From: an uncultured Lachnospiraceae bacterium | GTDB taxonomy: Bacteria > Bacillota > Clostridia > TANB77 > CAG-508 | Direction: 5' to 3' | Length of the DNA: 64,000 nucleotides | NCBI GenBank assembly: GCA_964470175.1 | Contig: CAYYBL010000001.1 | Location: forward strand, 4,982-68,981 | In this document: positions 1-64,000 of the stretch, in pieces | How the letters are laid out: the number at the start of each line of letters is the position of its first letter | Position numbering within the stretch: the stretch's first letter is position 1 | Program-made: the position numbers and the translations under genes | Notes under the pieces: model-generated | Told to the model about the DNA's origin: nothing | The model's input: the letters and a program-made list of their open reading frames with translations, nothing else | Databases searched by the model: none

Positions 1-2320
1 TCTGGTGTTAATGATGAAAACTCATATCCAATAATATTTCCCTTTGCTTCTCTTTCTTCATCAGAATCAATTATATCTCCTAACTGATTTCCTAAAACCT
101 CTTTTTCTGTATCAATTGCATTTCCTTCTGTATCAAGATATTGCACTCTATAGCTCAAATTATTGATATCAAGATAGTATAAAGTGATTACATTTTGTGA
201 TTCATCAACTCCTATAGTAAGTGTTTCTGGATTACTCTTATAGTATATATATCCATCTATATTTATGACATTAGCTGAGCCTTCTGTCATATAAATTATA
301 GTTCCAAATGTTTGATTTTCTACTACAACAGAATCTGCAATAGTTGCATCTGTAACTGCATCTTTATAATTAATTGTGTAACTTAGGTTTGTCAAAGGCT
401 TGTAATAGAATATTATTAGGTTTTCATTACTATTTGATGATATTACAATACTATCTTCTGGATCACTATGATCAAATTCATATCCTTCTATTTCAACTTT
501 ATATTCATCTGTTATAGGAAATACACTTGATGCGACCAATTTCTTTCCTATAATAACATCATCCATAAGTTGTGTCTCATCACCAGATGTCATATCTATA
601 TATCTTGCCCTACATGTTATACCCATATCTTCTTCATAATATAAATTCAATACATTTGAACTATTATCTGTTCCGATTATAACCATATCAGGTTCTGAAC
701 TAGCATAATTGTATTTTATAGTTTCATTGTATTCATTAACTATATTTATATAGTCTGAATCTATATTATCATCGTAATCATATGGTGTATACTCTCTTTC
801 AAATGCAAGACCTGTAACAGTCACAGAATCTTTCAATTCATTATCATTAATATCAAGAAAATTAATTGTACAAGTTAAATCATTTCTCCTGTTATAGTGA
901 ACTTCAATAACATTATGTGATGTGTCATAGCTTACAACTAAAGATACTGGAACAACTGGATTTTCTTCTACTAAAGTAAATCCATCAATCGGTGCTCTTA
1001 AAGTTGTATTATATGGTGCTTCACTCAAAGCATTATTTATTGCTGTTTCATCTAAAACTGTTCCTATTGTTACATCTTTAATAACTACTTCTTCTTTTAT
1101 TTCATATTTTTCCTCTTCAATTACTCCTCCTTCATTATTCACTATATACTCATAATACTTTATTGTAACATCTGAAACACTTCCATTTAACCAGTTTGCC
1201 ACGTATTCCTTGTTTCCATACTCGCCTTTAAGTATCACATAATCTGTTTGTGGTGTCGTACCATTACTTCCTGTCCATCCTTCAAAAATATCATACACGC
1301 CTGTTATATTATCTAATCGTGTTGGATTTGGTATTGTCACATCAGATGAATTATATACGTAGTAAGCAGGTGCATCATCAGGCAATTCTCCACCACTTGT
1401 ATCATATGTAATACTATATTTTGCAACTAAATCATGTGAACTTGTACTATTAGTTGGAAATTCCGTAATCTCATTGCTATTATCTGATAAATCAAGCCAT
1501 ACTTTTCCAACATCATTACCATCCACAAGTTCAAGTAAAATAGAAGAATCATTGGTTTTCTTTGGCGTATATATCTCACTTAAATCAAATGTATCATCTA
1601 GTGCACCTTCAAACATCATAACATTTTCAAATGTAAAGTCGCTTAAGTCAAGAAAAACTAATTTTTCACATCCCATAAGCATATTTCTAATATCTATTAG
1701 CTTATCTGTTTGTCTATCTGGATCTCTTCCAATTATCTTATATCCACTAATTTCCAAGTCTTCTGTTGATGAATCAATTACTGTTTCACCCATCAAGCTT
1801 ACTACTTTATTTGTGCGTAATGCCTTATTGGTTCTTTTTTCAACATATCTTACAATATATCCATATTCTATGTTTTCTACATCTATATTATAAAATAAGT
1901 TTATTACATTTAATCCACTTGATAATTCAAATGTCGATCCTTCTACACTTGATGAATCATATTGGTATCCATTTATCCCTACAATTTCATCTGCAATGTT
2001 TATTGATGTTCCTTCTACCATCCTATATACATGTTTTGATGGTTTTATTTGATTATTCGAATCTTTATCTAAATAATTAACTATATAACCTGCTGCATAT
2101 TCATTATTATTGACATAATAGATTATTAGTATATTATTCTCAACTGTATTATCAGCTACAATTAATTCACTACTACAACTATCATATGTGTATCCATTTA
2201 TGGTAATTATCTCATTTACAGCTTCGATTTCTTGCTGTGATGATAAGCTTACCACTTTTTCTGCATGAAGTACTTCATCTGTATCTATATCTAGATATCT
2301 CACAACATATCCATATTCTA
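1..2320 (-). repeat. Array of about 8 MucBP-like repeats (interrupted at about 1190-1700), continuing beyond the window
   Basis: Hand translation gives repeated units such as YVVRYLDIDTDEVLHAEKVVSLSSQQEIEAVNEIITINGYTYDS...ILIIYY, YIVNYLDKDSNNQIKPSKHVYRMVEGTSINIADEIVGINGYQYDS...VINLFY, YTINYKDAVTDATIADSVVVENQTFG...NIDGYIYY...VITLYY and YRVQYLDTEGNAIDTEKEVLGNQLGDII...IIGYEF. These fit the MucBP pattern Y-x-V-x-Y-x-D...G...GY...Y. Confidence 0.65.
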
Positions 2321-5300
2321 TATTTTGTAAATAATCAGTATTCTCTTTATAGTAAATTGTAATTAAGTTATCCTCAATTGTGTCATCTACCGTTAGATTT
2401 CTTGGATTCTTTAACCATTCTGTATCATTATCTGTCAATATCAAGGTTTCAAGGTTTTCGCAATTTTGAAAGGCATTTGACATATTCTCAATATTTGCCA
2501 AATTCCAAGAACTTATATCAATACTTGTAAGTGAAGTACATCCACTAAATAAGTCTTTAATGCTATTAACATATCCATCTAATGTCCATGTATCTACACC
2601 AAGTGTACTTACACTTGAACACCCACAAAAAACACCTTCTATATTCATTACATTTGAAACATTCCAATACCATTTTACTGGGTTTCCTACAAGATCTTCT
2701 TCCGCTACCCTTGTGTCAACTACTAAGTTTTCTACTGATGCACAATCCTTAAACATATAGCTAATATTTGAAACATTTGTTGTATCAAAAAGTTCTACAT
2801 AAAGTTCTTGTACCTTTTCACAACCATCAAACATATTTGACATACTAGTAACATTTGAAGTATCAAATCCACTTACATCTAGAGTTGGAATTTTCTCACA
2901 ACCTTGGAACATTCCTTCCATACTTATAACAGATGATGTATCCCAGTTTGAAACATCAATCTGTGAATTTATGTTTACAATACCACCACCTGATGTTAGT
3001 ATGTTTTCTGATCCCATTGACCTACAATCTTTAAACATGTAAGACATATTTTCGACATTACTTACATTCCAATCACTTACATCAAGTAGTTTAAGTTCTT
3101 GACAACCACTAAACATATATCCTAAATTGTTTGCAGAACTCATATCCCAATCCTGAACGCCAATTTTCTCCAAGCATTCACAATATCCAAACATTTCAGA
3201 AAAATCATTTACATTTGATACATCCCAATACACCTTTGAATTAACAACTCTTGTACTAACATCAAGTCCATCTTCATTATCATCACTCTTTGATAGTAAT
3301 AATGAACATCCACTAAACATACTTGCCATGTTATATACATTAGAAGTGTTAAATTTACTTATCTTTAAAGCCTCTAATGAAGAACATCCACTAAACATAT
3401 ATGACATGTCAATAACATTTGATGTATCCCAATTTTCTAAATCAAAACTTTTAATTTTTGAGTTTAAACAATTTAAAAACATTCCACTCATATCATATAC
3501 TTTTGAAACGTTCCAATTAGACACATCGATTGCTTTAAGACTACTACAATCAGCAAACATTCTACTAGTGTTAGTATTATTTCTTAAATGTGTACCATTC
3601 CAATTGCTTCCAAAAGTTATTTTTTCAAGTCCTGTACAACCATCAAACATCCTAGAAGTGTTAGTAACTTTGTCTACATTCCAACTAGACAAATCCATTT
3701 CTGTAAAATATACACATCCACTGAACATACCACTTAAATCTACATCATTACCTACATTAAAATGACTTACATCAAAAGGTTTAAGACTTTCCATACCACC
3801 AAATGTAAAACTCGTGTTAGTAACATTTGAGATATCCCAAGTAAATATATTATTGTCCTCCTCATAACTACTTGTTCTACTTTCCTCTGTAAACCCTACC
3901 AATGACGTACAGCCATTAAAAGTATAGCTTAAATTTGTAAAATGACTTGAATAAATCTCCCATAATTCTACGATATCAAGTTCAACAAGATTTTCCATTT
4001 CATTAAACATTCCGCTTAAATCTTTAGCAGCATTTAAATGCCATCCACCTATTGGAAGACACTCTATCGAAGTACATCTATCAAACATATATGAAAAACT
4101 AACAACTTTACTTACATCCCAACTAGCTATATCAATAGTTTCATCAGATTCAAGTGTTGATCCCAAAAGCCTCATACCTGCAAACATATAAGACATGTCT
4201 GTAACATTTGATGTGTTCCATTTATCTCCAAAACGTGTTAAATCAAGTGCATCAATTGAATAACATTCCGCAAACATATAACTCATGTCTCTAACATTTG
4301 AAGTTTTAAACTTAGAAACATCCAAATCTCTAAGTACTATACACTCATTAAAAGTTCCCTTCATGCTAGTGACATTCGTTGTGTTCCAGTCTTCTCCAAA
4401 ATTTATTTCAACAAGGTTACTACAAGCACTGAACATATAACTCATATCTGTAATATTTTCAGTTGTTGAAACTCCACTTACATTCCACGTTGACAAATCT
4501 AAAGAAGTCAATCCTTGACAATCACAAAACATTCCTTGTGTATTCTGTACACTAGAAACATTCCATGAATTTGTACCATTTGTGAATTCAATTTCAGTAA
4601 TTCCAGATCCTCTAAACATCTCCATCATGTTTTGGACATTACTTACATCCCAAGATGTTACATCCAAGCTTTCTAGACTTTCTGTATAACTCAAGAAATT
4701 TTTTAAATTAATTACTTTATTAAATGACCAATTTTCAATAGGTAAAGAGCTTATAGTTAAGCATCCATTAAACATACCCTCCATAGTGATATTTTGAGCA
4801 TTTGTTCCAATTGACCAAGAATCAATATCTAATTCTTCAAGTTCAGAACAATTGCAAAACATATTTTCAAAACTTGTCACGTGAGACACATCCCACGATG
4901 CAATATTAATGATATTTTTCAATTTTTGACAACTTTTAAACATACTTGTCATATTTATAACACTAGAGGTTGTAAAATTATTTCCAAATGAAATATTTTT
5001 AATTTCAAGACATCCATCAAACATATATTCAAATGATGAAACATTTTGTGTATTCCAGCTTGCAAGTGAAAAAGCTTGTTGTTCAACATATACTCCAGTA
5101 TTACTATTGTACAAATCCGCTCCTAATACTGAACATCCTCTGAATACTCCTGCCATATTGCTTACGTTTCCCGTGTTCCAACTAGATACATTTAAAGTGT
5201 ACACAGAACTACAATCTTGGAACATATATGAAATATCTTGCACTCCTGACATATTGAAATTTGAAACAGCAAGAGATTCAACTCTTAAACATCCATCAAA

Positions 5301-8300
5301 CATATGAGACATATTTGTTGCCATTCCAGTATTCCAACTTGATACATTTAAAGTTCTAAGCTGAAGGTTTCCAGAAAACATATAACTAAAATCTGTAACC
5401 TTTGAAACATCAAAACTAGAAACATCAAAAATTGGTGCTCCTGTTATTTCACTTTGCTTTATTCCTGCAAATACATCATAAAAACTTATATAATAAATGG
5501 CATCTCCGCTAGGAAATACATAAAATTTATCTCTTTCACTATCCCAGTATACATCTACAGTTGGCTCAGTAGCATTTGCATCATTACTATCAACAAGTGT
5601 TATCTTAGGTAAATTACTCAAAGTAACACCACTTGGAACAGATCCATCAAAATATGGCTCAATAGAATAGATTGAATTACCAAACATATAAGACATATCT
5701 GTTACATTAGATGTAGTGAAAGTATTAGGCAACACTAAATTTCCTATCCTATAGCAATTACTAAACATATGAGACATATTTGTAACGCTTGACGTATTCA
5801 AAGCTGTCAAATCAAGATCATTCAAAAATGCACAATTATTGAACATATAGGACATATTTGTCGTATTTTCCGTTGAACTAATTTCACTAAAATTAACATC
5901 TAGCAACATCTCTAGTTCGTTAAACATATAACTTGCATTTTGATTTAGTTTTAAAGCGCCATCTCCCTTTACATATATAGTTTTAGAAGAATTATCCCAA
6001 TATGCTTTAGCATCATTTATTGTCAATGCAACATCAGTACTTGGATATGAATTCAAGTTTACACCACTTGGATTGAAAATAATATGCTTTATTAAAATAT
6101 CCTTATCTCTATATGATCTACTATTTCCATTTGCAAGTGTTTTTATTGCAGAGTTAAATTCTGATCCTGTCTTTAAAGTAACAACTTTTGAACTCCAATT
6201 TGCTGTATATGTTTTATTTCCCGTATCAGCAAGTGTTATATAGACAGGTGATTGTGGAGTAGTACCATTACTTCCTGTCCACCCTGTAAATGCCTTACCA
6301 CTACGAGAAGCTCCTAGTATCGTTACCTCTTCTATTCCAGCGAAATAATGATTTGGATTTGAAGGATTATTTACACCTCCTGTTCCCAAATTATAAGAAA
6401 TTGTAAATCTCAAATCACTTCTTGCTAATATGATAGATGATGTTTGATTTTTTGGTAAATATGTAACATTACTATCATCAGAAACTTTATACCATGTATA
6501 AGGTGATACACTTGGTAAATTTACAGTTGTATTAGAAGTTATTTGAGGCGTATATATTATTTTAAGTGAATTACAACCTGTAAGCATATTTGATACTGAG
6601 CTTACACTATTCATATTAAGTGTACTTAAATTTAGTTTTCCTACACTTGTACATCCGTTAAACATATATGACATGTTTGTTGTACTATTTGTACAGTTTA
6701 CTCCATCAAGGTTTACATCTGTCAAGGCTCCTAATTTATTAAACATATAACTTGAATCAGCATTTAATGTCATAATTCTATTGTTTGAATCTACATATAT
6801 TGTACTTGTACTACTGTCCCAGTAAGCTTTTATTTTTCCTGCATCCATACCTACGTCTATATTTGGAAAGCTGCTTAAGTTTATTTGTGTTGGATTAAAT
6901 ACTATCTTATTTATTCTTGTATCTGAAAAATTATGGTCTTTTGTTTCTCCATTTGCAAGAGTTTTTATTGCAGCATTAAAATCCATTCCTGTTTTTAATT
7001 CTAGTGGTATTTCTTCCCACACCCATGTGCCTGACATAGTATTTCCAACATAATTATTTGTTAATTCTGATGCTGTATAAGCATTTCCTATATAATCTGA
7101 CTTTATCCATTTTCCAGTATATTGCGATCCTACTGGTGTTGGCAAGAGTGCCCATTTCGTACTATTAGATATATTATTTCCTTTAAAGCTAAAATTAGAA
7201 GAAAGTTTTACTATTTTTAAAATATCACAATCTCTGAACATATTCTGCATGTTAGAAACATTTGAGGTATCGAAACCAGAAATATCTACTTTAGATAGAT
7301 TTGAGCAAGATTCAAACAAAAATGACATATCTGTTACACTTGAAGTATCAAAATTACTTAAATCTATTTCATTTAGTTCTGTACAACCATAAAACATATT
7401 GTACATACATTCTAATTGTGATGTGTTCCAACCACTTAAATCTAATTCCAATAGATTCTCACAATTAAAAAACATAAAGTCCATATGCTTTACTTGTGAG
7501 GTATCAAAACCAGATACATCTAATGAAATAACTTTATTACAGTTTTCAAACATATAGGCCATGTTCAATACATGCTTTGTATTAAATTTTCTTAAATCTA
7601 TTGTCTCTAATTTTCTACAATCAGAAAACATATATACCATATTTTCTGTATTTTCAGTAGAGGTGATTGCATCAAGATTTACATCTGTCAATGCACCTAA
7701 TTTATTAAACATATAACTTGCATCTCTATTTAAAACAATACAATTATTGTTTGATTGTACATAAATAGTACTTGTACTACTATCCCAGTACGCTTTTATT
7801 TTTCCCTCATCTGTACATACATTTATATTTGGATAGCTGCTTAAATCAATTCCTTCTGGATTAAAGACAATTCTTTTTATTAAAGTATCTGAATAATTGT
7901 AATCTTTAGTTTCACCATTTGCTAAAGTTTTAATTGCTTCGTTAAAACTCATTCCTGAATTTAAAGAATAAGTTGTGCCTATGCAGAAACCAAAAGCAAG
8001 GCCGCTCACGTTATCAACAATACCACTATAATCAGTAGTACCACTGTAGCGTACATCATATGCATTACTTGAATTGTTAAGATATGGTGAACGAAGCCAC
8101 CAGAAAAATGGATCATTAGCTTCATCATAGCTTATCCTATTTGTATTCTCACTATTACTGTATGATGATATATAATATTTTGATTCATTATTTCCAAATT
8201 TATTATATCCAACTCCACTCGTGCCTATTCCTTCTGTTGTTCCTCCAGAAATTTGTCCTGTTCCATACACTTCTCTCTGTGAAAATAACCATATTTTATC

Positions 8301-10544
8301 TGATATATCGCTATTTTGTACATAATTGCTTTCACTTGTACCTGTTACATATTTTACTTTTTTGGCAATTATTAAATTTTTTAAATCGCTTTCTATACAA
8401 CTATATAGAGAATTTGACTCGGTTAAATTTACATCTCCAGCATATCCTTTATTTGTTTTACTATTTTCACCTATTAATGTAGCTCTTATATGTGATATGC
8501 TATATCCACCCGCATTTCTTGCATTTGAGCCATAAGTTTGCTCTCTACTATCCAGTGTTACTCCTGTTCCCACATACGAGTTATCGCTTGGTTTTGGATT
8601 CCACTTTCTATAGTAATCATTAATTGCATCACGAAGAAGTCCAGCTCCATCACCATATTGAGTATATGTATTTTCAGTAGATAATAGACCATTTAATGTC
8701 AGCGATACACTCTTTGTATCTCCACACAACATACAATCTGTAAATACTGTCTTATCTGCTACATTTGAAATTTGTTGCCATGACATTGTATGCAAATTTA
8801 CATCATATTTATCCTTTTCTATCTTAGTCCTTGTTACTCTTGCATTAGAAGAATCTGTTAAATACTCAAATGTCGTAGATTCCGACATATCTGATGATAC
8901 AGTATGAGTAACAATTTTCACATAATAAATTCTACTTCCACTCGATGTTTCCTCATATTCATGCGTTACATAGCTGTTGTTATAGTCAGCTCCTGTTGCA
9001 GGACCAAATGTAAGACCTAATGTATTTCCATTTTCATCCACATCTTGATTAATTCCATATATCTGTACAGCGTATTTTACTCTTCTTCCCACTTCCAAAA
9101 CCCATGTACCAGACATAGTTGAACCATTATAAATATCTCTTAATTCATTCGCTTTATAAGCATCACCTGTATAATCAGATTTTATCCACTTTCCAGTATA
9201 TGGCGTATCTGATGGGTTATACTTAACTTTTTCTGGCGTATCTGATGGTGTAAAAAGTATCGCCCATTTTCCACTGTCAGTTATTCCATTTCCCTTAAAA
9301 CTAAAATTTGGAGAAAGGACTACTTCATTCATTGATTCAGTTGCACCAAACATGCCACCCATATCACTTGCGGCAGATGTATCAAACATGTTTAAATCTA
9401 AAGATGATAAACTTGAGCAATTATAAAACATATACCTCATATTAGTTACATTGGATGTAGAAAAATTACTACCCAAAGTTAAATTTTTTAGGTTATAATT
9501 GCTCATGAACATTTCATACATACTTGTACCACTTGATGTATTTAGAGACCCTAAATTTAAACTTTCTAGGCTACTACAACCAAAAAACATAGCATCAAAA
9601 TTTGTTACATTTTCGGTGTTAAGATTAGACACATCAAGTGATGTCAATGAATAACACCTGCTAAACATATTATTTACGTTTGTAACTTTCTCTGTATTGA
9701 AATAACTTGGGAATGAAATCGAAGTTAATTTATAGCAACATTTAAAAAACCATGCCATTGAAGTAACTTCATCTGTATAAAATGTATTGCCAAAATTAAA
9801 ACTAGAAAGTTCATAACAACCTTCAAAAAAACGAGCCATATTAGTTACTTTTTGTGTATTGAATTTGCTTAAATCAATAGATGCTAAATTTCTGCAATCT
9901 TTAAATAAGCCTTGCATACCTGTTACTACATTTGATGTATCTATTCTCGAATTATCAAAATTTATTGACCTAAGTGATCTACAATTGTAAAACATATAAG
10001 ACATGTTTGTAAGATTTGGAGTATAGAAATTATTTCCAAAATCAATAGAAGAACCAATTGTATTTCCTGGTGAAATTGAAACCAATTTTTTACAATTAAA
10101 AAACATACCTGCCATTGATTGAGCATTCTCGGTATTAAAATTATCGAAATTTTTTATGTAAGTTAAATTTTCAAAATCACGAAATAAACTAACTGAACTT
10201 TGACCTGTACCTAATGTTACAGTACCACTAAAATTAACACCTGTTACCTGACTTGCATAGTCGTGCCATGGTCCATCTCCAATAGGATAATTGTTTAAAG
10301 GAGCATAGTTTTCGTATGTTGGTGTATAAGTTAGTGTACCTGGTCCAATGGTTAAAAGGCCATCAGCATCAATAGTCCAATCACATGTTCCAAGTGTACC
10401 ACTTGCTATATCTGCATAAAACAACTTTTTCAATCCATTTTTTGAAATAAATTGATTTGCATACAAAACAATTCTTAAAGCTATCATCGCTAGAATAGCC
10501 AGTGTAATAATAATTTTCAGAGATAATTTAAATGATTTTTTCAT
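1..10544 (-). CDS. Giant secreted surface protein, N-terminal >=3514 codons only (the ORF leaves the window at position 1): signal peptide, DUF285/'26-residue repeat' LRR-like arrays, WWLRSP-motif domain, Listeria-Bacteroides repeats, MucBP-like repeats
   Basis: Absent from the supplied ORF track, presumably because it has no in-window stop. ATG at 10544-10542 is preceded by GGGGGAGA (10548-10555). Hand translation starts MKKSFKLSLKIIITLAILAMIALRIVLYANQ... The frame (codons end on multiples of 3) stayed open in every stretch I translated (10544-6120, 3301-3360, 2460-1) and ends ...GNIIGYEFSSLTP at the window edge. The track shows no minus-strand ORF fragments over 1-10544, which fits one unbroken frame. 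Confidence 0.85.
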   Translation of the reverse strand, partial: MKKSFKLSLKIIITLAILAMIALRIVLYANQFISKNGLKKLFYADIASGTLGTCDWTIDADGLLTIGPGTLTYTPTYENYAPLNNYPIGDGPWHDYASQVTGVNFSGTVTLGTGQSSVSLFRDFENLTYIKNFDNFNTENAQSMAGMFFNCKKLVSISPGNTIGSSIDFGNNFYTPNLTNMSYMFYNCRSLRSINFDNSRIDTSNVVTGMQGLFKDCRNLASIDLSKFNTQKVTNMARFFEGCYELSSFNFGNTFYTDEVTSMAWFFKCCYKLTSISFPSYFNTEKVTNVNNMFSRCYSLTSLDVSNLNTENVTNFDAMFFGCSSLESLNLGSLNTSSGTSMYEMFMSNYNLKNLTLGSNFSTSNVTNMRYMFYNCSSLSSLDLNMFDTSAASDMGGMFGATESMNEVVLSPNFSFKGNGITDSGKWAILFTPSDTPEKVKYNPSDTPYTGKWIKSDYTGDAYKANELRDIYNGSTMSGTWVLEVGRRVKYAVQIYGINQDVDENGNTLGLTFGPATGADYNNSYVTHEYEETSSGSRIYYVKIVTHTVSSDMSESTTFEYLTDSSNARVTRTKIEKDKYDVNLHTMSWQQISNVADKTVFTDCMLCGDTKSVSLTLNGLLSTENTYTQYGDGAGLLRDAINDYYRKWNPKPSDNSYVGTGVTLDSREQTYGSNARNAGGYSISHIRATLIGENSKTNKGYAGDVNLTESNSLYSCIESDLKNLIIAKKVKYVTGTSESNYVQNSDISDKIWLFSQREVYGTGQISGGTTEGIGTSGVGYNKFGNNESKYYISSYSNSENTNRISYDEANDPFFWWLRSPYLNNSSNAYDVRYSGTTDYSGIVDNVSGLAFGFCIGTTYSLNSGMSFNEAIKTLANGETKDYNYSDTLIKRIVFNPEGIDLSSYPNINVCTDEGKIKAYWDSSTSTIYVQSNNNCIVLNRDASYMFNKLGALTDVNLDAITSTENTENMVYMFSDCRKLETIDLRKFNTKHVLNMAYMFENCNKVISLDVSGFDTSQVKHMDFMFFNCENLLELDLSGWNTSQLECMYNMFYGCTELNEIDLSNFDTSSVTDMSFLFESCSNLSKVDISGFDTSNVSNMQNMFRDCDILKIVKLSSNFSFKGNNISNSTKWALLPTPVGSQYTGKWIKSDYIGNAYTASELTNNYVGNTMSGTWVWEEIPLELKTGMDFNAAIKTLANGETKDHNFSDTRINKIVFNPTQINLSSFPNIDVGMDAGKIKAYWDSSTSTIYVDSNNRIMTLNADSSYMFNKLGALTDVNLDGVNCTNSTTNMSYMFNGCTSVGKLNLSTLNMNSVSSVSNMLTGCNSLKIIYTPQITSNTTVNLPSVSPYTWYKVSDDSNVTYLPKNQTSSIILARSDLRFTISYNLGTGGVNNPSNPNHYFAGIEEVTILGASRSGKAFTGWTGSNGTTPQSPVYITLADTGNKTYTANWSSKVVTLKTGSEFNSAIKTLANGNSRSYRDKDILIKHIIFNPSGVNLNSYPSTDVALTINDAKAYWDNSSKTIYVKGDGALKLNQNASYMFNELEMLLDVNFSEISSTENTTNMSYMFNNCAFLNDLDLTALNTSSVTNMSHMFSNCYRIGNLVLPNTFTTSNVTDMSYMFGNSIYSIEPYFDGSVPSGVTLSNLPKITLVDSNDANATEPTVDVYWDSERDKFYVFPSGDAIYYISFYDVFAGIKQSEITGAPIFDVSSFDVSKVTDFSYMFSGNLQLRTLNVSSWNTGMATNMSHMFDGCLRVESLAVSNFNMSGVQDISYMFQDCSSVYTLNVSSWNTGNVSNMAGVFRGCSVLGADLYNSNTGVYVEQQAFSLASWNTQNVSSFEYMFDGCLEIKNISFGNNFTTSSVINMTSMFKSCQKLKNIINIASWDVSHVTSFENMFCNCSELEELDIDSWSIGTNAQNITMEGMFNGCLTISSLPIENWSFNKVINLKNFLSYTESLESLDVTSWDVSNVQNMMEMFRGSGITEIEFTNGTNSWNVSSVQNTQGMFCDCQGLTSLDLSTWNVSGVSTTENITDMSYMFSACSNLVEINFGEDWNTTNVTSMKGTFNECIVLRDLDVSKFKTSNVRDMSYMFAECYSIDALDLTRFGDKWNTSNVTDMSYMFAGMRLLGSTLESDETIDIASWDVSKVVSFSYMFDRCTSIECLPIGGWHLNAAKDLSGMFNEMENLVELDIVELWEIYSSHFTNLSYTFNGCTSLVGFTEESRTSSYEEDNNIFTWDISNVTNTSFTFGGMESLKPFDVSHFNVGNDVDLSGMFSGCVYFTEMDLSSWNVDKVTNTSRMFDGCTGLEKITFGSNWNGTHLRNNTNTSRMFADCSSLKAIDVSNWNVSKVYDMSGMFLNCLNSKIKSFDLENWDTSNVIDMSYMFSGCSSLEALKISKFNTSNVYNMASMFSGCSLLLSKSDDNEDGLDVSTRVVNSKVYWDVSNVNDFSEMFGYCECLEKIGVQDWDMSSANNLGYMFSGCQELKLLDVSDWNVSNVENMSYMFKDCRSMGSENILTSGGGIVNINSQIDVSNWDTSSVISMEGMFQGCEKIPTLDVSGFDTSNVTSMSNMFDGCEKVQELYVELFDTTNVSNISYMFKDCASVENLVVDTRVAEEDLVGNPVKWYWNVSNVMNIEGVFCGCSSVSTLGVDTWTLDGYVNSIKDLFSGCTSLTSIDISSWNLANIENMSNAFQNCENLETLILTDNDTEWLKNPRNLTVDDTIEDNLITIYYKENTDYLQNIEYGYVVRYLDIDTDEVLHAEKVVSLSSQQEIEAVNEIITINGYTYDSCSSELIVADNTVENNILIIYYVNNNEYAAGYIVNYLDKDSNNQIKPSKHVYRMVEGTSINIADEIVGINGYQYDSSSVEGSTFELSSGLNVINLFYNIDVENIEYGYIVRYVEKRTNKALRTNKVVSLMGETVIDSSTEDLEISGYKIIGRDPDRQTDKLIDIRNMLMGCEKLVFLDLSDFTFENVMMFEGALDDTFDLSEIYTPKKTNDSSILLELVDGNDVGKVWLDLSDNSNEITEFPTNSTSSHDLVAKYSITYDTSGGELPDDAPAYYVYNSSDVTIPNPTRLDNITGVYDIFEGWTGSNGTTPQTDYVILKGEYGNKEYVANWLNGSVSDVTIKYYEYIVNNEGGVIEEEKYEIKEEVVIKDVTIGTVLDETAINNALSEAPYNTTLRAPIDGFTLVEENPVVPVSLVVSYDTSHNVIEVHYNRRNDLTCTINFLDINDNELKDSVTVTGLAFEREYTPYDYDDNIDSDYINIVNEYNETIKYNYASSEPDMVIIGTDNSSNVLNLYYEEDMGITCRARYIDMTSGDETQLMDDVIIGKKLVASSVFPITDEYKVEIEGYEFDHSDPEDSIVISSNSNENLIIFYYKPLTNLSYTINYKDAVTDATIADSVVVENQTFGTIIYMTEGSANVINIDGYIYYKSNPETLTIGVDESQNVITLYYLDINNLSYRVQYLDTEGNAIDTEKEVLGNQLGDIIDSDEEREAKGNIIGYEFSSLTP
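1190..1415 (-). repeat. Second Listeria-Bacteroides (Flg_new-type) repeat
   Basis: Translation: YSITYDTSGGELPDDAPAYYVYNSSDVTIPNPTRLDNITGVYDIFEGWTGSNGTTPQTDYVILKGEYGNKEYVANW. Confidence 0.65.
2440..5460 (-). repeat. Long DUF285/26-residue-repeat array (period about 75-78 nt) within the giant ORF. Shorter arrays lie at about 7200-7680 and 6540-6720
   Basis: The plus strand shows ...acatccactaaacat... (= MF-x-GC on the minus strand) recurring about every 75-78 nt. A checked stretch (3301-3360) translates SKFNTSNVYNMASMFSGCSL in the same frame as the start codon. Confidence 0.75.
6190..6420 (-). repeat. Listeria-Bacteroides (Flg_new-type) repeat
   Basis: Translation: FTISYNLGTGGVNNPSNPNHYFAGIEEVTILGASRSGKAFTGWTGSNGTTPQSPVYITLADTGNKTYTANW. 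This has the typical Y-x-(I/V)-x-Y...GG...F-x-GW...A-x-W layout. Confidence 0.65.
7981..9080 (-). other. Embedded globular domain with a WWLRSP motif (resembles the DUF6273-type domain of Firmicutes surface proteins)
   Basis: Hand translation runs VKYAVQIYGINQDVDENGNTLGLTFGPATGADY ... DKIWLFSQREVYGTG ... NDPFFWWLRSPYLNNSSNAYDVRYSGTTDYSGIVDNVSGLAFGFCI. The family assignment is from memory of the motif only. Confidence 0.5.
9330..10190 (-). repeat. N-terminal DUF285-type (26-residue surface-protein repeat) array inside the giant ORF
   Basis: Translation shows units of about 25-26 aa such as FNTENAQSMAGMFFNCKKL, LTNMSYMFYNCRSLRSINF, FNTQKVTNMARFFEGCYEL, LNTENVTNFDAMFFGCSSLESLNL. This is the F/W-[DN]-T-S-x-V-x-x-M-x-x-M-F-x-x-C-x-x-L pattern. 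Confidence 0.7.
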
Positions 10545-10617
10545 AGGTCTCCCCCATATTTTTCGTGACTTCATAGTAATATCCGAATTACATATGTTTC
10601 TTAATTTCTATAGGAAG

Positions 10618-10645
10618 ATTATATATTTATATATACCTAATACAA
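10618..10645 (-). promoter_or_regulatory. Candidate sigma-A promoter for the 1-10544 giant gene
   Basis: Minus strand reads TTGTAT (10645-10640), a 16-nt spacer, then TATAAT (10623-10618), about 75 nt upstream of the ATG. AT-rich context, so chance matches are likely. Confidence 0.35.
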
Positions 10646-10789
10646 TTACACAAATATTACTATATATAACTTTTAGATACGGAAAATAAAGTAGCATATT
10701 ATTTTAATTTTTGTTTTCTTTTTTGTATCAATATTAAAAAAATGATTAATATAAGTCACAAAATTGACCTATTTAATGTTTCCGTAAAA

Positions 10790-10821
10790 CGATAAAAAAC
10801 AGCTTATTTTCATAAGCTGTT
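10790..10821 (-). terminator. Rho-independent terminator after the thioredoxin gene
   Basis: Perfect 10-bp stem AACAGCTTAT / ATAAGCTGTT (10798-10807 / 10812-10821) with a 4-nt loop. On the minus strand it is followed by TTTTATCG. It lies 27 nt downstream of the stop at 10848-10850. Confidence 0.75.
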
Positions 10822-10847
10822 TTTCTACTTTTTATCTACATCTATAT

Positions 10848-11165
10848 CTATATTTTAGAATCTATCCAACTGATAATCATATTTTTTGGCATAAATCCAA
10901 GTTTAGTATCTAAAAGCATTCCATCTTTAAAAAGCATCACTGTAGGTATACTTTGTATATCAAGTTTTACTGCTAAATTTTGATTTTCATCTGTATCGAT
11001 ATTATAAAACTTTATCTTATCCTTATACTCTTCTGACAATTCATCCATAATTGGTGCAAGCATCTGGCATGGTCCGCACCAAGTAGCACTAAAATCCACA
11101 ATTGAATATCCTGTTTTAATTACTTCATCATATCTTTCTTCATTAATTTTTTCTATCATAGGCAT
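10848..11165 (-). CDS. trxA: Thioredoxin (105 aa)
   Basis: ORF-track protein carries the canonical WCGPC active site (FSATWCGPCQMLAP) and has thioredoxin length. AAGGAGGA lies just upstream of the ATG at 11165. Confidence 0.9.
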   Translation of the reverse strand: MPMIEKINEERYDEVIKTGYSIVDFSATWCGPCQMLAPIMDELSEEYKDKIKFYNIDTDENQNLAVKLDIQSIPTVMLFKDGMLLDTKLGFMPKNMIISWIDSKI

Positions 11166-11191
11166 ATCCTCCTTTTTTAGATTATATCATA

Positions 11192-12061
11192 CTATTTATT
11201 TCGGGACAATTTTTTATCCAAGTATTCGACCGCGCTTATTGCAGCAACATTTCCTTCTCCTGCGCTTTTTATAGCCTGATATGGTCTTCCAACGATATCA
11301 CCACAAGCATATAAACCTCTTATATTTGTCTCCATTCTTCTATTTACAACCACTTCATCTTCTGCTACCTCAAGACCTGGTACAAGATTTTTTGGACTAA
11401 TTGCATTTCTTAAAATAAATATTCCATCAACTTCATATTCCCCTATGTTTGTTATGAGTTTTTTCACTTTACTTTCTCCTACAATCTCCTTTGGAATCTC
11501 TCTTATGACCTTAATATCTTCATTTAATGTTTTTATATCTTTATACATTGGTATGTAACATATTTGTGATGAAAGGGTTCTTAAATAATTTGCCTCATAT
11601 TCTTCTTTTTGACTAAACCCAATAACAATTATTTTCTTATCTCGATAGAAATTTCCATCACAAGTAGCACAATAACTTACTCCTTTTCCAAGATATTCCT
11701 CTTCTCCTTTATATTGTTTTCCATAATCTATACCTGTTGCTAAAATAACTGTTTCTCCCTCATAAAAGTTATTATCTACTTGTACACTATAATAATCACC
11801 CATGCTATATACTTTACTTACTTTTCCTTCTGTTATTTCAATTCCAAGCTGAGTTATATGATTTAAAAAACTCTGATTTAATTCATACCCAGTTATTTCA
11901 GATAAACCCAAGTAATTTTGAAATAAATGAGCTTTTGAAACTTTCTCACTTAAACTTTTTGATCCAATAAGTAGTATATTTTTATTTCTTATTTTTGCAG
12001 TAATGGCTGCTTCAAGTCCTGCAGGACCTGTTCCTATAACAATCATATCATACATTTTCAT
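11192..12061 (-). CDS. Thioredoxin-reductase-like flavoprotein (289 aa) lacking a recognisable NAD(P)H-binding motif
   Basis: GTGPAG FAD motif near the N-terminus, CATC redox-active dithiol (VSYCATCDG) and the C-terminal FAD motif GLYACGD. I moved the start to ATG 12061-12059 (MKMYDMIVIGTGPAG), which follows GGAGAAAAA. The track's longer start (12130) adds a non-homologous extension running into the promoter. Confidence 0.8.
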   Translation of the reverse strand: MKMYDMIVIGTGPAGLEAAITAKIRNKNILLIGSKSLSEKVSKAHLFQNYLGLSEITGYELNQSFLNHITQLGIEITEGKVSKVYSMGDYYSVQVDNNFYEGETVILATGIDYGKQYKGEEEYLGKGVSYCATCDGNFYRDKKIIVIGFSQKEEYEANYLRTLSSQICYIPMYKDIKTLNEDIKVIREIPKEIVGESKVKKLITNIGEYEVDGIFILRNAISPKNLVPGLEVAEDEVVVNRRMETNIRGLYACGDIVGRPYQAIKSAGEGNVAAISAVEYLDKKLSRNK

Positions 12062-12084
12062 TTTTTCTCCAATCTTATAGTTAT

Positions 12085-12114
12085 AGTATAGCAGAACAAA
12101 AGGGGACATGTAAA
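12085..12114 (-). promoter_or_regulatory. Candidate sigma-A promoter of the reductase-thioredoxin operon
   Basis: Minus strand reads TTTACA (12114-12109), an 18-nt spacer, then TATACT (12090-12085), about 25 nt upstream of the ATG at 12061. Confidence 0.5.
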
Positions 12115-12180
12115 GTAAATTTGTTTGCAATGCTGGCCGAAGGCCTTATATTATAGGAAGTACTTTGTGCTTCCTATAAC

Positions 12181-12215
12181 ACAAAAAAATTGGAGAAGAA
12201 TAAATTCTTCTCCAA
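12181..12215 (-). terminator. Rho-independent terminator after giant gene 1
   Basis: 11-bp perfect stem TTGGAGAAGAA / TTCTTCTCCAA (12190-12200 / 12205-12215) with a 4-nt loop. On the minus strand it is followed by TTTTTTTGT (12189-12181). It begins 14 nt after the stop at 12229-12231. Confidence 0.8.
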
Positions 12216-12228
12216 TCATTAATATAAA

Positions 12229-15200
12229 TTATTTAGTTAATACTTTTTTCTTGATAATCACTACTCCAGCACCAACTATAACAAGTCCTGCAGCTATAAC
12301 TACTAGAGCTTGAGAAATTATTTTGCCTTCCTTATCAGTCAAGCCATTTGGTGGTGAAAATGTGATAAGTTCTGTACTACTTGTATCTCTTTCAGCAACA
12401 GATTGTTCAAATTCTCCATATTTTGGATTTGTGTTACCTTGTGTTATCGTAATATCTCTTCTTCCTACAGTATTTTCCATTTTTACAACCTCTGCTATAT
12501 TATCAAATGATAAATTATTTGCATCTTTACTTGAAGCAACTACCTTTGTTATAGTAATATCAAGTACAGTATAGTTTGCTGTCGTATCTCCAACTCCTTC
12601 TGCTGGCTCAGACATATTATATGTAGTAATTGTACCTTGTTCTAATGTATCACCAGTCATTGGCACTAATTGTTGTTCAAATAGAGCATTAGATAATTGA
12701 TCATAATTATCAATACCATTTTCATTTCTTACAACACTAAGTTCATCCACACTTAGAACAACATTATTTCCTGAATCAGAAATATACACTCTATCATCTT
12801 TATCAAGAAGTTTATTTGTAGCAACAATATCTTTTGATAATAATTGTTCTCCATTTAATCCGTTTCCAGCAAGTTCAAGTACTGATGTGTTTTTCCATGA
12901 ATGATCAACCCTTCTATTATTAGTTGTATCAAATACTGCATCATTGTCAACATAATCAACAATTTGACGTACTCTTGTTGTAACTATTCTTAAAGTTTCC
13001 TTAGTTTTATCATTATATTGTCCATCATAATAATAGCTTCCAAGATATTTTCCTTCTTTTCCACGAATATTATCTTTTCGTGCATCTGCTATAACATCAT
13101 AAAGCGTTTCTCCACTCTTAACATCATCTATAGCAGCTATCCTTTCTGTCGTATAATCTACTTCACCTGCATTTAGAGCTGTAAATCTATAGTTAATCGT
13201 GATCGTTGTACCTTGCAATATTTCATCATCAATATCTACAAATCTAAAGTTTTGAATACCGTTATTATACTTACCTTCATCTTCTCTTATTCTACCATTG
13301 TAGCTTTGATCTTTATCTTCTACTTTTTCGATAGCTTTCATTAATTCATCACCAACAGATCTATCTTTAACCAAAGTAGTATTTGCTATCAAATATTCTT
13401 CTGAATTTGGTAATTTAATTAAAACTTTAGCATCAGAATCTTTACTATCGCCTATTGTATATTCTGTACCAAACTCTGCATCAAATATTGTCTTACCATC
13501 ATTTGTCGTAATCTCGATATCTTTTATTTCTTTATCAAGAATAATATTATTCTTAGGTCTTTCTATTAAACCTGTATTTATGTATTTTACTTCTTCTTTC
13601 CTTTCAGACTCATCTCCATTATATACTGGACAGATACCAACCTTTCTTGTATATGTTGACATTGCATATCCATCATATAATTCACTATGATATCCATTTA
13701 CATAGTTTGCTTCATTGAACATTTCAGAAAGCTCATTTGTAATTGTAGTAGATTTTGCCATCCCTTCTAGTCTTTGTACCTCATCATCTATGGCATATGA
13801 TTTCTTGCTATTCTCTGCTGATTCACCCGGAATATTTACTACCACATTTTCTTTTTTGTCATTATATATATATCCATCCGTATCCTTGTTCATGAAAATT
13901 GTTGCTTTGTAATCTTGTCCATTATATACAGCTGGTGTTTCATTATTTGCATCTTTATCATAGTTTGCTGTAAGTACTTCTGTACTTATTTGATTTCCGC
14001 CGTCTCTTGACTTTGCAGCGTTGAACATTTCACCTTTTTTGTTTAATGCAGTAGGTGCACCTGTATTTTGATCAGTATCAGCAAGAGTTGATTTATCTAT
14101 ACCATACTCTGATTTAACAAAGTAATCTCCGACAGGAATTTTCTTAAAGTTATATTGTCCAACTTTAACAACAGCTGAATCATATGATTCTATAACTTTT
14201 CCATCTTTGTCTTTGTTTACTCTTGACGATTCTGTTGTACTATCAAATCCAACTACATCCTCTACTGTCATTCCACCAAAGCTATTTAGTCCAACATTTG
14301 TAGGCCACAAGAAATCATAATCATTTGTTCCATCACTAAATGTTTCGACAAGTTCCATTGTTAGTCCACCTATTAGTGCTTCGTCATTTTCATCATATAG
14401 ACCATTTCCAACTGATTTTCCTTCTTCTTTGCTATCTTCCCATGCTAGACCAGAAACCACTTTATTTTGATTTTCATCAATCTTTAACTCTAGTACTGGT
14501 GCTGCATAAGTATCGTCCTCATATAATGATCTAAAGTTGAAATCATGTATATTTAGATTTGAAGGAGCTGAATTTCCATCAATCTTACCTGCAGTGCCTG
14601 AATATTCTTTATTATTACTATTAAATGATCTACTATTGTAGTATGTTGAATAACTTGCAATTTCAACTATATTTGATTTTGTACCAGTTTTTATTGCATT
14701 TATTACTGACTCAACTGAACTCTTTTCTGTCTTATATGTTACGTATATATTTATAAAGTCTCCACTTGATAACTTAGCAACATCATCTCCACTTGTACTT
14801 GGATTTGGTGAATCTGGTAGGTTCACTCTATACTTATCATAATACTTACCATCTGATGACAATATATCTTTTTGTACAACATTTGCATTATTCCAAACAA
14901 GATCATCTTGTTTTACGTTACTAATACCTTTTGTTATATATGGTTTTTCAATAGAAATACTTCTATTTTCTTCTTTTCCATTAACCGTTTTTACATCTTG
15001 TGTGAAGCTTCTCTCAACAACCTCCAATGTACTATCACTATAATCATCAATACCATTTATTCTCACATCATATTCTGCTGAATTATTTACGATTTGAATC
15101 TTATATTTTAGATAAACTTGCATTTCAGAATTTTCAATATTTTCTCCCAAAATTTCTTTTATCTTATCATAATCACTACTCATCGAATATATTTCAGATC

Positions 15201-18200
15201 TATAATAATAATCTGATGAATAAAGTCCAATTGGAGCTAAAGTTCTTTCAACTTTAGTTTTATCAATCAAATCTGCCAATTTATTAAATTGGAAAAATTG
15301 AGCATTTTGTTTTGTAACAACTGTAGCAGAATCTAGTACTTTTACTACAGATACATCTACATCTGGCCTATTAATCAATCCTAAATTAATATGTTTACTA
15401 TAACCCAAATATTTATATGTTACTTTTACTCCATCAACTGTCATTTCTCTTGATGGACTATCAGCCCTCAAGTGAACTTGGTTTGATAAAGGATATGCCG
15501 CATGAGCTGACTCCATTCCTATATATGTAGTTGCAGTTACCTTATATTGATCATAAGTATAGCCATTATCATCTGTTTTTATAATAGATTTCAATGAATT
15601 ACTTGAATTATCATTCCTATTAGATGAATCCATATTTCTTGCTTCATATGTCAAATCATATCCACTAGCATTTCCAATTGTAATACCAGATTCATTTAAC
15701 ACTTCTTTTCCTTCAATAGTTTCAAATCTTTCATTTACTTCTTTTCTATTTTTATCAATTGCAACAGAATCATTTGCATATTTAGCAACCATATCTGGGT
15801 ATTCATTTATACTTGAATTGTTTAAATCTGATATGTACATATCTGATTTTTTCTGATATGGATTAGATACATCTCCAACTTTTGCACTTGCCAAATAAGT
15901 TGTAGGCTCATATTTTTGTCCATTATACAAAAAGTCTACTTTATATTTTTCGTAAGCAAGTTCATAAAGAGTAATACCTTCTGCTTTCCAACTACCATCT
16001 TTATCTGTATAAATTGGTTGTGTAATTTCTTCACCCATTTCATCTCTTAAATCAGCTGGGCTACCATCTGCTGAATTTTTGACATAAACTTCAACTTTTT
16101 CTACACCTTCTTCTCCACTATCTAATTTACCATTCTTTCCAGTACCATTTTTATCCCATGGTGTTTCATCTAACCAAACTGTTCCTGAAAGATTTACTGT
16201 AAGAATTAGTTTTTTGTATTTTGGAAGCTCATTTATAACCGTAATTTCAAGCGGATCTCCGAGTTTACTATCAACTAATGTCTGTCCATTATTTGAAATA
16301 CTTGTATTCTTCCATCCAATGTTTGCATCTTTCTTAGAAAGGTCTTCATATACTTCTACTTGTGGTGCTTCATTACCATACCATGTAATTTCATCTGATT
16401 CAAATACACCACAATAATCATCACCATCTAATGTAACCTTAAATGTAAGAGCATCTTTTTCATCTTTAGTGCTATTATATTCGTTGTCATAAAGTTTACC
16501 CTTATATTTAAATTTTGTACCGTATATTTTGTAAGTCACTTCAAATGCTAAATCACTAGGATCTCCAATTAATTTTCTCTCTGCAACAATTTGTTTTCTG
16601 ATCTTAAACTTACCTTTATGTTCTTCGCTTTTATTTATAGCTACTACTGTGATAGCTTTTGCAATTGGATCACTTTCTTTTGAAGCATCTTCTACTACTC
16701 CAGTTGCATTATCTGATATTTCAACTAATTGATATCCCTCTGGAATATTAATCTCTTCAACTTTATATGTTGGAGCATTTTCCCCACTTTTCCATTCAAT
16801 TTTTTTAGTCCAATCCTCATTAACTTTTACGATTGGATTATATACTTCGCTATGACCATCTGCATATGTAATAGTTACTTTAAAAGTAAATTCTTCATCA
16901 CCATCTATTTCACTGCCATTTTCTGCTAATTTTGATACTTTTAAATATCCAAATTTTGGAACTGAATCATTTGTTGCTGTCACTGTAGTAGTAGTGTTCA
17001 TAGTTAAACTTCCACCTGCATTTGTGATACTTCTCTGTTTTGCAATTACAGTTCCATCTTTTTTATCTTTAACAACAACATCACCATTATCATCTGTAGT
17101 AAGTGATGTACCATCAAGATTTACCTCTTCTACTTTATATGTAGGCTCTGTCATACCTTTTTTCCATGTAATATCTGATAAATAATACTCAAAGTTGTTT
17201 CCTTCTACTAGCCAAACATCATCAATTACCATATCTTCATTTACATATGACTCGCCATTATATTCAAATGTACCATTTATCGTTACTTTAAATCTGAATT
17301 TTTGATTCTTTAATGAATCTGAAGTAAGCTCTTTTACAATTTTCAAATTTCCCTTATCTGGTACTGGCTCATCTTTTATTTTATTATGACAATTACCAAC
17401 CTCGACAACTTTATCAACTTCCAATGTTCCTGTATACACATCTGAATCACTTCCATCAAACTTGACAAAATATGTTCCTTCAGGTACATCAACTTCTTTT
17501 ACTGTAAATACTTTATCATCGGTAATCGTAATATCTTTAATTGTCTTTTCCCAAGTATATGTATTTCCGATTCTATTTGTTTTATCAAGCGTAACAGTAT
17601 TCGTTCCCCCATTATATGTAACATCAAATGTAAATACATAACCATCTGCACGTTCTTTCAACTTTTCTTTTAGTTCATCTGAAAGAGTTTCATCTATATC
17701 AAGTGTTTTAATTATTTTAATACTTCCATTATCTGTACCCTTATTAACACATATTACTTTGGCAACAGGTTCATCCTTCAAAACATTTGCAGCATTTTCC
17801 ATTTTATGTTCCTTGCTCTCATCTGTTTCTGTTTCAGATAAATCTTGCTCTATAACTTCATATAGTGGAGCTGTCTTTAATGGATCCCATTCAAATTTCT
17901 TTGATTTCCATGAACCATTACTTGTTTTACTTGCTTGTATTGATACAGTGGCATTTTCACCTCCTTCAATACTTCCATTATTATCTAAATAATATGTTCC
18001 TGGTTCTTTCACTTCACCATCGTAACCAAATTCACTTGTTGCAGTTATTTTAACTGTAAACTTGAATGTCTTAGTTTCATCAATTTCATATGAAGGATCG
18101 ACTTTCTTAACAATCTCTAATGATGAATTTGGTATATCTATCTTATTAAAGCAATTATCAACTTCAACTACTGTATCTGCTTCTAATATTCCTTTATATT

Positions 18201-21200
18201 CATCTGGATTACTTCCATCAAACTTAACAAAATGCGTTCCAGCAGGTACGTCAATCTCTTTTACAGTAAAGTCTTTGTTTGACTCATTTATTTTAATGTG
18301 TTCAATTGTCTTTTCCCATGTATATGTATTTCCAACTCTATTTGCTTTATCAATTTCAACAGTATGTGTCTGTCCATTATATTTAACTTCAAATTTAAAC
18401 TTTAATTCATCAACACGTTTGTCTAAATATTTTTTCTGGAATTTAGAAAGTGTTGTTTCATCAATATCAAGAGATTTCCTTATTTTAATGTCACCATATC
18501 GTACTGTTGGTCCATTAGTACATATTACTCTAACAGCATCTCCTTGTATATCAACCAACGAGCCACTACCATTTTCAATTTCATACTCTTTGCCTTCATC
18601 AGTATCTGTATCAGGTAAATCTAACTCTGTTACTTCATAATCTGGAGATTTTACTTTTACACTCCATCTAAATAAACCAGACTTCCATACACCTATTTCT
18701 TTCTTGCTTGCCTCAATAGCTACATAAGTGTTATTATTTGCATCAGCTTTTTTAACTAAGCCTTTTACACTATCTAAATAGTATTCTCCTGCATCATATG
18801 GAGTGCCATTGTATTCAAATTTCTCACTTGCTGTTATTTTAACTTTAAAATGGAATGTATATATCTTTTCATCATCAACTTCATCAGCTTCATATGACTC
18901 AGCTACCTTCTTTGTAATTTCCAAATATCCTCTATGTGGAGCACCTATTTCATTTTCAAAGAAAATGTTTGTTGATTTTTTTAATGTTTCTCCTTCATCA
19001 TTTTCCTTTACAATTCCTTCAAGGATTGGTGTATCTACTTCATCTTCGCCTTCAATCCAAGCTCTTTTGAAGAAAACACCTTCACTTACTATCTTATTTA
19101 CTATGAATCCACCATCATCCATAAGCTCTTCTACTTTAAATTCAGGTGCAACTTCACCTTTTGAAATATCCCACTTAAAAACTATACCTTGTTCTTTAGA
19201 GTCCCACTGCCATGTCCATGTATCACCTTCTTTTGTTGGATAAACTTTAATTTCTTCATCGAAATATTTAACATCAGTTGGTTTTTCTATTTCATTACCA
19301 CTTGCATCTATTGCCTTTACTCTTTGTGTAACTGTTACATGGAAATTAAATGCTATTTTTTCAATGTCACTTTCGTAATCATCAGCACCTTGAAGAGTTT
19401 TTATTAAGTTTATTTTACCATATTTGTAAGTTCCATTTATTGTGTTATCAATAGTTATATCAAATGTGTTTGTGGTACTTGGCTTTAATCTACCACTTGA
19501 TCCTTCTGATGTATATGTTGGAATATTTAGACTATATCCATCAGGTAAAACTACTTTTGAAGTATCCTCACTTGCTTTATATTCTGGAGCTTTGTCAAAC
19601 TCGCACCACTCAATTTCTTTATCTAATACACATACATTTGAGCCAGGTAGATATCTTCCTTTTCCAGGATTTTCTGGATCTTCTTCAAGTTTTGGTGTTA
19701 TAACTATTCCTTTTTCATATTTTGCCTTATCCTCTTCTTTTACTGGATTACCATCTTCTCCAAGCTCAACATATCCATCTCTTGTAAGTCTGATATAGTG
19801 ATCTCCATATTTTAGATTTTCTCCATATGAAAATCTTCCTTTAATGTCAACATAGAAGTAATAATCTCTATTTCGCAATATTTCCTTTGATTCGTCTTTA
19901 TATACGCCATTTTCTATATCAAAATTATCAACAGAACCTAAAATCTTTTCCAACTTTATTTTAGTTGTTTCTGTATCAATTTTATTTATACATGTATTTG
20001 TTATTTCATTTAATACATTATCATTATTTCTTAAGCTACCAGAAACTTCTGTTTTTCCTGATTCACCATTAAAGCTAACAAAACTTGTTCCTTCTGGTAC
20101 CTTAATTTCCTTTATTTTATATGAATGATCTCTCTTATCAAGTTTATACCATGTATATCTATCAGACACCCACGTAATTTGATATTTAGTTCCATTCTTT
20201 TTGCCATCTCCACCATGAAGTACAACATCTTCCTCTTTATTATCAACCGTTACTTTAAATGTAAAGTCTAAGTCTTTAAGCTTACTTATAACAAAGTCTC
20301 TTGTAGTTTCATCTGCAAATTTAGATAAATCAATTTCCTTTATTAATCTAAGTTTCGCACCTTCTGATTCATCATACTCATTTTCAAAACTTGCACTTGA
20401 AATATTTGTCAAGTTTTTCTCATCAGGCTCTGGTTTAAAATCATTTCCTGTATCTGTTGTAGTTGTACCTATAAGTTCTCCAGATATGATATATCTACCA
20501 TCAGCTGTAAGTTTTGCATCAGAACTAAATCTTGTTTCTCCAGTTTCATCTTTTAATTCTTCTAATTCAAATTTTGGTGCATTTTTTGTATACCATATAA
20601 TTGGTATTTCTTTTCCATTTTCATCAACCATAACATAATGATATTTACCATCTGCTTTTATTGTTATTGGTTTATTCTCTGGATTTGTATATGGCGTATT
20701 TTCTGTATAAGGAACACCATTTATATAAAAATCTCCTGTAATCTTTACATTAAATTTAAATTCTTTATTTTTTATTTGTTCACTTAATTCACTGCGCGCA
20801 CCCTCATCTGCTTCGGGTTCTTTCATTGTTTTTTGAATTCTAAGATATCCATATTTCTTTTCAAGCTTTTGGTTTGTAATGCGGAAGGTGATTCCCTTAT
20901 TTGCCTGAAATTCACCTCTAATAACGAAATCGTCTCCCAAAGGTACTTCTACTTCATTACCATTAGCATCTAAAATATATGCCTTAATTAAACGATATTT
21001 GTCTGCTGATACAGTTTCAGCATCGAATACTTCAGTAATTTCATATGTAGGATTTTTAATTTTACTATCATCTGCTACGGCCTCATATGCCCAAGCAAAA
21101 AACTTTGATCTTGAAGTACGAGCTTTAGGATCTTTTCCAACTGTTACAACAACTGGTGGAAAATTCATATTTTCAAAGTTATTTCTATACACACTTTTAC

Positions 21201-22863
21201 TTGGATCATTTTCATCTATAGAATTTCTATATGCATCATCCTGCACTATACCTTTTACATTAAACTTAAATCTAGCTTCATCTAAATCATCGTTATCTAT
21301 CGTATTTCCATATTCATCAACAACTTTCTTTGTAATCTGAACTTGTGCAATTTTTATATTGAATTGTCTACGTAATGAATATATTTCCTTCCATCTAAAT
21401 GCATCTCCTGCTAAAGCTAATCTTTGTGAGTCAAGTGTACCACCATCAATAGTATCTACCGTAGCATGGGTACCTTGTGTATTATTGTCAGGGTTTGTTT
21501 CGTTATAATGATACACAACTGTTCTTGCTTTCTTCCCGTAATGTCCTTCAAGTTTTTGATATGTACCATCTGCATTAGTATATTCAAAATTTACATTAAA
21601 CTGTAAAATAGATCCTGATCTAGAAACTTTATCTGTTCCCATAATTAAATAGAAAGCTTGATTGCCCTTAGGTGCAATTCTATCTGTCTTAACAAATTCA
21701 TCATGTTCACTGTCATAAAGAACTATTTTGAAATCTTTTTTACGATCTTCTTTGTTACTAAACTCTAATACTAGTGTATTATCATTGTCTAAAACTAATT
21801 CTATACTAGTTATATTTGAAAACTCTGACTTATAATAATCTACTGCAAAAGGACCAACCAAGTATTCCTTCGTATCAGCATTAAATGATACACTTGGTTT
21901 TTTATAATTCTCTCTTCCATTATCTGCAGTATTATAAATATTTCCCTTAGTTACCCACTTTGGTTTAGTCAAATTAAATCCAGCCGTCTTGTATGGTATA
22001 TTTGGATCTCTTCTATATTCATTCCATTCCTCTGTTTTTTCACCTCCAGATAATCTGTTAGCGCTTCCATCTTTTGTAGATTCTGTAGCATGAATTATAT
22101 AATCTTCAAATCTAACTGCTTCTTCATAAAGATCATTTGATCCCATATCACTACCAGTATGTCCAGCAGGTGTCATCCACCATGCCTGTTGTTCTTCAGA
22201 ATAATATCCTTCTGTTGGTGTTTCACCATCTCTAAGTGCTGAAAGAACCCAAGCTTCCTGTGGTATACATCTTAATGAATCTTTTACTGTATATACTGAT
22301 TGAGTTTCTTCATATGAAAGTGTCGTACCATTTGGATAAGTAAAATCATCATCACCATCATAGTCCCATGCATCATAATCTTGAGCAGCAGGCGAATTAG
22401 GATCAAGTACATCATCATCATTTGTCTCATCAGCTCCTTCTGGAACATTTGAATAATCAACTGTAAATGATCCACCACTAGAAATATGTTGTCCTCTTTG
22501 ACAACAAAGTATTTCCGCATAATCTCTTAATTCAACAAAACCAATATTAAGACTATCTCCTTTGGCAGCCTTAAGACCGGGTTTATAGTGCTCAACATTT
22601 TTAGTTCCAACTAATACTGCATCCGATAATTTTCCAGCAGTTTCGGTTTTGGACGAAAGTGCTGAACCATGTTTATCAAATGCTGCTGTTTCTTCATCTT
22701 CATCTGAACCCCACTCACCAAAATCAATACTGTCCTCATAATCGTCCTCTGCTTTTGATATATTTGATAAGTTGATGTTTAATACTACCAATGATAAAAA
22801 GAACAAACTCATCATCAATAATACTTTTATTACTAAATTCTTCATTTTCATATCATTTCTCAT
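12229..22863 (-). CDS. Giant surface protein 1 (3,544 aa): signal peptide, thioester-domain-like head, about 12+ CnaB/SpaA-like stalk modules, SdrD-B-like and DUF11-like C-terminal region, TFSPPNG motif + TM + KKKVLTK tail
   Basis: ORF track 12229..22890. I prefer ATG 22863-22861 (MRNDMKMKNLVIKVLLMMSLFFLSLVV...SKA/EDD), which sits 1 nt after the upstream stop with GGGGGTG 6 nt upstream. Modules repeatedly start G-x-L-x-I-x-K, contain F-x-F-x-V and P-x-Y-x-V-x-E, and end [C/A]-x-N. The SdrD-B-like segment is LSGTVWLDETPWDKNGTGKNGKLDSGEEGVEKVEVYV. Confidence 0.9.
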   Translation of the reverse strand: MRNDMKMKNLVIKVLLMMSLFFLSLVVLNINLSNISKAEDDYEDSIDFGEWGSDEDEETAAFDKHGSALSSKTETAGKLSDAVLVGTKNVEHYKPGLKAAKGDSLNIGFVELRDYAEILCCQRGQHISSGGSFTVDYSNVPEGADETNDDDVLDPNSPAAQDYDAWDYDGDDDFTYPNGTTLSYEETQSVYTVKDSLRCIPQEAWVLSALRDGETPTEGYYSEEQQAWWMTPAGHTGSDMGSNDLYEEAVRFEDYIIHATESTKDGSANRLSGGEKTEEWNEYRRDPNIPYKTAGFNLTKPKWVTKGNIYNTADNGRENYKKPSVSFNADTKEYLVGPFAVDYYKSEFSNITSIELVLDNDNTLVLEFSNKEDRKKDFKIVLYDSEHDEFVKTDRIAPKGNQAFYLIMGTDKVSRSGSILQFNVNFEYTNADGTYQKLEGHYGKKARTVVYHYNETNPDNNTQGTHATVDTIDGGTLDSQRLALAGDAFRWKEIYSLRRQFNIKIAQVQITKKVVDEYGNTIDNDDLDEARFKFNVKGIVQDDAYRNSIDENDPSKSVYRNNFENMNFPPVVVTVGKDPKARTSRSKFFAWAYEAVADDSKIKNPTYEITEVFDAETVSADKYRLIKAYILDANGNEVEVPLGDDFVIRGEFQANKGITFRITNQKLEKKYGYLRIQKTMKEPEADEGARSELSEQIKNKEFKFNVKITGDFYINGVPYTENTPYTNPENKPITIKADGKYHYVMVDENGKEIPIIWYTKNAPKFELEELKDETGETRFSSDAKLTADGRYIISGELIGTTTTDTGNDFKPEPDEKNLTNISSASFENEYDESEGAKLRLIKEIDLSKFADETTRDFVISKLKDLDFTFKVTVDNKEEDVVLHGGDGKKNGTKYQITWVSDRYTWYKLDKRDHSYKIKEIKVPEGTSFVSFNGESGKTEVSGSLRNNDNVLNEITNTCINKIDTETTKIKLEKILGSVDNFDIENGVYKDESKEILRNRDYYFYVDIKGRFSYGENLKYGDHYIRLTRDGYVELGEDGNPVKEEDKAKYEKGIVITPKLEEDPENPGKGRYLPGSNVCVLDKEIEWCEFDKAPEYKASEDTSKVVLPDGYSLNIPTYTSEGSSGRLKPSTTNTFDITIDNTINGTYKYGKINLIKTLQGADDYESDIEKIAFNFHVTVTQRVKAIDASGNEIEKPTDVKYFDEEIKVYPTKEGDTWTWQWDSKEQGIVFKWDISKGEVAPEFKVEELMDDGGFIVNKIVSEGVFFKRAWIEGEDEVDTPILEGIVKENDEGETLKKSTNIFFENEIGAPHRGYLEITKKVAESYEADEVDDEKIYTFHFKVKITASEKFEYNGTPYDAGEYYLDSVKGLVKKADANNNTYVAIEASKKEIGVWKSGLFRWSVKVKSPDYEVTELDLPDTDTDEGKEYEIENGSGSLVDIQGDAVRVICTNGPTVRYGDIKIRKSLDIDETTLSKFQKKYLDKRVDELKFKFEVKYNGQTHTVEIDKANRVGNTYTWEKTIEHIKINESNKDFTVKEIDVPAGTHFVKFDGSNPDEYKGILEADTVVEVDNCFNKIDIPNSSLEIVKKVDPSYEIDETKTFKFTVKITATSEFGYDGEVKEPGTYYLDNNGSIEGGENATVSIQASKTSNGSWKSKKFEWDPLKTAPLYEVIEQDLSETETDESKEHKMENAANVLKDEPVAKVICVNKGTDNGSIKIIKTLDIDETLSDELKEKLKERADGYVFTFDVTYNGGTNTVTLDKTNRIGNTYTWEKTIKDITITDDKVFTVKEVDVPEGTYFVKFDGSDSDVYTGTLEVDKVVEVGNCHNKIKDEPVPDKGNLKIVKELTSDSLKNQKFRFKVTINGTFEYNGESYVNEDMVIDDVWLVEGNNFEYYLSDITWKKGMTEPTYKVEEVNLDGTSLTTDDNGDVVVKDKKDGTVIAKQRSITNAGGSLTMNTTTTVTATNDSVPKFGYLKVSKLAENGSEIDGDEEFTFKVTITYADGHSEVYNPIVKVNEDWTKKIEWKSGENAPTYKVEEINIPEGYQLVEISDNATGVVEDASKESDPIAKAITVVAINKSEEHKGKFKIRKQIVAERKLIGDPSDLAFEVTYKIYGTKFKYKGKLYDNEYNSTKDEKDALTFKVTLDGDDYCGVFESDEITWYGNEAPQVEVYEDLSKKDANIGWKNTSISNNGQTLVDSKLGDPLEITVINELPKYKKLILTVNLSGTVWLDETPWDKNGTGKNGKLDSGEEGVEKVEVYVKNSADGSPADLRDEMGEEITQPIYTDKDGSWKAEGITLYELAYEKYKVDFLYNGQKYEPTTYLASAKVGDVSNPYQKKSDMYISDLNNSSINEYPDMVAKYANDSVAIDKNRKEVNERFETIEGKEVLNESGITIGNASGYDLTYEARNMDSSNRNDNSSNSLKSIIKTDDNGYTYDQYKVTATTYIGMESAHAAYPLSNQVHLRADSPSREMTVDGVKVTYKYLGYSKHINLGLINRPDVDVSVVKVLDSATVVTKQNAQFFQFNKLADLIDKTKVERTLAPIGLYSSDYYYRSEIYSMSSDYDKIKEILGENIENSEMQVYLKYKIQIVNNSAEYDVRINGIDDYSDSTLEVVERSFTQDVKTVNGKEENRSISIEKPYITKGISNVKQDDLVWNNANVVQKDILSSDGKYYDKYRVNLPDSPNPSTSGDDVAKLSSGDFINIYVTYKTEKSSVESVINAIKTGTKSNIVEIASYSTYYNSRSFNSNNKEYSGTAGKIDGNSAPSNLNIHDFNFRSLYEDDTYAAPVLELKIDENQNKVVSGLAWEDSKEEGKSVGNGLYDENDEALIGGLTMELVETFSDGTNDYDFLWPTNVGLNSFGGMTVEDVVGFDSTTESSRVNKDKDGKVIESYDSAVVKVGQYNFKKIPVGDYFVKSEYGIDKSTLADTDQNTGAPTALNKKGEMFNAAKSRDGGNQISTEVLTANYDKDANNETPAVYNGQDYKATIFMNKDTDGYIYNDKKENVVVNIPGESAENSKKSYAIDDEVQRLEGMAKSTTITNELSEMFNEANYVNGYHSELYDGYAMSTYTRKVGICPVYNGDESERKEEVKYINTGLIERPKNNIILDKEIKDIEITTNDGKTIFDAEFGTEYTIGDSKDSDAKVLIKLPNSEEYLIANTTLVKDRSVGDELMKAIEKVEDKDQSYNGRIREDEGKYNNGIQNFRFVDIDDEILQGTTITINYRFTALNAGEVDYTTERIAAIDDVKSGETLYDVIADARKDNIRGKEGKYLGSYYYDGQYNDKTKETLRIVTTRVRQIVDYVDNDAVFDTTNNRRVDHSWKNTSVLELAGNGLNGEQLLSKDIVATNKLLDKDDRVYISDSGNNVVLSVDELSVVRNENGIDNYDQLSNALFEQQLVPMTGDTLEQGTITTYNMSEPAEGVGDTTANYTVLDITITKVVASSKDANNLSFDNIAEVVKMENTVGRRDITITQGNTNPKYGEFEQSVAERDTSSTELITFSPPNGLTDKEGKIISQALVVIAAGLVIVGAGVVIIKKKVLTK
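17375..18935 (-). repeat. Tandem duplication of a two-domain unit (A-B-A'-B', about 260 aa per A-B unit) inside giant 1
   Basis: RGYLEITKKVAESYEADEVDDEKIYTFHFKVKITASEKFEYNG... parallels SSLEIVKKVDPSYEIDETKTFKFTVKITATSEFGYDG.... YGDIKIRKSLDIDETTLSKF...RVGNTYTWEKTIEHIKI...FTVKEIDVPAGTHFVKFDGS parallels NGSIKIIKTLDIDETLSDEL...RIGNTYTWEKTIKDITI...FTVKEVDVPEGTYFVKFDGS. The similarity is also visible in the DNA, by eye. Confidence 0.65.
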
Positions 22864-22864
22864 A

Positions 22865-25800
22865 TTAAACACCCCCTTCCTCTTCTTCAACTTTTCTTTT
22901 ATTCATCACAATCTTTCTGTTTATCACAATTACTGCGAGAACCACCAGCATTGATGTAGTAATAATCATCGATGTATAAATAAGTGTCTCACCTGTCCTT
23001 ATAAGAATAATTATATCTGAACTACTTAAGTCATTTTCTCTTTGTGCTTTATTTGCTGGAGTAGAATTATAATCATCTACACCATATATATTATAGTCTT
23101 CATAAATCTCTGCTTGATTGTTTACAAGTCCTGTATTTTCACCTGTCATATTCTTTTCTAGCACTAACTTAATTACAGTTGATTCTCCCGGTGCTAGGCT
23201 TAGATTTTCTCTAGATGCGTTAAATATAGTATCATTTGAGCCTGTATACCATCCGTTATTTAATGCTAGACTTGAATTAAATTCCATATCTTGTGGTTTA
23301 TAATCTACTATTTTCTTAACAAATCCAGGAATTTCTCCTTTATTTGTAATCTTTATTTCATATTCAACAAGTACTTTTGCACCATCAATATTTTTAGCAG
23401 GTATATCTTCTTTTACAAGTTTTTCACCATTATAATTATTTGTAGAAGTACCCTTTGATGATTGTACTGTAACCTTTGAAATGCTCATGTCTAATTCTAA
23501 GTCAAATTTATCTGCAAGTACAAGTCCTAAATCTATATTTGATACGCTTGAATTGTCTATAACTATTGCATCAGATACAGCTGCTGTTCTTGATGTTCCT
23601 TCTTGTGTAACTTTTTCTGCAATTGCATCAGAATTTGTTGAATCTTGTACTCCATCCTTTTTGTATGTAGTAACACCATATTTTATAGTATCATAATCAT
23701 ATATTACAAAGTATTTTCCGTTTTCTACACCATTTAATATATACATTCCACTACTGTCTGTTGTTACCTTTTTCAATATTTTTCCAGTTTCGCTTTCAAC
23801 AAGACTCACTCTTACATCTCCTACCATTGGAGACTCATTGGTATCTCTCATACCATCTTTATCTGAATCAAGCCATACATATCCTGATATTTTATATGTT
23901 TTATTCACTTTATCAGTATCACTTGATGAAGAAGGTCTTGCAGAATTTGAACTAGATTCCTCTACCTTTTCTTCTCCTTCGCCTTCAGCTAAAACATTTT
24001 TTAATGTGAATGTTAATGAATTTGAAGTAATTTCATCTACATTTTCAGCAGAAACCGTAGCAAAGTTTGTAACAGTTTTTTCTTCTGAAGTATCTCTAAT
24101 GCTAGCATATGTATCAACTATAACCTTAAGTTCCTCTCCTGCTTTTATATTTTCACATACATAGACCTTATTACTTTTTGAATCATTTTCTTTATCCACT
24201 GAACCAACTGTATATTTTACGCCCTTTACTTGAAGTTCATCTGGGAATATATCTTTAAATGCTACTTTTGGTACTGTAACTTTGCTATCATTCTTAATAG
24301 TAAATATAAATCTTATGTTTTCCCCTTCATTAATTGTTGAAGAAACATCTGTATCCGTTGTTTGAGATATTGTAAGTACTGAGTCGCTTATATTTACCTT
24401 ACTTACTTCAGACTCATATACATCAATACCATCTGCCCAAGCTTTTGCACTCGTACCAACCGTATCATATGTCATATTGTTTGAAATATGATCAACCTTA
24501 AATTCATATTCACAACAAACATGCTCATTTGGTTTTAATTCATTTAAATTCCAAGTAATTGTTCTTGTAGCTTCATCATAGCTTCCTTCACTTATTTCTG
24601 TATAATTCTCACCAACATACATACATAGATGTGATGAAACATACTTAAACTCTATAGGAAGCTCCTTAGTAACATTTAAATTTTTAAGAGTTTTATCTGT
24701 AAGATTTTTAACTTGTACTGTATGACCTACTTGATCACCTATTCTATACGTTTTAAAAACCTGACCTCTATCATATTCATTTATCTTTAATTCTGCATTA
24801 TTTACCTTTGTTTTTTCACTTGAAGCATTTATTTCTTTTCCTAAATCTTTTGCGATAGCCTTTGCTGTAGTCTCTACATAACTATCACCAGATGATTTTT
24901 TCATAACTGAAAGATTTAGTTCTGCAGATAATTCTTTTCCAACTTCCAATTCTTCAGACCTTATAACGATCTTGTTATTTTCTAAACTTAAAGAAGCATC
25001 TTCTTTATTTAATGTTGATGTCTCTTCACTAAATAATGTACTTCTTGGTACAGGTATCTCTATATATACCTGTTCTGCATTCTGTTTTCCTACATTTTTA
25101 AGCACAACACTTACTGGAAGATTTTCATACTCTTTTACTTCCTCTTTATTGTTCTTAAGAGAAAGAGTAAGCTCTGGTCCATTTCCTGTAGTAAGCATTG
25201 CTAGGTCTGCGAAGCTTATTTCTGCTTTCTTTAACTCATCTTCATTTGATGTATAATATGTAACAAATTCACCTGCTAAATATTCATGATGAGCTAAATC
25301 TTCAGGAATCTCAAATGTATACTTAAATTTAAGAGTTTCTCCCACAGTAAGCTTAAAGTCATCATTTTCTGGAACAATCATGTATGACTTCATTTCTGAT
25401 AAATCTGAAGGGTTTTCTTCCCAACCATTTTCTCCATTTTGTAAATCTCTTGTTGCTAACGCATTTTTTGAATAATAAACTTTAAAACTTGATGAACTTT
25501 CTTCTGCTAAAACTACTCCTGATAACATTTTTGTATCTATAGTGGTTCTTTCTACGACTTTCTCTCCTGTAATTATATCTACCAAATCTTTTTGAGGTAT
25601 TCTTCCTAGAATACTTACATTTGATATGTCGCTATTTTCATTATTCATTACATATAATATCATTTCTGCATTTTTGCTGCCTGAATGAACCTCTATAAAA
25701 TCAGTCATCTTTCCTTGATTTACAGAAGCTATATATCCATTTTCTTTATATCCCGTTATAGCATTCACGCTTACTACACCAGAAGGAGCAGAATATCTAA

Positions 25801-27943
25801 TTTCTACATTTTCTGTTTCTTCATAATTTGTAGCTTGTTCATTAGAAACTTTACATGAAATCTCAGCTTTCTTCACTGGTGTAAGTCTATTTACAGTAAT
25901 ATTTGCTACTATAACAATGTTTGTACCATTGGTAATAACAGAACTATTTAATCCTTTTTGCATACCAGATGTACTAACTCTTATAGTTCTTGTATCAACA
26001 ACTTCTACATTTTCAAGTGTAAGTCCTTCATCATAAGCAATACTTGAGTTTAGTATTTCTATACTTTCAACTTCACTTGGTAAAACAATATCAAATACTG
26101 AATTTCCATATATATCTGAAAACTCAGAACTATTATTTAATTCTATTTTAAACTCTACATCTTCTGTCTTTGATACTGTAGAGAAAGAATCTTTATTTAC
26201 AACAAGATTTACTTTTGTTTTTGTATCTACCATACTAATAGTATTTTCTACGTTACTTACTATTTGCTCAGCATCTACATATGTATATTTTGCAACAAGT
26301 TCTGATGCAATTTTAATACTTTGAACTTCTTGCATTTTTGATCTATCAATAGAAGAGTCCGATATAGCTCTTTCTACATTTATTACTAAATTTCCTTGTG
26401 TTATAGGTTTTGATACTTCATATGTAAGTACTTTTCTGTTTGAATCAGGCATAACAACTTCGATATTATTATTTTCATCCTCATTCATTTTTAGAGATGC
26501 AATTACTATTCCTGCATCATATATATTTATATAGCCTTCTTTTCCTAATATATTTTCAAAATTTTCTTTTGAAACAGAAACCTTCTTTGTATATACATCA
26601 GACATGCTTACTTGCTCTCCTGATTTTAATACATACATGGCTTCTTTATCATTTATTTTTAGAGAATCTATAATGTTGTTATTTGAGATATTTAAAATTT
26701 CTTTTGAATTTAAAATTGTTTCAACTTTTTCGCTATTTAAGTAATTTGAATAAATACCATTTTTTGAAACTTCATTTTTATCATTTTCGATATTTAATGA
26801 TACTAAACTACCTACTTCGCTCTCAAAAGAATTTTTATATGAATTAGATACAGTTACCTGATTTGCATCAGAATCCTTTTCTCCACAATATGTAGAAACT
26901 ACCATTGCTATATCCGATACTACTTCTTTAGCATCTATATTTTCTAATCCTTCATAAACATATGTTACAAGATATTCATCCACTCCAGGAATGTTATAGT
27001 ATCTTTCTTCTTTAACGATTTTTTCTTGATCAACCAAATATTCATCATCATATTCATTAAATTCAACCATTGATTTCTCATTTTTTACAGAGATATCAAC
27101 GATACCATCTCTATATGAATAATTAGATTCATTGAATTTGATAGTGTCAGCATTCCCACCGTTTGTATTTTCCAATTTATTTGCATCAACTATAACCTTA
27201 CTTGGTTTTTGTCCACTTATAACTGGTGCATCAATCCTAATAGCTGTTTCTCTAACAGGTAAAGTCTTTTCATCAGTTGTACCATCTACTTTTACAAGAC
27301 TTTGTAGGATAATACCTCCACCATAATTTATGAATTTTTGTATTGAAGATTCAAGACTAACCTTTCTTTGATTCGTCCAAGAAACACTTAATGTATCTTC
27401 ATATACAACCTCTTTCTCATTACCATCTTTATTTACATATACACCTGTAAGCCTTACCTTAGCATCACTTGCAATATTTTTATCATTTACATACTTTTCA
27501 TACTTGTAAGTGAATGGCACTGAGATAATTGTCTTTACATCTGAATCAATTTGTTTTAAAGTAATCTCATTTTTTGAAACACCTTGAATCAAAGAATTTT
27601 GTCCTATGTTTTCACCTAAAACAAAGTTTAATCCCTTTCCTTCCTCACTCTCTAGGATACTAATTTGAGCGTTTTTTAAATACCCGCTTTCCTTCACCTC
27701 AAGTGACAAATCAATGGCTAAATCTTTATTATTTACATCACTAATAACCGAAGCAGTCTTAGTACCTGATCCGGTTTCAAAATATGCACTAAATTCTACA
27801 TTCTCATTTGTTTTTGAACTTGAGAAAACTTCTGTAATGATTTCTGAAGCAAAAGTTTCTCCAACAAATAAGAAGTTGGCAGAAGTTAATGTAAATATTA
27901 GAAGAATAGCGAGTAACTTTGTCCTGATATTGCTTGATTTCAT
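22865..27943 (-). CDS. Partner protein 1 (1,692 aa): signal peptide, long beta-rich N-terminal region, DUF11-like repeats, SdrD-B-like domain, DUF11-like domain with D-x-x-S-x-P-x-N...(E/N)D motif, LIRTGE + TM + basic tail
   Basis: ATG 27943-27941 follows AGGAGGAG (27951-27958). N-terminus is MKSSNIRTKLLAILLIFTLTSANFLFVGETFAS. DUF11-like signatures include GDQVGHTVQVKNLTDKTLKNLNVTKELPIEFKYVSS and EGENIRFIFTIKNDSKVTVPKVAFKDIFPDELQV. SdrD-B-like segment: ISGYVWLDSDKDGMRDTNESPMVGDVRVSLVESETGK...SSGMYILNGVENGKYFVIYDYD. C-terminus: ...DIIILIRTGETLIYTSMIITTSMLVVLAVIVINRKIVMNKRKVEEEEGGV. Confidence 0.9.
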   Translation of the reverse strand: MKSSNIRTKLLAILLIFTLTSANFLFVGETFASEIITEVFSSSKTNENVEFSAYFETGSGTKTASVISDVNNKDLAIDLSLEVKESGYLKNAQISILESEEGKGLNFVLGENIGQNSLIQGVSKNEITLKQIDSDVKTIISVPFTYKYEKYVNDKNIASDAKVRLTGVYVNKDGNEKEVVYEDTLSVSWTNQRKVSLESSIQKFINYGGGIILQSLVKVDGTTDEKTLPVRETAIRIDAPVISGQKPSKVIVDANKLENTNGGNADTIKFNESNYSYRDGIVDISVKNEKSMVEFNEYDDEYLVDQEKIVKEERYYNIPGVDEYLVTYVYEGLENIDAKEVVSDIAMVVSTYCGEKDSDANQVTVSNSYKNSFESEVGSLVSLNIENDKNEVSKNGIYSNYLNSEKVETILNSKEILNISNNNIIDSLKINDKEAMYVLKSGEQVSMSDVYTKKVSVSKENFENILGKEGYINIYDAGIVIASLKMNEDENNNIEVVMPDSNRKVLTYEVSKPITQGNLVINVERAISDSSIDRSKMQEVQSIKIASELVAKYTYVDAEQIVSNVENTISMVDTKTKVNLVVNKDSFSTVSKTEDVEFKIELNNSSEFSDIYGNSVFDIVLPSEVESIEILNSSIAYDEGLTLENVEVVDTRTIRVSTSGMQKGLNSSVITNGTNIVIVANITVNRLTPVKKAEISCKVSNEQATNYEETENVEIRYSAPSGVVSVNAITGYKENGYIASVNQGKMTDFIEVHSGSKNAEMILYVMNNENSDISNVSILGRIPQKDLVDIITGEKVVERTTIDTKMLSGVVLAEESSSSFKVYYSKNALATRDLQNGENGWEENPSDLSEMKSYMIVPENDDFKLTVGETLKFKYTFEIPEDLAHHEYLAGEFVTYYTSNEDELKKAEISFADLAMLTTGNGPELTLSLKNNKEEVKEYENLPVSVVLKNVGKQNAEQVYIEIPVPRSTLFSEETSTLNKEDASLSLENNKIVIRSEELEVGKELSAELNLSVMKKSSGDSYVETTAKAIAKDLGKEINASSEKTKVNNAELKINEYDRGQVFKTYRIGDQVGHTVQVKNLTDKTLKNLNVTKELPIEFKYVSSHLCMYVGENYTEISEGSYDEATRTITWNLNELKPNEHVCCEYEFKVDHISNNMTYDTVGTSAKAWADGIDVYESEVSKVNISDSVLTISQTTDTDVSSTINEGENIRFIFTIKNDSKVTVPKVAFKDIFPDELQVKGVKYTVGSVDKENDSKSNKVYVCENIKAGEELKVIVDTYASIRDTSEEKTVTNFATVSAENVDEITSNSLTFTLKNVLAEGEGEEKVEESSSNSARPSSSSDTDKVNKTYKISGYVWLDSDKDGMRDTNESPMVGDVRVSLVESETGKILKKVTTDSSGMYILNGVENGKYFVIYDYDTIKYGVTTYKKDGVQDSTNSDAIAEKVTQEGTSRTAAVSDAIVIDNSSVSNIDLGLVLADKFDLELDMSISKVTVQSSKGTSTNNYNGEKLVKEDIPAKNIDGAKVLVEYEIKITNKGEIPGFVKKIVDYKPQDMEFNSSLALNNGWYTGSNDTIFNASRENLSLAPGESTVIKLVLEKNMTGENTGLVNNQAEIYEDYNIYGVDDYNSTPANKAQRENDLSSSDIIILIRTGETLIYTSMIITTSMLVVLAVIVINRKIVMNKRKVEEEEGGV

Positions 27944-28000
27944 CTAATACTCCTCCTATAACAACAATATATTTATATTATTTAATAAACATACAAGTCA

Positions 28001-28029
28001 ATTATACACTCTTATGTAAACTTTTTCAA
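28001..28029 (-). promoter_or_regulatory. Strong sigma-A-type promoter of module 1 (partner 1 + giant 1)
   Basis: Minus strand reads TTGAAA (28029-28024), a 17-nt spacer, then TATAAT (28006-28001), about 58 nt upstream of the ATG at 27943. Confidence 0.6.
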
Positions 28030-28383
28030 GCATTTGTGTATATTTTTTTGGCTTTTTTTCAATTTTTAATATTTTTGTGTTATTTATTTCTTTGTATTTC
28101 TGTTAATTATTTGTCCTTTTGAAAAGTTTTTTTGCAAAAAAAGTCTTTCAAAAAAACAACATTTAACCCTGTTTCAGCTATATTTTATACTTATTTATAC
28201 GTAATTCATATAACTTTATTATTACAATAATTTGAATATTTACTTATATTTTCGTACGTTATACGGAAATATGTTTTCCTAAAATTATATTTTTTTATAT
28301 CTTTTTGATTATATTTTTACAATATTCTTTCTATATTTATATATATTGTTACAATTTGATTTCAAAGATGTATATTTTGGTAG

Positions 28384-28413
28384 GGATATAGAGGATAAAA
28401 TTCCTCTATATCC
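28384..28413 (-). terminator. Stem-loop downstream of giant gene 2 (probable terminator; weak U-tract on the minus strand)
   Basis: 12-bp perfect stem GGATATAGAGGA / TCCTCTATATCC (28384-28395 / 28402-28413) lies 17 nt after the stop at 28430-28432. The T-run is on the plus-strand side (ccgattttttat), so minus-strand termination efficiency is uncertain. Confidence 0.45.
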
Positions 28414-28429
28414 TTACCGATTTTTTATG

Positions 28430-31400
28430 TTATTTTATAAACTTTGAATCTAATACTTTTTTCCTAATAAGTATGATTCCGCCAGCTATTATAACTATTG
28501 ATACTGAAGCTATAGCTAGTACTTGAGTAAGTAAAATATTTGACTTATCTATACCAGTAGGTGGTGTAAATGTAACTATTTCTGTGCTTGATGCTCCTCT
28601 TTTCTTTAATGATTCAAAGAATTCACCATATTTAGGTGTAATAACACCTGTGATATATGTCATATCTCTTCTTCCTACTGTATTTTCGTATTTAACAATC
28701 TCAGCTAATGCATCAAACGCTAAACTGTTTGATTCATCTGAAGATAATGTAGATATTTTTTTCGTTGTAATAATATCAATTGTACCTGATGTCTTGACTT
28801 TTTCATCAGTATTTGGATTCTTTCCAATGATGATATCTTCTGTACCTCCATTTAAGTCTTTATCCAAATACAACATGTTTTCATGGAAAATATTATTGCC
28901 ATACGCTCTAATAGGAACCAATCTAAATTCAAATGCTCCATTTGTAACTGCACCTTTATCATCTGACCATGGTCTATAATTATCATTTAGCTGATCTACT
29001 GAAAGAGCTAGGTTATTTTGAGTATCAGATGTATATTGTCTATTGTTTTTATCAATAATCGTTTTTCCATTTGCTACAGTCTTTCCAATCAACCTCTTTT
29101 CATAATTTCCATTACCATTAAGTTCTTCGATACTCGTATTTTTCCAATATCTATTGTAGTTGCTATTTTCTGATGTATCAAATACGGCATCTGTATCAAC
29201 GTAATCTAATACTTGTCTTACCCTTGTTGTAACAATTGCCTGACCAGCAATACTTCCAGTATAATAATAGTTTCCAATTACTGAGCCAAATTTTAAGTCC
29301 TTCTTTCCATCTACCCTACTTCCACTTATGCTATATATACTATTGTTATCATTTACAGTTTTTGCAGCATTTATTATTGTTGCATATTCTCCAATTGGAC
29401 TTTTTGAGCCAGAAATTTCACTAATTGCCTTTGTAGTATAATCTACCTCGCCCACATTTATCGCTGTAATTTTGTACCCAATAGCTATATATAAACCTTG
29501 TAATAAATCTTCATCGATGTTTATAAATTTAAAGTTTTGAATTCCTTTATTCTTTTCTTTTAGTTGTTCTAATTTATTTTCAGTTTTTCCTATTGCCTGC
29601 ATCAACTCTATTCCAGTTGACTTGTTTTTGTTTAATTCCACAATAACTACTAGATAATTATCAGAATCTAGTTTTGCGACAACAGGAATATCATCACTCG
29701 GTTTGCCTTTCACTTTTTTGTAATTTATATCGTATTCTGCATTAAACAAGACTTTATTATCATTTGTAATAAGTTTTATTGAACTTACTTCATCATCAAG
29801 AACGATCTTGTTTTCAGGTCTTTCTATTAAACCAATATTAACATTTTTTACATTTTGCTTGTTTGCTATAGTTCCCTTTTTCTTCTTTGATGTTGTGTAT
29901 AATCCATCTATCTCATCATCTTTATAGTTTAATATCTTAATTTTAGGTGTATCAGCATACATATCATACTTCTCATGAAGAACTCCATATGCTCCTGAGA
30001 CGTCATTTGCCTCAGACATATCTCCACCATTCTTATTTGTAATGGTTTCAGAGTTTGCCATTACCTCTGCTCTTCTATACTCGTTATCTCTTACATATGA
30101 TTTATTAGCATTTGATCCAGTTTCTGTATTACCTATAAACTCTTCTGTTAAACTTCCACCATACAATGTAGCCTTGAAGTCTTGGCCATTATATATAGTA
30201 GTCGTCTTACCGTATTTTATTTCATCGTAATTTGCAACATTTGAACCTGTTTTTAAATCATATTTTTTATATGGAGTATAAGTATATGTAACATATTTAC
30301 CAAGAGCTAAATCATAGGTTGTCTTTGTAGATGTATTATTTTCAAGTTTTTCCTTCGTATTATATGCTGCTGGTTCTCCAGAAATATCTCTCGTATTTTG
30401 TTGACTATTTTTGTCATTTCCATATCTTGCTCTAACTACATAATTTCCTGAAGGTATATTTTCAAATCGATATGTTCCTACTTCTTGTGTTTCAAGTGAA
30501 GAAACCACTCCTGCAACATTTCCATCATCACCAAGTTTATCTCCAACTTTTCTTTCTATCTTTGTCCTTGCTGTCTCTACAGTACTTCTAAATCCAGTAA
30601 GCTCTTCAAAGGTTTTTCCTCCAAGTGAAGCTAGATTTGTATTTGTATCCCACAAATAATCAAATTCTACACTTTCAGTTTTACTCTTCTTTAGCTGAAC
30701 TTTTTCTACAAGTTCTGTAGTAAGACCTCCTATTACTGCTTCATTATCATTTTTATCATTGTTATACACACCATCTCCAACAGAATCGTCATCTATCTTC
30801 TTGTCTTCAAATGCCAATCCAGATATTGTTTTTTCTGTAGATTCGTTATCTAGATACATATCAAGCACAGCTTTATATGTATCATTTTCGAATCTTGTAT
30901 AGGTATCAAATGATCCAATATTTACATTTGAAGGTGCTGAATTTTTGTCTATCTTTCCGTTTATTTTCCTATTTTTATATGTAGAATAACTATTGATTTC
31001 CACTATATTGTCTTGTTTTCCAAGTCTTATTGCATCTCTTACGCCATCACTATTACCTTTATCAACCTTGTATGTAATAGAATATGTAACATTTTTTCCA
31101 ATATCTATTTCACCTGGATTCTTTATTACATATGTTCTCTTATTATATGTCGTTCCATTTGATGAAATAACGTCTACAGGAGCTGATACAGACGCTGTAT
31201 TTTTATTTAATGAGTTATAAGTTTCAGATGCTTTGTCAAATATCTTAGTCTCTTCTGTTTTTTTATTTTCTATTTTGGTTGTTCCATCACTATCATCAAG
31301 TATTTTGTATATATCTTTTGTAACAGGTATAAGTGAATTACTTGAATAATCATCAATTGCATTTATTTTAACTTTTGAATCAGTTGAATTATTAGTAAGA

Positions 31401-34400
31401 GTGATATTGTATGTCAAATATACATCCATTTCTGAACTATAAATTCCATTTTCCATATTTTCATAGAATTTATATAAATCATCATAATCTTTGTTTTTCT
31501 TATACAAATCTACTCTATAATAGTAATCTGTCTTAAATAAACCAAGTTTATAATGCAAAGTATTTGCTTCTTCGCTTGTAGTAACTCCCATAGTTGCAAA
31601 GCTTTGTCCGTATTTGTATGTCAGTTTTCTACCGTTTGTAATTACGTTTGCTTCTCTTAGAACTTTTTCTGCGCTTATATCAGTTTCTGCCCTATATCTA
31701 ACTCCCAAATTTATATTTCTAGCATATGGATATGCAGCTATATATTTTGATGAGCCTTTTGTTGAATTTTTATTTAAAAGGATAACTGTATCATCAACTG
31801 GGAAGCTTAGTCCAAGTTCTTTTGTAGTAGCACTCATCTTATATTGTTCTTTTATAGTTCCATCAACATTTGTTGTAACTAAAGTTGAAGTAACTCTGTC
31901 TATCTGCTTCATACTTTTAACTTCACCAGTTTCTGCATCGACAGTTCTTGCATAAACATCATTTGCATTTGAAGTATACTCAAGCTCATATTCTCCACCT
32001 TCTCCAATTGCCTTACCTATGGTTTTTCCCATACCATCTATAACTTTATCACCTATAATATTACTAAATTTAGCATTGAATTGATCTCTTGAACTATTAT
32101 ATTGAACTTTATTACTATATGTATTTGCTATATCAATTGCGTGTGAAGAATCTATATAAGTTTCTTTATCAGCGATATTATCTGATTTTGCTGCTTTATA
32201 GTAATCATTTGCATTTGCACGATATCCACTACTATTTGTTTTTGGTATTAAAGACTTTGTCGGTTCATAGGTTTGTCCATCATATACAAATTGTACGTAA
32301 AACTCATTCTTTTTTAAGTCTCCGAGGTGAGCTAGTTGCACTTTAGCGCTCCATTCACCAGCCGCATCTGTATGTATTGGTTGTTCTACAAGTCCACCAT
32401 TTATATCATAAAGTTGAAGTAATTCATTATTACTCATTCTTCTAACATATACTTCAACATTTTGATAAGGATTATCTCTACCTCCTATGTCTCTTATGCC
32501 ATCTTCTGTATCACTTCCCTTATCTCCAGATGGATTATCTATCCATGCATATCCTCCAATATCCATAAGAAGTTCTTGACTTGCTCCTAAGCTAAATCTA
32601 TTATTTATAGTTGATTTTACTGTTACTCCATTTGATAGAGTATATTGTTTATTTGATATGCCATCTATTACCCACCATCCATTACTTTCTTGTGAATGTT
32701 GTGATTCTGTGACAGTTACTACTGGTGCCTTGCTTGTACCATTTCCATCGTACCATTCTATACCTTCAAGAATTGCATTTCCATTTTTGGTATATGTTCT
32801 TCCTCCTACTTTCCATGACCATTCTGTATTCATTCTACCTGGTCTATCTGGATCCGCATTTGTAACCCTTACTTTATACTTTCTTGTATAATTCTTATAC
32901 AAAAGTGAAGTTCCATCACCATCTTCATCATATGAAAAATACGTATCACTTGTAATATCAACTCTCACATTAAATGTAACATCATCTGGTATTCCAGATT
33001 TATCTGATACACAAACTTTTTCAAGTTCAATATTTGTTTTATTAGGTTTTTTAGTTACATTATTAACAATAGCCACTTCTGTAGTATCTTTACTATCTGG
33101 CGTAACTTCTAGAGTTTCCTCACCATCTTCCTTCTTTAAAGCATTTACTTTAAATCTAGTATTCTTTCCATATGAATTATTATCCACTTCGATAGTATAA
33201 TTCTTTTCATCAATTTCCTCTATTTTAAAATATGGTTCCTCATCAAATGAATTCCACTCAATTTTTCCAGAAGTCCATGTTTCATTTGCTTTAATTATTT
33301 GATTTGAAAATGATTTTAACAATTTATCTGATGTTCTGCTTTCGTATACGTCTACATTAAAGTGATATTCTTTTCCAATATTTTCAGCTAGATCTGCCTC
33401 ATCTCCAGTAAGTTTTTTCGTAACTTTTATGTATCCATAATTCTTTTTACTTATATTCTTTTGAATAGCAACCTTTACGGTATTTCTATCAAGTTTTCCT
33501 GAAGCACTGACACTTTCGCCCTTTATAACATTTCCATTTTCATCAATTATTTCCTCTATAGTATATGTCGGACCATCTTTGTTTCTACCATTCCAATCAA
33601 ATCTACCTACATTTTTCGTAATGCCTAAAGTAACATTTTCTATTATAAATTCTTTTGATTGATTTGCTTCAATTTCACCATTTCTATATTTATCAATATA
33701 GTATGTAACTTTGTTATTTGCATTTACTCTTAGCTTGAATGTATATTTTACTTTTGGATCTACCTTACCTATTTTTCTAATCTTTAGATTTGCATATCCT
33801 GGGAATCCTCCTGGACTATCATTTACTGCTCTTACTATTATAGGTTCTCTTTCAACATCTGGATCATTTCTATCTATAAATCCAGTATTATTAGAAATAG
33901 ACGCAAATACTGTTCCACTTGTATTTATCTCATTTACAGAATAGTACAATCTTTCCTCAGTTGGAGGTATTTGTATATCAATCACATTACTCTCCCACGA
34001 AACAATACCTTCACTTGTTGTATGCTTAGAAACTTCTACTGATTGTGTGTATTCTGTATGATCACCTTTAATGTATAATGAGAATATAAATACTGTGCCT
34101 TCATTTAAACTTACCCCACTATCTACAGTTTTTAATATTTTTAAATGTGCTATCTTTTCTTCTGAATTTTCAACTTCATTTTTACAAGTTAAAGTTAATT
34201 GATTACCATCATTTACTTTAAATTCACCATTTAATTCATCTTCTATATTATCAATACTGTTTCCTTTGCCATCTTCTAGTTTAACAAAAACCATACCTTC
34301 TGGCACACTTACCTCTTTTATACTGTAATTTAAACCAGTATGACCAGATAGTATTTCATATCCATCAAGAGTTCTTGACCATCTAACTTCATTACTTGAA

Positions 34401-37400
34401 ATTGTAGATTCATCAATATCTCTTTTATCAAGAGTGATTCTTACATTTTCTCCATAACCTTCTACTGATAGATTAAATGCAAACTCAGCTCTTTCTATTT
34501 GATCTATAGACCATATTCCTCCCGAATTATCAAGTACTTTATCAATTTTTATTGCAAGGCTTTGTGAAATTTCTCTGCCATTTTCACAATGAACAATTGC
34601 AGGTGTATCTATCCTATTTGCACGTAATGTACCTTTTATAGTATCTTTAATATTGTGTATCTCACCTTCCTCACCTTCTATGTACATTTTTTCAAATACA
34701 ATATCTTCTGGAAGTTCACTTTCTTGTACTTCGTAGTTAATTCCATCTTTATTTGATGGTATATTAAATTCAAGTGTCCTTTTCCAATAATAGAATTCAC
34801 CATCTAATCCATGAGAATCCATAGGATCATTTGCTTCATTATTTTGAGTAAGTGAAACATATATCGGACTTGTATATCCATCGATTATTAATCTAAATCT
34901 ATATATCTTATCGTTTATATTTATTCCCTTTTCCAATACAGATTTATTTATATACTTTTCAAGCCTTATATATGCTTTTGCACTTCCATTATTTTCACAA
35001 ATCACGTTAAGAGTTGTATCTACAGTATTTTCGCTAAGTGTACTAGAAATTGTCTTATTTGGTGCTTCAACATGTACTCCACCATCTTTATCTTCATACA
35101 TCTTTACAAATGTGACTTTCGATGATGCATCTATTTCTTCTACACTATAATCTATTTCACTTCTATCAGCTGGAATATTCAAATAAAACACACTACTTTC
35201 CCAATTTCCAGTAGATTCATTATAATTTTGATCATAATCTAACCCTATGTAAATAGGTGATGATAAACCAGTTGCTTTAAGCTCAAATTTAAATTTAAGT
35301 TCTTTTATATCTTTTTCACTCATATAATCCTTATTATTTACTTTCTTTATAAGTCTTATATGCGTGGTTGTAGCATGATTATTTTTACAAACTATGTGAA
35401 GCGGTACTTCAGTAGTATTTTTCTTAAGAGTTCCTTTTAATGCCTTTCCTTCTGTTACTTCTTCCTCATGTCCATCTTCAAATATCTTATATAGTACTGT
35501 GTCATATGGAAGATTTACCTCCTGCAATGTATATCCTTCTTCAACAGCACCATTTGGAAGTGTAATCTCTCTATCACATTCCCATATATTAGTTCCATCT
35601 TCATATTGTGTTCTATCCAATGCAAGATCTACACTATCAGACTCCCCATCTAATGTAAGTCTAAAAGTAAATACCATATCTTTCTTTTCTTCTTCTGAAA
35701 GATTTGACGTCCTTTCAAGGATCTTTTTTAAATGAATGTGAGCAACATTGTTTACTGAAACCCTATCTTTGCACACCACTCTTATAACACTATTTGATAA
35801 TCCTGAAAGTTTTCCTTTAACAGATTTAGTTATGTCTGTAATAAACTTATCTGGATTTGTTTCATCTCTAGGTTCCTCATACATCTCGACAAATTCATTA
35901 TACGTTGAAGCGCCTTGCTCATTAATACTATATGACAATTCTTCTTTTCCAAAAGGAATATCATATTCAAACTCTCTTTCAAATATATCTCCTGTTCTTT
36001 GCAAATGAGTCATAGCAAATGTTTTTGATTCATACCCCTCTACATTAAGTACAAACCAGAAAACAAGATCATCTTTCTCACTTTCTGATAAATCATTTGT
36101 ATCTAATACTTTCTGAACGCGAATTTTAGTATCTTTCACATATTTATTTAAGCAATGAATTTTTAAAGGTACACTTGTATCATTAGGCTTCAATACTCCT
36201 CTTAATCCGTCTTTTATATCTGTCTTCTCTGTACTATATGTACCATCTTCATTTTCTTCATGCAAGTATTCATAATTAATATCTTCAGGCACATTTATTT
36301 CGTACAAAGTATATGGTACGCTTTCTACTCCATCTGGAATAAAATATGTTAAATCTTTTGACCATACATCTTCTGTAGGAGACTTATCTAACGTAAATTT
36401 ATGTTCAATAGGCTTTCCTCCATCTATTTGATTTTCAACTTTAATCTTAAACTCAAAAACTTTATCATTTTTTTCTTCTTCTGTAAGTGTGCTGTCATTT
36501 TCTAATCTTTTTTCAAGATGAATATGTGATATCTTTCCATTTTCAGCATTTTTTGCATTTAGTGAGAGTTTTCCATTAATTGCTTCACTCAGTCTTCCCT
36601 TGGATGCTCCTTGAGGAATATATGTATAATTTCTTTGTGCATATTCCATCACATTTTCAGCATTTGGTACACCTACTGAATCAAATACTCCATCAAGTGA
36701 TGTTCGCTCTATATATTCATATTCTGGTGCCTCACCATCAGCATCCCACATAAGCTCACCTTTAGAATTCCATGTAAGAGCTGACTGATTTATAAAATTC
36801 AAATTAACTACATACATGCTTGTAGAGATATCCCAAACTGGATCTACTCCCTGATTTGTAAAATACCATGTATTTGATTCATTCAAATATTTTGTATTTC
36901 CATCAACAACATATCTTAAGTTTTTAACTTTATCAGTCTTTGTAATTTTTACAATGAAGTCAACTGAAGCATATACGGTATTATGTACGTTTACTCCACC
37001 TTCATTTTTAATAAATTCTTTTGTAAGTGAAACCATAGCAGATTCTGTATATTTTCTATATTCATTCTTTATATAAACATTAATTTTATTATTTAGTTTG
37101 TCAATATCTGCTACTGTTCCAACAAGCGAATTACTGTTTGAGCCCTCTATTGTAGTAATATAATCTTTCTCCGTTGTTACTCCATCAATTGATGTTAAAT
37201 TTGCTTCTTTTTCTGTAATAGTATAGCTTGGAATACTTGAGTTTTTCGTCCATACTATACTTCCCGCTGAATTCCATGATTTATCGACATTATTATCAAA
37301 AGTCACTGATACTCTATTATTGGAATCGTTACTAATCGTTTCTGTTCCACCTTGATTTGAAATATACCAATCTCCAACTGTTAATATTTTTGAATTTGCT

Positions 37401-40400
37401 CCATTTACGTATTTTACAACTCCATCATCATTTGGAACTGAAATTTTAAGTTCATAATTCACAGTACCTGAAACTTGATATGAATTTTCTTCATTAAATT
37501 CATCTTTCTTAACAAATTTTTTATTAATATAAAATGCACCACAATTTAATGTGTTTTTAACTTTTGTAGTTGCATTTCCATCTTTATCAACAGCAGAAAT
37601 ATTTTCATTCTTTCTATTTGAACCAGAATAATCAATAGATGTACTATAATCAGCTTCAGTACTTCCATCTTCTAAAGTATATGTAGCTTCTTCTATTGTA
37701 TATCTTGGTATGTTTTTATCTTCTATCCATTTTATTTCTCCACTTGACTGCCACGTAGCTGAATCAATATCACTAAAGTGAATCTTTACCCTATTTGATG
37801 TAGCATCTTTTTCTAATCTTTCACCCGTGGTGTCGTAGTTAAAATACCATGTACCTTCATCTAGTATTTGAGGTTCTAATCCCTCGACATTATATGTACA
37901 TGACGTACCTTCTCTTATAGTTATACTTGCAATAAATTGTACATCACCTGTAACCTTATAACTTCCTTTTGTACCATCGCTTTTATTTACTTCAAAGTCC
38001 TTTACTATTTTTAAATGCGTTCCAATATTTCTATATGTATTTTTTGCATTTATTTCAACTATACCTTCTGGTGAAGAACTATATACTATATCTGTCTTTG
38101 TATTTGTATTTGTTCCTTCAAAAGAGCAAATATAATTATCTTTTGTTGTTCCATCTTCAAGTGAAATAGATTCTTCTGTAATTGTATATACTGGATCTCC
38201 CTGAGCAAAATCCCACTCAATTTTTCCCTTTGACATCCAAGTTGACCTTGAAGTCTCATCAAAACTTAGCACTACTCTATTTTGAGAGGCATTTGGATTT
38301 TCACTTTCACTTTGTAAATACTCATTAGAGCCATCTGACATTAAATAATATGTACCTGTTGGTAATGGTTTTTCTGTGCCATCTGCCGAAATATAACGAG
38401 CATTTTTCACAGTATCTGATATTTCAAGTTTTAAACTAAAATATGCATTTCCCTTTACTGTCCTATCTTTTTCAGATCCGAAATAATTTTGAACAAATCT
38501 TTTATTAATTTTAAACTGTATTCCTTTAATGCTTTCATCTGTATTTATAGCAGTAACAGTCATAGCTTGTTCAATAGGATCTGTATCTGATAACAATCCC
38601 GTCTTCCTTCCATTCACTGCACCTGGTATTTCAAGCGAATAATTTCCACGAATAGATTTTCCATTTGTATCTACTATATCTGTTTCATATAATTCATATG
38701 TTGGAGAATAGCCACTTTTTATTTCCCAAATAATTTCACCTTGTGATTCCCACAATTCATAATTATTATTATCGAATGGAATTATAACTCTATTTGCATC
38801 TGAACCACTAATTTCTACTCCAGGGCCACTACTCATATAATATGAATTATTCTTTTCTAGATGAGTCAAATTTCCATCAACATCTATATAGTAGCAATCA
38901 TCAATTTCATTAGGAATGTTTATTTTCATCATAAATGAGACATTCCCTGAGAAATTTTTATTAGATCCTGTTTTATTTTTAAAATATTTTTCTATTCTTA
39001 TCTTAGCCCTATTGAAATCACCATAAAGGTTTTCTGCTGTAATATATATATAGCCACCAGTGTTGTCAGAAAGTTTTCCCGTATTTCCTTCTTTATTTTT
39101 ATTATAAATAGTCGTTATGTATCCTTCTGTCTCACCATTTAAGTTGTATCCTGTTTCTTTAATGTTATATGTAGGAGAAGTTCCTTCTTCATCCCACTTA
39201 ATTGTTATATCTGAATCCCATGATCTACTATTTCCATTTATATCTAAAATTATGCCTGTATCCGCATTGGAAATGGTTTCTCTACCAGTTGAATAGTCAT
39301 AATTTAAATAGTATTTACCAGCTGGCATTGGAGTCTCAACACCACCTAATACATATTTTGTTGTCCCAGCACTATTGGTATCTATTTCTAGACTGAATGA
39401 CACTGTTCCTGTAACACTTTTTTGGTATTTTTCTGTGATATTATCTCTTGTCTTTTTTTCGTACACAAGTTTATTTATATTAAACTTTGCTTCTTTCCAA
39501 CCAATTGATCTATTTGTAGCATTAAGAGTTATAATTCCCTGAGTAGATTGTGAAAATGAACCACTATACGGACTTGAAGAGCCATTTATTGTAATTTTAT
39601 ATTCATCCTTACTAAATGTAACCCTTGTATCTTCATCAGAAAAGACTTCTCTTATTTCAAATGTAGGTAATTCCGGACCATTTGGATAGAATATCTCTGG
39701 AGAAACCCAATTTGCCTCATCTGAATTATTAAATCCCATATATATTGTTTGCTTTGTAGTATTAATCTTTCCATCTGTACTAACATAATAATCATTGCCA
39801 CCAATTAAATCTTTGTTCTCCCCATTAGATAGATAATAACAATCTGTTGGAATATGTAGCTTCATTTCAAATCCTGCTGTTCCATTAACAGGAGTTAATC
39901 CTCCATTACTATCTGTAAAATACTTTTTCAAATCAAATTTAGTAGGAATAATATCTTCGCCACTATTCACACATGTAATGAATAATGGATTCGAATCATT
40001 ATCATCCCTTGTAAGTGTACCTGAAAGTATTCTTGTGTTTTCATCTGCAACATTACCTTTTGAATCAGATAAGCTCACTAAATGAATCGACTTACCATTC
40101 ATATCAATTTCTTCAATTGTATAGCTTAATTCGTTTTGACCACTATATATTGGATAAGATATTACTTTGTGTGATGATTCACCATCTTTATATACTACAT
40201 CAATAATATCATCTCCATAACCTTGCACATTAAGTCTAAATCTAAATGTTTTACCATCATATGCACTAGCATTTGATTGTATATCTTTCTTAATTTTTAA
40301 ATATACAAAATCTGGTATATCTACAGTATTTATAATTTTAACTTTTACAGTACCATCTTCAGATTGTGCCAAATTTCCATCAGCTTTACCTGTCGGATTA

Positions 40401-43400
40401 TTCTCTCCTACATAAATAACTTCTTTAACTCCAGGAAGTTTTTCAACTTCGCTAACCTCATAAGTTGGAATTTCTCCATTTTTATCCCATATAAATTCAC
40501 CTGATGTATATGTTTCTGAAAGTGATGAGGTATCAGAGTCAAATTTTAAAACCACTCTATTAGTGTCTGAATCTGATATACCTGTGTTTGTCAAATAATA
40601 ATCTTTATTAGGATCCAAGCTTATAAATTTATCTGGAAGAACATATTTTAAATTTTTAACACCATCTGTATTAATTTTTGCTTTTATGTTTACTGTCTTG
40701 CCTTTTGCAATTTCTTCAGCACCTCGTCCTTCCCATTCTTTTATAATCTGTAATTTTCCATGATCTAATTCCGGATTATGAACATTTTCTGCCGTGACAC
40801 TCAAACTTGCATTAACACCGACAGGTGTTTCTATAGTACCTGTAAGTTCCTTGTTAGTTTCATCTTCTATAGCTTTTGATTCACCATTTATTATTAAATT
40901 GTACCATCTCTTAAATGAAATACCTTCATCATCGTAGTTTTCTTTTATACAGTATTTTACTTCTGTTACACCTGTAGTTACATATAGTTTAATTACATCT
41001 GTTTCATATGTATATTGACCATTTGAAGAACCCTCATCACCACTATAACTTGTAAATTTAGCAATAGCTTCCGTTGGCTCCATACTATTGTCAATATCTA
41101 TTAAAAATGTAAATTTTTTTCTTTCAAGTTCTTCTCTAGTAAAGTATTCATCTGTATTAGAAAATGTTTTAGAGATTTTAAATGACACTGGTTTTTTAGG
41201 TATCGTAGAATTTTCTATAGTAAAACTTACATTCGGACTTCCTATTTCACCTTTTAAATTTCCTTCACCTTTTGCAACACTTGTTGAATTTGATGAATTA
41301 ATAACATAATATATATCATCACTTACTTTTTCAAACTTATCAGCAACCTCACCTAAATCTGAAATTGCCTTTACATATTCTACATTTATTACCTCATAAG
41401 TTGGAGGATCACCTTCCCAATAGAATGTTCCAGATTTCCATGTTTCACTTGTCTTAGCGTTTTTATGAACAGTCACCTGAGGTAGCCTATCTTTATTGGC
41501 ATCACTTGAGCCTTCTATATTATCCTCAGTTAAACTCCTATCATTTGTTAGAAATAATGGCTTATCCGTTATTGTAAATTGTTTTTTATTTTCATCTGTA
41601 CCATCAGCTGAATACTCAAACGTACCACTAGTAATCATTATACCGAATGCATATATGTTTGATTCTATAGTATCTGATGTTATCACTTTTTTAATAGAAA
41701 TATAACCAGATTTTGAGTGACTACTTACTGTGTTTTTACAAAAGATATCATTAGTCTCATCCGAATAATCTTTTCCAACAGGTTTTCCATTTTCACTAGA
41801 ATTTCTTCCTGACGAAAATTCACTATCATCCATAAAAAGTACAGCCTCAGATTCACCCATAGCAGCAACTCTTCCCATTATAGTTTGTTCATTTGAGAAA
41901 ATCATTCTTGTTTCATCTATAGGTACACTTAAACTATCTGTCACATCACTATCAAAAGTAATTGTAGAAGCCATATTAAATAAACTATAATATGCAGATG
42001 TATTATCATTAATAACTATATGTCTGCCAGCTCCAGAGATTGATTCAAATTTTATCAAATTACCTAGTGATGAGCCTATTTCTTGTACATAATAAATTGG
42101 TCTTTCAAATATTACTGGATCCCATCCTATATATTCATCATCAACCCATTCTAGATTGCCTGATTCGTCTATATTCTCTTTATCTAAATTTATGGTTTTT
42201 TCTTTAAGTAATTTCCACTTATTATCTTCCTTTTTCTTTGCAATGGCTTTTACTTTGAATGAGATATTTAATTTTTCTTTATTTTCTGCACTAAGCGTAT
42301 CATAACCTGAAATTTCTTTTTTAATTCTAAGTTTTCCAAATTGTTCTTCTACAGAGTTTATTGCCGTAACCGTAATATCTCCAGGTTTGTAACTACATAT
42401 ACTAAACCAATCTGAAATATTTGGTATTCCACTTATAGTTGAATTTACTCCCTGCACTGCAATTTCGGAAATATTTACCTTTACATTCGCATCACCCTTT
42501 GCAAATCTGATTGTACCACTTGACCAATCTTTATCATCTGTAGTTGAAGTAAAGTCAAGTTGAACATACTTTCTACTATCTACTAAATCTTCATATTTTA
42601 ATTCTGTTGTCCCATCTATTTCAACCAGTTCCTCAGAGTCATTTTCTAATAGTCTTAATCTATGTTTTCCAAATGGTAAACTATAGCCTCCTTTACTATA
42701 TGAAAAATAGCCTTCAATATTTACTTCAAAATTGAAAGTTTGCTTTAACAAGTCTTTTTTATCTTCAGGTGCTTCATTATATAAGATTTTCTTTAGTATT
42801 TTAATGTTATTATCTTGAAAATCTAACTTATTCTTAAATGACCATTTAGCATCATTGTCATACTTTACAAGAGTTGCTTCAGCTTCTCCTCCTGTATTTT
42901 CTTTACCATCTATAGTTCCTGTTACCGTTCTATCTGTAAGAAGTTTTGTTATTCCACTTTCATCTACCTCTTCAGTAATAGAATATGTTGGATTTTGGGT
43001 ACCCGCTTCCCAACAAATTTCATCCGTATAATCTTCCCACACATATCCAATTAATTTTTTTGCAGAATTATATTCTTTATAAGCCCATTCATCACCAAAA
43101 GAAAGTCTTATATCTTTTGTATTTTCCTTATCACTCGCTGTTTTGTTGTAGACAATTCTTCCATTAAAATTAAATTTTAAATGCAATGACCTTACGTATT
43201 CATCCATTTCATTTTCAGACAAATCTGGTATGTTTTCAACACTAAGAAATTTTTTAATAAGTAAACGTCCATGATATGATTTTGTGGTATTTGTAACTAT
43301 AATCTTAGGAATCTTATCTTCATTATTATCAAATTCAATAAATTCACCTGAGCCATTAATAAGTTCACTATCATCATTTATAATGCTTAAAGCATTTTTT

Positions 43401-46400
43401 GCAAACTCTTCAAGCTGAGTTTCACTACTTGGATCAAAACTAACAGCTATCGCACCATCTCTTATATATCCTTTTATTTTTTCCTTGTATTCATTAATAG
43501 CTGCACCTAATTCTACCGTTCTTCCTGTACTTTCAGCTTTAATTTCCTCAACATTATAACTTGGATTTGCTGAATTTTTGTACCACTTAACAGATATAGT
43601 CTTAGCTACACCTCCCTCAACTTTTTCTAAAGCTGTAACTGGTACTATAATATTACAACTATGCTTATCAGAAATATTTTCTCTAGGATGTACCTTTCTA
43701 TAATCTTCTACTGAAACATCTTCATCCAAATAAGTGACTCCATTATATGTAAATGCACCCTTTTCCCCTGGTCTAATAGTTACTAAAAATGGAAATTTTT
43801 TACCTACAAGTGTGCTTCTACTACTATCACTCGTATCATTTTCACTTGGTACCACTTTCTTATAAAGATTAATTTTTCCTTGAACAGGTGGTGTTTCAAT
43901 TTTATTTTCTATTTCAATTGATAAAACACCCTGAAACATTTTACCTTGAATTGTATTATTATTTGAAATCGAAATTCCATATTTATTATTTGAAGGCCTT
44001 GTTGTCTTACTATCATATACAATTGCTCCCTTGCTATCTCTTATAATTACTCGTGAAATTTTTGCATTTTTATATTCATCAGGAAGTTTATTTGTCTTCT
44101 CTACTAGTTTGAATTTTAATGCAGAATCATTCCTGCTACTTTCTGATGCTTGAGTATTTATCCAATAGTATACCTCTGACTCTGATGCCTTTGTAACTTT
44201 AGGGTTTACTGATATGGTTTTAGTTGGTGCAGAACTTCCTGATTCAATTATCTTTTTATCTTTATATATTTTTGCAGTATTTGTACTTGTAACTGTAAGC
44301 TCAAATGGTATACTAACATCTACATCTTCACCATTTGGGCCTTTCATCTTTTTAGTAATCTGAATCTGACTGTCATTTATGCAATCTAATAAATTGCTTT
44401 CATAGTACTGATACCATAATGAACCACTAATTGCAGCATTCAATTGTTGCCAAGGTTCTGTACCACTTTCTTGATATTCTAACAAAATAGCACATTGTCT
44501 ATTATAAGCCGCTATATCTGCTGCTGCTCCAATTAATCTACCGGTATCATCTGTATTCAAATCTGTCCCTTCTAGCCACTGCTCTACCATTTGATCACTA
44601 TCACTTGTTTTACCATATCTATAATAGTCATACCCACTCCTATGTGGATCCATCGGAAACTCTGCGTCATGAAACATAACAGGTAATTTAGTATGACGGT
44701 TATCATATGGAGGAGCTGTCAAAGCCATACGATTAAATACAGGATCACCTATAAGTCCTCTTCCATTAGCCATCATATCACCAGGCTCAACTAACCATGC
44801 TTTTTTTGAATATTTTTCAAAGAAAATCGCAGTTCGAGCACTAGAATCAGTTCCATCTAATATTTTAGCAACCATTTCATCTCTTTGTTCATCACTTGCT
44901 GGAGAATAATTATTTTCAACATAATCTATAATAGGTTGATTTCCAAATCTTTGAAGAAACGTGTCAAATTCTCCTGGCTGCATAGAACATTCTTTATAAA
45001 CCCAATGTACCCATTCACCAAGATAATTACCATAATAACTAAGATTACCAAAATATGAACCTAAGTCCTTATATGCTCCACCATGAGCAGTGTCACGCAC
45101 TGCAGCTGCAATACCTCCATTAGCATTGTCAACTTGATAAACAGGATATGTGATGAACCACATATTGTCAACTGCTCTATATCCAGATAACTGAGATACT
45201 ATTAGAAAACCATACCAAGTACCATTTATCATATATTCATTATATGAAAAACCATCATTAGTTAATTGTGAATACTGTCCCTTACCATTCATATATTTGA
45301 TTTTTGTTTTAATTTGTAAAATCTTCTTGTCTATTTGACCACTCTCAAAATTTATAACAATATAAAATTTTTGATTTCCTTTTGGGAAATTTTTATTTAA
45401 ATTAGGATTACTTTCAAAAGAATAATTTTTCAAGCTATCTTTTACATCATAATTATTTAAAATTTTCCACGTATTTTGCCCACCATCACTTAAATGAATA
45501 CCCTTTTGATTGACATCTGTATATAGAACAAAATCTGTCATAGCTCCATAAACAATGTTGCCATATGATTTATTCACATAATCTATACAAAAAGGTCCTA
45601 TTAAATATTGATTATTTGCATACTCCCTCGTAACCTTACTATAAGAATTTTCAGTTACCCATTTTGGTTCTCTTAAATTAAATCCATTTTCAGATGGTAC
45701 ATCACTTCCTGCAGCTCTAATAAATTCCTCAAATTTTCTTGCTTGTTGTGTAAAAGGTTCTCCTTCATAACTAACTGTAACTATATTATTTCCATTATCA
45801 CTTGGTCCAATACTACTGCTCCACCATGCCATCGCAATATGGCTATTGTGATTACTATTTTCTGCTGCATGTGCTAAAATATAGGCTTGCATAGGAGTAG
45901 CTGGAATTGAACCCCCTGAAGAATAGCTTAATTTACCAACTTTATATTTATAATGTTGTCTTGCTTCTGCATATGTAATTTGTTGCAATCCATCTAGTGC
46001 CCAACCATATGCAGACCAATTATTAGCTGTATGATCAACTTTATTACCCACATCTTCAGGAGTTCCCTGAAAATAACTCCAAATAGCTGTTGCATCCTTT
46101 GGTATTTCACCACCATTTACAAATCTTCTTAATTTTCCTCCTTTTTGCCTACAAAGTATATTTTCCTTTCCTTCCAAATCATCAAAGTAAAGGCCTCCAC
46201 TCGCATCAGCACCATTATAAGGTTCACCTATATAACTAGTTCCTGTCATTTTCGTTCCCTGACTTACAAATGCTAAATCACTCACTTTTCCAGGATCAGT
46301 ATCAGCTATAATTTCTGCAGATATTTCTCCTAAGAATACGATGTTTAATACAAACATACACATTATTACTAATATTTTTGCTAATCTCTTACCTATATTC

Positions 46401-46402
46401 AT
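28430..46402 (-). CDS. Giant surface protein 2 (5,990 aa): signal peptide, head domain with a ~250-aa insertion, >25 CnaB/SpaA-like modules including two regular arrays, SdrD-B-like/DUF11-like C-terminal region, TFTPPTG motif + TM + basic tail
   Basis: ORF track 28430..46465. I prefer ATG 46402-46400 (MNIGKRLAKILVIMCMFVLNIVFLGEISA/EII), which sits 1 nt after the upstream TAA (46404-46406) with GAGAGGTG upstream. Module signatures match giant 1. C-terminus: ...STEIVTFTPPTGIDKSNILLTQVLAIASVSIVIIAGGIILIRKKVLDSKFIK. Confidence 0.9.
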   Translation of the reverse strand: MNIGKRLAKILVIMCMFVLNIVFLGEISAEIIADTDPGKVSDLAFVSQGTKMTGTSYIGEPYNGADASGGLYFDDLEGKENILCRQKGGKLRRFVNGGEIPKDATAIWSYFQGTPEDVGNKVDHTANNWSAYGWALDGLQQITYAEARQHYKYKVGKLSYSSGGSIPATPMQAYILAHAAENSNHNSHIAMAWWSSSIGPSDNGNNIVTVSYEGEPFTQQARKFEEFIRAAGSDVPSENGFNLREPKWVTENSYSKVTREYANNQYLIGPFCIDYVNKSYGNIVYGAMTDFVLYTDVNQKGIHLSDGGQNTWKILNNYDVKDSLKNYSFESNPNLNKNFPKGNQKFYIVINFESGQIDKKILQIKTKIKYMNGKGQYSQLTNDGFSYNEYMINGTWYGFLIVSQLSGYRAVDNMWFITYPVYQVDNANGGIAAAVRDTAHGGAYKDLGSYFGNLSYYGNYLGEWVHWVYKECSMQPGEFDTFLQRFGNQPIIDYVENNYSPASDEQRDEMVAKILDGTDSSARTAIFFEKYSKKAWLVEPGDMMANGRGLIGDPVFNRMALTAPPYDNRHTKLPVMFHDAEFPMDPHRSGYDYYRYGKTSDSDQMVEQWLEGTDLNTDDTGRLIGAAADIAAYNRQCAILLEYQESGTEPWQQLNAAISGSLWYQYYESNLLDCINDSQIQITKKMKGPNGEDVDVSIPFELTVTSTNTAKIYKDKKIIESGSSAPTKTISVNPKVTKASESEVYYWINTQASESSRNDSALKFKLVEKTNKLPDEYKNAKISRVIIRDSKGAIVYDSKTTRPSNNKYGISISNNNTIQGKMFQGVLSIEIENKIETPPVQGKINLYKKVVPSENDTSDSSRSTLVGKKFPFLVTIRPGEKGAFTYNGVTYLDEDVSVEDYRKVHPRENISDKHSCNIIVPVTALEKVEGGVAKTISVKWYKNSANPSYNVEEIKAESTGRTVELGAAINEYKEKIKGYIRDGAIAVSFDPSSETQLEEFAKNALSIINDDSELINGSGEFIEFDNNEDKIPKIIVTNTTKSYHGRLLIKKFLSVENIPDLSENEMDEYVRSLHLKFNFNGRIVYNKTASDKENTKDIRLSFGDEWAYKEYNSAKKLIGYVWEDYTDEICWEAGTQNPTYSITEEVDESGITKLLTDRTVTGTIDGKENTGGEAEATLVKYDNDAKWSFKNKLDFQDNNIKILKKILYNEAPEDKKDLLKQTFNFEVNIEGYFSYSKGGYSLPFGKHRLRLLENDSEELVEIDGTTELKYEDLVDSRKYVQLDFTSTTDDKDWSSGTIRFAKGDANVKVNISEIAVQGVNSTISGIPNISDWFSICSYKPGDITVTAINSVEEQFGKLRIKKEISGYDTLSAENKEKLNISFKVKAIAKKKEDNKWKLLKEKTINLDKENIDESGNLEWVDDEYIGWDPVIFERPIYYVQEIGSSLGNLIKFESISGAGRHIVINDNTSAYYSLFNMASTITFDSDVTDSLSVPIDETRMIFSNEQTIMGRVAAMGESEAVLFMDDSEFSSGRNSSENGKPVGKDYSDETNDIFCKNTVSSHSKSGYISIKKVITSDTIESNIYAFGIMITSGTFEYSADGTDENKKQFTITDKPLFLTNDRSLTEDNIEGSSDANKDRLPQVTVHKNAKTSETWKSGTFYWEGDPPTYEVINVEYVKAISDLGEVADKFEKVSDDIYYVINSSNSTSVAKGEGNLKGEIGSPNVSFTIENSTIPKKPVSFKISKTFSNTDEYFTREELERKKFTFLIDIDNSMEPTEAIAKFTSYSGDEGSSNGQYTYETDVIKLYVTTGVTEVKYCIKENYDDEGISFKRWYNLIINGESKAIEDETNKELTGTIETPVGVNASLSVTAENVHNPELDHGKLQIIKEWEGRGAEEIAKGKTVNIKAKINTDGVKNLKYVLPDKFISLDPNKDYYLTNTGISDSDTNRVVLKFDSDTSSLSETYTSGEFIWDKNGEIPTYEVSEVEKLPGVKEVIYVGENNPTGKADGNLAQSEDGTVKVKIINTVDIPDFVYLKIKKDIQSNASAYDGKTFRFRLNVQGYGDDIIDVVYKDGESSHKVISYPIYSGQNELSYTIEEIDMNGKSIHLVSLSDSKGNVADENTRILSGTLTRDDNDSNPLFITCVNSGEDIIPTKFDLKKYFTDSNGGLTPVNGTAGFEMKLHIPTDCYYLSNGENKDLIGGNDYYVSTDGKINTTKQTIYMGFNNSDEANWVSPEIFYPNGPELPTFEIREVFSDEDTRVTFSKDEYKITINGSSSPYSGSFSQSTQGIITLNATNRSIGWKEAKFNINKLVYEKKTRDNITEKYQKSVTGTVSFSLEIDTNSAGTTKYVLGGVETPMPAGKYYLNYDYSTGRETISNADTGIILDINGNSRSWDSDITIKWDEEGTSPTYNIKETGYNLNGETEGYITTIYNKNKEGNTGKLSDNTGGYIYITAENLYGDFNRAKIRIEKYFKNKTGSNKNFSGNVSFMMKINIPNEIDDCYYIDVDGNLTHLEKNNSYYMSSGPGVEISGSDANRVIIPFDNNNYELWESQGEIIWEIKSGYSPTYELYETDIVDTNGKSIRGNYSLEIPGAVNGRKTGLLSDTDPIEQAMTVTAINTDESIKGIQFKINKRFVQNYFGSEKDRTVKGNAYFSLKLEISDTVKNARYISADGTEKPLPTGTYYLMSDGSNEYLQSESENPNASQNRVVLSFDETSRSTWMSKGKIEWDFAQGDPVYTITEESISLEDGTTKDNYICSFEGTNTNTKTDIVYSSSPEGIVEINAKNTYRNIGTHLKIVKDFEVNKSDGTKGSYKVTGDVQFIASITIREGTSCTYNVEGLEPQILDEGTWYFNYDTTGERLEKDATSNRVKIHFSDIDSATWQSSGEIKWIEDKNIPRYTIEEATYTLEDGSTEADYSTSIDYSGSNRKNENISAVDKDGNATTKVKNTLNCGAFYINKKFVKKDEFNEENSYQVSGTVNYELKISVPNDDGVVKYVNGANSKILTVGDWYISNQGGTETISNDSNNRVSVTFDNNVDKSWNSAGSIVWTKNSSIPSYTITEKEANLTSIDGVTTEKDYITTIEGSNSNSLVGTVADIDKLNNKINVYIKNEYRKYTESAMVSLTKEFIKNEGGVNVHNTVYASVDFIVKITKTDKVKNLRYVVDGNTKYLNESNTWYFTNQGVDPVWDISTSMYVVNLNFINQSALTWNSKGELMWDADGEAPEYEYIERTSLDGVFDSVGVPNAENVMEYAQRNYTYIPQGASKGRLSEAINGKLSLNAKNAENGKISHIHLEKRLENDSTLTEEEKNDKVFEFKIKVENQIDGGKPIEHKFTLDKSPTEDVWSKDLTYFIPDGVESVPYTLYEINVPEDINYEYLHEENEDGTYSTEKTDIKDGLRGVLKPNDTSVPLKIHCLNKYVKDTKIRVQKVLDTNDLSESEKDDLVFWFVLNVEGYESKTFAMTHLQRTGDIFEREFEYDIPFGKEELSYSINEQGASTYNEFVEMYEEPRDETNPDKFITDITKSVKGKLSGLSNSVIRVVCKDRVSVNNVAHIHLKKILERTSNLSEEEKKDMVFTFRLTLDGESDSVDLALDRTQYEDGTNIWECDREITLPNGAVEEGYTLQEVNLPYDTVLYKIFEDGHEEEVTEGKALKGTLKKNTTEVPLHIVCKNNHATTTHIRLIKKVNNKDYMSEKDIKELKFKFELKATGLSSPIYIGLDYDQNYNESTGNWESSVFYLNIPADRSEIDYSVEEIDASSKVTFVKMYEDKDGGVHVEAPNKTISSTLSENTVDTTLNVICENNGSAKAYIRLEKYINKSVLEKGININDKIYRFRLIIDGYTSPIYVSLTQNNEANDPMDSHGLDGEFYYWKRTLEFNIPSNKDGINYEVQESELPEDIVFEKMYIEGEEGEIHNIKDTIKGTLRANRIDTPAIVHCENGREISQSLAIKIDKVLDNSGGIWSIDQIERAEFAFNLSVEGYGENVRITLDKRDIDESTISSNEVRWSRTLDGYEILSGHTGLNYSIKEVSVPEGMVFVKLEDGKGNSIDNIEDELNGEFKVNDGNQLTLTCKNEVENSEEKIAHLKILKTVDSGVSLNEGTVFIFSLYIKGDHTEYTQSVEVSKHTTSEGIVSWESNVIDIQIPPTEERLYYSVNEINTSGTVFASISNNTGFIDRNDPDVEREPIIVRAVNDSPGGFPGYANLKIRKIGKVDPKVKYTFKLRVNANNKVTYYIDKYRNGEIEANQSKEFIIENVTLGITKNVGRFDWNGRNKDGPTYTIEEIIDENGNVIKGESVSASGKLDRNTVKVAIQKNISKKNYGYIKVTKKLTGDEADLAENIGKEYHFNVDVYESRTSDKLLKSFSNQIIKANETWTSGKIEWNSFDEEPYFKIEEIDEKNYTIEVDNNSYGKNTRFKVNALKKEDGEETLEVTPDSKDTTEVAIVNNVTKKPNKTNIELEKVCVSDKSGIPDDVTFNVRVDITSDTYFSYDEDGDGTSLLYKNYTRKYKVRVTNADPDRPGRMNTEWSWKVGGRTYTKNGNAILEGIEWYDGNGTSKAPVVTVTESQHSQESNGWWVIDGISNKQYTLSNGVTVKSTINNRFSLGASQELLMDIGGYAWIDNPSGDKGSDTEDGIRDIGGRDNPYQNVEVYVRRMSNNELLQLYDINGGLVEQPIHTDAAGEWSAKVQLAHLGDLKKNEFYVQFVYDGQTYEPTKSLIPKTNSSGYRANANDYYKAAKSDNIADKETYIDSSHAIDIANTYSNKVQYNSSRDQFNAKFSNIIGDKVIDGMGKTIGKAIGEGGEYELEYTSNANDVYARTVDAETGEVKSMKQIDRVTSTLVTTNVDGTIKEQYKMSATTKELGLSFPVDDTVILLNKNSTKGSSKYIAAYPYARNINLGVRYRAETDISAEKVLREANVITNGRKLTYKYGQSFATMGVTTSEEANTLHYKLGLFKTDYYYRVDLYKKNKDYDDLYKFYENMENGIYSSEMDVYLTYNITLTNNSTDSKVKINAIDDYSSNSLIPVTKDIYKILDDSDGTTKIENKKTEETKIFDKASETYNSLNKNTASVSAPVDVISSNGTTYNKRTYVIKNPGEIDIGKNVTYSITYKVDKGNSDGVRDAIRLGKQDNIVEINSYSTYKNRKINGKIDKNSAPSNVNIGSFDTYTRFENDTYKAVLDMYLDNESTEKTISGLAFEDKKIDDDSVGDGVYNNDKNDNEAVIGGLTTELVEKVQLKKSKTESVEFDYLWDTNTNLASLGGKTFEELTGFRSTVETARTKIERKVGDKLGDDGNVAGVVSSLETQEVGTYRFENIPSGNYVVRARYGNDKNSQQNTRDISGEPAAYNTKEKLENNTSTKTTYDLALGKYVTYTYTPYKKYDLKTGSNVANYDEIKYGKTTTIYNGQDFKATLYGGSLTEEFIGNTETGSNANKSYVRDNEYRRAEVMANSETITNKNGGDMSEANDVSGAYGVLHEKYDMYADTPKIKILNYKDDEIDGLYTTSKKKKGTIANKQNVKNVNIGLIERPENKIVLDDEVSSIKLITNDNKVLFNAEYDINYKKVKGKPSDDIPVVAKLDSDNYLVVIVELNKNKSTGIELMQAIGKTENKLEQLKEKNKGIQNFKFINIDEDLLQGLYIAIGYKITAINVGEVDYTTKAISEISGSKSPIGEYATIINAAKTVNDNNSIYSISGSRVDGKKDLKFGSVIGNYYYTGSIAGQAIVTTRVRQVLDYVDTDAVFDTSENSNYNRYWKNTSIEELNGNGNYEKRLIGKTVANGKTIIDKNNRQYTSDTQNNLALSVDQLNDNYRPWSDDKGAVTNGAFEFRLVPIRAYGNNIFHENMLYLDKDLNGGTEDIIIGKNPNTDEKVKTSGTIDIITTKKISTLSSDESNSLAFDALAEIVKYENTVGRRDMTYITGVITPKYGEFFESLKKRGASSTEIVTFTPPTGIDKSNILLTQVLAIASVSIVIIAGGIILIRKKVLDSKFIK
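33800..36533 (-). repeat. Array of about 7 tandem ~125-140-aa stalk modules in giant 2
   Basis: Units start ISHIHLEKRL, TKIRVQKVL, VAHIHLKKIL, TTHIRLIKKV, AYIRLEKYI, LAIKIDKVL and IAHLKILKTV. Each contains F-x-F-x-L/I and Y-(S/T)-(L/I/V)-x-E and ends HCLNK, VCKDR, VCKNN, ICENN, HCENG, TCKNE or RAVND. Confidence 0.7.
36545..39943 (-). repeat. Array of about 7 tandem ~160-170-aa stalk modules in giant 2
   Basis: Successive units start KFDLKKYF, AKFNINKLV, AKIRIEKYF, IQFKINKRF, THLKIVKDF, AFYINKKFV and AMVSLTKEF. Each contains ...W...G.I.W....(P)xY.I.E... (e.g. SPTYNIKET, SPTYELYET, DPVYTITEE, IPRYTIEEA, IPSYTITEK, APEYEYIER) and ends A-x-N or V/I-K-N. Confidence 0.7.
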
Positions 46403-46403
46403 A

Positions 46404-49400
46404 TTAAACACCTCTCTTTCTATTAAATATTCTTGTTTTACTGTACACCACAAATGCTGCCACACTCAGCAACACAACACTTGTAATTATGAGTGATGTA
46501 TACATAAATGCATCACCAGTTTTTACGAGGATAATCACATCAGCTTGTGACATATCATCTTCTTTCTGAGCTTTGTTTCCTGGTGAAGAATCTATATCAG
46601 TCATTCCATATATATTATAGTCTTCTGCTATTTCCACAATATTATCCATAAGTCCCGTATTCGTTTCTGACATTTCTTTTGTTAGTATAAGAGATATTTC
46701 TTTTGTTTCTCCTGGATTAAGTTCTACATTTTCAAGAATACTCGTATAAATATTTCCATCACTTGAGGTAAACCATGCATTATTTTTGTCAAGTGATGAA
46801 TTTAGTTCCATTCCTTCTGGCACATAGTCTACCACTTTTTTTGCATATCCTTTTAAATCACCATTATTTTTTACATTTATTTTGTATTCAACAAGTACTT
46901 TGGCTCCATTTAATTGTCTTGAAGAAATTTCATCTTTTACAAATTTTGTAAAGTTGTATTTTGTAGAGTTTGTACCTCTTGATGTTTGTACCGTTACCTT
47001 TTCAATTCCCATATCAATTTCTAAATCAAACTTCATTGCATGTATTAGACCTAAGTTAATATTTGATACACTGTTTCCATCTATTTCAATTCTATCTGTT
47101 TTGGCTACATTTATTTGTTTTCCATCTCTATCAATATTTCCTGTATATGCATCAGAATTTACACTTTCATCTATACCTTCTTTTTTGTATGTTGTAATTC
47201 CATATAATTTTGAATCATATTCAAAAACAACAATATAATTACCATTTTCAACACTTGAAAATCTATATATATTTGAATTATTTACAGTTTGTCTCTTCTT
47301 TATCGCAAGACTATCTGCATCAAGCAAGTATATTTCTATATTTCCAACATTGTGATCAGTTTTTTCACCCGCATCCATTTTTCCATTTTCATCTTTATCA
47401 AGCCAAATACTTCCTGAAATATTATATGTACGTCCTTTTGATGAATTCCCCAAATTTCTACGATCTACACCTTCAGAATCAATATCCCCTGGTTCATTAT
47501 CTAAATCTTCTTCAGATGCAACTAAAGTTTTTACTACACCATTAGACGATTGCGATTCATATTTACCTGTTAAATTACCCTTATTTTCAACGGTTTTTTC
47601 TAAACTTCCATCAGTTGATATAGCTTTTGCTTCAATATCTATAAGCGCTTCTGTCCCTACTTCTAGTGCTACTGGTAGCTTAATACTATTGCCATAATAA
47701 TCACCTGAAAAAATTTCATTATTATCATTTATATAAGCTAAACTCTCTATCTGCATACAATCAGGTATTTCATCTGTAAAATTTATATTATATGTAGGCA
47801 CAACACCAACATTTTTTATTCTAAACTCATAATTTACTATATCTCCCAAGTTTACATAGTCATTACTATCTTGAGATACTTGATTTATCTCTACAATTTC
47901 TCTCGCTATACTTACAATAATTTTGTTTGATTCTATAGATTGTACTCCAGGTACTTCAATATTTGCCCACATTTCTTGAGTAATATATGTATTTTGCTTA
48001 GACACCTCTTTTGTTTTTAAAACAAATTTAAGTATATAATTTTTCTTTTTTTCCATATTAGCTAAGTCAACATGTATAATTCCCAAATTTTCTCTATATT
48101 CTATTTTTCCAACATCTTTAGTATCATAATCTGAATCGACATAATAAAATTCTGAAGTGACATATTCAAATCCATCTGGAACTTTTTGATCTATCATTAA
48201 ATTAGGAAGATTACTATCTGTATTATTCATTACATTAACAGAAAATTCATATTCTTTTCCTTCATATAAATATTCTTCTTGCTCACCATAATATTCTTCT
48301 TTAGCAACAAGTTTTGCAACTTTAATAGCAATATTTTCAATTATTTTAGAAGTTTCTCCCACAATATTATCAGCAATCGCATTTGCTGAAATACTTATAT
48401 TTTTTTCTGAATCCATATTTTCATCTGTAGAGAAATTAATGTTTATTTCCAAATTTTTTACAATTTCTACATTAGGGCATGTGACTTTAAGTTTTTCTTC
48501 TGAAACATTTTCAACTACTATATTTTCACCTGTGACGACTTCATAGTTTTTATACTTAAGCGCATTGTCATATGTTATAAAAGAGACAACATTATTTAAA
48601 TTTTCTTTTCCTATGTTCTCTATTTTTAAATTTAATTTTATATCCTCACCAGTACTTAAGATTTCTTTATCTGTAGAAATCTTAAGGTCAAGTTCAGGTC
48701 CTATTCCAGTTGTAAGACCAACAATATCTGGACAAGATTTTTCGTTTATATTTCCAGATAAAGAATGGTTTACGTATTCTACGAGATATGTTCCATAAAT
48801 ATTCTTTTCTCTTGGTATATTTTCAGGTATTTCAAATTCATAACTAAACTTAAATACCTTTCCAGAATCAATCATTATACCTTCTTTTTCAGGCACTATA
48901 AGATATGATTTGATATTATCGAATGAATCTGGATATTCTACCCACCTATTTTTTTCGCTTCCAATAGCCTTATCTGCTTCACCATTCTCTGAATAATATA
49001 TTTTAAACTTTATATCATTTTCGCTATCCTGCTCAATCCCTGAAAGCATTTTTGTAGATATATTTGTCCCCATATCATCACCAGTAATTGGATCTCTTAC
49101 ACCTTCAAATGGTATTCGACCTAATATGGTCATGTCTGATATTTCATTCATATAGTTGTTCATTACCACAATACCCATTTGAGCAGTTCTAGCTGGCATT
49201 GCTATACTTATTAGTTCTTCCTTTTTGCCTTCTCTTACTGATGTAATAAATCCATCATCCACATAATCTGATATATCATTAATACTTACTACTCCACTTG
49301 GCGCACTGTATTTTATTTCTTTTTCGCTCTCTCCAACTGAACCTATACTATTTTCAACTTCAACATGAAACGCATCAGAAATAGAAGGTGTATATTTATC

Positions 49401-51785
49401 TACATCTATATTTGCATTTAATATGATATTTGTACCATTTGAAATCTCCCCAGGATTCAATATATTTTGTTTTCCAATAATTCTTATATATACAGATTCT
49501 TCATTTTCCACACTTGAAAGAGCCAAGCCATCTCCATAACTTATAGCAGAGTTTGTAATTTCAAAATCTGTAATATAATTTGGAATATCTAATCTTATAT
49601 TTGTCTCTCCATATACTTCTGAATCTTCTCTATTATTATTAAGAGCAATTATAATTTCCACGTTCTCATTTTTGGTAAGTGTAGATAAATTTTCTTTATT
49701 AATAGAAATACTTGGAATATTTTTAACATCTTCAAATTCAATCTTTGTATTTATATTCCCTACTTCTATATCATTTTCTACATAATTATACTTTGCAATA
49801 AGCTTTGATGATATAGATATATCTTTTAAATTATCTATACATGCACTATAATCACTTTTTTCTTCAAGAGAAACTTCTCTAATAGCACGAACCTTTTTTA
49901 TTACTAAATTTCCTTCAGATACAGGCTTTGACGTGATAAATAAAAGTTTTCTTTGACCTTCAAGATTAACTTCTATATTTCCATCTGCAGTAACAATCGT
50001 ATCTTTATCTATAAATCCTACTTGGTTTCCCAAACTATCCTTAATTTCTATATTCCCTTCATTTCCAAGAATTCTATCAAAATTCTCTTTTGAAACAACT
50101 ATCCTTTTATAATATATGTCATCAGTGTCTATATAGGAATCTATCCTTTTACCTTCAGTACCTATAAATGATGCAAAGAATCCTTCATCATAATCTTGAA
50201 TTTTTAAATTTTCTAATATGTCTATGTATGAGATGTTAATAATTTCATCAGTAACAATCTCTTTTACAACCTTAACAGGATTCCTATAATTGAAATACAT
50301 AAACTTCTTTGTAAGTTTTTCTGTTTCTTGTCTGTTTTCTATAGAAACTAGATTTCCCATTTGATTCGATAAATCATATTTGTATGTTTCCTCATTTTCA
50401 CAAATATCATCGCTATATAATGTCTGACTTACTTTTATGTCAGAAAAAATATCAATGTTCTCTTCTGGTATATCTACATCAAGATATGTGTATGTAACCA
50501 CAAACTCATCTACACCTGGTATATTGTAAATTCTATCTTCCCTTTTTTCCTCTTCTATCATAGTATCTTTATCGTTTTGTACGACTACCTCTCTAGGATT
50601 ATTTTGAACATAGATATTTATTTTTTTAGATTCTTCATCATAGTTCCAATTGTCATCATTAAACGTAATTTCTTCTGCTTTCTGTCCATTTGTGGCTTCT
50701 AAAGTATTTGCAACCACAGAAATGTTTGATGGTGTCTTTTCCATATAGTCTGGAACAGATATTTCAAGCTGTGTTTCCTTTACTGGTATAGTATTTTTTT
50801 CAATTTCAGAATTAATTCTATTATCGACTTTAACAAGTGTCTGTATAATTATTCCTGATCCAAAATCGATATATTTTGTAACCTCGACTTCAGTTTTTAT
50901 TTTCCTTTCATTTTTCCAATTTATCTTAATTTGAGTTTCACGCTCTATATCATGTTCTTCACCGTTTTCATCAACGTATATTCCTGTAAATCTAACATTT
51001 GCTATATCTGAAACATTTTTAAATTGTCTTTGATTTATATATTCTATAGGGATTGAGAAATTAATGGTAGCATCTGCTCTTACTTGCTTTAACGTGATAG
51101 CATTATCTTCAATTTTTTCAATGAAATCACTATATTCATCAAGTACGTTTGTTTCTGTAATAGTTTCTCTTCTTGAGTTTTCTGTATCAGCTTCATCTGC
51201 AACTTCATTTTCTGTAGAGTCTTGAATTATTTCTTCTCCAGGTAATTTATTTTCGTCTACTTCTTCTATATCAATTACAAGTTCAGAATTCTTTTCTTCT
51301 ATCTCGCCTTGTGTCTCCACAACTTGATAATTGTCTTCATCTGTACCTTGAATATTACTATCACTGCCTCCGACAACAATTTCAACCTCTTCACCATTCT
51401 CCTGGATTTCACTACTTTCTTCAACACTTTCTTCACTTATACTTTTTCGAATATTGGAAATTTTAAATCCCAAGTCACCTTCTTGTGACTCAATTTCAAC
51501 CATGCCATCCTTTAAATATCCTATTTCTTTGACATTTAAATCGAATTTCATCTCTAAATCGTAGCTATTTACATCGCTTGATGTGGTGTATGGATTTTCA
51601 CTTTCTTTGTCAAAATATGCATCAAATACGATGTTTTTGTGACCTGTTTCATTTTCACCATTATTTCCAAATAGACCTTGAAAAACACTCGTAGCATATA
51701 CCTTTCCTACAAGCGCAAAATTACCAAAAGTCATTGAAAAAATAATGAACATGACCATTGTCTTTTTCAAAATTGATTTTGCCAT
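46404..51785 (-). CDS. Partner protein 2 (1,793 aa), paralogue of partner 1 with an added acidic insertion; ends LVKTGD + TM + basic tail
   Basis: ATG 51785-51783 follows GAGGAG (51795-51800). N-terminus is MAKSILKKTMVMFIIFSMTFGNFALVGKVYATS. It is colinear with partner 1 (e.g. IVFDAYFDKES...GYLKDGMVEIESQEG vs VEFSAYFETGS...GYLKNAQISILESEEG). SdrD-B-like segment: ISGSIWLDKDENGKMDAGEKTDHNVGNIEIYLLDADS. C-terminus: ...DVIILVKTGDAFMYTSLIITSVVLLSVAAFVVYSKTRIFNRKRGV. Confidence 0.9.
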   Translation of the reverse strand: MAKSILKKTMVMFIIFSMTFGNFALVGKVYATSVFQGLFGNNGENETGHKNIVFDAYFDKESENPYTTSSDVNSYDLEMKFDLNVKEIGYLKDGMVEIESQEGDLGFKISNIRKSISEESVEESSEIQENGEEVEIVVGGSDSNIQGTDEDNYQVVETQGEIEEKNSELVIDIEEVDENKLPGEEIIQDSTENEVADEADTENSRRETITETNVLDEYSDFIEKIEDNAITLKQVRADATINFSIPIEYINQRQFKNVSDIANVRFTGIYVDENGEEHDIERETQIKINWKNERKIKTEVEVTKYIDFGSGIIIQTLVKVDNRINSEIEKNTIPVKETQLEISVPDYMEKTPSNISVVANTLEATNGQKAEEITFNDDNWNYDEESKKINIYVQNNPREVVVQNDKDTMIEEEKREDRIYNIPGVDEFVVTYTYLDVDIPEENIDIFSDIKVSQTLYSDDICENEETYKYDLSNQMGNLVSIENRQETEKLTKKFMYFNYRNPVKVVKEIVTDEIINISYIDILENLKIQDYDEGFFASFIGTEGKRIDSYIDTDDIYYKRIVVSKENFDRILGNEGNIEIKDSLGNQVGFIDKDTIVTADGNIEVNLEGQRKLLFITSKPVSEGNLVIKKVRAIREVSLEEKSDYSACIDNLKDISISSKLIAKYNYVENDIEVGNINTKIEFEDVKNIPSISINKENLSTLTKNENVEIIIALNNNREDSEVYGETNIRLDIPNYITDFEITNSAISYGDGLALSSVENEESVYIRIIGKQNILNPGEISNGTNIILNANIDVDKYTPSISDAFHVEVENSIGSVGESEKEIKYSAPSGVVSINDISDYVDDGFITSVREGKKEELISIAMPARTAQMGIVVMNNYMNEISDMTILGRIPFEGVRDPITGDDMGTNISTKMLSGIEQDSENDIKFKIYYSENGEADKAIGSEKNRWVEYPDSFDNIKSYLIVPEKEGIMIDSGKVFKFSYEFEIPENIPREKNIYGTYLVEYVNHSLSGNINEKSCPDIVGLTTGIGPELDLKISTDKEILSTGEDIKLNLKIENIGKENLNNVVSFITYDNALKYKNYEVVTGENIVVENVSEEKLKVTCPNVEIVKNLEININFSTDENMDSEKNISISANAIADNIVGETSKIIENIAIKVAKLVAKEEYYGEQEEYLYEGKEYEFSVNVMNNTDSNLPNLMIDQKVPDGFEYVTSEFYYVDSDYDTKDVGKIEYRENLGIIHVDLANMEKKKNYILKFVLKTKEVSKQNTYITQEMWANIEVPGVQSIESNKIIVSIAREIVEINQVSQDSNDYVNLGDIVNYEFRIKNVGVVPTYNINFTDEIPDCMQIESLAYINDNNEIFSGDYYGNSIKLPVALEVGTEALIDIEAKAISTDGSLEKTVENKGNLTGKYESQSSNGVVKTLVASEEDLDNEPGDIDSEGVDRRNLGNSSKGRTYNISGSIWLDKDENGKMDAGEKTDHNVGNIEIYLLDADSLAIKKRQTVNNSNIYRFSSVENGNYIVVFEYDSKLYGITTYKKEGIDESVNSDAYTGNIDRDGKQINVAKTDRIEIDGNSVSNINLGLIHAMKFDLEIDMGIEKVTVQTSRGTNSTKYNFTKFVKDEISSRQLNGAKVLVEYKINVKNNGDLKGYAKKVVDYVPEGMELNSSLDKNNAWFTSSDGNIYTSILENVELNPGETKEISLILTKEMSETNTGLMDNIVEIAEDYNIYGMTDIDSSPGNKAQKEDDMSQADVIILVKTGDAFMYTSLIITSVVLLSVAAFVVYSKTRIFNRKRGV

Positions 51786-51815
51786 TTCTCAAATCTCCTC
51801 TTTTTTGCCCCTATA

Positions 51816-51835
51816 TAAACATACGCATATGTTTA
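51816..51835 (-). promoter_or_regulatory. Perfect 8-bp inverted repeat (TAAACATA-N4-TATGTTTA) just upstream of the partner 2 RBS; possible operator or 5'-UTR hairpin
   Basis: The sequence taaacatacgcatatgttta at 51816-51835 is self-complementary and lies 31-50 nt upstream of the ATG at 51785. Confidence 0.35.
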
Positions 51836-52050
51836 CACCATATATAGATATTCTAGTCTTAAATTAATCTAAAATACATTAAGTTCTTATTACAAAAGGC
51901 TTTTAAAGATTTTTATATCTATTTTATTTTACGGATACATATATTACCTTCTCTTTATATTCAAATATAAAATTTAAATTACTTTTTTGACTCTTTTTAT
52001 TTTCAAAAATTATTAATTTGCTTATTAAATGTTTCCCTAAAATATTATTT

Positions 52051-52098
52051 AATTAAAAAAATAAAACTCACCGAAAACCTTGTTTCAGTAAGTTTTAT
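52051..52098 (-). terminator. Rho-independent terminator after giant gene 3
   Basis: On the minus strand: ATAAAACTTACTG / CGGTGAGTTTTAT forms a 13-bp stem (two G-U pairs) with a 12-nt loop, followed by TTTTTTAATT. It lies about 85 nt after the stop at 52182-52184. Confidence 0.7.
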
Positions 52099-52181
52099 TT
52101 TATTTTTATAATGTTATATTATTATGACACCCCTAGTCTTTTAAAATAGCTTATTTTGTTCTTCTACCCTTTTTTATATTA

Positions 52182-55100
52182 TTAAAATTTTGTATCATCT
52201 TTGTTAGCGTATTTATCTAGGTATCCCACCTTAAGAGTATATACTGTTACTACCTCAGCTATGATAGATATTATACATACAATCAAGGCTCTTTTTCTTT
52301 CTTTTTCTTTTTGCATGATACCTGTTGGTGGCATGAATGTAATTATTTCTGATGCACTTGAGTCTCTCTCCTTTGTTGCCTCTTCAAATATCTCTAGACT
52401 TGGATCTGTATTTCCTATGTAAATAGCATCATCTCTTCTACCAGCAGTATTTTCATATTTTACAATTTCTGTGAATGTATCATATGACATATCTTCAAAA
52501 TCACTTGCCGATAATACCTTTGTAACTACGAGATTCATTTTTGTTCTATATGGATTATTTTCATCATGTTTTCCAAATGGAACTGTGCATGCCTCAAATG
52601 TTTCATTTGATACCTCGCTACCAAAGTCATCCACTGACAGAATCAAATTGCTTTTATCTTTTTCAACATAAGATATTTCATTTTTATCTTTTATGCTATC
52701 TACTCTTATCAAGTCTTTCTCAATCAATCTTCTTGCATCTACACCATTACCATTGAGTTCAATTGCACTTGTAGTCTTCCAATATTGATTATTCGTATTA
52801 TTTTTGCTTAAATCAACAGATAAATCATTATCTACAAAGCTTGCAATCTGTCTTACTCTTGTCTTAACAATTCTATCTACATTATTTTCTATAACTCCTG
52901 TGTAGAAATACTTTCCTATACCATTATCATTATCTCCAAATGTTATTTTGCCATTCTTTACGTTGCTTTTTTTCAAATCATCAATCTTTGATTCAATTTT
53001 ATTATATCTTACTACCTTATTTCCAAAGTCTGTTGTTGATGAAGGATTAAACAGCTCATCAATCCAAGCTGGTACATAATCTTCATCTCCTATGTTAAAT
53101 GCAGCGATTTCATAATTTATTTCAACAGTGGTGCCTTGTAAGATATCAAAGTCTATATTTATATATTTAAAGTTTTGTATACCTGTTCCATATTTGTAAG
53201 TTTTTCCCCACATTTTTGTACCATTTGTTGTTTTATATTCTTCCTTGTATAATTGCTGAATTTGATCTAAATTTATAGATCTGTTACTTACAGGTGTGAC
53301 ATGTGCTACAATAGCTCTTGTCTCATCTATTACCTTTACTGTCTTTCCTCTTTTACTTTCTTTATTGTTTTCATCGAGCGTTTCTATATTATATTGTATA
53401 TCATATTCAGCGTTTAATATAACTTGTCCAGTATTTGTAGTAAGTTTGATTGATTTTATCTCCTGATCTAAGAAAATTTTATTTTCTGGTCTCTCTATAA
53501 TGCATATATCTGAATAATTTCCTTTATTATTTGCTCTTGTTCTGATTTCATTTCCTCTTATTGTCATACCATAATCATCAAATACTTTTTGATGAATTGC
53601 AGCTCTGTCATTTGCTTTGTGAAGTACATTAGTATTTTCATTAATAAACGTAAACGCATTAGACATTGCTCGTAATCTCATTACTTCATCATCACCATAG
53701 TTACCATCTACATCTATGGCTGATTTGAAGTCCTGTCCATTATATACTGCCGGTGTAGAAGTATATGCATCTTTTTCAAAGTTTGCAGTAAGCACTGTAC
53801 CACCTGTTGTATCTTTTGCATAAAAAGCTCCACTATCTTTCAAAGCCACTGGATCTCCTGTAGTACCTATAGTAGAATCAAGAGTACCCTTATCTATACC
53901 ATATAATACATTTACTACCATATTTTTATTTGGTATATTACTAAATACGTATTTTCCAGTTATTCCTTCGCCTTGTTCACGAGAAGTCTCTACCGTACTA
54001 CCATATCCTGTAAGATCACTAAATGTATTTCCACCATATACATCAAGCAATGTATCTGTAGCCCACAAGAAATCATATACAACATTACTTTTTCCACTTG
54101 TATCCCTCATTCTTTCAAGTTGTTGTACGGTCATTCCTCCAATAGGTGCTTTCTTTGGATGATCATTTTTTCCATCAGTTTCATATACATATCCTGCTAC
54201 ATTATCATTATTATTCTTGTTATTAAGTGTTATATTTACTTTTTTACTTCTTGCAGTATCTTTTTCCATTAGTAATTTTCTATTATCACTTAGCATATTT
54301 AAATTTAAATTTCCTGGTGTAAAATTATTAGACATTTTACCTGCATATACTAATTCTCCATTACTATCTTTTATTGGTACACCATTTTCACATTTATAAG
54401 TTGAATAACTACTTATTTCAAAAATATTTTCTATACTTTCAGCAATATCTAGTGTATCTTTTATTCCATTTATAGTATCTTTATTAACCTTAAATGTAAC
54501 TTCTATATCTACTTTACCCTTTGGATTAATTATTTTGCCACCTGCAAACTTAAATACCGTTTTATTAAGATCTATGTTTTCATAAGATCTATAGTTTGGA
54601 ATAGTATTAAATGTACCACCATTTATATTATCTACTGTCAATGAATTTGTAACATAGTTTTCAATTTCATTTATACCAAGAGCATAATTAGATTTATTTT
54701 CTATAGTATAAACATAGTCAAGCTCTATAGACATTTCTTCCATTAAATTTCTATTGTTCTTTTCATATGAAGCAAAAGAGTCATTTTGTCTATATACTTC
54801 ATCTCTGTAGTAATAGTCTGTACTATTTAATTTTATATTAAATCTATCAGAAGAATTAAATGTTTGAGTGTCACCATTTAAAAATACTCTTGCTTCTTTA
54901 AACTTGTTTGAAGTTTTCACTTCAACATCTGTTCTTGTAGAAAGATTTAGATTTATATGTTGCATATAATATATTGATTTAAAAGCAAGTTTATCATAAC
55001 TATTAGAATAATTCCATTTTTCCATATTTAAATCTTTATCATATCTATATCCATCTTTTGAAAGATTTATTCTTTTATTTGTACCTTTACAATATGGATG

Positions 55101-58100
55101 TGTCATATATCTTGTACTTGCCATCATAGAAAGGATACTACTTATTTTACCATTACTATATGACCCGAGCGTAGACTTGTATTCATCATCATTAAGTATT
55201 GTTCCATTATATTCCAAAAATTCCTCTGATGACTTATTTCTATCTTGCACTGACACAAAAGATTCTTTTCTAGAATTACCAATCTTTGATTTTGAAATAA
55301 TTGCAAATTTATTGTTATATTTTTCTCTTACATCATCTTCGTGATTTCCATTATCCTCACTCAAAATATTCTTATTTTCTATAAATCCTCTTCCACCATT
55401 TAATCGTGACAAAACCTCTTGTACGTAGCCACTAGTTCCTCCAGGCTGATCATGTACAGAATCTTTCTCTTCAAATTTTTGACCATCATATACATAATAT
55501 ATTTTATAATTATGATAATATAAATCTCTTGTAGGTATTCCATATACATTCCATTTTCCTTTTGAATCAATTTTAATAGGACAACTTGTTTTTTTACCAA
55601 ACTTATCTCTGTAATCAACAAAATTACCAAATTCATCCTCAATAAACACTTCTATTTCATTTCTATCTTTTTTACTTGCTGCGCCTCCATCTATTCTCAA
55701 TTCACCGCTCATCTCACTAGTTAAGTCTACTTGCTTTATAAAAGTACTTTGTACATATACACTTGAAGAATACATATTTTTTGTACCGCCTACAAGTGCA
55801 CTACCATTTGAAGATAAATTAATGCAATCCCAATGATCAAGCTTTTGATTATCAACCTCTACAGAAACAATTGGTGTATCACCCTGTAAATATTTTACCT
55901 CAAAAGATTTGTTATCGCTTTTAAGATTTTTATTATCAAAATTCAATTCTACATTATTATCATTCATGTCATTTTTATTAAAGACAAATTTAAATTTTTT
56001 CTGATGTATATCATCACCATTTATTGCCTCTTTAAGTATCCTACTATCTTTTAAATTAATTTTTGTACTTACAAGCTTTACATTATAGACTATTGTTACA
56101 CTTGCATTTTTAAATGTAACTCTATCACTATCCCTATCAAAAGCATTTTCATCAGTTCCAGCTGAATTACTAGCAACTTCAAAAGCATCACCCTTATAAT
56201 CAAAAGGTATTACTTCATACCATAATTCTTCACCTGGATTATATACAATATTGTTTGAAATCCATCCATTAGAATCTAGTGTCACATTAAAGTTTATATA
56301 ATCATAGTGAAATGCATCAGATTTTCTCTTTTTCTTTATTATCACTAATGCATAATTATATCTATTATTTCCAAGACCCTCATTGCCACTTAGTGATTCT
56401 CCTAATTTTATATTAACAGTTTTTGTATAAAGCTCATTTCTTACAGAAATAACATTTTCCATTGCTTTATTTAGTCTTCCAGCATTATTTGAAAATCTTA
56501 AATTCTTACCATCATTTTCTAATCCTTCAATAGTCACACTATAAGTTGGGGCACTCGCATCATCCTTCCAATTGAAATAAATTGGTCTTACTGATGTATT
56601 TACTGGATTTCCCACATTATTTATAGCAATTTTTTGTGTACCTTTTACCTTAGCAGAAAATGTATTTTTACCATTTACTACAGATGCATAATTTCCATTA
56701 CTATCTATGTATTCATATGTGCCTCTAATAGTAATTTTATATGTTAACTCTTTGCTTAGTACATCTTCATCTGTAAATTTGTTATCAATAACAATTGTTC
56801 TTGAAAATGGTAAAATATTATTTTCATAATCTATTTCCGTTTCATAGTTCACATCAAAGGAAGAAGGTTTTTTTACATTAGAAATATTAGTATATAAATT
56901 ATAGCCATTATCTTGATTTCCACCTTCATTTTCATATTTGTAATACAAAGGTTTTTCATATGGACTCACTTTAACGCTAATATAATCACCATTAGGAATA
57001 AATTTATCAAAATAATAAAAACCTGTATCCTCCTCTATTGCTCTACTAGGTTTTATAGATGCATCTTGAACTCCTTTTCTAAATCTATTTATACCACCTT
57101 TTAGAATTCCATTTTCTTTTGTATTTTCACCATATATTGCTGATACTTTTTTACATCCATACCCTTCCACATATAAATTATACGTGAATTGATTTTTTTG
57201 TATGTTTTCCTCTAGAAAAACATCATCCCAGCTATTTCCATTTAAATTTATTTTATTTTGAATATTTACATCTATTTTCTTTTCTTCAATACCCTCTGGA
57301 GGATCATATTCAATTCTATAATCTATTCCATTTCTTGTATAATCTAGTATTACGTTTATTATTTCGTTATCATCACATTCATTTAATTGGCCTAAATTTG
57401 TGTTCCAGTACTGCGGTTCTTCATTTGTTGATTCTAAAAATGATCTTATTTCAAATTTTGTAATATTATTATCATTCCAAGAAAAAGTATCCGTATAGAT
57501 TTCACCAGAAGTTTGGTTTTCATCCATTTCAATAGTGCAAAAATCATCTCTATCTTTTACTTCTTTAATGGTTCTATTCAATAAATTTGCAGGATCTTTG
57601 TATGATAGAATGCCCTTTTCATCTGCACCTATTACACCTGCTTTTATGTGTATTGTCTCACTTCCTTGCTCTTTATCTCTAATTGCAACTATGTGTATTT
57701 TTGCTTTATTACTACTTTCTTTATTTTTGTATTTTACCTTAAATTTGTAAGTATCCGTTGCTCCATCTTCAAGTGAATATGTAGCCCCATAGGTATCATT
57801 TCCATCATGTCGAAGTGTATTATTGTTTTCTTCAACGGTTGTCGTTCCACCTATATTTCTTAACCATTTGTCATCAGTCGTAATTCCTATATTTTTACTA
57901 GATGCCATATACTTTATTGATATATCTTCTTTTTTACACAATTTTATATTCTGACTTTCATATGACCAATTGGTTCCATCCCAATTTGCTTTCACTATCG
58001 ATGACTCAATTCCATATATATCAATTTTAAAATATAACGGAATTTTTTCTTTATCAATGTTATTTACAATTCCATCTGGTGAAACTTTAATAGAAAAACT

Positions 58101-61100
58101 TGTATTTACATTACATTTTCCTTTTTCAAAATATGTGTCCACTATCGAAAAAACACCTGTTGGAGAATCTATTGCATCCAGTCTAGTTTCATCAGGACTT
58201 GTTCCTTTTTCTATATATTGAACAGGGGTTATGCTCCTTGATACATAGTCTTTATATTCTTTTTCATATTCCACCCATACTTTCGGTGCATCATCATCCC
58301 ATGAAAAATAATTTGATTCAAGTATCTCTATAAAATCATCTCTTAAATCAAGCTTAATTTTACATTTTTTTCTTTCATCTGACAGACTTTTATCTGATTT
58401 TAAATAGTATGTTTTACTGCTATTATATTTTTCGTTGTCATAAGTGAAATTACCTTTTATCGCTATATATGTAATGTTAACTTTTTCTTCTGCTAAAATA
58501 GAAGATACTTTTTCGTTATCTGCTCTTTGTATAAGTTTTATTTTACTTTTCTTTCCACTTCCATATGATGCATAGAAAAAAACATCTGTGCTTTCACATC
58601 TTTCATCTATTCCTGTATGATCTTTATCATTTAATTTAGTTGATTCATTTATAGATATTTCACACAATTCACCTGAAACTTCGTTATCATGATTAGATCC
58701 AGCATCTATTTTTGATAGTCCTTCAGCAAAATCTACTTTCATTCCAACAGGAAGTTTTGACTTGTCAAGAGTAATTGTGTAAATAGGTGTTTCATAATAC
58801 GTAGGATTCCAATATATATCTGGACTAGTCCACTCCCATACATAATTACCATCATCCGCAACTTGTGATTTTACGCGTAAATCTTCTATTTTGAGTAAAT
58901 TAACACCTGGTTCAGATGGATCACTAGCGAATTTATCTGTTTTTCTTTTCGCCGAAACATTTACATCAAATATAAATTCAAAATCCTTTTGATCCTCTTT
59001 CAAATAGTTTTCTAATCCATACACATACTGTTTTAAGAAAATGCGTCCCTCTAGTATTTCCTCTTCATCTTCTTCATCTGTAATCGAATCCCTTACATAA
59101 TTTGTAAATTCAAATTTCATTGAATCTGCGTATCTCTTATCTTTACTATTAGCATTTGGTGCTTCCAAATAGCCTTCTTTACATCCAATTGTTTGGTTAC
59201 ACAAAATATTTACAAGATCTTGAGATTGTTTCTTTATTTTTTCAATATCTTGTTCTACTATGTATTTCGGTGGCATACCTTTTACCCAACAAAATTCACC
59301 TATTTCTCCACCTTGTACACAGTTATTATCATTTTCTGGATTGCTAAGATCCAAATTATTTAAATTAATTGAATATCTTTCATCTTCACTCACTCCACTC
59401 GGTGATGCGTAATCAAATACTCCACCATCTACAATTTTATAATGTTTTTCACTATTTCCAAACCCCATATTTTTATATGAATACAAGCCATCAACTTCTA
59501 TGTTAAAATAAATAGTTTTATTTTTAAGAAGGTTCCTAACCTTACTTCCAGGATTTCCGACAAGTGGCGATGCTATATCATAATTATTTGTTCCAGAATC
59601 ATCCTTATGTGGTGAAATCAAGTTTTCAGATATAGTAAAAGTTCCTTTTTCATACACTATTTTGCTATAAAATCTAATTGGTTTACTCTTTGCTTTTTCT
59701 GTAAAATCCTTAAATGTTCCAGTTGCAACATTTCCATGAATAGTATATCCATCTTTATTATCTCCTCTTTCAATAGCTATACCAGAAAATAGTGTAGACT
59801 CATTACTTAAGCTTTCTTTTATAGTATATGAAAGTCTATTACCAAAAAGCCATTCTTCATTTGCGCTTTCCCAAATCCATTTATATCCAAATCCTCCAGA
59901 AGAATAATCATATGCTTCTCTACTATTTTTGTCTAAAATAACTTTTTGAGTATCTGTTCCAATTGTAATCTCATACTCATACTTAAGGTGATCTTTTAGC
60001 AAATCAAAAACTTGTTCATTATTCTCTCTTTTTTTAATAAGCTTGTCATCTTCTTCAAGTATTTTTTCTATTTTTATCTTTCCAGATTCTTTTCTATGAT
60101 TTGATACCATTTTTGCAATAGTATAGTACTTTTCTTCATTATTATGATCTTCATCATTTTGTTCACCAACTTTTACTACCGTGCCAGTATCACCTATTGT
60201 TTCTTGACTATTTGGAATTGCAGCATAAGTATTTTTTGGAAGTCCTTTTAATGCATTAAGCATACATGTACTTTCGCCTTCATCTTTTACCCTTTCAAAA
60301 TCACTAGTGTCTATATCGTTATACATTGCAGTTCCAATATATTGACTATTATTAATAAAAGTATCATTATCTACAAAACTATTATCTCCTTCTGAATCGT
60401 TTTCATTACGGGCCTCAAGTCTTTCAACCGTATATTTAGGTGCTTCATCATTTTTTGGCCAAATAATTTTATCAGTGACATATCTATTAGGTACGCAATA
60501 ATTATTAGGACCAGTTCCATCATAATAATAGTATTTATAATCTCCAGAAGTAGAATTCATTTCTCCATATACAATATCTTCATCCTCTTCTCTACCCGAT
60601 ACTACTATAAGCTTTTTATAGGAATTATTCTTATATACTTCACTACCATACAAAAACATTCCTCCATTCCCTGGAGTGATAGTAAGTATATATGCTTGCA
60701 CGACATCTTTTCCAGAAAGAGAATATATACTATTATCTAGAGAATCATCTTTTTTTATAATATTATCTATGCATATATATCCATAACTTAATTCTGATTC
60801 TCCATCAGTATAATCACCTCCATACTTTATACTATAATTTGCACAAAAATTTATTTCTCCATCCTCTAAATTTCCTTCAATTTTGGATGTTTTATTTAAA
60901 TCATAAGTTTCAGTCCTTCCAATTTGTCCTTTTTCTAAAACCAAATTAGTTTTTGTCATGCTCTCAAATTCAATGAATTGATCATTAGGTTTCTTTTCAA
61001 CACTTAATGTATATGTTGGTTTGTCTGATCCTTCCCAAACATAAACTCTTGATGTAGTACTTCCATTTATTGGTACATCAATTTCTTCTTCAGTATAATC

Positions 61101-62387
61101 AACTTTTTTTACTTCGCCACTACTTTGTAGCTGCTTTGCTCCTTTTACTTTTAGCTTATACTTCACAAACGCATTTGAATTTTTAATTTCATACCCATCT
61201 GATTCAAGCTTTGAATCAATTGATATTATACCCATATTTAAATTTACATATTTGAAATTTTCTTTTTCAACATATTTTACATATGAATTTTTTACATATA
61301 AAATACTGCCATAATTTTTATGATTATTGCTATCTTCTATCTCAAAAAATTCACCATCAACTACAGGTTTTTCTGATCTAACAACGACCTTAAAGTTTTT
61401 AATCTTTGTAACTGGATCAGTTTTATTATCCTTAAGCTTTATATAAAAAATATCTCCAGATTGTGGTAGACTTTGGTATTTAGAATCATATCCTACTATC
61501 AATTTTTTACCATTAGATTTAGTAGCTTTAACAATACTAAAAGTATCCTGTACATTATCGCTTTCCTCCATATGAAGTACTAAACCATCTGGATCTTTAT
61601 CTGTATATAATATGAATTGTCTCATTTGTTGAACTTGATAATTGTGAGTTCTATCATATCCATCCCATGATACAGAATATGGTCCAATTAAATAAAAAGG
61701 AGTGCTTTCACTTGTATCATCATATGTAATTGTAACATTATCAAAATCAACATTATGTTTTTTACCAGTAGCCCACTCTATATGTGGTTCAACTATATTA
61801 TCAAAATCCTCTGATGTGTTAATTCTGAAATACGAGTTTAAGTCTTTCGCCTTGTCATATAATTGATTTATTTCATAGTTTGTATCTATAAGACTACCCG
61901 CATTACGATGATGGTATTCATATTTCCACCACGTTTTTTGCAATATTTCATATCCGTGTCTATTTTGATACTTTTCAATACCAAATCTTGAAACAAGGTA
62001 TCTTTCTCCGTAGTCCTTCTTAAATTCTTCAGAGCGTCTAGTTCTATCATTATTAGGTATAATTTTAAGCTCTTTATCCTTATTTTCTTCTTTATTAAGA
62101 GTTTCCCAAATACTTTTGGTATATTTATCAAGAACAATTGATGAATATTTGTCAACATCACCATATTTTATTATAGCACCTTCTTCTAAGTCTATTCCTT
62201 TATCCAATTTGTAGTCAGATGTGTACTCATACATTTTACTACGATATCCACCATCTGGAATTTCACTTGCCTTTACTATCAAATTTTCCCCTTCATCAGC
62301 AAATGACTTGTATACAACCAAAAGTCCAAAAACAATGCACATTATAAAGCATATTAAGGAGGTTAATCTTTTAATAAATCTTGCCAT
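52182..62387 (-). CDS. Giant surface protein 3 (3,401 aa): signal peptide, divergent Cys-free head, irregular stalk modules, shared C-terminal region, TFMPPTG motif + TM + charged tail
   Basis: ATG 62387-62385 lies 3 nt after the upstream TAG (62391-62393), with GGGGAGGTG upstream. N-terminus: MARFIKRLTSLICFIMCIVFGLLVVYKSFA/DEG. The C-terminal third is colinear with giants 1 and 2 (IERPENKIFLDQEIKSIKLTTNTG, GIQNFKYINIDFDILQGTTVEINYEIAAFNIGDEDY, KTRVRQIASFVDNDLSVD, FTEIVKYENTAGRRD, ASEIITFMPPTG). Confidence 0.9.
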   Translation of the reverse strand: MARFIKRLTSLICFIMCIVFGLLVVYKSFADEGENLIVKASEIPDGGYRSKMYEYTSDYKLDKGIDLEEGAIIKYGDVDKYSSIVLDKYTKSIWETLNKEENKDKELKIIPNNDRTRRSEEFKKDYGERYLVSRFGIEKYQNRHGYEILQKTWWKYEYHHRNAGSLIDTNYEINQLYDKAKDLNSYFRINTSEDFDNIVEPHIEWATGKKHNVDFDNVTITYDDTSESTPFYLIGPYSVSWDGYDRTHNYQVQQMRQFILYTDKDPDGLVLHMEESDNVQDTFSIVKATKSNGKKLIVGYDSKYQSLPQSGDIFYIKLKDNKTDPVTKIKNFKVVVRSEKPVVDGEFFEIEDSNNHKNYGSILYVKNSYVKYVEKENFKYVNLNMGIISIDSKLESDGYEIKNSNAFVKYKLKVKGAKQLQSSGEVKKVDYTEEEIDVPINGSTTSRVYVWEGSDKPTYTLSVEKKPNDQFIEFESMTKTNLVLEKGQIGRTETYDLNKTSKIEGNLEDGEINFCANYSIKYGGDYTDGESELSYGYICIDNIIKKDDSLDNSIYSLSGKDVVQAYILTITPGNGGMFLYGSEVYKNNSYKKLIVVSGREEDEDIVYGEMNSTSGDYKYYYYDGTGPNNYCVPNRYVTDKIIWPKNDEAPKYTVERLEARNENDSEGDNSFVDNDTFINNSQYIGTAMYNDIDTSDFERVKDEGESTCMLNALKGLPKNTYAAIPNSQETIGDTGTVVKVGEQNDEDHNNEEKYYTIAKMVSNHRKESGKIKIEKILEEDDKLIKKRENNEQVFDLLKDHLKYEYEITIGTDTQKVILDKNSREAYDYSSGGFGYKWIWESANEEWLFGNRLSYTIKESLSNESTLFSGIAIERGDNKDGYTIHGNVATGTFKDFTEKAKSKPIRFYSKIVYEKGTFTISENLISPHKDDSGTNNYDIASPLVGNPGSKVRNLLKNKTIYFNIEVDGLYSYKNMGFGNSEKHYKIVDGGVFDYASPSGVSEDERYSINLNNLDLSNPENDNNCVQGGEIGEFCWVKGMPPKYIVEQDIEKIKKQSQDLVNILCNQTIGCKEGYLEAPNANSKDKRYADSMKFEFTNYVRDSITDEEDEEEILEGRIFLKQYVYGLENYLKEDQKDFEFIFDVNVSAKRKTDKFASDPSEPGVNLLKIEDLRVKSQVADDGNYVWEWTSPDIYWNPTYYETPIYTITLDKSKLPVGMKVDFAEGLSKIDAGSNHDNEVSGELCEISINESTKLNDKDHTGIDERCESTDVFFYASYGSGKKSKIKLIQRADNEKVSSILAEEKVNITYIAIKGNFTYDNEKYNSSKTYYLKSDKSLSDERKKCKIKLDLRDDFIEILESNYFSWDDDAPKVWVEYEKEYKDYVSRSITPVQYIEKGTSPDETRLDAIDSPTGVFSIVDTYFEKGKCNVNTSFSIKVSPDGIVNNIDKEKIPLYFKIDIYGIESSIVKANWDGTNWSYESQNIKLCKKEDISIKYMASSKNIGITTDDKWLRNIGGTTTVEENNNTLRHDGNDTYGATYSLEDGATDTYKFKVKYKNKESSNKAKIHIVAIRDKEQGSETIHIKAGVIGADEKGILSYKDPANLLNRTIKEVKDRDDFCTIEMDENQTSGEIYTDTFSWNDNNITKFEIRSFLESTNEEPQYWNTNLGQLNECDDNEIINVILDYTRNGIDYRIEYDPPEGIEEKKIDVNIQNKINLNGNSWDDVFLEENIQKNQFTYNLYVEGYGCKKVSAIYGENTKENGILKGGINRFRKGVQDASIKPSRAIEEDTGFYYFDKFIPNGDYISVKVSPYEKPLYYKYENEGGNQDNGYNLYTNISNVKKPSSFDVNYETEIDYENNILPFSRTIVIDNKFTDEDVLSKELTYKITIRGTYEYIDSNGNYASVVNGKNTFSAKVKGTQKIAINNVGNPVNTSVRPIYFNWKDDASAPTYSVTIEGLENDGKNLRFSNNAGRLNKAMENVISVRNELYTKTVNIKLGESLSGNEGLGNNRYNYALVIIKKKRKSDAFHYDYINFNVTLDSNGWISNNIVYNPGEELWYEVIPFDYKGDAFEVASNSAGTDENAFDRDSDRVTFKNASVTIVYNVKLVSTKINLKDSRILKEAINGDDIHQKKFKFVFNKNDMNDNNVELNFDNKNLKSDNKSFEVKYLQGDTPIVSVEVDNQKLDHWDCINLSSNGSALVGGTKNMYSSSVYVQSTFIKQVDLTSEMSGELRIDGGAASKKDRNEIEVFIEDEFGNFVDYRDKFGKKTSCPIKIDSKGKWNVYGIPTRDLYYHNYKIYYVYDGQKFEEKDSVHDQPGGTSGYVQEVLSRLNGGRGFIENKNILSEDNGNHEDDVREKYNNKFAIISKSKIGNSRKESFVSVQDRNKSSEEFLEYNGTILNDDEYKSTLGSYSNGKISSILSMMASTRYMTHPYCKGTNKRINLSKDGYRYDKDLNMEKWNYSNSYDKLAFKSIYYMQHINLNLSTRTDVEVKTSNKFKEARVFLNGDTQTFNSSDRFNIKLNSTDYYYRDEVYRQNDSFASYEKNNRNLMEEMSIELDYVYTIENKSNYALGINEIENYVTNSLTVDNINGGTFNTIPNYRSYENIDLNKTVFKFAGGKIINPKGKVDIEVTFKVNKDTINGIKDTLDIAESIENIFEISSYSTYKCENGVPIKDSNGELVYAGKMSNNFTPGNLNLNMLSDNRKLLMEKDTARSKKVNITLNNKNNNDNVAGYVYETDGKNDHPKKAPIGGMTVQQLERMRDTSGKSNVVYDFLWATDTLLDVYGGNTFSDLTGYGSTVETSREQGEGITGKYVFSNIPNKNMVVNVLYGIDKGTLDSTIGTTGDPVALKDSGAFYAKDTTGGTVLTANFEKDAYTSTPAVYNGQDFKSAIDVDGNYGDDEVMRLRAMSNAFTFINENTNVLHKANDRAAIHQKVFDDYGMTIRGNEIRTRANNKGNYSDICIIERPENKIFLDQEIKSIKLTTNTGQVILNAEYDIQYNIETLDENNKESKRGKTVKVIDETRAIVAHVTPVSNRSINLDQIQQLYKEEYKTTNGTKMWGKTYKYGTGIQNFKYINIDFDILQGTTVEINYEIAAFNIGDEDYVPAWIDELFNPSSTTDFGNKVVRYNKIESKIDDLKKSNVKNGKITFGDNDNGIGKYFYTGVIENNVDRIVKTRVRQIASFVDNDLSVDLSKNNTNNQYWKTTSAIELNGNGVDARRLIEKDLIRVDSIKDKNEISYVEKDKSNLILSVDDFGSEVSNETFEACTVPFGKHDENNPYRTKMNLVVTKVLSASDFEDMSYDTFTEIVKYENTAGRRDDAIYIGNTDPSLEIFEEATKERDSSASEIITFMPPTGIMQKEKERKRALIVCIISIIAEVVTVYTLKVGYLDKYANKDDTKF

Positions 62388-62390
62388 TTT

Positions 62391-64000
62391 CTACACCTCC
62401 CCTTCGCTATCATCATTTTTATTTTGTATATATCGTTTTCGTTTCAGATATAGAGTATAAATAACAACTATCATAATTGTAACTCCAATGATGACTAGTA
62501 TTGTACGTACAGCCTTAGCTCCTGTTGAAATTGTTATTATTACATCTGAATTTGAAGCATCATCTTCAGATTCAAAACGATTTCCGGCTATTGAATCAAT
62601 ATCAGAAATCCCGTATATATTGTAATCTTCATATATCTCCGCTAGATTACTCACTATTCCCGTGTTTTCTTCTGTCATTTTTTTAGAAAGAACAAGTTTT
62701 ACCTCTTTTTGTTCTCCAGGAACAATAAGTTCATTTTCTAGTACATTTGTATAAAGATTTCCATCATTTCCACCATACCACTTAATATTTTCTTTAATTG
62801 ATGAATTAAACTCCATATCATTTGGCACAAAATCTACAATTTTTTTAGCATATCCTGCAACCTTTCCAGTATTTTTAACCCTCAAAGTGTACTCTACATA
62901 CACAGTACTATCTTTTAACTCGTTTGGCATTATTTCTTCTTTAGCAAGGGTTACACTTTCAAATGTAGTATTTTTAACAGAACTGTTTTGAGTTGTTATT
63001 TTAGTAATAACATTTTGAAGTTCTAAGTCAAATATATCAGCATGTATTAATCCTATATCTATATTTGATACACTCTTTTCATTTACTACAATAGTGTCTG
63101 AAATTGCAACATTTTTATATACACCATCTTGCTCAACTTTGCTAGGCATAAAATCTGAATTCGAAATTCCAGATATATTCTCTTTTTTATATGTAGTAAT
63201 ACCATACTTTTTAGTATTATATTCTAATATTACATAATACTCTCCACTCTCCACTCCAGAGAAATTATAGAAACCTACATCATTTACACCTATCTTTTGT
63301 TTAATGACACCATCGTTTGCATTTACAAGAAGAACTTCCATCTTATCATAATCATCAATTTTTCCTTCATCATCATGAGCTCCATTTTTGTTTACATCTT
63401 CCCAAACTGTACCATTTACTCTGTATGTTTTGTTTATGTTTTCCTTTTCTTCTGAAATAATAGATGTACTTTGTCCAACTTCACTTTGAGTTTCTGTTTC
63501 TTGAGGAACATCTTCAACGTTAATCTCTTCTTTTGGAGCATTTTCCTCACTTATGACTTCCTCCTCAATTCCTTCAGGTTCATATGGATACTCATCTATG
63601 TTTGAATCCTCCACCTTTTTCTCAATTACATAAGAAATGTCGTTTGATTTTATTAAGCCTTCATCTTCTGTATATATATTTGCAGAATTTGTAACAGTTT
63701 TTTCTTCTTCATCAATATTTCCATCTGCAATCGCATATATTTTAACATCGACTTGATTTCCAGCTTCTACGTGAATACTTTCTGTGATAGAACTTTCACT
63801 GATATTTTCTTTTTTTACTAGATTACCTTCACTCATATATTCATAACCAATAATCTCCATACCATCAGTTACAGTATCTTCTAAAATAACATTACCCGCG
63901 TATGCACTTCCAGCATTACTTATTCTTACATTAAATGTGACTATATCCTCATCATTTAAATATGTATTTGATACATCAGAAATTTGTTCAATATCCAAAT
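62391..64000 (-). CDS. Partner protein 3, C-terminal >=535 aa only (the 5' end lies beyond the window end); ends TISTGA + TM + basic tail
   Basis: The frame is open to the window edge. The track's 'M' at 63998 is a TTG codon, most likely internal. DUF11-like segment: DEDIVTFNVRISNAGSAYAGNVILEDTVTDGMEIIGYEY. SdrD-B-like segment: VNGTVWEDVNKNGAHDDEGKIDDYDKMEVLLVNANDG. C-terminus: ...IYGISDIDSIAGNRFESEDDASNSDVIITISTGAKAVRTILVIIGVTIMIVVIYTLYLKRKRYIQNKNDDSEGEV. Confidence 0.85.
   Translation of the reverse strand, partial: LDIEQISDVSNTYLNDEDIVTFNVRISNAGSAYAGNVILEDTVTDGMEIIGYEYMSEGNLVKKENISESSITESIHVEAGNQVDVKIYAIADGNIDEEEKTVTNSANIYTEDEGLIKSNDISYVIEKKVEDSNIDEYPYEPEGIEEEVISEENAPKEEINVEDVPQETETQSEVGQSTSIISEEKENINKTYRVNGTVWEDVNKNGAHDDEGKIDDYDKMEVLLVNANDGVIKQKIGVNDVGFYNFSGVESGEYYVILEYNTKKYGITTYKKENISGISNSDFMPSKVEQDGVYKNVAISDTIVVNEKSVSNIDIGLIHADIFDLELQNVITKITTQNSSVKNTTFESVTLAKEEIMPNELKDSTVYVEYTLRVKNTGKVAGYAKKIVDFVPNDMEFNSSIKENIKWYGGNDGNLYTNVLENELIVPGEQKEVKLVLSKKMTEENTGIVSNLAEIYEDYNIYGISDIDSIAGNRFESEDDASNSDVIITISTGAKAVRTILVIIGVTIMIVVIYTLYLKRKRYIQNKNDDSEGEV

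Follow-up and report, generated by a model that had tools for sequence, protein, structure and literature searches.

Several families of Gram-positive surface adhesins offer points of comparison for the locus studied here. In thioester (TIE) proteins, the thioester domain (TED) has its bond-forming Cys in a [YFL]C(hydrophobic)(hydrophilic) motif and also a conserved bond-forming Gln (PMC6194298). Cpa is a thioester-bearing tip adhesin with the motif VPPTG (PMC3019223), and its sortase is of class B (PMC3019223; PMC4282584). The isopeptide domain CLIPPER belongs to the stalks of fibrillar adhesins (PMC12617251), and among clostridial systems SrtB of C. difficile cleaves the motifs PPKTG/SPKTG (PMC4591827). 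The locus compared with these systems occupies positions 12229-64000 of the window (the whole 64,000-nucleotide stretch of DNA that was analysed) and consists of three head-to-tail gene pairs on the minus strand, each comprising a partner (P1-P3) and a giant (G1-G3).

Resembling TIE proteins, the giants have an N-terminal head whose family-conserved Cys stands in surroundings of the [YFL]C.. type and whose conserved Gln belongs to a Q..(hydrophobic)W stretch, a CnaB-type stalk with a Lys/Glu/Asn pattern, and a sortase-like end whose [TSM]PPTG is close to the VPPTG of Cpa. However, they are 4-10 times longer, possess an extra conserved base of ~1,100 residues and have no Pfam TED match, PDB profile match or confident model. 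In addition, G2 and G3 each lack one of the Cys/Gln pair, and an obligatory upstream partner gene is not described for TIE proteins. The partners, in turn, score above the curated Pfam cutoff for CLIPPER (DUF11) and share with CLIPPER adhesins (PMC12617251) the predicted character of elongated all-beta surface proteins, but they carry only two or three CLIPPER domains, all at the C-terminal end, and form a family that is fixed in length and always paired with a giant gene. A single wall-proximal SdrD_B-type domain in both classes recalls the staphylococcal Sdr/MSCRAMM proteins, and a PDB profile search matched SdrD and UafA. Unlike these proteins, neither class has a match to the MSCRAMM A region (DEv-IgG; the partner N-terminus matched only generic beta-sandwich folds), Ser-Asp repeats in its translations or an LPXTG motif, and the genes are not solitary. 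The adjacent, co-transcribed isopeptide-domain genes with differing sorting motifs, one of them encoding an adhesive head, are reminiscent of sortase-assembled pili, yet the module has no cluster sortase, shaft pilin or recognized pilin motif, and each subunit would be a multi-thousand-residue fibre by itself. The clostridial adhesins CD2831 and CD3246 of C. difficile have comparable PPKTG/SPKTG + TM + basic tail ends as SrtB substrates, and a thioester is predicted in CD3246; these proteins are, however, much smaller, solitary and regulated by a c-di-GMP riboswitch, whereas no Rfam element was found in the window.

Annotation with Pfam and NCBIfam revealed adhesin-type domains in the partners and SpaA/Cna_B domains in relatives of the giants. 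Because the partners contain CLIPPER/DUF11 and SdrD_B domains, the stalks are CnaB/SpaA-like and the anchors are homologous, both classes fall within the broad superfamily of Gram-positive fibrillar adhesins and would not represent a categorically new system. The distance from known adhesins implied by the sequence-only reading was thus not borne out by the domains and anchors. Its statement that no system with such a pairing is described fared better, as no description of a partner and giant pairing was found in the searchable literature.

Three gene pairs and their junctions

In order along the window, the minus strand holds the ORFs of G1 (3544 aa; 12229-22863, ATG at 22863), P1 (1692 aa; 22865-27943), G2 (5990 aa; 28430-46402), P2 (1793 aa; 46404-51785), G3 (3401 aa; 52182-62387) and P3, which extends from 62391 to beyond 64000, where the ORF runs off the window end, so that its last 535 aa lie in the window. 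The G2 gene is called at 5990 aa also on independent contigs. P1 and P2 are 35% identical over 1611 aa, and P3 is 37-38% identical to either of them over ~520 aa. Among the giants, G1 and G2 share 30.5% identity over the 2412 C-terminal aa and 24% over the N-terminal 477 aa, G1 and G3 31% over the C-terminal 1107 aa, and G2 and G3 28% over 1395 aa. The ORFs and their paralogy confirm the earlier description of a triplicated head-to-tail module, and we propose that the three diverged modules may give rise to three fibre variants. The genes trxB and trx are the downstream neighbours of the modules in the window.

Partner stop and giant start codons are separated by 1, 1 and 3 nt in P1/G1, P2/G2 and P3/G3, respectively. 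The P1/G1 junction (22861..22880, minus strand) reads GGGGGTGTT TAA T ATG, with a 1-nt spacer and a Shine-Dalgarno-like sequence within the final codons of P1, and the P2/G2 junction (46400-46420, minus strand) has the same arrangement. At P3/G3 (62385..62402, minus strand) the sequence is GGGGAGGTG TAG AAA ATG, with a 3-nt spacer and a Shine-Dalgarno-like sequence likewise within the final P3 codons. The embedded arrangement is also found in many related loci (AAAGGAGGTGTTTAA). The short gaps and embedded Shine-Dalgarno sequences agree with the tight translational coupling claimed from the sequence, as do hairpins with the claimed terminators or stem-loops after the modules: consensus matches only, these comprise a rho-independent-type terminator after G1 (12188-12217, minus strand; 13-bp stem and then a run of T residues), a hairpin with a 19-bp stem directly past the G2 stop (28377-28420, no strand assigned) and a terminator-like hairpin after G3 (52058-52101, minus strand). 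Upstream of P1, a sigma-70-like site (28001-28029, minus strand) matches the consensus at 11/12 positions; as a promoter it is at best suggestive, because such matches are no more common in the region than expected from shuffled sequence.

Domain composition of partner and giant

P1 has more than 270 full-length homologues, and the best 120 listed are 1669-1871 aa long, align with 80-100% of P1 and mostly have 39-48% identity to it. The AF2 model of P1 is an all-beta rod (mean pLDDT 80.9) with approximately ten tandem beta-sandwiches predicted in residues 1-1100, for which Foldseek returned generic multi-Ig/MG proteins only; the N-terminal ~1,050 residues of the partners have no Pfam match. 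Further towards the C-terminus, Pfam places a CLIPPER domain at aa 1065-1159 (nt 24467-24751, minus strand) and an SdrD_B domain at aa 1351-1448 (nt 23600-23893, minus strand). P2 is organized similarly, with a signal peptide, a beta-sandwich rod, two CLIPPER domains, SdrD_B and ..LVKTGD followed by a TM segment and a basic tail, and the C-terminal part of P3 matches DUF11/CLIPPER (2.7e-9) and SdrD_B (1e-7). The PF01345 (CLIPPER/DUF11) scores of P1, P2 and P3 are 63.3, 42.1 and 37.8 bits, respectively, against a gathering cutoff of 24.6, and the partner class also matches TIGR01451 of NCBIfam (36.3 bits, cutoff 24); the giants have no match to PF01345. The partner is best explained as a length-conserved rod of ~14 beta-sandwich domains: about ten Ig/MG-like domains, two CLIPPER domains, SdrD_B and a terminal sandwich.

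The head of G1 (aa ~40-450; 21514..22746, minus strand) was delineated by family alignments and contains the motifs ILCCQ (Cys120/121) and EQQAWW (Gln225), a signature reminiscent of thioester domains. Within the head family, Cys and Gln are each kept in at least 90% of sequences and the Trp is invariant. G2 has the Cys (ILCRQ) with Ala replacing the conserved Gln, and the head homologue in G3 is devoid of the Cys. The conserved Gln would be either the one that forms the bond or that of the helper motif TQxx(hydrophobic)W. Pfam scans of G1, G2, G3, 20 shorter relatives of the giants ('mini-giants') and 26 distant head relatives revealed no TED family, and a search of PDB sequences with the head profile found no thioester-domain protein. 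AF2 modelled residues 1-520 of G1 with a mean pLDDT of 46 (<50 across the relevant region), and Foldseek gave no match to this low-confidence head model at E <= 0.001. Judging from the conserved residues, the G1 head is possibly a thioester-type domain for covalent binding.

Following the head, G1 has a stalk of 12 diverged repeats of 117-167 aa (16213..21345, minus strand), which jackhmmer and hmmalign resolve into the pattern G.l.I.K ... W...P.Y.v.E ... G ... N. G2 contains at least 23 repeats by jackhmmer (aa 842-4605; nt 32588-43879, minus strand), and G3 at least seven; in all three giants the repeats follow G.l.I.K ... Y.v.E ... N. G3 itself, with its signal peptide, head, stalk and conserved C-terminal base, has no Pfam or NCBIfam match, and relatives of the giants match Pfam SpaA, Cna_B, SdrD_B and CarboxypepD_reg; the stalk repeats are CnaB/SpaA-like and probably carry Lys-Asn isopeptide cross-links. 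The third part of G1 is a conserved C-terminal base of 1104 aa (12232..15543, minus strand), defined by homologue search and ending in FSPPNG, a TM segment and KKKVLTK, with a sorting-like signal at nt 12232-12357 (minus strand). Most of its 41 homologues cover 94-100% of the query, and many of them are the mini-giants of ~1,600-1,930 aa, whose Pfam matches are CarboxypepD_reg and SdrD_B. The same base forms the C-terminal part of G2, terminating in TPPTG, a TM segment and a basic tail.

Export signals and the shared anchor

By inspection, P1, P2, G1, G2 and G3 begin with a signal-like sequence (basic start, hydrophobic core and small-residue cleavage-like site), and all six window proteins, as well as ~70 related pairs, end in a motif, a hydrophobic stretch and a basic tail. 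The sequence-only reading had assigned a signal peptide and a C-terminal signal to both classes, which holds for all six C-termini and for five N-termini, the start of P3 being outside the window. The partner motifs are LIRTGE (P1), LVKTGD (P2) and ISTGA (P3), and those of the giants SPPNG (G1), TPPTG (G2) and MPPTG (G3). As had been claimed, the motifs differ by class, with ..KTG in partners and PP[TFN]G in giants kept across ~70 loci despite wide divergence. In P1, the anchor module (aa 1351-1692; 22868..23893, minus strand) comprises SdrD_B, the terminal beta-sandwich, an acidic linker, LIRTGE, the TM segment and the basic tail. Partner and giant anchor alignments match each other in hhalign with a probability of 99.7% (E = 5e-27) and with the sorting motifs aligned, indicating homology between the partner and giant anchor modules.

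None of the curated sorting-signal models (the LPXTG-type models TIGR01167, PF00746 or variants) reaches its cutoff on a partner or giant tail. The best sub-cutoff matches are to Rumino_NPXTG (15.4 vs 23.5 bits) and LPXTG_anchor (12.3 vs 15.9 bits), and just one of 20 mini-giants has a weak PF00746 match. The PP[TFN]G of the giants resembles clostridial and streptococcal sortase motifs, with certain giants carrying PPFG, PPYG or PPNG, in which the residue at the canonical cleavage position is not Thr. The ..KTG of the partners is without proline, and its processing by a sortase is doubtful because the proline-less NVQTG of C. difficile is reported to be uncleaved by SrtB (PMC5569036). The gene listings at the window and related loci contain no sortase (PF04203), and the sole sortase-like ORF (TLITC) that a motif scan detected across the window and the +/-10 kb flanks of 70 or more loci is at locus L071 (21331-22158).

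Conservation of the pairing and its interpretation

Among 73 loci of other uncultured gut Clostridia at which the pairing could be tested, 72 have a giant-class gene downstream of the partner gene at a distance of -32 to +25 nt, and most of the large same-strand downstream ORFs match the C-terminal and/or N-terminal giant queries. The neighbourhood of the two genes, on which the sequence-only reading depended, is therefore conserved. Order, abutment and the embedded Shine-Dalgarno sequence are kept down to 27-30% partner identity, and the pairing is retained in several different chromosomal neighbourhoods and with the very distant giants P0037 and P0039. Many loci lie at one chromosomal site after mreCD-pbp2-minC, and their conservation is therefore partly simple vertical inheritance. 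Sequence comparison indicates that partner and giant make up a real module of two genes, which is conserved and coupled in translation. Co-transcribed paralogous surface proteins would keep their adjacency within one clade too.

We lean slightly towards a surface fibre or adhesin with two components that are translated together. Each module would be a two-gene operon for two fibrillar proteins exported via Sec and anchored at the surface by their C-termini, where ribosomes loaded at the Shine-Dalgarno sequence in the last partner codons would translate the giant, so that both proteins would be made together. The giant would consist of a distal head, a variable stalk and a conserved, wall-proximal base of ~1,100 residues. 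A common anchor of SdrD_B-like domain, terminal sandwich, acidic linker, xxTG-type motif, TM helix and basic tail would place the two proteins side by side in the envelope, where they may interact physically and act as a single fibre, the partner as conserved base or companion rod and the giant as the long, fast-evolving, target-binding fibre. The 'fixed stoichiometry' and 'base/sheath plus stalk-and-tip' suggested earlier might apply to such a structure.

The alternative that survives best, although we regard it as unlikely, is that partner and giant are independent adhesins in one operon, being distant paralogues that are co-transcribed for the sake of co-regulation, are separately anchored, have different targets and do not interact. 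Each protein is self-sufficient with its signal peptide, rod and anchor, and the homologous anchor modules suggest that a single surface-protein gene was duplicated in tandem long ago. The synteny is largely at one chromosomal site, the giant P0030 (locus L012) has no partner gene upstream, the VWA-headed relative P0034 is solitary, and G3 is intact next to an apparently frameshifted P3. Against independence, the order, abutment and embedded Shine-Dalgarno sequence persist across the 72 loci and several unrelated neighbourhoods, and the duplication unit in tandem arrays is always the whole pair. Moreover, partner length is constant and giant length varies from ~1,300 to 6,000 aa, and complementary roles therefore fit better than redundant ones.

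A more specific arrangement, which we consider improbable, is a sortase-built fibre in which the Thr of a PPTG-type giant motif is joined to a partner lysine and the partner is fixed via ..KTG. Its models are the heterodimeric tip-base pili and the attachment of Cpa in S. pyogenes. The two class-specific sorting motifs are as in tip and base pilins, the Cys/Gln head, CnaB-like stalk and xPPTG of the giant mirror Cpa, the N-terminal partner domains contain invariant lysines (e.g. GYLK, K90), and the gene junctions read as strictly 1:1 coupled expression. However, apart from the ORF at L071, there is no pilus-type sortase at the module, in the window or at 70 or more loci, no canonical pilin motif was identified, the subunits are 10-50 times the size of pilins, and the PPFG/PPYG giants have no Thr to form the acyl-enzyme.

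It is very improbable that the proteins form a spore-surface or exosporium appendage and not a fibre of the vegetative cell. The host clade sporulates and spoIIE is closely downstream of the module in many MAGs, but the flanks (mreCD, pbp2, minC, spoIIE) are ordinary housekeeping synteny, and the downstream neighbours in the window are trxB and trx. The signal peptide and sortase-like signals would direct export into the wall, through the membrane of the vegetative cell or the mother cell, and known spore-appendage families show no similarity.

It is scarcely credible that the array was produced by faulty assembly or consists of pseudogenes, since the splitting of P3 in the source contig into ORFs of 950 and 920 aa (with the frameshift ~1.1 kb past the window end) is set against five unbroken ORFs of 1692-5990 aa in 30% GC DNA, module copies mutually only 27-38% identical, no DNA tandem repeats in the window, and the gene order G2-P1-G1 at all six listed places of the exact P1 protein, in six different ENA assemblies. 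In total, 10 metagenome contigs encode the identical P1 protein. The mis-assembly entertained by the sequence-only reading is thus contradicted by the divergence of the copies and their constant order in independent assemblies; as for disrupted frames, five ORFs are uninterrupted and P3 appears frameshifted outside the window. G3 is intact beside it and, should the frameshift prove real, a giant can be maintained even when its partner is broken.

Organisation and conservation of the gene pair

The three modules, each a partner gene (P1, P2 or P3) followed by a giant gene (G1, G2 or G3), lie head-to-tail on the minus strand, which carries all long ORFs found by an ORF scan of the window (GC ~30%, GC skew negative throughout), and span ~52 kb of this genome. 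Read in transcription order, they comprise P3 (62391 to beyond 64000, -, last 535 aa inside the window) and G3 (52182-62387, -, 3401 aa), P2 (46404-51785, -, 1793 aa) and G2 (28430-46402, -, 5990 aa), and P1 (22865-27943, -, 1692 aa) and G1 (12229-22863, -, 3544 aa); called gene lengths on independent contigs match these ORF lengths. The partner stop codon is separated from the giant ATG by 1 nt in P1/G1 and P2/G2 and by 3 nt in P3/G3. The final partner codons read GGG GGT GTT TAA in P1 (junction 22861-22880, -), AGA GGT GTT TAA in P2 (46400-46420, -) and GGG GAG GTG TAG in P3 (62385-62402, -), and a GGAGGTG-type Shine-Dalgarno-like sequence at each junction ends 4-8 nt upstream of the giant ATG. 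AAAGGAGGTGTTTAA encodes ...KGGV*, the conserved partner C-terminus, at many related loci. Since the Shine-Dalgarno-like sequence falls within the last partner codons, the C-terminal tail of the partner is dual-coded as the ribosome-binding site of the giant. Promoters and terminators had been proposed for the modules from the sequence, and these were recovered in part, as consensus matches only: terminator-like hairpin/T-run sites 3' of G1 and G3, a long hairpin 3' of G2 and, as the promoter-like element found, a sigma-70-like site (11/12) 5' of P1. An Rfam scan of the window at gathering thresholds returned no riboswitch or RNA regulator, such as the c-di-GMP type associated with C. difficile adhesins. 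A 192-aa ORF antisense inside G1 (18062-18640, +) is most probably spurious, since the DNA is low in GC and nothing else supports it.

The claim of three paired copies proved sound. P1 and P2 are colinear, with 35% identity over 1611 aa, the P3 fragment is 37-38% identical to both, and the giants are paralogous across their C-terminal 1100-2400 aa (27-31% identity), G1 and G2 being additionally related at the N-terminus. A search for DNA tandem repeats in the window found none. Metagenome contigs of several assemblies carry the exact P1 protein, and the gene order is G2-P1-G1 in all six of the places shown. Deep divergence, the lack of DNA tandem repeats and recovery in several assemblies together rule out repeat mis-assembly or repeat collapse, and an assembly artefact is an unlikely account of the array. 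A recent triplication is also rejected, as P1-type orthologues in other genomes, identified in a scan biased towards P1, are up to 48% identical to P1 over the last 535 aa, compared with 35-39% for P2 and P3; the paralogues are thus old. On the source contig, gene calling splits P3 at L091 7150-7330 into two ORFs, 950 and 920 aa long. The frame change sits ~1.1 kb past window position 64000, outside the window, inside a conserved ...ILGRFPFKGMKDFIDG / DLTFGNTV... segment that contains no homopolymer run. G3 is present on five contigs, four of which share mostly the same neighbouring proteins, and the P3 split was read on the source contig; it may mark a genuine pseudogene or an error in sequencing.

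Partner homologues are numerous (>270 matches). The best 120 listed are all 1669-1871 aa long and share 39-48% identity with P1, mostly over the full length, except for two near-identical sequences. A scan with one genome per species located 292 stretches encoding partner relatives. The best 80 of these all belong to uncultured Clostridia-type MAGs of gut origin (rabbit, mouse, ruminant, human and other samples), among them Candidatus Scatovivens; a few bear the title Clostridium sp., Clostridiaceae, Eubacteriales, Lachnospiraceae or 'uncultured bacterium'. The sequence-only reading had named conserved adjacency in related genomes as its own test, and the result is in its favour: among 77 fetched loci, 73 partner genes had at least 1.5 kb of downstream sequence, and for 72 of these the next gene, at -32 to +25 nt, is a large ORF on the same strand. 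The C-terminal query from G1/G2 matches most of these downstream ORFs, and the N-terminal query matches many of them as well. Starting from giant-class proteins, the look-up found the pair in different neighbourhoods as well, with a 1699-aa partner that stops 1 nt before a 1931-aa giant-class gene (L007); at another locus (L010) a 1692-aa partner precedes a 1730-aa giant-class gene. A partner gene also lies immediately upstream of P0037 and P0039, both of them very distant relatives of the giants; a third relative, the VWA-headed P0034, is solitary.

Partner-giant-partner-giant tandem arrays are common among the fetched loci. Many loci, the source contig included, occupy a site 3' of mreC-mreD-pbp2-minC, with the array directly after these genes (L091 1-4128; L016 4747-8903; L092 and L093 1-1554), so vertical inheritance accounts for part of the pairing conservation; even so, the module stays together in other contexts and when duplicated. 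In many MAGs the array is then followed by spoIIE, in place of which this genome has trxB and trx. Recurrent neighbours of ~700 and ~830 aa were considered as components of the system and rejected, being PBP2 and SpoIIE, which adjoin mreC, mreD and minC in housekeeping synteny. A spore appendage, as a reading of the modules, is unlikely.

Architecture of the partner and giant proteins

Pfam recognizes the C-terminal third of the partners as two stretches of CLIPPER (DUF11, PF01345) and one SdrD_B domain, and leaves the first ~1,050 residues without a match. Experiments have verified that CLIPPER, a stalk domain of fibrillar adhesins, carries an isopeptide bond (PMC12617251). Only the B domains of SdrD and UafA matched the partner among PDB sequence profiles. 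An AlphaFold2 model of P1 residues 1-1100, built with 30 homologues, has a mean pLDDT of 80.9 and is entirely beta, with about ten tandem sandwiches. With Foldseek this model retrieved only generic multi-Ig and macroglobulin-type (MG) proteins at global TM-scores of at most 0.16, among them alpha-2-macroglobulin and complement MG domains, integrin alpha legs and mastigonemes. The confident all-beta model and the generic nature of its matches argue for a multi-sandwich rod, and a role of the partner as an enzyme or chaperone was rejected.

G1, G2 and G3 have no significant match in Pfam, NCBIfam or PDB sequences, and their anatomy was derived from family analysis. In a search with the C-terminal 1104 aa of G1, a C-terminal base of ~1,100 residues proved common to 41 database proteins, many of which are mini-giants of ~1,600-1,930 aa with the same head and base and a short stalk. 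In 20 mini-giants, Pfam detected CarboxypepD_reg (18/20), SdrD_B (14/20), SpaA (5/20) and Cna_B (2/20). Repeats that have diverged from one another, roughly 110-230 aa in length (117-167 aa for those of G1), make up the stalk; G1 has 12, G2 at least 23 and G3 at least 7, and no such repeats were found in the partners. Their consensus, G.l.I.K ... W...P.Y.v.E ... G ... N, is the Lys/catalytic Glu/Asn arrangement of CnaB/SpaA-type isopeptide domains, from which we infer isopeptide bonds in the giant stalks.

The N-terminal head of the giants spans ~400 aa. One Cys and one Gln are each kept in at least 90% of the head-family sequences, with an invariant Trp four residues past the Gln. The Cys occurs in the contexts LCCQ, LCSQ, FCMQ, FCKE, YCDD, YCIQ and FCAN, and the Gln in EQQAWW, VQYAWW, IQDAVW, IQKALW and IQTASW; these resemble the motifs of thioester domains (TEDs), [YFL]C(hydrophobic)(hydrophilic), TQxx(hydrophobic)W and (hydrophobic)Q(hydrophilic)(hydrophobic)(hydrophobic) (PMC6194298). 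Within the window both residues are present only in G1: Ala replaces the Gln in the G2 head (HIAMAWW; 44843-46402, -), and the G3 head (60828-62387, -) lacks the Cys. No Pfam TED was detected in 49 proteins (G1-G3, mini-giants and 26 head relatives), the head relatives scanned representing 26 of 313 head-family clusters, and comparison of the head profile with the PDB gave no TED match, returning only spurious FtsX matches. The family is small, with two proteins retrieved by a word-indexed homologue search using the head alignment and the 313 clusters by an exhaustive search of 1.84 billion representatives. The AlphaFold2 model of the G1 head was poor (pLDDT 46) and had no Foldseek match. The thioester assignment is a motif-level lead only; formation of a thioester by the G1 head is a tentative prediction, with chances somewhat below even.

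A secretion signal and a C-terminal anchor had been proposed for every protein, and both features recur: all six C-termini carry a short motif, a hydrophobic stretch and a basic tail, and all five N-termini inside the window are signal-peptide-like. The motifs are LIRTGE, LVKTGD and ISTGA in the partners and SPPNG, TPPTG and MPPTG in the giants. Profile-profile alignment placed partner residues 1351-1692 on the giant-class C-terminus (probability 99.7%, E = 5e-27), in which the giant-class region carries large insertions. The alignment covers an SdrD_B-like domain, a terminal sandwich with the common motif N.AEI..Y.N..G..D..S.P.N, an acidic linker, the sorting motif (partner IKTGE against giant PPTG/PPFG), the TM segment and the basic tail. 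BLASTP found no significant similarity between partner and giant beyond this anchor module; the two proteins are thus old paralogues in their wall-proximal portions, with unrelated distal portions.

Across ~70 pairs each class keeps its own motif, [hydrophobic].[hydrophobic][K/R/V/A/S/Q]TG[E/D/K/N..] without proline in partners and [T/S/L/I/M/V]P[P/T][T/F/N/Y]G or [E/D]PTG in giants; the scissile Thr is missing from giants with PPFG or PPYG. Curated sorting-signal models gave, on isolated tails, LPXTG-like matches below cutoff only for both motifs, and other curated C-terminal sorting-domain models (e.g. exosortase-type CTERM) gave none. In C. difficile, PPKTG and SPKTG are genuine SrtB substrates (PMC4591827), and the proline-less NVQTG was reported to be uncleaved (PMC5569036). 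The thioester-bearing tip adhesin Cpa ends in VPPTG and is handled by a class B sortase (PMC3019223). No sortase appears in the Pfam gene listings of module neighbourhoods, and a TLITC motif scan of 1371 flank ORFs yielded one sortase-like candidate of 276 aa (L071 21331-22158, +; ...IVGHNYRN...ITLITC...), ~1 kb downstream of a giant gene in a MAG labelled Lachnospiraceae. Sortase anchoring of the giants is plausible, and the partners may stay membrane-anchored or undergo different processing.

Joint or independent action

We lean towards a co-translated two-component surface fibre or adhesin in which partner and giant act together. The partner would form a conserved ~14-domain rod and the giant a long variable fibre bearing the head, homologous anchor modules would hold both in place, and three variants would come from the three old, paralogous copies of the pair. 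The building blocks are all of known kinds (CLIPPER, SdrD_B, CnaB/SpaA-like repeats and sortase-like signals). What is new is the obligatory partner-giant operon with its embedded Shine-Dalgarno sequence, the class-specific non-canonical motifs on an anchor module common to both classes, and two large protein families that lack functional annotation. The sequence-only reading knew of no described system with this pairing, and we likewise found none in the searchable literature, the coverage of which is incomplete. As Pfam and NCBIfam detect almost nothing in the giants, catalogues of gut-colonisation factors probably miss them.

The main rival is that partner and giant act independently and are merely co-transcribed. 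The anchor ancestry common to both classes, a partner-less giant at a locus with the order giant-partner-giant (L012) and the apparent frameshift of P3 beside an intact G3 are in keeping with this, and we regard it as doubtful. The pairs would then be co-expressed adhesins, and the gain would hardly go beyond a useful annotation of a large dark protein family. If each pair builds one fibre, the module offers a genetic unit for studying very long surface fibres of Gram-positive commensals, two new sorting-signal variants whose processing enzymes are to be sought and, possibly, a new covalent-binding head family useful in protein-ligation technology. A more specific form of the joint fibre, improbable at present, is an unrecognised covalent two-protein fibre of gut Clostridia, with a Pfam-invisible thioester 'harpoon' head of a new class and distinct processing of the PP[TFN]G and ..KTG motifs that would join giant to partner or divide them between wall and membrane; this would be a defined 1:1 base-plus-fibre organelle, unlike pili and solitary adhesins. 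A pilus-like covalent tip-base arrangement fits the two motif classes and the analogy to Cpa, but the defining cluster sortase and pilin motif are absent, and we consider it improbable.

Neighbouring genes

Downstream of the G1 terminator lie a thioredoxin reductase-like trxB (Pyr_redox_2; 11192-12130, -) and, next to it, a thioredoxin gene (10848-11165, -), which are probably unrelated housekeeping genes. A fourth giant ORF, unrelated to the modules (3-10607, -; >3535 aa), leaves the window at its start and encodes 17 DUF285 repeats (Pfam E = 3.6e-237), DUF6273 and a hint of an EndoS-type LRR. Its N-terminus looks signal-anchor-like, and the product is probably another huge surface protein.

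Other MAGs carry one or two small divergent ORFs of 112-194 aa between minC and the first partner (L016 8906-9289, L049 8508-9517, L092 1639-2426 and L093 1520-2360, all -). These have no Pfam match and might be regulators; the 277-nt minC-to-partner gap of the source contig contains none. Immediately upstream of the partner-less giant-class gene, L012 6458-9727 (+) encodes a 1089-aa protein with Peptidase_C1 and Big_3 domains, and a Peptidase_C1 domain also occurs in one distant head-domain relative.

Follow-up and report, generated by a model that had tools for sequence, protein, structure and literature searches.

The C-terminal pentapeptide xPP[T/N]G, together with the spacer, transmembrane (TM) helix and basic tail that follow it, probably forms the sorting-signal module of a family-restricted set of giant secreted proteins, here called B, that are putatively processed by a sortase. 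We put the probability of this reading at roughly 0.55. Three B genes lie in the stretch of DNA analysed (the window), which comprises 64,000 nt from an uncultured Lachnospiraceae bacterium (GTDB lineage Bacteria; Bacillota; Clostridia; TANB77; CAG-508) and spans positions 4,982–68,981 of the forward strand of contig CAYYBL010000001.1 in assembly GCA_964470175.1.

Organization of the giant genes and their partners

The giants are encoded on the minus strand as B1 (3,544 aa plus stop; 12229..22863), B2 (5,990 aa plus stop; 28430..46402) and B3 (3,401 aa plus stop; 52182..62387). Minus-strand translation of the window returned exactly the three C termini quoted in the initial annotation, and the ranges assigned to them (12232–12366, 28433–28580 and 52185–52350) are the final residues before the stops at 12229, 28430 and 52182. 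The open reading frames had been listed as 3,553, 6,011 and 3,401 aa; their start ATGs actually lie at 22863, 46402 and 62387. The listing also needed correction in that each giant is preceded by a gene of its own, of ~1,700 aa, ending in x[IV]xTG, a TM segment and a basic tail.

Each B gene is separate from this DUF11/SdrD_B partner, A, and starts 1–3 nt past its stop. A1 (1,692 aa, DUF11 and SdrD_B; 22865..27943, minus strand) stops 1 nt before the B1 ATG and ends in LIRTG (22991–23005), a TM segment and a basic tail. A2 (1,793 aa, SdrD_B and DUF11; 46404..51785, minus strand) likewise stops 1 nt before the B2 ATG, its end consisting of LVKTG (46515–46529), a TM segment and a tail. A3, which extends beyond the window, is represented by its C-terminal part (DUF11 and SdrD_B; 62391..64000, minus strand); it stops 3 nt before the B3 ATG and closes with TISTG (62520–62534), a TM segment and a tail. 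Programmed frameshifting or read-through joining A to B was considered and rejected, because a ribosome-binding site, an ATG and a signal peptide are present at every junction. The B gene would be co-transcribed, and probably translationally coupled, with the A gene upstream of it. A search of genome contigs for related loci returned two, both from uncultured Clostridia MAGs. In the group, A/B pairs take up 3–5% of a 1.7-Mb genome.

Read from the sequence, the N termini of B1–B3 and of A1 and A2 are signal-peptide-like, with a K/R-rich start, a hydrophobic core and a small-residue site. No Pfam domain was found in the giants, B1 included, at E≤0.01, and no TED domain even at E≤10. The C termini of B1, B2 and B3 carry SPPNG, TPPTG and MPPTG, respectively, with a hydrophobic stretch and then a tail with K/R residues after each motif; the tripartite layout of a sortase sorting signal recognized by the initial annotation is present in all three. 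In B1, SPPNG (12343..12357, minus strand) precedes the hydrophobic helix IISQALVVIAAGLVIVGAGVVII (12253..12321, minus strand), which AF2 models as helical with a pLDDT of ~90, and the basic tail KKKVLTK (12232–12252, minus strand). TPPTG of B2 (28553–28567, minus strand) is followed by the TM segment and tail at 28433–28552. The tail of B3 is atypical: MPPTG (52320–52334, minus strand) is followed by a helix and tail (52185–52319) with a Glu within the helix and a weakly basic C-terminal end. Structural models of the tail had mean pLDDTs of 63 (130 aa, 34 sequences) and 58 (220 aa, 47 sequences), with the helix alone confident.

Conservation and distribution of the tail

A sequence search with the tail at longer lengths gave a single match and was replaced by a profile search, from which motif counts were taken on the representatives of 150 protein clusters, those with the highest scores among 2,031. 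PPxG is present in 146 of these 150. The motif Gly lies 29–52 residues from the C terminus (median 33.5 in the 146 PPxG tails), a basic cluster is found in 145 of the 146, and the geometry of the B tail is that of the canonical LPxTG proteins of the same genome. Both prolines and the glycine are invariant in 34/34 aligned family tails, the spacer being variable, and Pro at position 3 and Gly are retained in 20/20 further paralogue tails. This conservation of PPxG is far beyond chance. Absence of the motif from orthologues had been proposed as an argument against a sorting signal; since the motif is conserved, that argument does not touch the earlier reading. The tail is confined to a single bacterial family, occurring in 159 of its 201 genomes and in none of 293 from other families of the class.

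The A tails carry x[IV][K/R/S]TG at the aligned position where the B tails carry xPPxG. Profile–profile alignment of B with A tails gave a probability of 98.2%, placing PPTG onto x-x-T-G, and T-G is kept in A tails at 30/30 loci; both results count for processing by a sortase.

The initial annotation had also pointed to a conserved flank, (S/A)(T/S)E(L/I)(I/V)TF, as the mark of a dedicated enzyme. The flank is indeed conserved inside the genus but relaxes family-wide to [TA]E.[VI].[IT], and in the alignment it falls on the final strand region of the DUF11-like domain in the partner. Hence, we infer that its conservation reflects a fold rather than an enzyme recognition site.

Two classes of pentapeptide

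Sortase signals have Thr at position 4 (rarely Ala, Ser or Asn), giving a scissile T–G bond. In the window position 4 is Asn (B1) or Thr (B2 and B3). Thr/Asn does not extend to the whole family: among the 146 PPxG clusters of the best-scoring set, the counts are 81 Thr, 57 Phe, 6 Tyr, 1 Ser and 1 Gln, and Trp and Leu occur in paralogue tails. Phe, Tyr, Trp or Leu thus replaces Thr in ~44% of clusters, which counts against a sortase, and to our knowledge an aromatic residue or Leu occupies position 4 in no known sortase signal. Because Thr is found in just those 81 clusters, and Phe in 57, we offer cleavage as a proposal. Positions 1 and 4 are coupled, producing the sharp classes TPPTG and LPPFG. 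Tails of the T class and of the hydrophobic class occur together in five genomes (G019, G095, G120, G008 and G033), each with one sortase of the C11 type described below; this co-occurrence likewise counts against the sortase reading.

These observations keep a live rival in play, that of an uncleaved type-I membrane anchor, which we judge possible though doubtful. The helix and basic tail would tether the giants permanently, with PPxG acting as a turn next to the membrane at the end of the last beta-sandwich domain, or as a contact site for the partner. Giant Gram-positive adhesins whose C-terminal membrane anchor stays uncleaved are known, S. aureus Ebh among them, and are like the B proteins in their giant size and in having a C-terminal helix and charged tail; we know of no invariant pentapeptide ahead of the helix in adhesins of this type. 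Invariant P and G around a position that so often holds an aromatic residue or Leu fit a structural motif better than a scissile T–G bond, folded-domain homology reaches the motif without a linker, and a helix is predicted with confidence for the hydrophobic stretch. Moreover, no low-complexity wall-spanning segment was found ahead of the motif in the giants, which counts against a sortase. A sorting motif alone does not prove anchoring; PMC5569036 describes some motif-bearing C. difficile proteins that are not sortase-processed. A structural turn would, however, leave unexplained the coupling of positions 1 and 4, the homology to the partner's invariant T–G and the sortase genes next to B genes in four genomes (see below), and the match in geometry to the canonical LPxTG proteins of the genome also speaks against a permanent anchor.

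Were the giants processed by a sortase, the two classes might be taken further. TPPTG and LPPFG would then be two natural, separate sortase specificities, one cutting after Phe, and sortases would join the A/B pairs into a two-protein fibre, with B, which carries xPPxG, attached to a lysine of A, and A in turn attached to the wall by way of x[IV]KTG. We consider this extension unlikely. No [YFV]PK[NDGS] pilin motif was found in A1 or A2, which says little because the S. pyogenes acceptor is also non-canonical.

Comparison with known sorting signals

Four B-type and four A-type tails were scanned against the curated NCBIfam sorting-signal models, and none reached a cut-off. The sole model to score on B1 was NF033846 (Rumino_NPXTG), which reached 12–14.5 bits (cut-off 23.5) and covered only the helix; this model describes a curated, lineage-restricted LPXTG variant of gut Firmicutes, to which the B tail is similar in kind without being a member. 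The canonical LPXTG/class A system shares the tripartite signal, the distance to the C terminus and the presence of sortases in every family genome. It differs in that TIGR01167 gives no score to any A or B tail, whereas an LPNTG protein encoded in this genome passes it, and in that B tails do not require L at position 1, have Pro fixed at X and do not fix T. In our literature search, none of TPPTG, LPPFG, SPPTG and MPPTG turned up as a sorting motif of bacteria, and a search for LPPTG with sortase gave nothing related.

Judged by motif sequence, the nearest precedent appears to be (E/Q/V)(V/P)PTG of S. pyogenes, closer than the (S/P)PXTG of C. difficile favoured by the initial annotation. According to passages of PMC3019223 and PMC7900414, the S. 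pyogenes class B sortase Spy0129/SrtC (SrtC1/SrtC2) reads VPPTG, QVPTG and EVPTG, from which that consensus derives, and xPPTG is a documented precedent for a sortase signal (PMC3019223). The core x-P-P-T-G equals VPPTG, and NVPTG and TLPTG of relatives fit x-V/x-P-T-G; in both systems the conserved Pro is at position 3 and the motif directly follows a folded domain. Position 1 differs, being T, S, M or L in the window's family rather than E/Q/V, such that TPPTG and MPPTG match the consensus at positions 2–5 only and SPPNG fails at position 4 as well. Other differences are that the family's motif proteins have 1,200–6,000 aa and are not pilin-sized, that a canonical pilin motif was not found in the partners, that Thr is so often replaced by an aromatic residue or Leu in relatives, and that no class B sortase is co-located here, class B being undetectable in several motif-bearing relatives.

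The C. difficile SrtB signal, given as (S/P)PXTG in PMC4155245, resembles the tails studied here in being LPXTG-like, in belonging to a Clostridia host and in placing Pro second, after a small or polar first residue. The strict pattern nevertheless fits 0/3 window tails, since SPPNG has no T and TPPTG and MPPTG have no S/P at position 1, and the enzyme class is not common to the whole family. The true look-alike of the C. difficile pair in this genome is an SrtB (C3:26022–26846) that adjoins a protein ending SPSTGD.

We therefore weighed a class B signal, in which one of the three SrtB of the genome (on contigs C9, C55 and C3) would handle the giants in the manner of C. difficile SrtB or S. 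pyogenes SrtC. Three ORFs do exceed the TIGR03064 cut-off, the known xPPTG and (S/P)PXTG signals are both read by class B enzymes in the cited passages, and the C3 enzyme adjoins the SPSTGD protein. Against this, the A/B pairs of the six genomes checked (the window's own and five relatives) have no SrtB in their vicinity. Of five further relatives tested, 0/5 reach the TIGR03064 cut-off, with no match at all in G075 and G103; two of these five carry giants with such a motif, LMPPTG at the end in G037 and NVPTG in G075. Furthermore, five other proteins of the genome ending [STV]Px[TS]GD fit SrtB better. A class B enzyme acting on the giants is thus very unlikely.

Sortases of the genome and the family

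An inventory of sortases, suggested in the initial annotation, gave nine PF04203 homologues in the window's genome, three of them class B. All nine lie off contig C1, which holds the window, in agreement with the earlier statement that the window contains no sortase gene. A PF04203 match is present in 201/201 family genomes. The most likely enzyme for the giants is not class B but the C11-type sortase, the family's own unclassified sortase, which occurs in 193/201 genomes, mostly as a single copy; at E≤1e-25 it was detected in 7/7 family genomes and in 1/292 genomes outside the family. Its gene is directly downstream of a B gene, on the same strand, in three genomes (G014, G054 and G018) and one ORF away in a fourth (G008). 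The other core sortase, the C54 type, was next to no B gene among the rows listed, which were compared by eye. The suggestion of a dedicated enzyme is supported to the extent that a candidate, this family-restricted, single-copy sortase, lies near a giant gene in four genomes, and not with respect to the flank, which is not its likely site.

Other aspects of the distribution are less favourable. In most genomes the sortase and B genes are far apart or on separate contigs, and the C11-type gene of the window's genome is split by a frame change near position 8570 of contig C11, both of which count against the sortase reading; the gene is intact in 7/7 same-genus genomes. No sortase was found beside the A/B pairs of the genus or of G020. 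A nearby sortase in G020 was examined and set aside: it belongs to a SpaA/TED pilin-like gene, with housekeeping genes between it and the pair. Restriction to the family does not single out one enzyme, because the C54 type shows the same pattern. Phylogenetic profiling of sortases against tails is uninformative for similar reasons, sortases being present in 201/201 genomes and both core types being near-universal and equally family-restricted. A predicted complex of the C54-type catalytic domain with a giant tail, both from G037, scored 0.00 and says nothing either way.

The same neighbourhoods bear on whether the tail belongs to a new, non-sortase system, in which another membrane protease or transpeptidase would read P-x-G beside the helix (compare exosortase, archaeosortase and rhombosortase CTERM signals). 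That conservation is strongest for P-[T/F/Y/W/L]-G rather than T-G would suit such an enzyme, as would the failure of curated sortase-signal models to match the tail and its confinement to one family. However, the window's own genome (96.9% complete) gave no exosortase (PF09721) match, no candidate enzyme appeared in any neighbourhood examined, and a sortase is the only processing enzyme that was seen next to B genes. We regard such a system as highly improbable.

Implications

In the sortase reading that we prefer, Sec would export the giant, the helix and basic tail would hold its C terminus in the membrane, and a membrane sortase would cut after position 4 of the motif and attach the giant to peptidoglycan or a second protein. 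As a signal, the tail would fall into the x(P/V)PTG type described for pilus proteins of S. pyogenes, and the analysis nominates one enzyme, most likely the C11-type sortase.

If the tail is not cleaved, PPxG is a conserved motif next to the membrane in giants that stay tethered there, useful for annotation and otherwise ordinary. If LPPFG is cleaved, its class would provide the first natural example of a sortase signal whose scissile residue is aromatic; this would bear on the mechanism of sortases, in which a role has been proposed for Thr of the substrate, and would be of interest where sortases serve as orthogonal protein-ligation tools. If the B proteins are sortase-processed, they would represent an uncurated, family-specific anchoring system for the largest proteins of these widespread small-genome gut Clostridia.

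Paired genes and their C-terminal tails

Six large genes on the minus strand are set out in the window as three pairs, each giant (B1–B3) being encoded directly downstream of its own partner (A1–A3). All gene and motif coordinates were re-checked by script. B1 (12229–22863; 3,544 residues) carries the pentapeptide SPPNG at 12343–12357, a membrane helix at 12253–12321 and the basic tail KKKVLTK; B2 (28430–46402; 5,990 residues) carries TPPTG at 28553–28567 and B3 (52182–62387; 3,401 residues) MPPTG at 52320–52334. The three giant C-termini quoted in the initial annotation match the translation exactly. No Pfam domain reached E≤0.01 in any giant. A1 (22865–27943), A2 (46404–51785) and A3 (62391 to beyond the window) contain Pfam DUF11 and SdrD_B domains and end in LIRTG, LVKTG and TISTG, respectively, each followed by a helix and basic tail.

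At every junction the upstream A gene closes with a helix and basic tail of its own, a GGAGG-like site lies inside the A end, an ATG follows 1–3 nt past the A stop, and B opens with a signal-peptide-like leader (signal peptides were called by eye). The units are therefore gene pairs, not frameshifted single genes. Stop-to-start spacing is 1, 1 and 3 nt (TAAnATG; 22863–22867, 46402–46406 and 62387–62393), which with the GGAGG-like site suggests that each pair may be translationally coupled. Longer ORFs from a mechanical list use in-frame start codons upstream of the true B starts and were rejected as artefacts.

The B3 tail (52185–52319, minus strand) looks degenerate: a Glu lies within its hydrophobic stretch, and its end, KVGYLDKYANKDDTKF, is weakly basic and has no K/R cluster. 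Past the window end, A3 (G000:C1:67372–73039, on the contig C1 of the source genome G000) appears as a 928- and a 975-residue ORF that overlap, owing to a frame change or else to an error in the assembly. A fourth giant ORF of another kind (3–10574, minus strand) runs to the start of C1, with more than 5,196 residues within the contig and its C-terminus past the contig end; it contains 18 DUF285 repeats (E 3.3e-237), DUF6273 and an InlB-B-repeat-like stretch. B1 residues 115–240 (~22150–22520) and B2 residues 80–200 (~45800–46160) share the motif ILC[C/R]Q[R/K]G, followed further on by QQAWW in B1 and AMAWW in B2, a set that we take to be reminiscent of the Cys and Gln motifs found in thioester domains of bacteria; Pfam TED models gave no match to the giants even at E≤10. 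In a language-model search, the nearest entries to the first 2,000 residues of B1 were SpaA/TED adhesin clusters, at a score (0.89) under the reliable range.

Conservation of the motif

Within the GTDB family of the source genome, a three-sequence profile of the B tail had matches in 159 of the 201 genomes sampled, in 131 of 169 high-quality genomes and in 46 of 50 genera. The tail was not found in 293 genomes of 75 other families of the class; the same sampling recovered it in 6/7 genomes within the family. Both searches sampled larger groups. P-P-x-G is present in all 32 B tails of fetched loci, with position 4, the residue before Gly, being T (24), F (6), Y (1) or N (1); including B2 and B3 brings the set to 34 tails, all of which have these P, P and G residues. 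Twenty further paralogue tails all retain the position-3 Pro and the Gly, adding the variants TKPYG, TKPWG, TKPLG, LPPLG, TAPTG and APPTG. Two more members in G000 (contigs C27 and C74) both end in LSPPTG.

Searching 1.84 billion cluster representatives with the B tail profile returned 2,031 clusters at E≤1e-3 (1,068 at E≤1e-10). PPxG lies within the last 70 residues in 146 of the best 150 of these 2,031, the other four having TLPTG, TNPFG, RPSEG and TKPYG; the commonest pentapeptides among the same best 150 are TPPTG (62) and LPPFG (56). Positions 1 and 4 of the pentapeptide are coupled. Tails with Thr and with a hydrophobic residue at position 4 occur together in single genomes (G019, G095, G120, G008 and G033).

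The A-type tail is found in 200 of 201 sampled family genomes, and its T-G is kept at 30/30 loci. When a profile of 34 B tails was aligned with one of 7 A tails, the match had 98.2% probability over 113 columns and set PPTG of B exactly on x-x-T-G of A. The B flank S(T/S)E(L/I)(I/V)TF, initially taken as the recognition site of a dedicated enzyme, aligned with S(S/A)D(I/V)II of A, the end of a DUF11-like terminal domain; hence its conservation probably reflects that of a fold. Structure prediction of the B tail gave confidence for the helix alone.

Sortases of the genome and its relatives

G000 (1.71 Mb, 150 contigs, 29% GC, 96.9% complete) has nine sortase-domain matches, none of them on C1, in agreement with the earlier observation that the window has no sortase. 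Three of the nine exceed the class B cut-off. Several adjoin their own small substrates: an LPEVG protein on C42, an LLYTG protein on C37 and, beside a class B sortase (SrtB) on C3 (L017, L127; G000:C3:26022–29355), a 713-residue protein ending in SPSTGD, helix and basic tail, a pair like that of Clostridioides difficile SrtB and its substrates. Four more proteins have a [TV]Px[TS]GD[NK] end, and these five [STV]Px[TS]GD proteins look like SrtB clients. In a 424-residue sortase homologue (L016; G000:C12:19246–20520) the TLxTC motif reads SIQTGAD, with Gly at the position of the catalytic Cys; two paralogous genes with the same N-terminal domain lie beside it.

The class B model TIGR03064 reached its cut-off in none of five small relatives and had no match at all in two (G075 and G103), so class B is not the general enzyme for the giants. 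Giants are encoded among these same relatives, ending in LMPPTG in G037 and NVPTG in G075. Overall, a class B sortase is an improbable enzyme for the xPPxG giants.

These minimal genomes keep two sortase types only, here called C54-type and C11-type, both under every NCBIfam sortase class cut-off. The C54-type is present in 201/201 family genomes, often as tandem copies, and the C11-type in 193/201 (E≤1e-35), mostly as a single copy. At E≤1e-25 each was found in 7/7 genomes inside the family and 1/292 outside; being equally family-restricted, the two cannot be told apart by profiling. They differ, however, in gene order. In at least three genomes a B gene is followed immediately, on its own strand, by the C11-type gene (A-B-sortase in G014 and G054; ksgA-B-sortase in G018), and in G008 the C11-type gene comes one ORF later, giving at least four cases when the 150 matches listed for each were compared by eye. 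The same comparison found no C54-type gene next to a B gene among the matches listed. In most genomes C11-type and B genes are far apart or on separate contigs.

The C11-type gene of G000 itself (L012; C11:8048–8834) has a one-base frame change giving ORFs of 175 and 102 residues. Since the gene is intact in 7/7 same-genus genomes, assembly error is as likely as real loss. It adjoins nrdD and lies ~5 kb from a 1,317-residue protein with an A-type tail (QISTG).

Nature of the tail motif

None of the A and B tails scanned scored above the cut-off of an NCBIfam sorting-signal model; TIGR01167 passes an LPNTG protein of G000. The motif had been likened to (S/P)PXTG of C. difficile, whose T–G bond is cut by SrtB (PMC4155245), but the strict pattern fits none of the three window tails. 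A closer precedent is the signal of the Streptococcus pyogenes class B sortase Spy0129/SrtC, which accepts EVPTG and VPPTG, with QVPTG or VVPTG in other strains (consensus (E/Q/V)(V/P)PTG; PMC3019223; PMC7900414). The family variants xPPTG, NVPTG (G075), TLPTG and TAPTG fit this shape better than LPXTG because the conserved Pro is the one before position 4. None of the pentapeptides TPPTG, LPPFG, SPPTG and MPPTG was found described as a sorting motif in the literature searched.

We favour xPPxG, helix and basic tail as a sortase signal, with the C11-type as the favoured agent (probability roughly 0.55), given the tripartite anatomy and geometry, an invariant motif beside a varying spacer, homology to the partner's invariant T-G signal, the documented xPPTG precedent, sortases in every sampled family genome and recurrent adjacency to one sortase type. 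Each enzyme–substrate link drawn here is one that we infer. Handling of the tail by a non-sortase system is the least probable reading.

The main point against a sortase signal is position 4, which is Phe, Tyr, Trp or Leu in ~44% of clusters, P and G being invariant. Natural sortase signals are not known to have anything there but Thr or, in rare cases, Ser, Ala or Asn, and a part in catalysis has been proposed for the substrate Thr. Moreover, both tail classes occur in genomes with a single C11-type sortase. The motif may be no cleavage site, the giants staying membrane-tethered; motif-bearing C. difficile proteins can escape processing (PMC5569036), and we regard such an uncleaved anchor as a tentative reading, well behind the sortase signal. 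If the tail is a sortase signal, the family sortase may tolerate or prefer a hydrophobic position 4, or LPPFG tails may be handled by another sortase, for example one of the tandem C54-type copies.

Follow-up and report, generated by a model that had tools for sequence, protein, structure and literature searches.

A candidate thioester domain of very divergent sequence at the tip of a giant surface protein from an uncultured Lachnospiraceae bacterium

The window, by which we mean the whole stretch of 64,000 nt analysed here, holds three paralogous genes for giant proteins (giants 1, 2 and 3). No bacterial proteins other than thioester adhesins are, to our knowledge, known to form covalent bonds with host molecules, and these adhesins have been adapted as protein-ligation tools. 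A preliminary description, made from the letters alone, placed the N-terminal head of giant 1 among their thioester domains (TEDs). Two questions are raised by this locus: whether the head is related to known TEDs and, if so, which glutamine would be joined to its cysteine. We consider it rather likely, if not strongly so, that the head is a very divergent class II-like thioester domain at the tip of a 3,500 aa fibrillar surface protein.

Layout of the giant 1 protein

The features of giant 1 to which the analysis refers are as follows.

12229..22863, minus strand: giant 1 gene, 3544 aa, in which a signal peptide and TED-like head are followed by a long stalk of modules and a C-terminal sorting-like signal
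22861..22876, minus strand: junction between the upstream gene N1 and giant 1, GGGGGTGTTTAATATG
22750..22863, minus strand: signal peptide, approximately residues 1-38 (direct sequence reading)
21349..22611, minus strand: TED-like head, residues 85-505 (AlphaFold model and family HMM)
22492..22512, minus strand: cysteine motif ILCCQRG, with the family-wide Cys120 (nt 22504-22506) in a predicted beta-strand
22177..22194, minus strand: EQQAWW, on the second helix of the central three, the counterpart of TQxxΦW in TEDs
21505..22032, minus strand: large beta-sandwich, approximately residues 278-453, an insertion that separates the helix bundle from the glutamine hairpin
21415..21429, minus strand: SQRLA in the terminal long beta-hairpin, with Gln480 (nt 21424-21426) in a ΦQζΦΦ-type motif
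12364..21351, minus strand: stalk of repeated modules of about 130-170 aa (module alignment)
12253..12360, minus strand: C-terminal sorting-like signal, FSPPNG followed by a hydrophobic helix and a KKK tail

An acidic low-complexity linker, identified by direct reading, lies C-terminal to the signal peptide. The layout resembles that of TIE proteins: besides the signal peptide and the sorting-like signal at the C terminus, the stalk modules show a Lys/Glu/Asn pattern. This pattern consists of an invariant lysine (I-x-K), a near-invariant glutamate (Y-x-V-x-E) and a conserved asparagine in the last strand of each module, and suggests, at the level of sequence, the triad of a CnaB-like isopeptide domain. 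The modules resemble those of CnaB/SpaA-type TIE and pilin stalks in starting with G-x-L-x-I-x-K, carrying Y-x-V-x-E and ending with an asparagine strand, but are longer (130-170 aa) and have an invariant tryptophan and proline. Neither the stalk segment nor a stalk-module profile found a match in Pfam, NCBIfam or the PDB sequences, and no CnaB model fits; of the evidence gathered, only the Lys/Glu/Asn pattern points towards the isopeptide-domain stalk originally described.

The sorting-like signals of the family follow the consensus ERDxSATELITFTPPTG, for which giant 1 has SPPNG in place of TPPTG, followed by a transmembrane segment; the anchor is not of the LPXTG type. As in the (S/P)PXTG substrates of Clostridium difficile SrtB, an x-P-x-T-G motif (TPPTG, or SPPNG in giant 1) precedes a hydrophobic segment and a basic tail, whilst the proline at the X position, the upstream ERDxSATELIT box and the spacer of approximately 10-12 residues before the helix differ from those signals. 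No sortase gene was seen within the window. At the 5' end of the gene, the final codons of N1, the upstream DUF11/SdrD_B gene, contain the ribosome-binding site, which is followed by the TAA of N1, a single nucleotide and the ATG of giant 1; the N2/giant 2 boundary, the related locus L001 and 14 of the 28 metagenome loci show junctions of the same form.

Sequence profiles and predicted fold

The head belongs to a rare and unannotated family of around 40 clusters at 50% identity plus the 28 loci obtained by a metagenome scan with a five-sequence alignment as query. All members are giant proteins of the Clostridia type, annotated as 'hypothetical protein' throughout, and a word-indexed homologue search is nearly blind to them, returning only one or two matches. 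The giant 1 head scored 212 bits with a family HMM from which the paralogues in the window had been left out.

Known thioester domains were not detected by sequence. The models PF08341 (TED), PF20610 (TED_2) and TIGR03934 had no match at E<=10 in the heads of giants 1, 2 and 3, nor at E<=1 in 32 family members, such that the HMM test originally proposed, with PF08341 and TIGR03934, had a negative outcome in both sets. When the heads, the whole giants and the 32 family members were scanned with Pfam and NCBIfam, no TED, TQXA or CnaB match was obtained; comparison of the head (by phmmer) and of the family profile with PDB sequences yielded nothing meaningful; and against a TED HMM the family scored no better than shuffled decoys. 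Aligning the family to class II TED profiles with hhalign gave a probability below 1%, both with a 3-sequence profile and with a 12-sequence profile assembled from pLS20-type plasmid genes. The only alignment that hhalign returned, itself insignificant, placed a 'YQKL' of the sandwich on a TED 'YQRL', and was rejected as this position varies between Q, S, K, E, A and T across the family. These methods barely allow bona fide class II TEDs to detect one another: the control, TIEpLS20, cleared the TED sequence models by only 1.8 and 1.6 bits.

The failure of every TED sequence model counts in favour of a rival reading, in which the head would be a TED-like or TED-derived fold without a thioester, forming the tip of a non-covalent adhesin or lectin. 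Its cysteine, glutamine and paired tryptophans would then have structural or ligand-binding roles, for instance as a free thiol forming mixed disulfides with mucins. We regard this explanation as unlikely, albeit one to be taken seriously. The AlphaFold model of the giant 1 head (pLDDT 77, pTM 0.73) runs from the cysteine strand through three helices, the second of which contains EQQAWW, to the large beta-sandwich and the long hairpin, with Gln480 in the hairpin turn (pLDDT 93 for this block). Residues 202-214 (QEAWVLSALRDGE), already described as a helix-like segment before the helix glutamine motif, are helical in the model. A second model was made for a relative, P0007/L001, which is 26-28% identical to the giant 1 head. 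In both, the order of secondary-structure elements along the chain fits that of a class II TED, the hallmark of which is a sandwich placed between helix α3 and the P-Q hairpin that bears the glutamine, in a slipknot with the hairpin threaded through the N-lobe (PMC6194298); this agreement in order counts in favour of the TED reading.

A Foldseek search against 350,542 PDB chains points the same way, towards the TED fold, which combines a beta-barrel with a three-helix bundle. The top match of the giant 1 model was the class II TED of Enterococcus faecium TIE86 (6fwy; E 1.6e-3), whilst for the P0007/L001 model the first four matches were all class II TED chains (E 2e-4 to 4e-3, probability 0.69-0.90), including 6fwy (E 2e-4, probability 0.84) and the Bacillus anthracis TIE (6fwv; probability 0.90), before the first other match at E 0.14. 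These E-values are marginal and the TED matches superpose poorly (TM 0.11-0.22, rmsd 11-27 Å), the latter being a second point in favour of a head without a thioester. With class II TEDs as the top fold matches of two models, and with cysteine and helix motifs that fit, the giant 1 head is nevertheless most likely a relative of TEDs, as first proposed.

The closest comparison is with the class II TEDs of BaTIE (6FWV), SaTIE (6FX6), EfmTIE86 (6FWY) and TIEpLS20 (from plasmid pLS20). Shared with these, at the level of motifs and predicted secondary structure, are the place of the head at the N-terminal end of a surface protein that is secreted and stalked; a cysteine in a [YFL]CΦζ-type beta-strand motif; a three-helix bundle with Q-x-x-Φ-W in the second helix; and an inserted beta-sandwich, followed by a long hairpin bearing a ΦQζΦΦ-type glutamine some 20-25 residues before the stalk. 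The family differs from them in having no detectable sequence similarity to them, a sandwich about twice as large with an extra long hairpin, a near-invariant VQxAWWxTxAG helix motif, a cysteine that is often doubled (CC) and followed by x-x-G, and loops that are hot spots for insertion (acidic in giant 1, about 250 aa long in giant 2 and Cys-rich in relatives). Its stalks are ten or more times longer, and end in TPPTG rather than LPXTG. The size of the sandwich and the type of anchor both count against the TED reading. Class I TEDs, as found in Streptococcus pyogenes SfbI, FbaB and Cpa and in Clostridium perfringens CpTIE (Cpe0147), have the same three motifs in the same order (cysteine strand, TQxxΦW helix, C-terminal glutamine); however, they lack the inserted beta-sandwich, have an extra helix α0, and space the cysteine and glutamine by approximately 130-150 aa, compared with 360 aa in giant 1.

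Conserved residues and the candidate bonding pair

In an alignment of 32 heads, Cys120, Gly124, Gln225, Ala227 and Trp229 are invariant or nearly so, and the hairpin glutamine is also among the best-conserved positions. The cysteine, the Gln, Ala and Trp of the helix and the hairpin glutamine are present in 26 of 26 complete heads from the 28 metagenome loci, and the hairpin motif [SA]Q.L[AG] is kept in nearly all complete heads. Such near-invariance across the family indicates that the motifs are more than chance occurrences.

The giant 1 motifs lie where they were originally placed: AEILCCQRGQ forms residues 116-125, with Cys120 and Cys121 at nt 22501-22506, and YYSEEQQAWWMTP forms residues 220-232, with Gln225 and Gln226 at nt 22186-22191, giving a spacing of 105 aa between the cysteine and the glutamine of EQQAWW. 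L-C-C-Q, in a predicted strand, fits the [YFL]CΦζ motif of TEDs, and E-Q225-Q-A-W-W229 fits TQxxΦW on the central helix, with the threonine replaced by glutamate or valine. S-Q480-R-L-A, where the terminal hairpin turns, corresponds at the motif level to a ΦQζΦΦ near the domain end. Gln480 precedes the first stalk module by 25 residues; for comparison, the bonding glutamine of EfmTIE86 lies 22 residues from where the TED construct ends, and the distance for TIEpLS20 is about 20-25.

Most known TEDs conserve TQxxΦW on the central helix, but its glutamine, hydrogen-bonded to the backbone of the cysteine, is not needed to form the bond; the glutamine that bonds belongs to the weak ΦQζΦΦ motif of a C-terminal strand (PMC4450167, PMC6194298). 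The preliminary description had paired the cysteine with the glutamine of Q-x-A-W-W, which is not upheld, as the family conserves a glutamine, Gln480, at the C-terminal site used by known TEDs. By analogy, Cys120 and Gln480 probably form the reactive pair, whilst Gln225 probably supports the active site rather than acting as the bond partner. A thioester between Cys120 or Cys121 and Gln225 or Gln226, which would leave giant 1 as the sole reactive paralogue, seems to us improbable. Gln225 is indeed near-invariant, and the equivalent helix glutamine adjoins the thioester cysteine in known TEDs, making proximity plausible; however, that residue is dispensable, and not the partner, in characterised TEDs (PMC4450167, PMC6194298), a separate glutamine is conserved at the canonical C-terminal position, and the helix glutamine and cysteine occur without each other in giants 3 and 2 respectively.

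For the favoured pair, Cys120 and Gln480, we infer the thioester bond, its partners and its reactivity in the giant 1 head along the following lines. In the secreted, folded head, Cys120 is predicted on a beta-strand in the N-terminal lobe, and Gln480 on the long C-terminal hairpin leading back from the beta-sandwich insertion; the cysteine thiol would attack the glutamine at its side-chain amide. Ammonia would leave, giving a buried Cys-Gln thioester, with Gln225 and Trp229 of EQQAWW packing on the cysteine and stabilising the site in the manner of TQxxΦW in known TEDs. The thioester could then react with a nucleophilic amine of a ligand, host or microbial, to leave an intermolecular isopeptide bond to Gln480. 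The chemistry proposed here is the covalent 'harpoon' of class I TEDs (PMC4450167).

Other roles for the cysteine were weighed against the family alignment. A structural disulfide was rejected as unlikely, since there is no equally conserved cysteine partner: a second cysteine, as CC or before helix 1, is found only in a minority of members. The conserved glycine after the cysteine (C-x-x-x-G) might suggest an enzyme with Cys120 as catalytic nucleophile, such as a protease, transglutaminase or sortase-like protein, yet we judge this very improbable. No histidine, aspartate or asparagine is conserved alongside the cysteine, on which ground a cysteine protease or transglutaminase was discarded; no peptidase family was matched in Pfam or NCBIfam, and the fold matches are TEDs, not hydrolases. 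A lone exposed cysteine is rare in secreted Gram-positive proteins, and the occurrence of one near-invariant cysteine and one near-invariant glutamine at both TED bonding positions, together with a TQxxΦW-like helix, is hard to explain if the head forms no thioester.

The paralogous heads and the wider family

The heads of giants 2 and 3 carry different subsets of these residues.

44348..46258, minus strand: giant 2 head (family HMM alignment and sequence reading)
46139..46159, minus strand: giant 2 cysteine motif ILCRQKG, with Cys84 (sequence reading)
45821..45838, minus strand: giant 2 IAMAWW, replacing QxAWW (the aligned site reads HIAMAWW)
44438..44455, minus strand: giant 2 PWQQLN, hairpin glutamine motif by family HMM alignment, after the insertion of about 250 aa
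45182..45199, minus strand: giant 2 VSQLSG, alternative hairpin glutamine candidate
61188..62297, minus strand: giant 3 head, degenerate (the family HMM aligns residues 141-334 only)
62121..62141, minus strand: giant 3 SIVLDKY, with leucine in place of the cysteine
61926..61943, minus strand: giant 3 LQKTWW, retained
61296..61316, minus strand: giant 3 NYGSILY, with no glutamine at the hairpin position

As first described, giant 2 retains the cysteine (ENILCRQKGG; Cys84 codon at nt 46151-46153) with HIAMAWW at the aligned site, and giant 3 retains LQKTWW in a mature head without cysteine, the first cysteine past its signal peptide being residue 515. The FNL..PKW and YL(V/I)GPF motifs, said to be shared by all three heads, lie within the beta-sandwich of giant 1 (FNLTKPKW and YLVGPF), whilst giant 3 deviates (NIVEPHIEW and YLIGPY).

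Giant 3 thus lacks the cysteine and hairpin glutamine but has the helix glutamine, and giant 2 shows the reverse, a natural experiment that favours a bond between the cysteine and the hairpin glutamine. The preliminary description had concluded that only one of the three paralogues is a covalent 'harpoon'; as known TEDs do not bond through the TQxxΦW glutamine, this does not follow, giant 2 having both Cys84 and a hairpin glutamine and lacking only the dispensable one. Giant 2 is probably also reactive, judging from its retained residues, whilst giant 3, having lost both, is probably a non-covalent or decayed paralogue. That the scaffold survives without the cysteine in giant 3 is a further point for a fold without a thioester. 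Of the original reading, the TED kinship and the motifs are supported, whereas the choice of glutamine, the HMM checks, the single 'harpoon' and the isopeptide stalk are not.

The tips of the giants most likely represent an unannotated and very divergent branch of thioester adhesins. It is quite possible, though we stop short of calling it likely, that they form a third structural class of TED missed by all current sequence models. Its marks would be a sandwich of increased size, loops that tolerate insertions and an invariant VQxAWW helix; it would be borne on fibrils of 1,600-6,000 aa in gut and rumen Clostridia, each with a TPPTG end and a gene translationally coupled to a DUF11/SdrD_B partner, and reactive paralogues (giants 1 and 2) would lie beside a 'disarmed' one (giant 3) in a single genome. 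The branch is invisible to Pfam and NCBIfam; should it be real, covalent adhesion is under-counted in gut Clostridia, and the family would offer new sequences for better TED models. The three paralogues, one with all motifs, one without the helix glutamine and one without the bonding pair, provide a ready-made test within one locus. For annotation, the glutamine of the TQXA motif should be distinguished from the bonding glutamine, with which it is commonly confused. On the opposing side, the joint loss of the cysteine and hairpin glutamine rests on a single lineage, that of giant 3, P0002 and P0008.

Conservation of the head domains

The motifs quoted in the preliminary description all read at the codon positions it assigned to them in the three giants, the paralogous giant surface-protein genes of the window. 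Giant 1 has AEILCCQRGQ (Cys120 and Cys121, nt 22501-22506) and EEQQAWW (Gln225 and Gln226, nt 22186-22191), giant 2 has both ENILCRQKGG and HIAMAWW, and giant 3 has LQKTWW and a mature head, the N-terminal tip domain preceding the modular stalk, without any cysteine. A word-indexed protein search returned P0001 as the sole relative, 71% identical and keeping LCCERGQ and EQQAWW. When 1.84 billion representatives were searched exhaustively by HMM, the query being the three heads and P0001, 41 relatives were found, most of them very long proteins or pieces of such, and the named ones labelled only 'hypothetical protein [Clostridia bacterium]'. A genome scan added one further locus (L001, from an uncultured Clostridia MAG) and a metagenome scan 28 more, several in human-gut assemblies. 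The cysteine, a helix glutamine and a terminal glutamine are present in all 26 complete metagenomic heads (26/26), and giant 1 scores 212 bits, across residues 103-529, against a family HMM from which the window genes were left out, with Cys120, Gln225 and Gln480 falling on conserved columns. As judged from these sequences, the head motifs exceed chance.

Conserved features of the heads
Feature 1: [ILV][LF]-C-x-x-x-G, the cysteine being Cys120 in giant 1
Feature 2: helix ATPxEAYILAEM
Feature 3: Y-x-x-V-Q-x-A-W-W-x-T-x-A-G
Feature 4: helix N-x-L-x-x-E-A-x-x-F-E-x-Y-I
Feature 5: large beta-rich region with YLIGPFxIDY, FAGI, NExFYI and FKYMNAxG
Feature 6: terminal [S/A]-Q-x-L-[A/G]...R-W-Y-E, directly before the first stalk module (DSQRLALAGDAFRWKE in giant 1, containing Gln480)

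Giant 1 and P0001 share a disordered acidic stretch (EGADETNDDDVLDPNS...DYDGDDD, pLDDT <50) between the cysteine strand and the next strands, at residues ~132-178 of giant 1 (window ~22330-22470); in most relatives a conserved segment, PS...(F/Y)LT.NDIGKK, takes its place. A semi-conserved cysteine, Cys199 of giant 1 (nt 22267-22269), lies directly before helix 1 in RCIPQEAW, and some ten relatives are alike (ICRPKEAY and similar); one conceivable role is a disulfide with Cys120 or Cys121 that might compete with, or shield, the putative thioester cysteine.

Probable relationship to class II thioester domains

The giant 1 head was modelled with AlphaFold2 over residues 85-532 from a 32-sequence alignment (pLDDT 77, pTM 0.73). 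The model begins with N-terminal strands, one of which ends in Cys120, followed by the disordered acidic insertion and two further strands; three helices, of which the second carries EQQAWW, lead into a large beta-sandwich, and a long hairpin then places Gln480 in a three-residue turn (block pLDDT 93) before a long strand enters the stalk. In class II bacterial thioester domains (TEDs), a beta-sandwich is inserted and followed by a long twisted hairpin that returns the glutamine to the N-lobe (PMC6194298), and the predicted order of elements in giant 1 is the class II order. A second model, of the compact head of P0007, which is encoded at L001 and is 26-28% identical to giant 1, gave pLDDT 75.5 and pTM 0.77. 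Foldseek searches of 350,542 PDB chains ranked first, for giant 1, the class II TED of E. faecium TIE86 (6fwy; E 1.6e-3, probability 0.69) and, for P0007, four class II TED chains, namely 6fwy_A and 6fwy_C (E 2-3e-4, probability 0.75-0.84) and 6fwv_A and 6fwv_B of B. anthracis TIE (probability 0.77-0.90), the fifth-ranked match having E 0.14; the TM-scores of the TED matches of both models are just 0.11-0.22, a poor global superposition.

Sequence comparisons did not recover such a relationship. The profiles PF08341 (TED) and TIGR03934 (TQXA), proposed in the preliminary description, and also PF20610 (TED_2), gave no match to any of the three heads at E<=10, nor to any of 32 family members at E<=1. 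The family profile found no TED among PDB sequences, the family scores no higher than shuffled decoys against a TED HMM, and hhalign gave a probability below 1% against class II TED profiles for which the sources were TIEpLS20 (L004:6477-8780), a gene studied by experiment, and related plasmid genes. As a calibration, TIEpLS20 itself clears the Pfam cut-offs by less than 2 bits, phmmer with TIEpLS20 retrieves no solved TED, and a profile made from 12 sequences of its relatives picks up SaTIE over the N-terminal third alone and misses both BaTIE and EfmTIE86. Even among accepted class II TEDs, then, sequence methods perform weakly, and the negative results lower, rather than remove, the case for membership. 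In our reading the head is probably a thioester domain of class II-like type that has diverged very far; to this extent the preliminary reading is supported, although the profile searches it proposed failed and two of its details, the glutamine partner and a single covalent 'harpoon' among the paralogues, most likely do not hold.

The putative bonding pair and its distribution

In bacterial TEDs the bonding cysteine lies within a strand, in [YFL]CΦζ, and the bonding glutamine in a weak ΦQζΦΦ motif on a C-terminal strand, while TQxxΦW (formerly TQxA(I/V)W) is a central-helix motif whose Gln and Trp form hydrogen bonds to the cysteine backbone and are dispensable for bond formation (PMC4450167, PMC6194298). 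By analogy, L-C120-C-Q of giant 1 would correspond to the first, S-Q480-R-L-A to the second and E-Q225-Q-A-W-W to the third. The motif family recognised in the preliminary description was thus the right one, but the glutamine it chose as partner of the cysteine is that of TQxxΦW; since this residue is not required for the bond in known TEDs, the pairing with Gln225 is probably wrong, and the bonding pair in giant 1 would most likely be Cys120 and Gln480.

Against the window-free family HMM, the N-lobe and sandwich of giant 2 align, with Cys84 kept and the helix glutamine replaced (IAMAWW). The alignment resumes after an insertion of ~250 aa, over EPWQQLNAAISGSLWYQ...IQITKK, and giant 2 thus has a hairpin glutamine (Gln652/653); an alternative candidate is Gln404 in VSQLSG, with identical Gln-to-Trp spacing. 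Only residues 141-334 of giant 3 align, with a leucine at the cysteine column, no glutamine at the hairpin column and LQKTWW kept; its close relatives are P0002, near-identical across its covered stretch, and P0008. The cysteine and hairpin glutamine have thus been lost together, the helix glutamine alone being retained, in a single lineage comprising giant 3 and its close relatives; a functional pair of Cys120 and Gln480 would be expected to leave such a pattern. On this alignment the pair is kept in two of the three paralogues, giants 1 and 2, rather than in one. We lean modestly towards a thioester mechanism in the head; the main rival, a TED-like scaffold that forms no thioester, we consider rather unlikely.

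Other roles for the cysteine were also considered. A hydrolase or transglutaminase is disfavoured, as the family alignment has no His, Asp or Asn conserved alongside the cysteine, and so is a conserved disulfide, as a second cysteine, either in CC or preceding helix 1 (Cys199 in giant 1), occurs in a minority of members.

The giant 2 insertion (residues ~392-649, window ~44456-45230) has no Pfam match and sits in the loop between the sandwich and the glutamine hairpin. In the related heads P0010, P0016, P0020, P0023 and P0040 this loop is occupied by Cys-rich inserts that resemble zinc knuckles (C..G...C.HG.Y). In P0007 it contains CGEQ, the thioester motif of complement C3, probably by coincidence.

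Stalk, anchor and gene order

Repeated modules of ~130-170 aa make up the stalk. Their invariant residues are a Lys (G-x-L-x-I-x-K), a Trp and a Pro; a Glu (P-x-Y-x-V-x-E) is near-invariant, and the last strand carries a conserved Asn. The Lys/Glu/Asn residues follow the pattern of a CnaB-type isopeptide triad; Pfam, NCBIfam and PDB sequences gave no supporting CnaB-type match. LPXTG is absent from the C-termini of the giants, and the family consensus there is ERDxSATELITFTPPTG, a hydrophobic helix and KKK. This TPPTG-type end is similar to (S/P)PXTG, the clostridial sorting signals of C. difficile SrtB; no sortase gene lies within the window. The N proteins, encoded upstream of the giants, end otherwise, in x-x-T-G-[DEA] and a transmembrane segment.

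The window has a G+C content of ~30%, and all its large genes are on the minus strand.

Genes and C-terminal motifs of the window
3..10607, minus: left-edge giant gene, incomplete
11192-12130, minus: small FAD/NAD(P)-binding oxidoreductase-family gene, 312 aa (Pfam match, Pyr_redox_2)
12229..22863, minus: giant 1, 3544 aa
12253-12360, minus: FSPPNG of giant 1 (reads SPPNG), then hydrophobic helix and basic tail
Between giants 1 and 2, minus: N1, 1692 aa, DUF11 and SdrD_B domains
28430..46402, minus: giant 2, 5990 aa
28553-28570, minus: FTPPTG, then hydrophobic helix and basic tail
Between giants 2 and 3, minus: N2, 1793 aa
52182..62387, minus: giant 3, 3401 aa
52320-52337, minus: FMPPTG, then hydrophobic helix and basic tail
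Beyond giant 3, last in window order, minus: partial N-like gene

Upstream of each giant is an N gene of ~1,700 aa (DUF11 and SdrD_B), and the giant starts 1 nt past the upstream stop. The junction, GGAGGTGTTTAATATG, holds the ribosome-binding site within the last codons, the stop, 1 nt and the start (window 22861-22876 and 46400-46415; also kept in L001, 9302-9319), and exact GTGTTTAATATG occurs in 14 of the 28 metagenome loci; the junction of giant 3 with its upstream gene U deviates (GGAGGTGTAGAAAATG). This conserved junction suggests that N and giant form a translationally coupled pair. In L001 (CANQTX010000005.1, 173-20181, a rabbit-gut Clostridia MAG) the pair has spoIIE as its neighbour at one end and minC plus a PBP transpeptidase gene at the other; these ordinary chromosomal surroundings make it a locus of the core genome in a spore-former rather than an obvious mobile element.

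The left-edge ORF is a fourth giant of at least 3535 aa that continues beyond the window. Its head differs, a signal peptide being followed by Cys-containing leucine-rich repeats of ~25 residues each, which by eye look like the BspA type (LRR_5). The Pyr_redox_2 ORF, flanked by two giant adhesin genes, has a TTG start and a domain match limited to residues 27-171, and may be truncated.

Follow-up and report, generated by a model that had tools for sequence, protein, structure and literature searches.

The window, i.e. the whole stretch of 64,000 nucleotides that was analysed, contains three partner genes, each with a giant gene (giants 2, 3 and 4) directly downstream, and all these open reading frames lie on the minus strand. 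The genes and the features of their C-terminal tails are as follows.

22865..27943, minus strand: partner 1 gene, 1692 aa, with DUF11 and SdrD_B domains, a signal-peptide-like N-terminus and the C-terminal tail
22991..23005, minus strand: partner 1 pentapeptide L-I-R-T-G, whose T157 and G158 are invariant in alignments A1 and A3
22868..22990, minus strand: partner 1 post-motif region, with E, a hydrophobic helix, the basic tail NRKIVMNKRK, and EEEEGGV
12229..22863, minus strand: giant 2, immediately downstream of partner 1 and ~3544 aa long if started at the ATG at 22863
12343..12357, minus strand: giant 2 pentapeptide S-P-P-N-G, then 12 polar residues, a helix and KKKVLTK
46404..51785, minus strand: partner 2 gene, 1793 aa
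46515..46529, minus strand: partner 2 pentapeptide L-V-K-T-G
28430..46465, minus strand: giant 3, immediately downstream of partner 2 and ~6000 aa long
28553..28567, minus strand: giant 3 pentapeptide T-P-P-T-G
62391..63998, minus strand: partner 3 gene, with the C-terminal 535 aa in the window, the 5' end being open and running past the window end
62520..62534, minus strand: partner 3 pentapeptide T-I-S-T-G
52182..62387, minus strand: giant 4, immediately downstream of partner 3 and 3401 aa long
52320..52334, minus strand: giant 4 pentapeptide M-P-P-T-G

The partners match DUF11 (PF01345) with 63.3, 42.1 and 37.9 bits (Pfam gathering cut-off, 24.6) and SdrD_B (PF17210) with 50.2, 39.1 and 32.6 bits (cut-off, 29.7), and TIGR01451 also exceeds its own cut-off; on these domain matches, the partners can be placed with the DUF11 / SdrD B-like repeat surface proteins. 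Their N-termini MKSSNIRTKLLAILLIFTLTSANFLFVGETFA and MAKSILKKTMVMFIIFSMTFGNFALVGKVYA resemble signal peptides, as judged by eye alone. At the other end, the translations read ...DIIILIRTGETLIYTSMIITTSMLVVLAVIVINRKIVMNKRKVEEEEGGV for partner 1, ...DVIILVKTGDAFMY...NRKRGV for partner 2 and ...DVIITISTGAKAVRTILV...KRKRY...GEV for partner 3. The sequence-only reading had reported, in ranges that span the tails within a few codons (22868..23010, 46407-46535 and 62394-62540), L[I/V]xTG-like endings devoid of Pro, with a helix and a basic tail behind them. This description is borne out by the translated pentapeptides LIRTG, LVKTG and TISTG, and by the helix and basic tail seen in all three partners.

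As for the giants, a helix and then a basic tail follow each pentapeptide in the translations of giants 2-4. The giant ATG lies 1-3 nt past the partner stop codon, with a Shine-Dalgarno-like sequence within the partner's final codons (GGGGGTG in the last codons of partner 1, for the giant 2 ATG at 22863), and partner and giant are apparently translationally coupled. Among 63 related loci from other genomes, gathered with a 6-row alignment as the query, a large ORF was found downstream of the partner in 59. The giants' motif, [TSAVM]PP[TNSQ]G, is present in 79 of the 79 distinct giant tails, its five positions having a mean pairwise identity of 0.89 vs. 0.29 for the 12-residue spacer. When partner and giant tails were compared profile to profile (hhalign), TG was placed on TG over 64 columns (E 3.4e-4, probability 38%), and from this weak alignment the partner tail appears to be homologous to the x-P-P-T-G tail of the giants. 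A complex prediction for the giant and partner tails scored 0.00 in a run without controls and bears neither way. At the giants' N-termini, a thioester domain was sought (Pfam, E ≤ 10) and nothing relevant was found. A third protein subfamily carries the same tail type, with the giant absent downstream at the one copy checked (G000 C11); its orthologues in six other genomes of the family end in SVSTG, SVQTG, STKTG etc., followed by a helix and IKK[YF][VI]L.

Conservation of the motif, the helix and the basic tail

Among close partner homologues, [IVA][KRS]TG[EDA] occurs in 112 of 112 distinct tails, and all 63 related loci show x[IVA]xTG ahead of a helix and a basic tail. In the best 150 of roughly 2000 representative homologues at 50% clustering, 146 fitted a search pattern that itself required TG, with an E[DN]D-to-TG spacing of 11 aa (118 representatives), 13 aa (27) or 7 aa (1). 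The remaining four consist of two multi-repeat proteins that do not end in the module, one protein with an unrelated ending and one with APKTG elsewhere, none of them being an S/N/A variant of TG. T and G form invariant columns in alignments A1, A2 and A3, rank among the most conserved columns across the partners' last 350 residues and are retained across sequences down to about 40% identity. In multi-repeat proteins, the internal copies of the DSTPxN...EDD domain pass directly to the next domain (FDLALKK) without TG, and the motif therefore belongs to the tail and not to the domain. The motif exists and is under strong selection. The sequence-only reading had taken a loss of the xTG segment among orthologues as the mark of a chance match; the segment is instead kept (112/112, 63/63 and 146/150). 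Its other suggestion, that the tails are decayed signals acting as plain membrane anchors, does not agree with the rank of T and G among the conserved columns or with the lack of TG in internal domain copies.

Concerning position 2, where that reading had asked whether I/V is conserved or reverts to Pro, I/V stays. The close homologues have I (57), V (43) or A (10) out of 112, a tally in which an upstream TG had at first put five sequences out of register, two of them scoring N; the 146 representatives have V (89), I (41), L (8), T (5), P (2) or A (1), the two cases of Pro in the same register being GPKTG and SPRTG. K prevails at position 3 and E at position 6, LPKTGE being a common form of the sorting signal, while position 1 is not conserved.

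The partner helix and basic tail are conserved nearly like the ectodomain and about twice as much as those of a canonical LPXTG control family. Post-motif identity is 0.62 vs. 0.31 in the control family at a body identity of 0.6-0.7, and 0.46 vs. 0.24 at a body identity of 0.5-0.6, the body being the last ~300 residues for the partners and the full length for the control family, in which Pro occupies position 2 in 120 of the 120 members listed. Such conservation would be unexpected of a segment cleaved and then discarded. Across the wider partner family, the helix sequence varies while TG stays conserved. The AlphaFold2 model of the partner tail (mean pLDDT 79.7) shows residues 146-156 as a strand and 158-195 as a helix, separated by a break at T157; L-I-R is predicted to fall within the last strand, and G to open the helix. 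There is no linker between the terminal domain and the motif, and the EDD-to-TG spacing is fixed. The top Foldseek matches of this model, YcnI and an integrin alpha calf-2 domain with a transmembrane fragment, are membrane-proximal beta-sandwiches joined to a helix, of a generic Ig-like kind.

Known sorting signals and the sortases of the family

Like the LPXTG signals of the sortase A type, the partner tails, which stand on putatively secreted proteins, combine a pentapeptide whose last two residues are T-G with a hydrophobic helix and a basic tail, K being common at position 3 and E after G. Thr-Gly is found at positions 4-5, the scissile bond of LPXTG signals, the hydrophobic segment is followed by a positively charged tail, and the genome (1.7 Mb) encodes sortases, with nine PF04203 matches. 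Unlike LPXTG, the partners have I/V at position 2 (I, V and I in those of the window; rarely A, L or T, and Pro in 2/146), an unconserved position 1, no low-complexity wall-spanning linker of the kind seen in the control family, and a helix and tail about twice as conserved. None of the NCBIfam sorting-signal models reaches its cut-off on the partner tails: no family was matched at E ≤ 10 by those of partners 1 and 2, and that of partner 3, the best match of the three, reaches 12.3 bits with TIGR01167, below the cut-off of 15.9. Canonical LPKTG and LPNTG proteins coexist in this genome.

The SrtB motif of C. difficile, given as (S/P)PXTG in PMC4155245, is fitted by the giants' [S/T]PPTG, and SPKTG differs from the partners' S-V-K-T-G solely at position 2. 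The nearest experimentally tested proline-free motif is NVQTG of C. difficile CbpA, with V at position 2 and no Pro; SrtB reportedly does not cleave NVQTG in vitro, and CbpA is not regarded as a true SrtB substrate (PMC4155245, PMC5569036). It was therefore rejected as a precedent for cleavage, and counts against cleavage of the partners. In addition, class B sortases (TIGR03064, E ≤ 1e-10) were found in 36 of the 52 family genomes whereas the partner was found in all 52, the 16 genomes without a match being 95-100% complete, and a class B sortase was consequently rejected as the required partner enzyme. This genome has three class B sortases, two of which are near [ST]PxTG proteins.

In the S. 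pyogenes pilus, as reported in PMC3019223, EVPTG/QVPTG (pilin) and VPPTG/VVPTG (Cpa, the tip adhesin) are cut by the class B sortase Spy0129 between T and G, position 2 being V or P. The likeness is that two proteins per operon bear two versions of the motif. However, Pro at position 3 is always kept in the pilus signals while the partner motif has none, and the pilus operon includes its own sortase gene, whereas here there is none within 10 kb. Pro at position 2 or 3, as expected of a class B signal, is present in the giants and absent from the partners. For class E sortases of Actinobacteria, the replacement of Pro by Ala (LAXTG) is established (PMC5148588). Ala at position 2 is found in 10 of the 112 close partner homologues, and LA[YQ]TG in small sortase-adjacent proteins, but the usual residue at position 2 of the partners is beta-branched (I/V) and position 1 is not L. 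The combination of Ala at position 2 with a class E sortase was not found, and the class E model NF033747 gave at best 54 bits vs. a cut-off of 160 on the six scanned sortases of this genome. A literature search for the partner motif class returned no description, apart from a single authors' remark, in PMC12095359, on a 'nontypical LVXTG' signal in a Gardnerella Cna protein; V also stands at position 2 in this adhesin tail, the organism and the protein family being unrelated.

All 61 family genomes searched carry sortases, from 3 to 14 per genome. With the nine sortases of this genome as blastp queries, no homologue was found in either 10-kb flank of any of the 63 related loci, and none is present on the 90-kb contig holding the window. 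Elsewhere in the family, proline-free xTG signals adjoin sortase genes: in 20 genomes, a small secreted protein encoded directly upstream of a ~200-aa sortase ends in L[A/V/L/T]xTG (LLYTG, LTYTG, LVNTG, LVQTG, LAYTG, LAQTG or LVYTG), and its counterparts in four genomes of a sister family end in LPFTG or LPYTG. From these proteins and their Pro-bearing counterparts, proline-free signals seem to be in use in this lineage, and a putative divergent transpeptidase reading the partner tails, as the sequence-only reading had proposed, is plausible by analogy with the L[AVLT]xTG proteins beside a sortase.

The class D-like sortase adjoining the small L[AV]xTG proteins was rejected as the partner's enzyme, being found in only 14 of the 52 family genomes. 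A 260-aa sortase is matched in 52 of 52; in G021 (C2:5738-6520), the only genome inspected for it, no substrate is encoded beside it, and the copy in the genome analysed here, at C11:8063-8834, appears to be split. No exosortase/archaeosortase (PF09721) was found in this genome; a rhomboid is present, but it also matches 14 of 14 control genomes and is therefore uninformative as a clue to a processing enzyme. The partner module was found in all 52 family genomes sampled. In a comparison with other Clostridia, it was present in 9 of 9 family genomes plus this genome, and was matched in 1 of 391 others, by a partial match excluding the tail. Outside the family, the five genomes with a partner match and the six with a match to the 260-aa sortase do not overlap, which makes co-occurrence uninformative as a test; these partner matches, which lie on short contigs or, in one case, in a bin of 72% completeness, could stem from faulty binning.

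Readings of the partner tail

The reading that we favour, with confidence and doubt about evenly balanced, is that the partner tail functions as a tripartite signal of the sortase type, in a lineage-specific and proline-free variant. The terminal Ig-like domain (DSTPxN...EDD) runs out in a last beta-strand, at whose end the pentapeptide, [S/T/G/L/A]-[I/V]-[K/R/S]-T-G, starts; the membrane helix and basic tail come at once after it. The partner would be secreted and then held in the membrane by helix and tail, until one of the family's many sortases, encoded away from the locus, cuts the Thr-Gly bond; the Thr carboxyl would finally be joined to the wall or to another protein. Of these steps, we infer the cleavage, the identity of the enzyme and the acceptor. 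On its plain-anchor alternative, the sequence-only reading had the giant anchored to the wall and the partner to the membrane, a split that finds no support here: the two tails align TG on TG, if weakly, and the helices and basic tails of both are unusually conserved, which suggests a single pathway common to giant and partner. Partner and giant would accordingly take one route rather than two.

A real contender, though one that we regard with some doubt, is that the tail, though derived from a sorting signal, now stays uncut as a type I membrane anchor with a permanent helix. Thr-Gly would then serve as the hinge from strand to helix, or as a helix cap, right beneath the last Ig-like domain, and the conserved helix would have a sequence-specific role within the membrane, such as packing against that of the giant or another membrane protein. 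Such an anchor would account for a helix and tail about as conserved as the ectodomain (twice the LPXTG control), and is consistent with the missing linker, the fixed domain-to-TG spacing, the modelled strand (146-156), break (T157) and helix (158-195), and the Foldseek matches to membrane-proximal sandwiches with a helix, generic as these are. It also agrees with the absence of a sortase near 63 of 63 loci, with the fact that no sortase subfamily tracks the partner, apart from one that is family-wide, and with the uncleaved NVQTG of C. difficile. A mere hinge, however, should tolerate S/N/D for T and A/S/N for G, and none of these was seen among the 146 tails or the 63 loci; in the wider family conservation extends to TG but not to the helix sequence. 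The K and E found at positions 3 and 6 are reminiscent of LPKTGE, the giant tail keeps PPTG before a variable 12-residue spacer, which has the look of a recognition site and not of a hinge, and proline-free xTG signals adjoin sortase genes in the same family.

Sortase-mediated ligation of protein to protein, by which the Thr of giant or partner would be joined to a Lys of the other in a pilus-like two-component fibre, only one of the two ending on the wall, is in our view distinctly improbable. The adjacency and apparent translational coupling of partner and giant, with a large downstream ORF in 59 of 63 loci, would fit such a fibre. Pilins usually carry their motif directly after the last strand, as the partners do. 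The pair x-P-P-T-G / x-V-x-T-G also parallels VPPTG (Cpa) and EVPTG (shaft pilin) of S. pyogenes, both handled by one class B sortase (PMC3019223). Against this, a pilin-type sortase is absent from the locus, neither a pilin motif nor an acceptor lysine was identified, class B sortases are missing in 16 of 52 family genomes, and the paralogue with the same tail has no adjoining giant.

Finally, a chance match, or a decayed signal without function beyond hydrophobic anchoring, is hardly credible: the motif does lack Pro and all the sorting-signal HMMs stay under cut-off, but this reading is contradicted by the conservation of TG (112/112, 63/63 and 146/150, with fixed spacing, down to about 40% identity) and by its absence from internal domain copies.

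The favoured reading of a proline-free sorting signal can be carried further, into a system evolved by this family of small-genome gut Clostridia, in which Phi-x-T-G, a helix of conserved features and an IKKxVL-type tail are read by a remotely encoded, family-specific sortase to give a two-component fibre; we consider this unlikely. Were it true, a family-specific sortase would attach the adhesin-like giants and the partners, or even ligate one to the other, and a two-component surface fibre would be built although the locus encodes no pilin sortase. Sortase specificities would thereby gain their first case of a beta-branched residue taking over entirely from Pro, in a motif that has no Pro elsewhere.

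At the level of annotation, LPXTG patterns and HMMs miss the partner tails. The switch from P to A/V between the small sortase-adjacent proteins of sister families amounts to a natural experiment on the evolution of sortase specificity. If x-[I/V]-x-T-G is a real signal, the rule of Pro (or class E Ala) at position 2 needs widening, and the largest surface proteins are displayed by a route that present tools overlook, throughout a family of uncultured gut Clostridia. If the tail is instead a permanent anchor, a sorting signal has been turned into a membrane anchor with its scissile dipeptide kept. Either outcome would settle how the giant-partner pairs stay on the cell.

Organisation of the partner-giant pairs

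The window (C1:4982-68981) comes from a source genome of 1.71 Mb (150 contigs, 30% G+C, 96.9% complete), and all its large genes lie on the minus strand. They include three consecutive pairs, each made of a partner (a large surface protein with a proline-free TG tail, about 1700-1800 aa) and, directly after it, a giant of 3400-6000 aa, together with a further giant of a separate family:

22865-27943, minus strand, partner 1, paired with giant 2
12229-22863, minus strand, giant 2, paired with partner 1
46404-51785, minus strand, partner 2, paired with giant 3
28430-46465, minus strand, giant 3, paired with partner 2
62391 to past the window end, minus strand, partner 3, paired with giant 4
52182-62387, minus strand, giant 4, paired with partner 3
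3-10574, minus strand, further giant with 17 DUF285 repeats and DUF6273

The DUF285-repeat giant extends past the window, reaching 5185 aa or more on the contig. Between it and the pairs are two small genes that by eye resemble those of thioredoxin (10848-11165; WCGPC) and thioredoxin reductase (11192-12130; CATC and an FAD/NAD-type N-terminus). In the partners, DUF11 and SdrD B-like domains exceed the Pfam cut-offs, while no Pfam match (E<=0.001) was found for giants 2 and 4 (3400-3550 aa). Near the N-terminus, giants 2 and 3 have ...ILCCQRGQ... or ...ILCRQKGG..., with ...EEQQAWW... additionally in giant 2, motifs that we take to be reminiscent of thioester domains; no Pfam match to a thioester domain was obtained in the giant N-termini at E<=10. 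Partner 3 apparently consists of two ORFs, an N-terminal one of 963 aa that includes a signal peptide and a C-terminal one of 928 aa, overlapping by about 47 nt past the window end (C1:70112-70158); the split reflects either a frameshift or an assembly error. More very large surface proteins, broken by contig ends, were observed at C27:12521-17377 and at the ends of contigs C27 and C66, one of them having LSPPTG followed by a helix and a basic tail, and another (3995 aa) ending in ...SKILQGGV, as though a coupled gene came next.

The distance from partner stop to giant ATG is 1-3 nt (22861-22880, 46400-46420 and 62385-62405), and the last partner codons (GGV, RGV, GEV) contain a Shine-Dalgarno-like purine run (GGGGGTG, GAGAGGTG or GGGGAGGTG). 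Since these codons encode the Shine-Dalgarno-like sequence of the giant, close partner homologues end near-uniformly in ...KRKGGV. The TTG or GTG starts that the ORF finder placed further upstream in giants 2 and 3 are unlikely to be the real ones. Among 63 related loci from metagenome-assembled genomes of gut Clostridia (including Candidatus Scatovivens, Clostridium sp. CAG:780 and UBA7001), a large ORF begins -32 to +18 nt downstream of the partner homologue in 59.

Conservation of the partner and giant tails

The partner tails quoted in the sequence-only reading match the translations of all three genes exactly. Their pentapeptides, in which position 2 is the usual Pro site of LPXTG, are:

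22991-23005, minus strand, LIRTG of partner 1
46515-46529, minus strand, LVKTG of partner 2
62520-62534, minus strand, TISTG of partner 3

A fourth paralogue (C11:13854-17795, 1313 aa), with no giant downstream, has QISTG, a helix and KKYVL at its end.

Conservation of the xTG segment in orthologues, which that reading had proposed as its own test, was borne out at three levels. The pattern [IVA][KRS]TG[EDA] is present in 112/112 distinct tails, obtained from the best 120 of 655 homologues at E<=1e-5 plus the window's three (five sequences being initially read in the wrong register, from an upstream TG), with I (57), V (43) or A (10) at position 2. Similarly, x[IVA]xTG followed by a helix and a basic tail closes the partner homologue in 63/63 related loci. 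A search with the last 199 residues and no word filter gave 1989 distant representatives at E<=1e-3; in 146 of the best 150, TG follows E[DN]D at a spacing of 11 aa (118), 13 aa (27) or 7 aa (one), position 2 being V (89), I (41), L (8), T (5), P (2) or A (1), and position 3 being K in 97 and varied in the remainder. As the pattern used presupposed TG, the informative figure is the four misses in 150, among which no SG, TA or NG variant was found. In three independent alignments, both T and G form invariant columns. Pro does occur at position 2 in the same register (GPKTG, SPRTG); judging from these alignments, reversion to Pro is rare but possible.

The partner tail is directly preceded by an Ig-like domain marked DSTPxN...EDD. 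In internal tandem copies of this domain, 2-4 residues join the last strand to the following domain (...ATITVSRQDFDLALRK), and pentapeptide positions 2-5 correspond to this inter-domain linker; TG is absent from the internal copies in multi-repeat proteins, only the terminal, pre-helix copy having it. In an AlphaFold2 prediction for the C-terminal 199 residues (mean pLDDT 79.7, from a 15-row alignment), the last strand extends to R156, followed by a break at T157 and a helix from G158 to residue 195; the nearest solved folds are generic sandwiches.

As a control, a canonical LPXTG protein of the source genome, a C1 peptidase (C17:945-3494), was analysed with its homologues. Pro occupies position 2 in 120/120 of the matches listed (115 [LIV]Px[TA][GA] and 5 FP[KN]AG), and every listed member has a long low-complexity linker ahead of the motif.

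Table. Identity over the 28 residues after the motif (helix plus tail for giants) at matched body identity, where body means the last ~300 residues in partners and giants and the full length in the control, and where the ribosome-binding site of the giant places an additional constraint on the last ~8 partner codons.
Body identity 0.4-0.5: control 0.19; partners 0.29; giants 0.52
Body identity 0.5-0.6: control 0.24; partners 0.46
Body identity 0.6-0.7: control 0.31; partners 0.62

The partner helix alone has an identity of 0.59 vs. 0.65-0.68 in the ectodomain. In the wider family of sequences, the helix is unconserved except for an aromatic residue shortly after TG and a (G)xYxINKKVL-like end.

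At the end of each giant, SPPNG (giant 2), TPPTG (giant 3) or MPPTG (giant 4) precedes a stretch of about 10-12 polar residues, a helix and a basic tail. The 82 giant homologues (P0123-P0204) gave 79 distinct tails, which end in ...SATEL[IV]TF, then T (56), S (14), A (5), V (1) or M (1), among others, then PP[T/N/S/Q]G. Averaged over pairs, the identity of these tails is 0.89 at the motif's five positions, 0.29 in the 12-residue spacer that comes next, 0.49 in the helix and 0.82 in the terminal KKVLTK. The extreme C-terminus IKKKVL(K) (e.g. 12232-12252), conserved at 0.82 vs. about 0.47 for the ectodomain, may belong to the recognition signal. More divergent loci carry MPSTG, TPTTG, TSTTG, IAPTG, IPPTG, SPPFG and LTPFG. 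Profile-profile comparison of partner and giant tails gave a weak but coherent alignment (E 3.4e-4, probability 38%, 64 columns), which finishes TG on TG with the partner shorter by one residue, and a common ancestry of the two tails is probable. Orthologues of the giant-less paralogue in six other genomes of the bacterial family (GTDB CAG-508) have Phi-x-T-G, a helix and IKK[YF][VI]L at the extreme end.

Sortases and proline-free signals in the family

The source genome has nine sortase-domain matches, none on the window's contig, and no sortase lies within 10 kb of the partner in 63/63 related loci. Sortases number 3-14 per family genome (61/61). The partner module was found in 9/9 family genomes plus the source genome, with one partial match that leaves the tail uncovered among 391 other Clostridia; it is confined to the family.

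The source genome has three class B sortases; two of them are close to proteins with SSPSTG and ATPNTG ends, in agreement with the (S/P)PXTG motif that class B enzymes prefer. Class B sortases were found in 36/52 family genomes vs. 52/52 for the partner module, the 16 others being 95-100% complete. One family genome without class B (G021) has four sortases in all: 208 aa, adjoining a small LPKTG protein; 200 aa, adjoining a protein that ends in ...LPVTGM with nothing beyond (L079:8478-9830); and 228 and 260 aa, neither of these two having an obvious substrate in its vicinity. The 260-aa type has matches in 52/52 family genomes and paralogue-level matches in 6/98 other genomes of the order, and is nominated as a candidate only, because any family-specific gene would give such a profile. 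In the source genome, the match to it (C11:8063-8834) contains one stop and falls into two ORFs of 170 and 93 aa; this copy is a pseudogene or else has been misassembled.

Proteins whose last residues are precisely ...LPVTGY or ...LPVTGM, the motif being followed by neither helix nor tail, also occur beside a sortase of 158-200 aa at C3:30127-31398, as in G021. At C12:17638-20490, a 414-aa protein with a sortase-like C-terminal domain has ...SIQTGAD, without Cys, at the expected catalytic TLxTC site, and adjoins two paralogues of its N-terminal domain.

A 193-aa secreted protein of the source genome (C37:10826-11407) ends in ...GKTLLYTGAN, a helix and KKRV, and its gene stops 2 nt ahead of that of a 203-aa class D-like sortase (101 bits vs. 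a cut-off of 140; region C37:10826-12020). Searching with the small protein gave seven further family genomes, with LTYTG, LVNTG (twice), LAYTG, LVQTG (twice) and LAQTG; searching with the sortase gave 13 genomes, with LAYTG (8), LVQTG (3), LAQTG (1) and LVYTG (1), one genome being common to both sets. In four sister-family genomes, LPFTG (3) or LPYTG (1) precedes the orthologous sortase (37-38% identity). No upstream ORF was found in two further sortase loci, and five more distant matches are to longer, fused sortases that lack a small-protein neighbour of this kind. In total (L081-L087, L089-L106 and C37), the signal is without Pro in 20 genomes (19 of the family, one of the sister family) and with Pro in four, all of the sister family. 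This genomic context indicates that, in this lineage, A, V, L or T has taken the place of Pro in a sortase-coupled signal, and L[A/V/L/T]xTG vs. LP[F/Y]TG has the appearance of a natural Pro-to-Ala/Val switch. The small-protein-linked sortase is followed by a polytopic membrane protein of about 250-290 aa. This sortase, found in only 14/52 family genomes, was ruled out as the partner's required enzyme.

Anchoring of partners and giants

C. difficile SrtB cleaves SPKTG, PPKTG, SPSTG and SPQTG peptides and leaves NVQTG of CbpA uncut, for which reason CbpA is not regarded as a SrtB substrate (PMC4155245, PMC5569036). Likewise, the S. pyogenes class B sortase Spy0129 is described as accepting EVPTG and VPPTG (consensus (E/Q/V)(V/P)PTG), polymerisation in vitro being reported there as unsuccessful (PMC3019223), and the authors of a Gardnerella study mention a putative "nontypical LVXTG" signal in a Cna protein (PMC12095359). 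Beyond this remark, nothing was found on L[I/V]xTG-type or SVKTG-type motifs in the literature searched.

We give about even chances to the partner tail being a putative cleaved, proline-free sorting signal. Cleavage is suggested by the invariance of TG, which is the scissile bond and a property of the tail, not of the domain; by LPKTGE-like flanks with an occasional Pro at position 2; by a probably homologous giant tail that kept PPTG, the tail type being common to three protein families; and by the abundance of sortases in a lineage where proline-free signals adjoin them. Against these stand the unusual degree of conservation of helix and tail, the missing linker, the lack of a cognate sortase close by or co-distributed, and the negative NVQTG test in C. 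difficile, all of which favour an uncleaved tail acting as a permanent membrane anchor, a possible but less likely reading. Pilus-like ligation, a variant of the cleaved signal, is unlikely. A chance match or a decayed signal is highly improbable, motif conservation contradicting the decay that the sequence-only reading had offered as an alternative.

That reading had also drawn the corollary that giant and partner would be anchored differently, one to the wall and the other to the membrane. Whether the tail is a cleaved signal or a permanent anchor, a single mode of anchoring common to partner and giant is instead the most likely.
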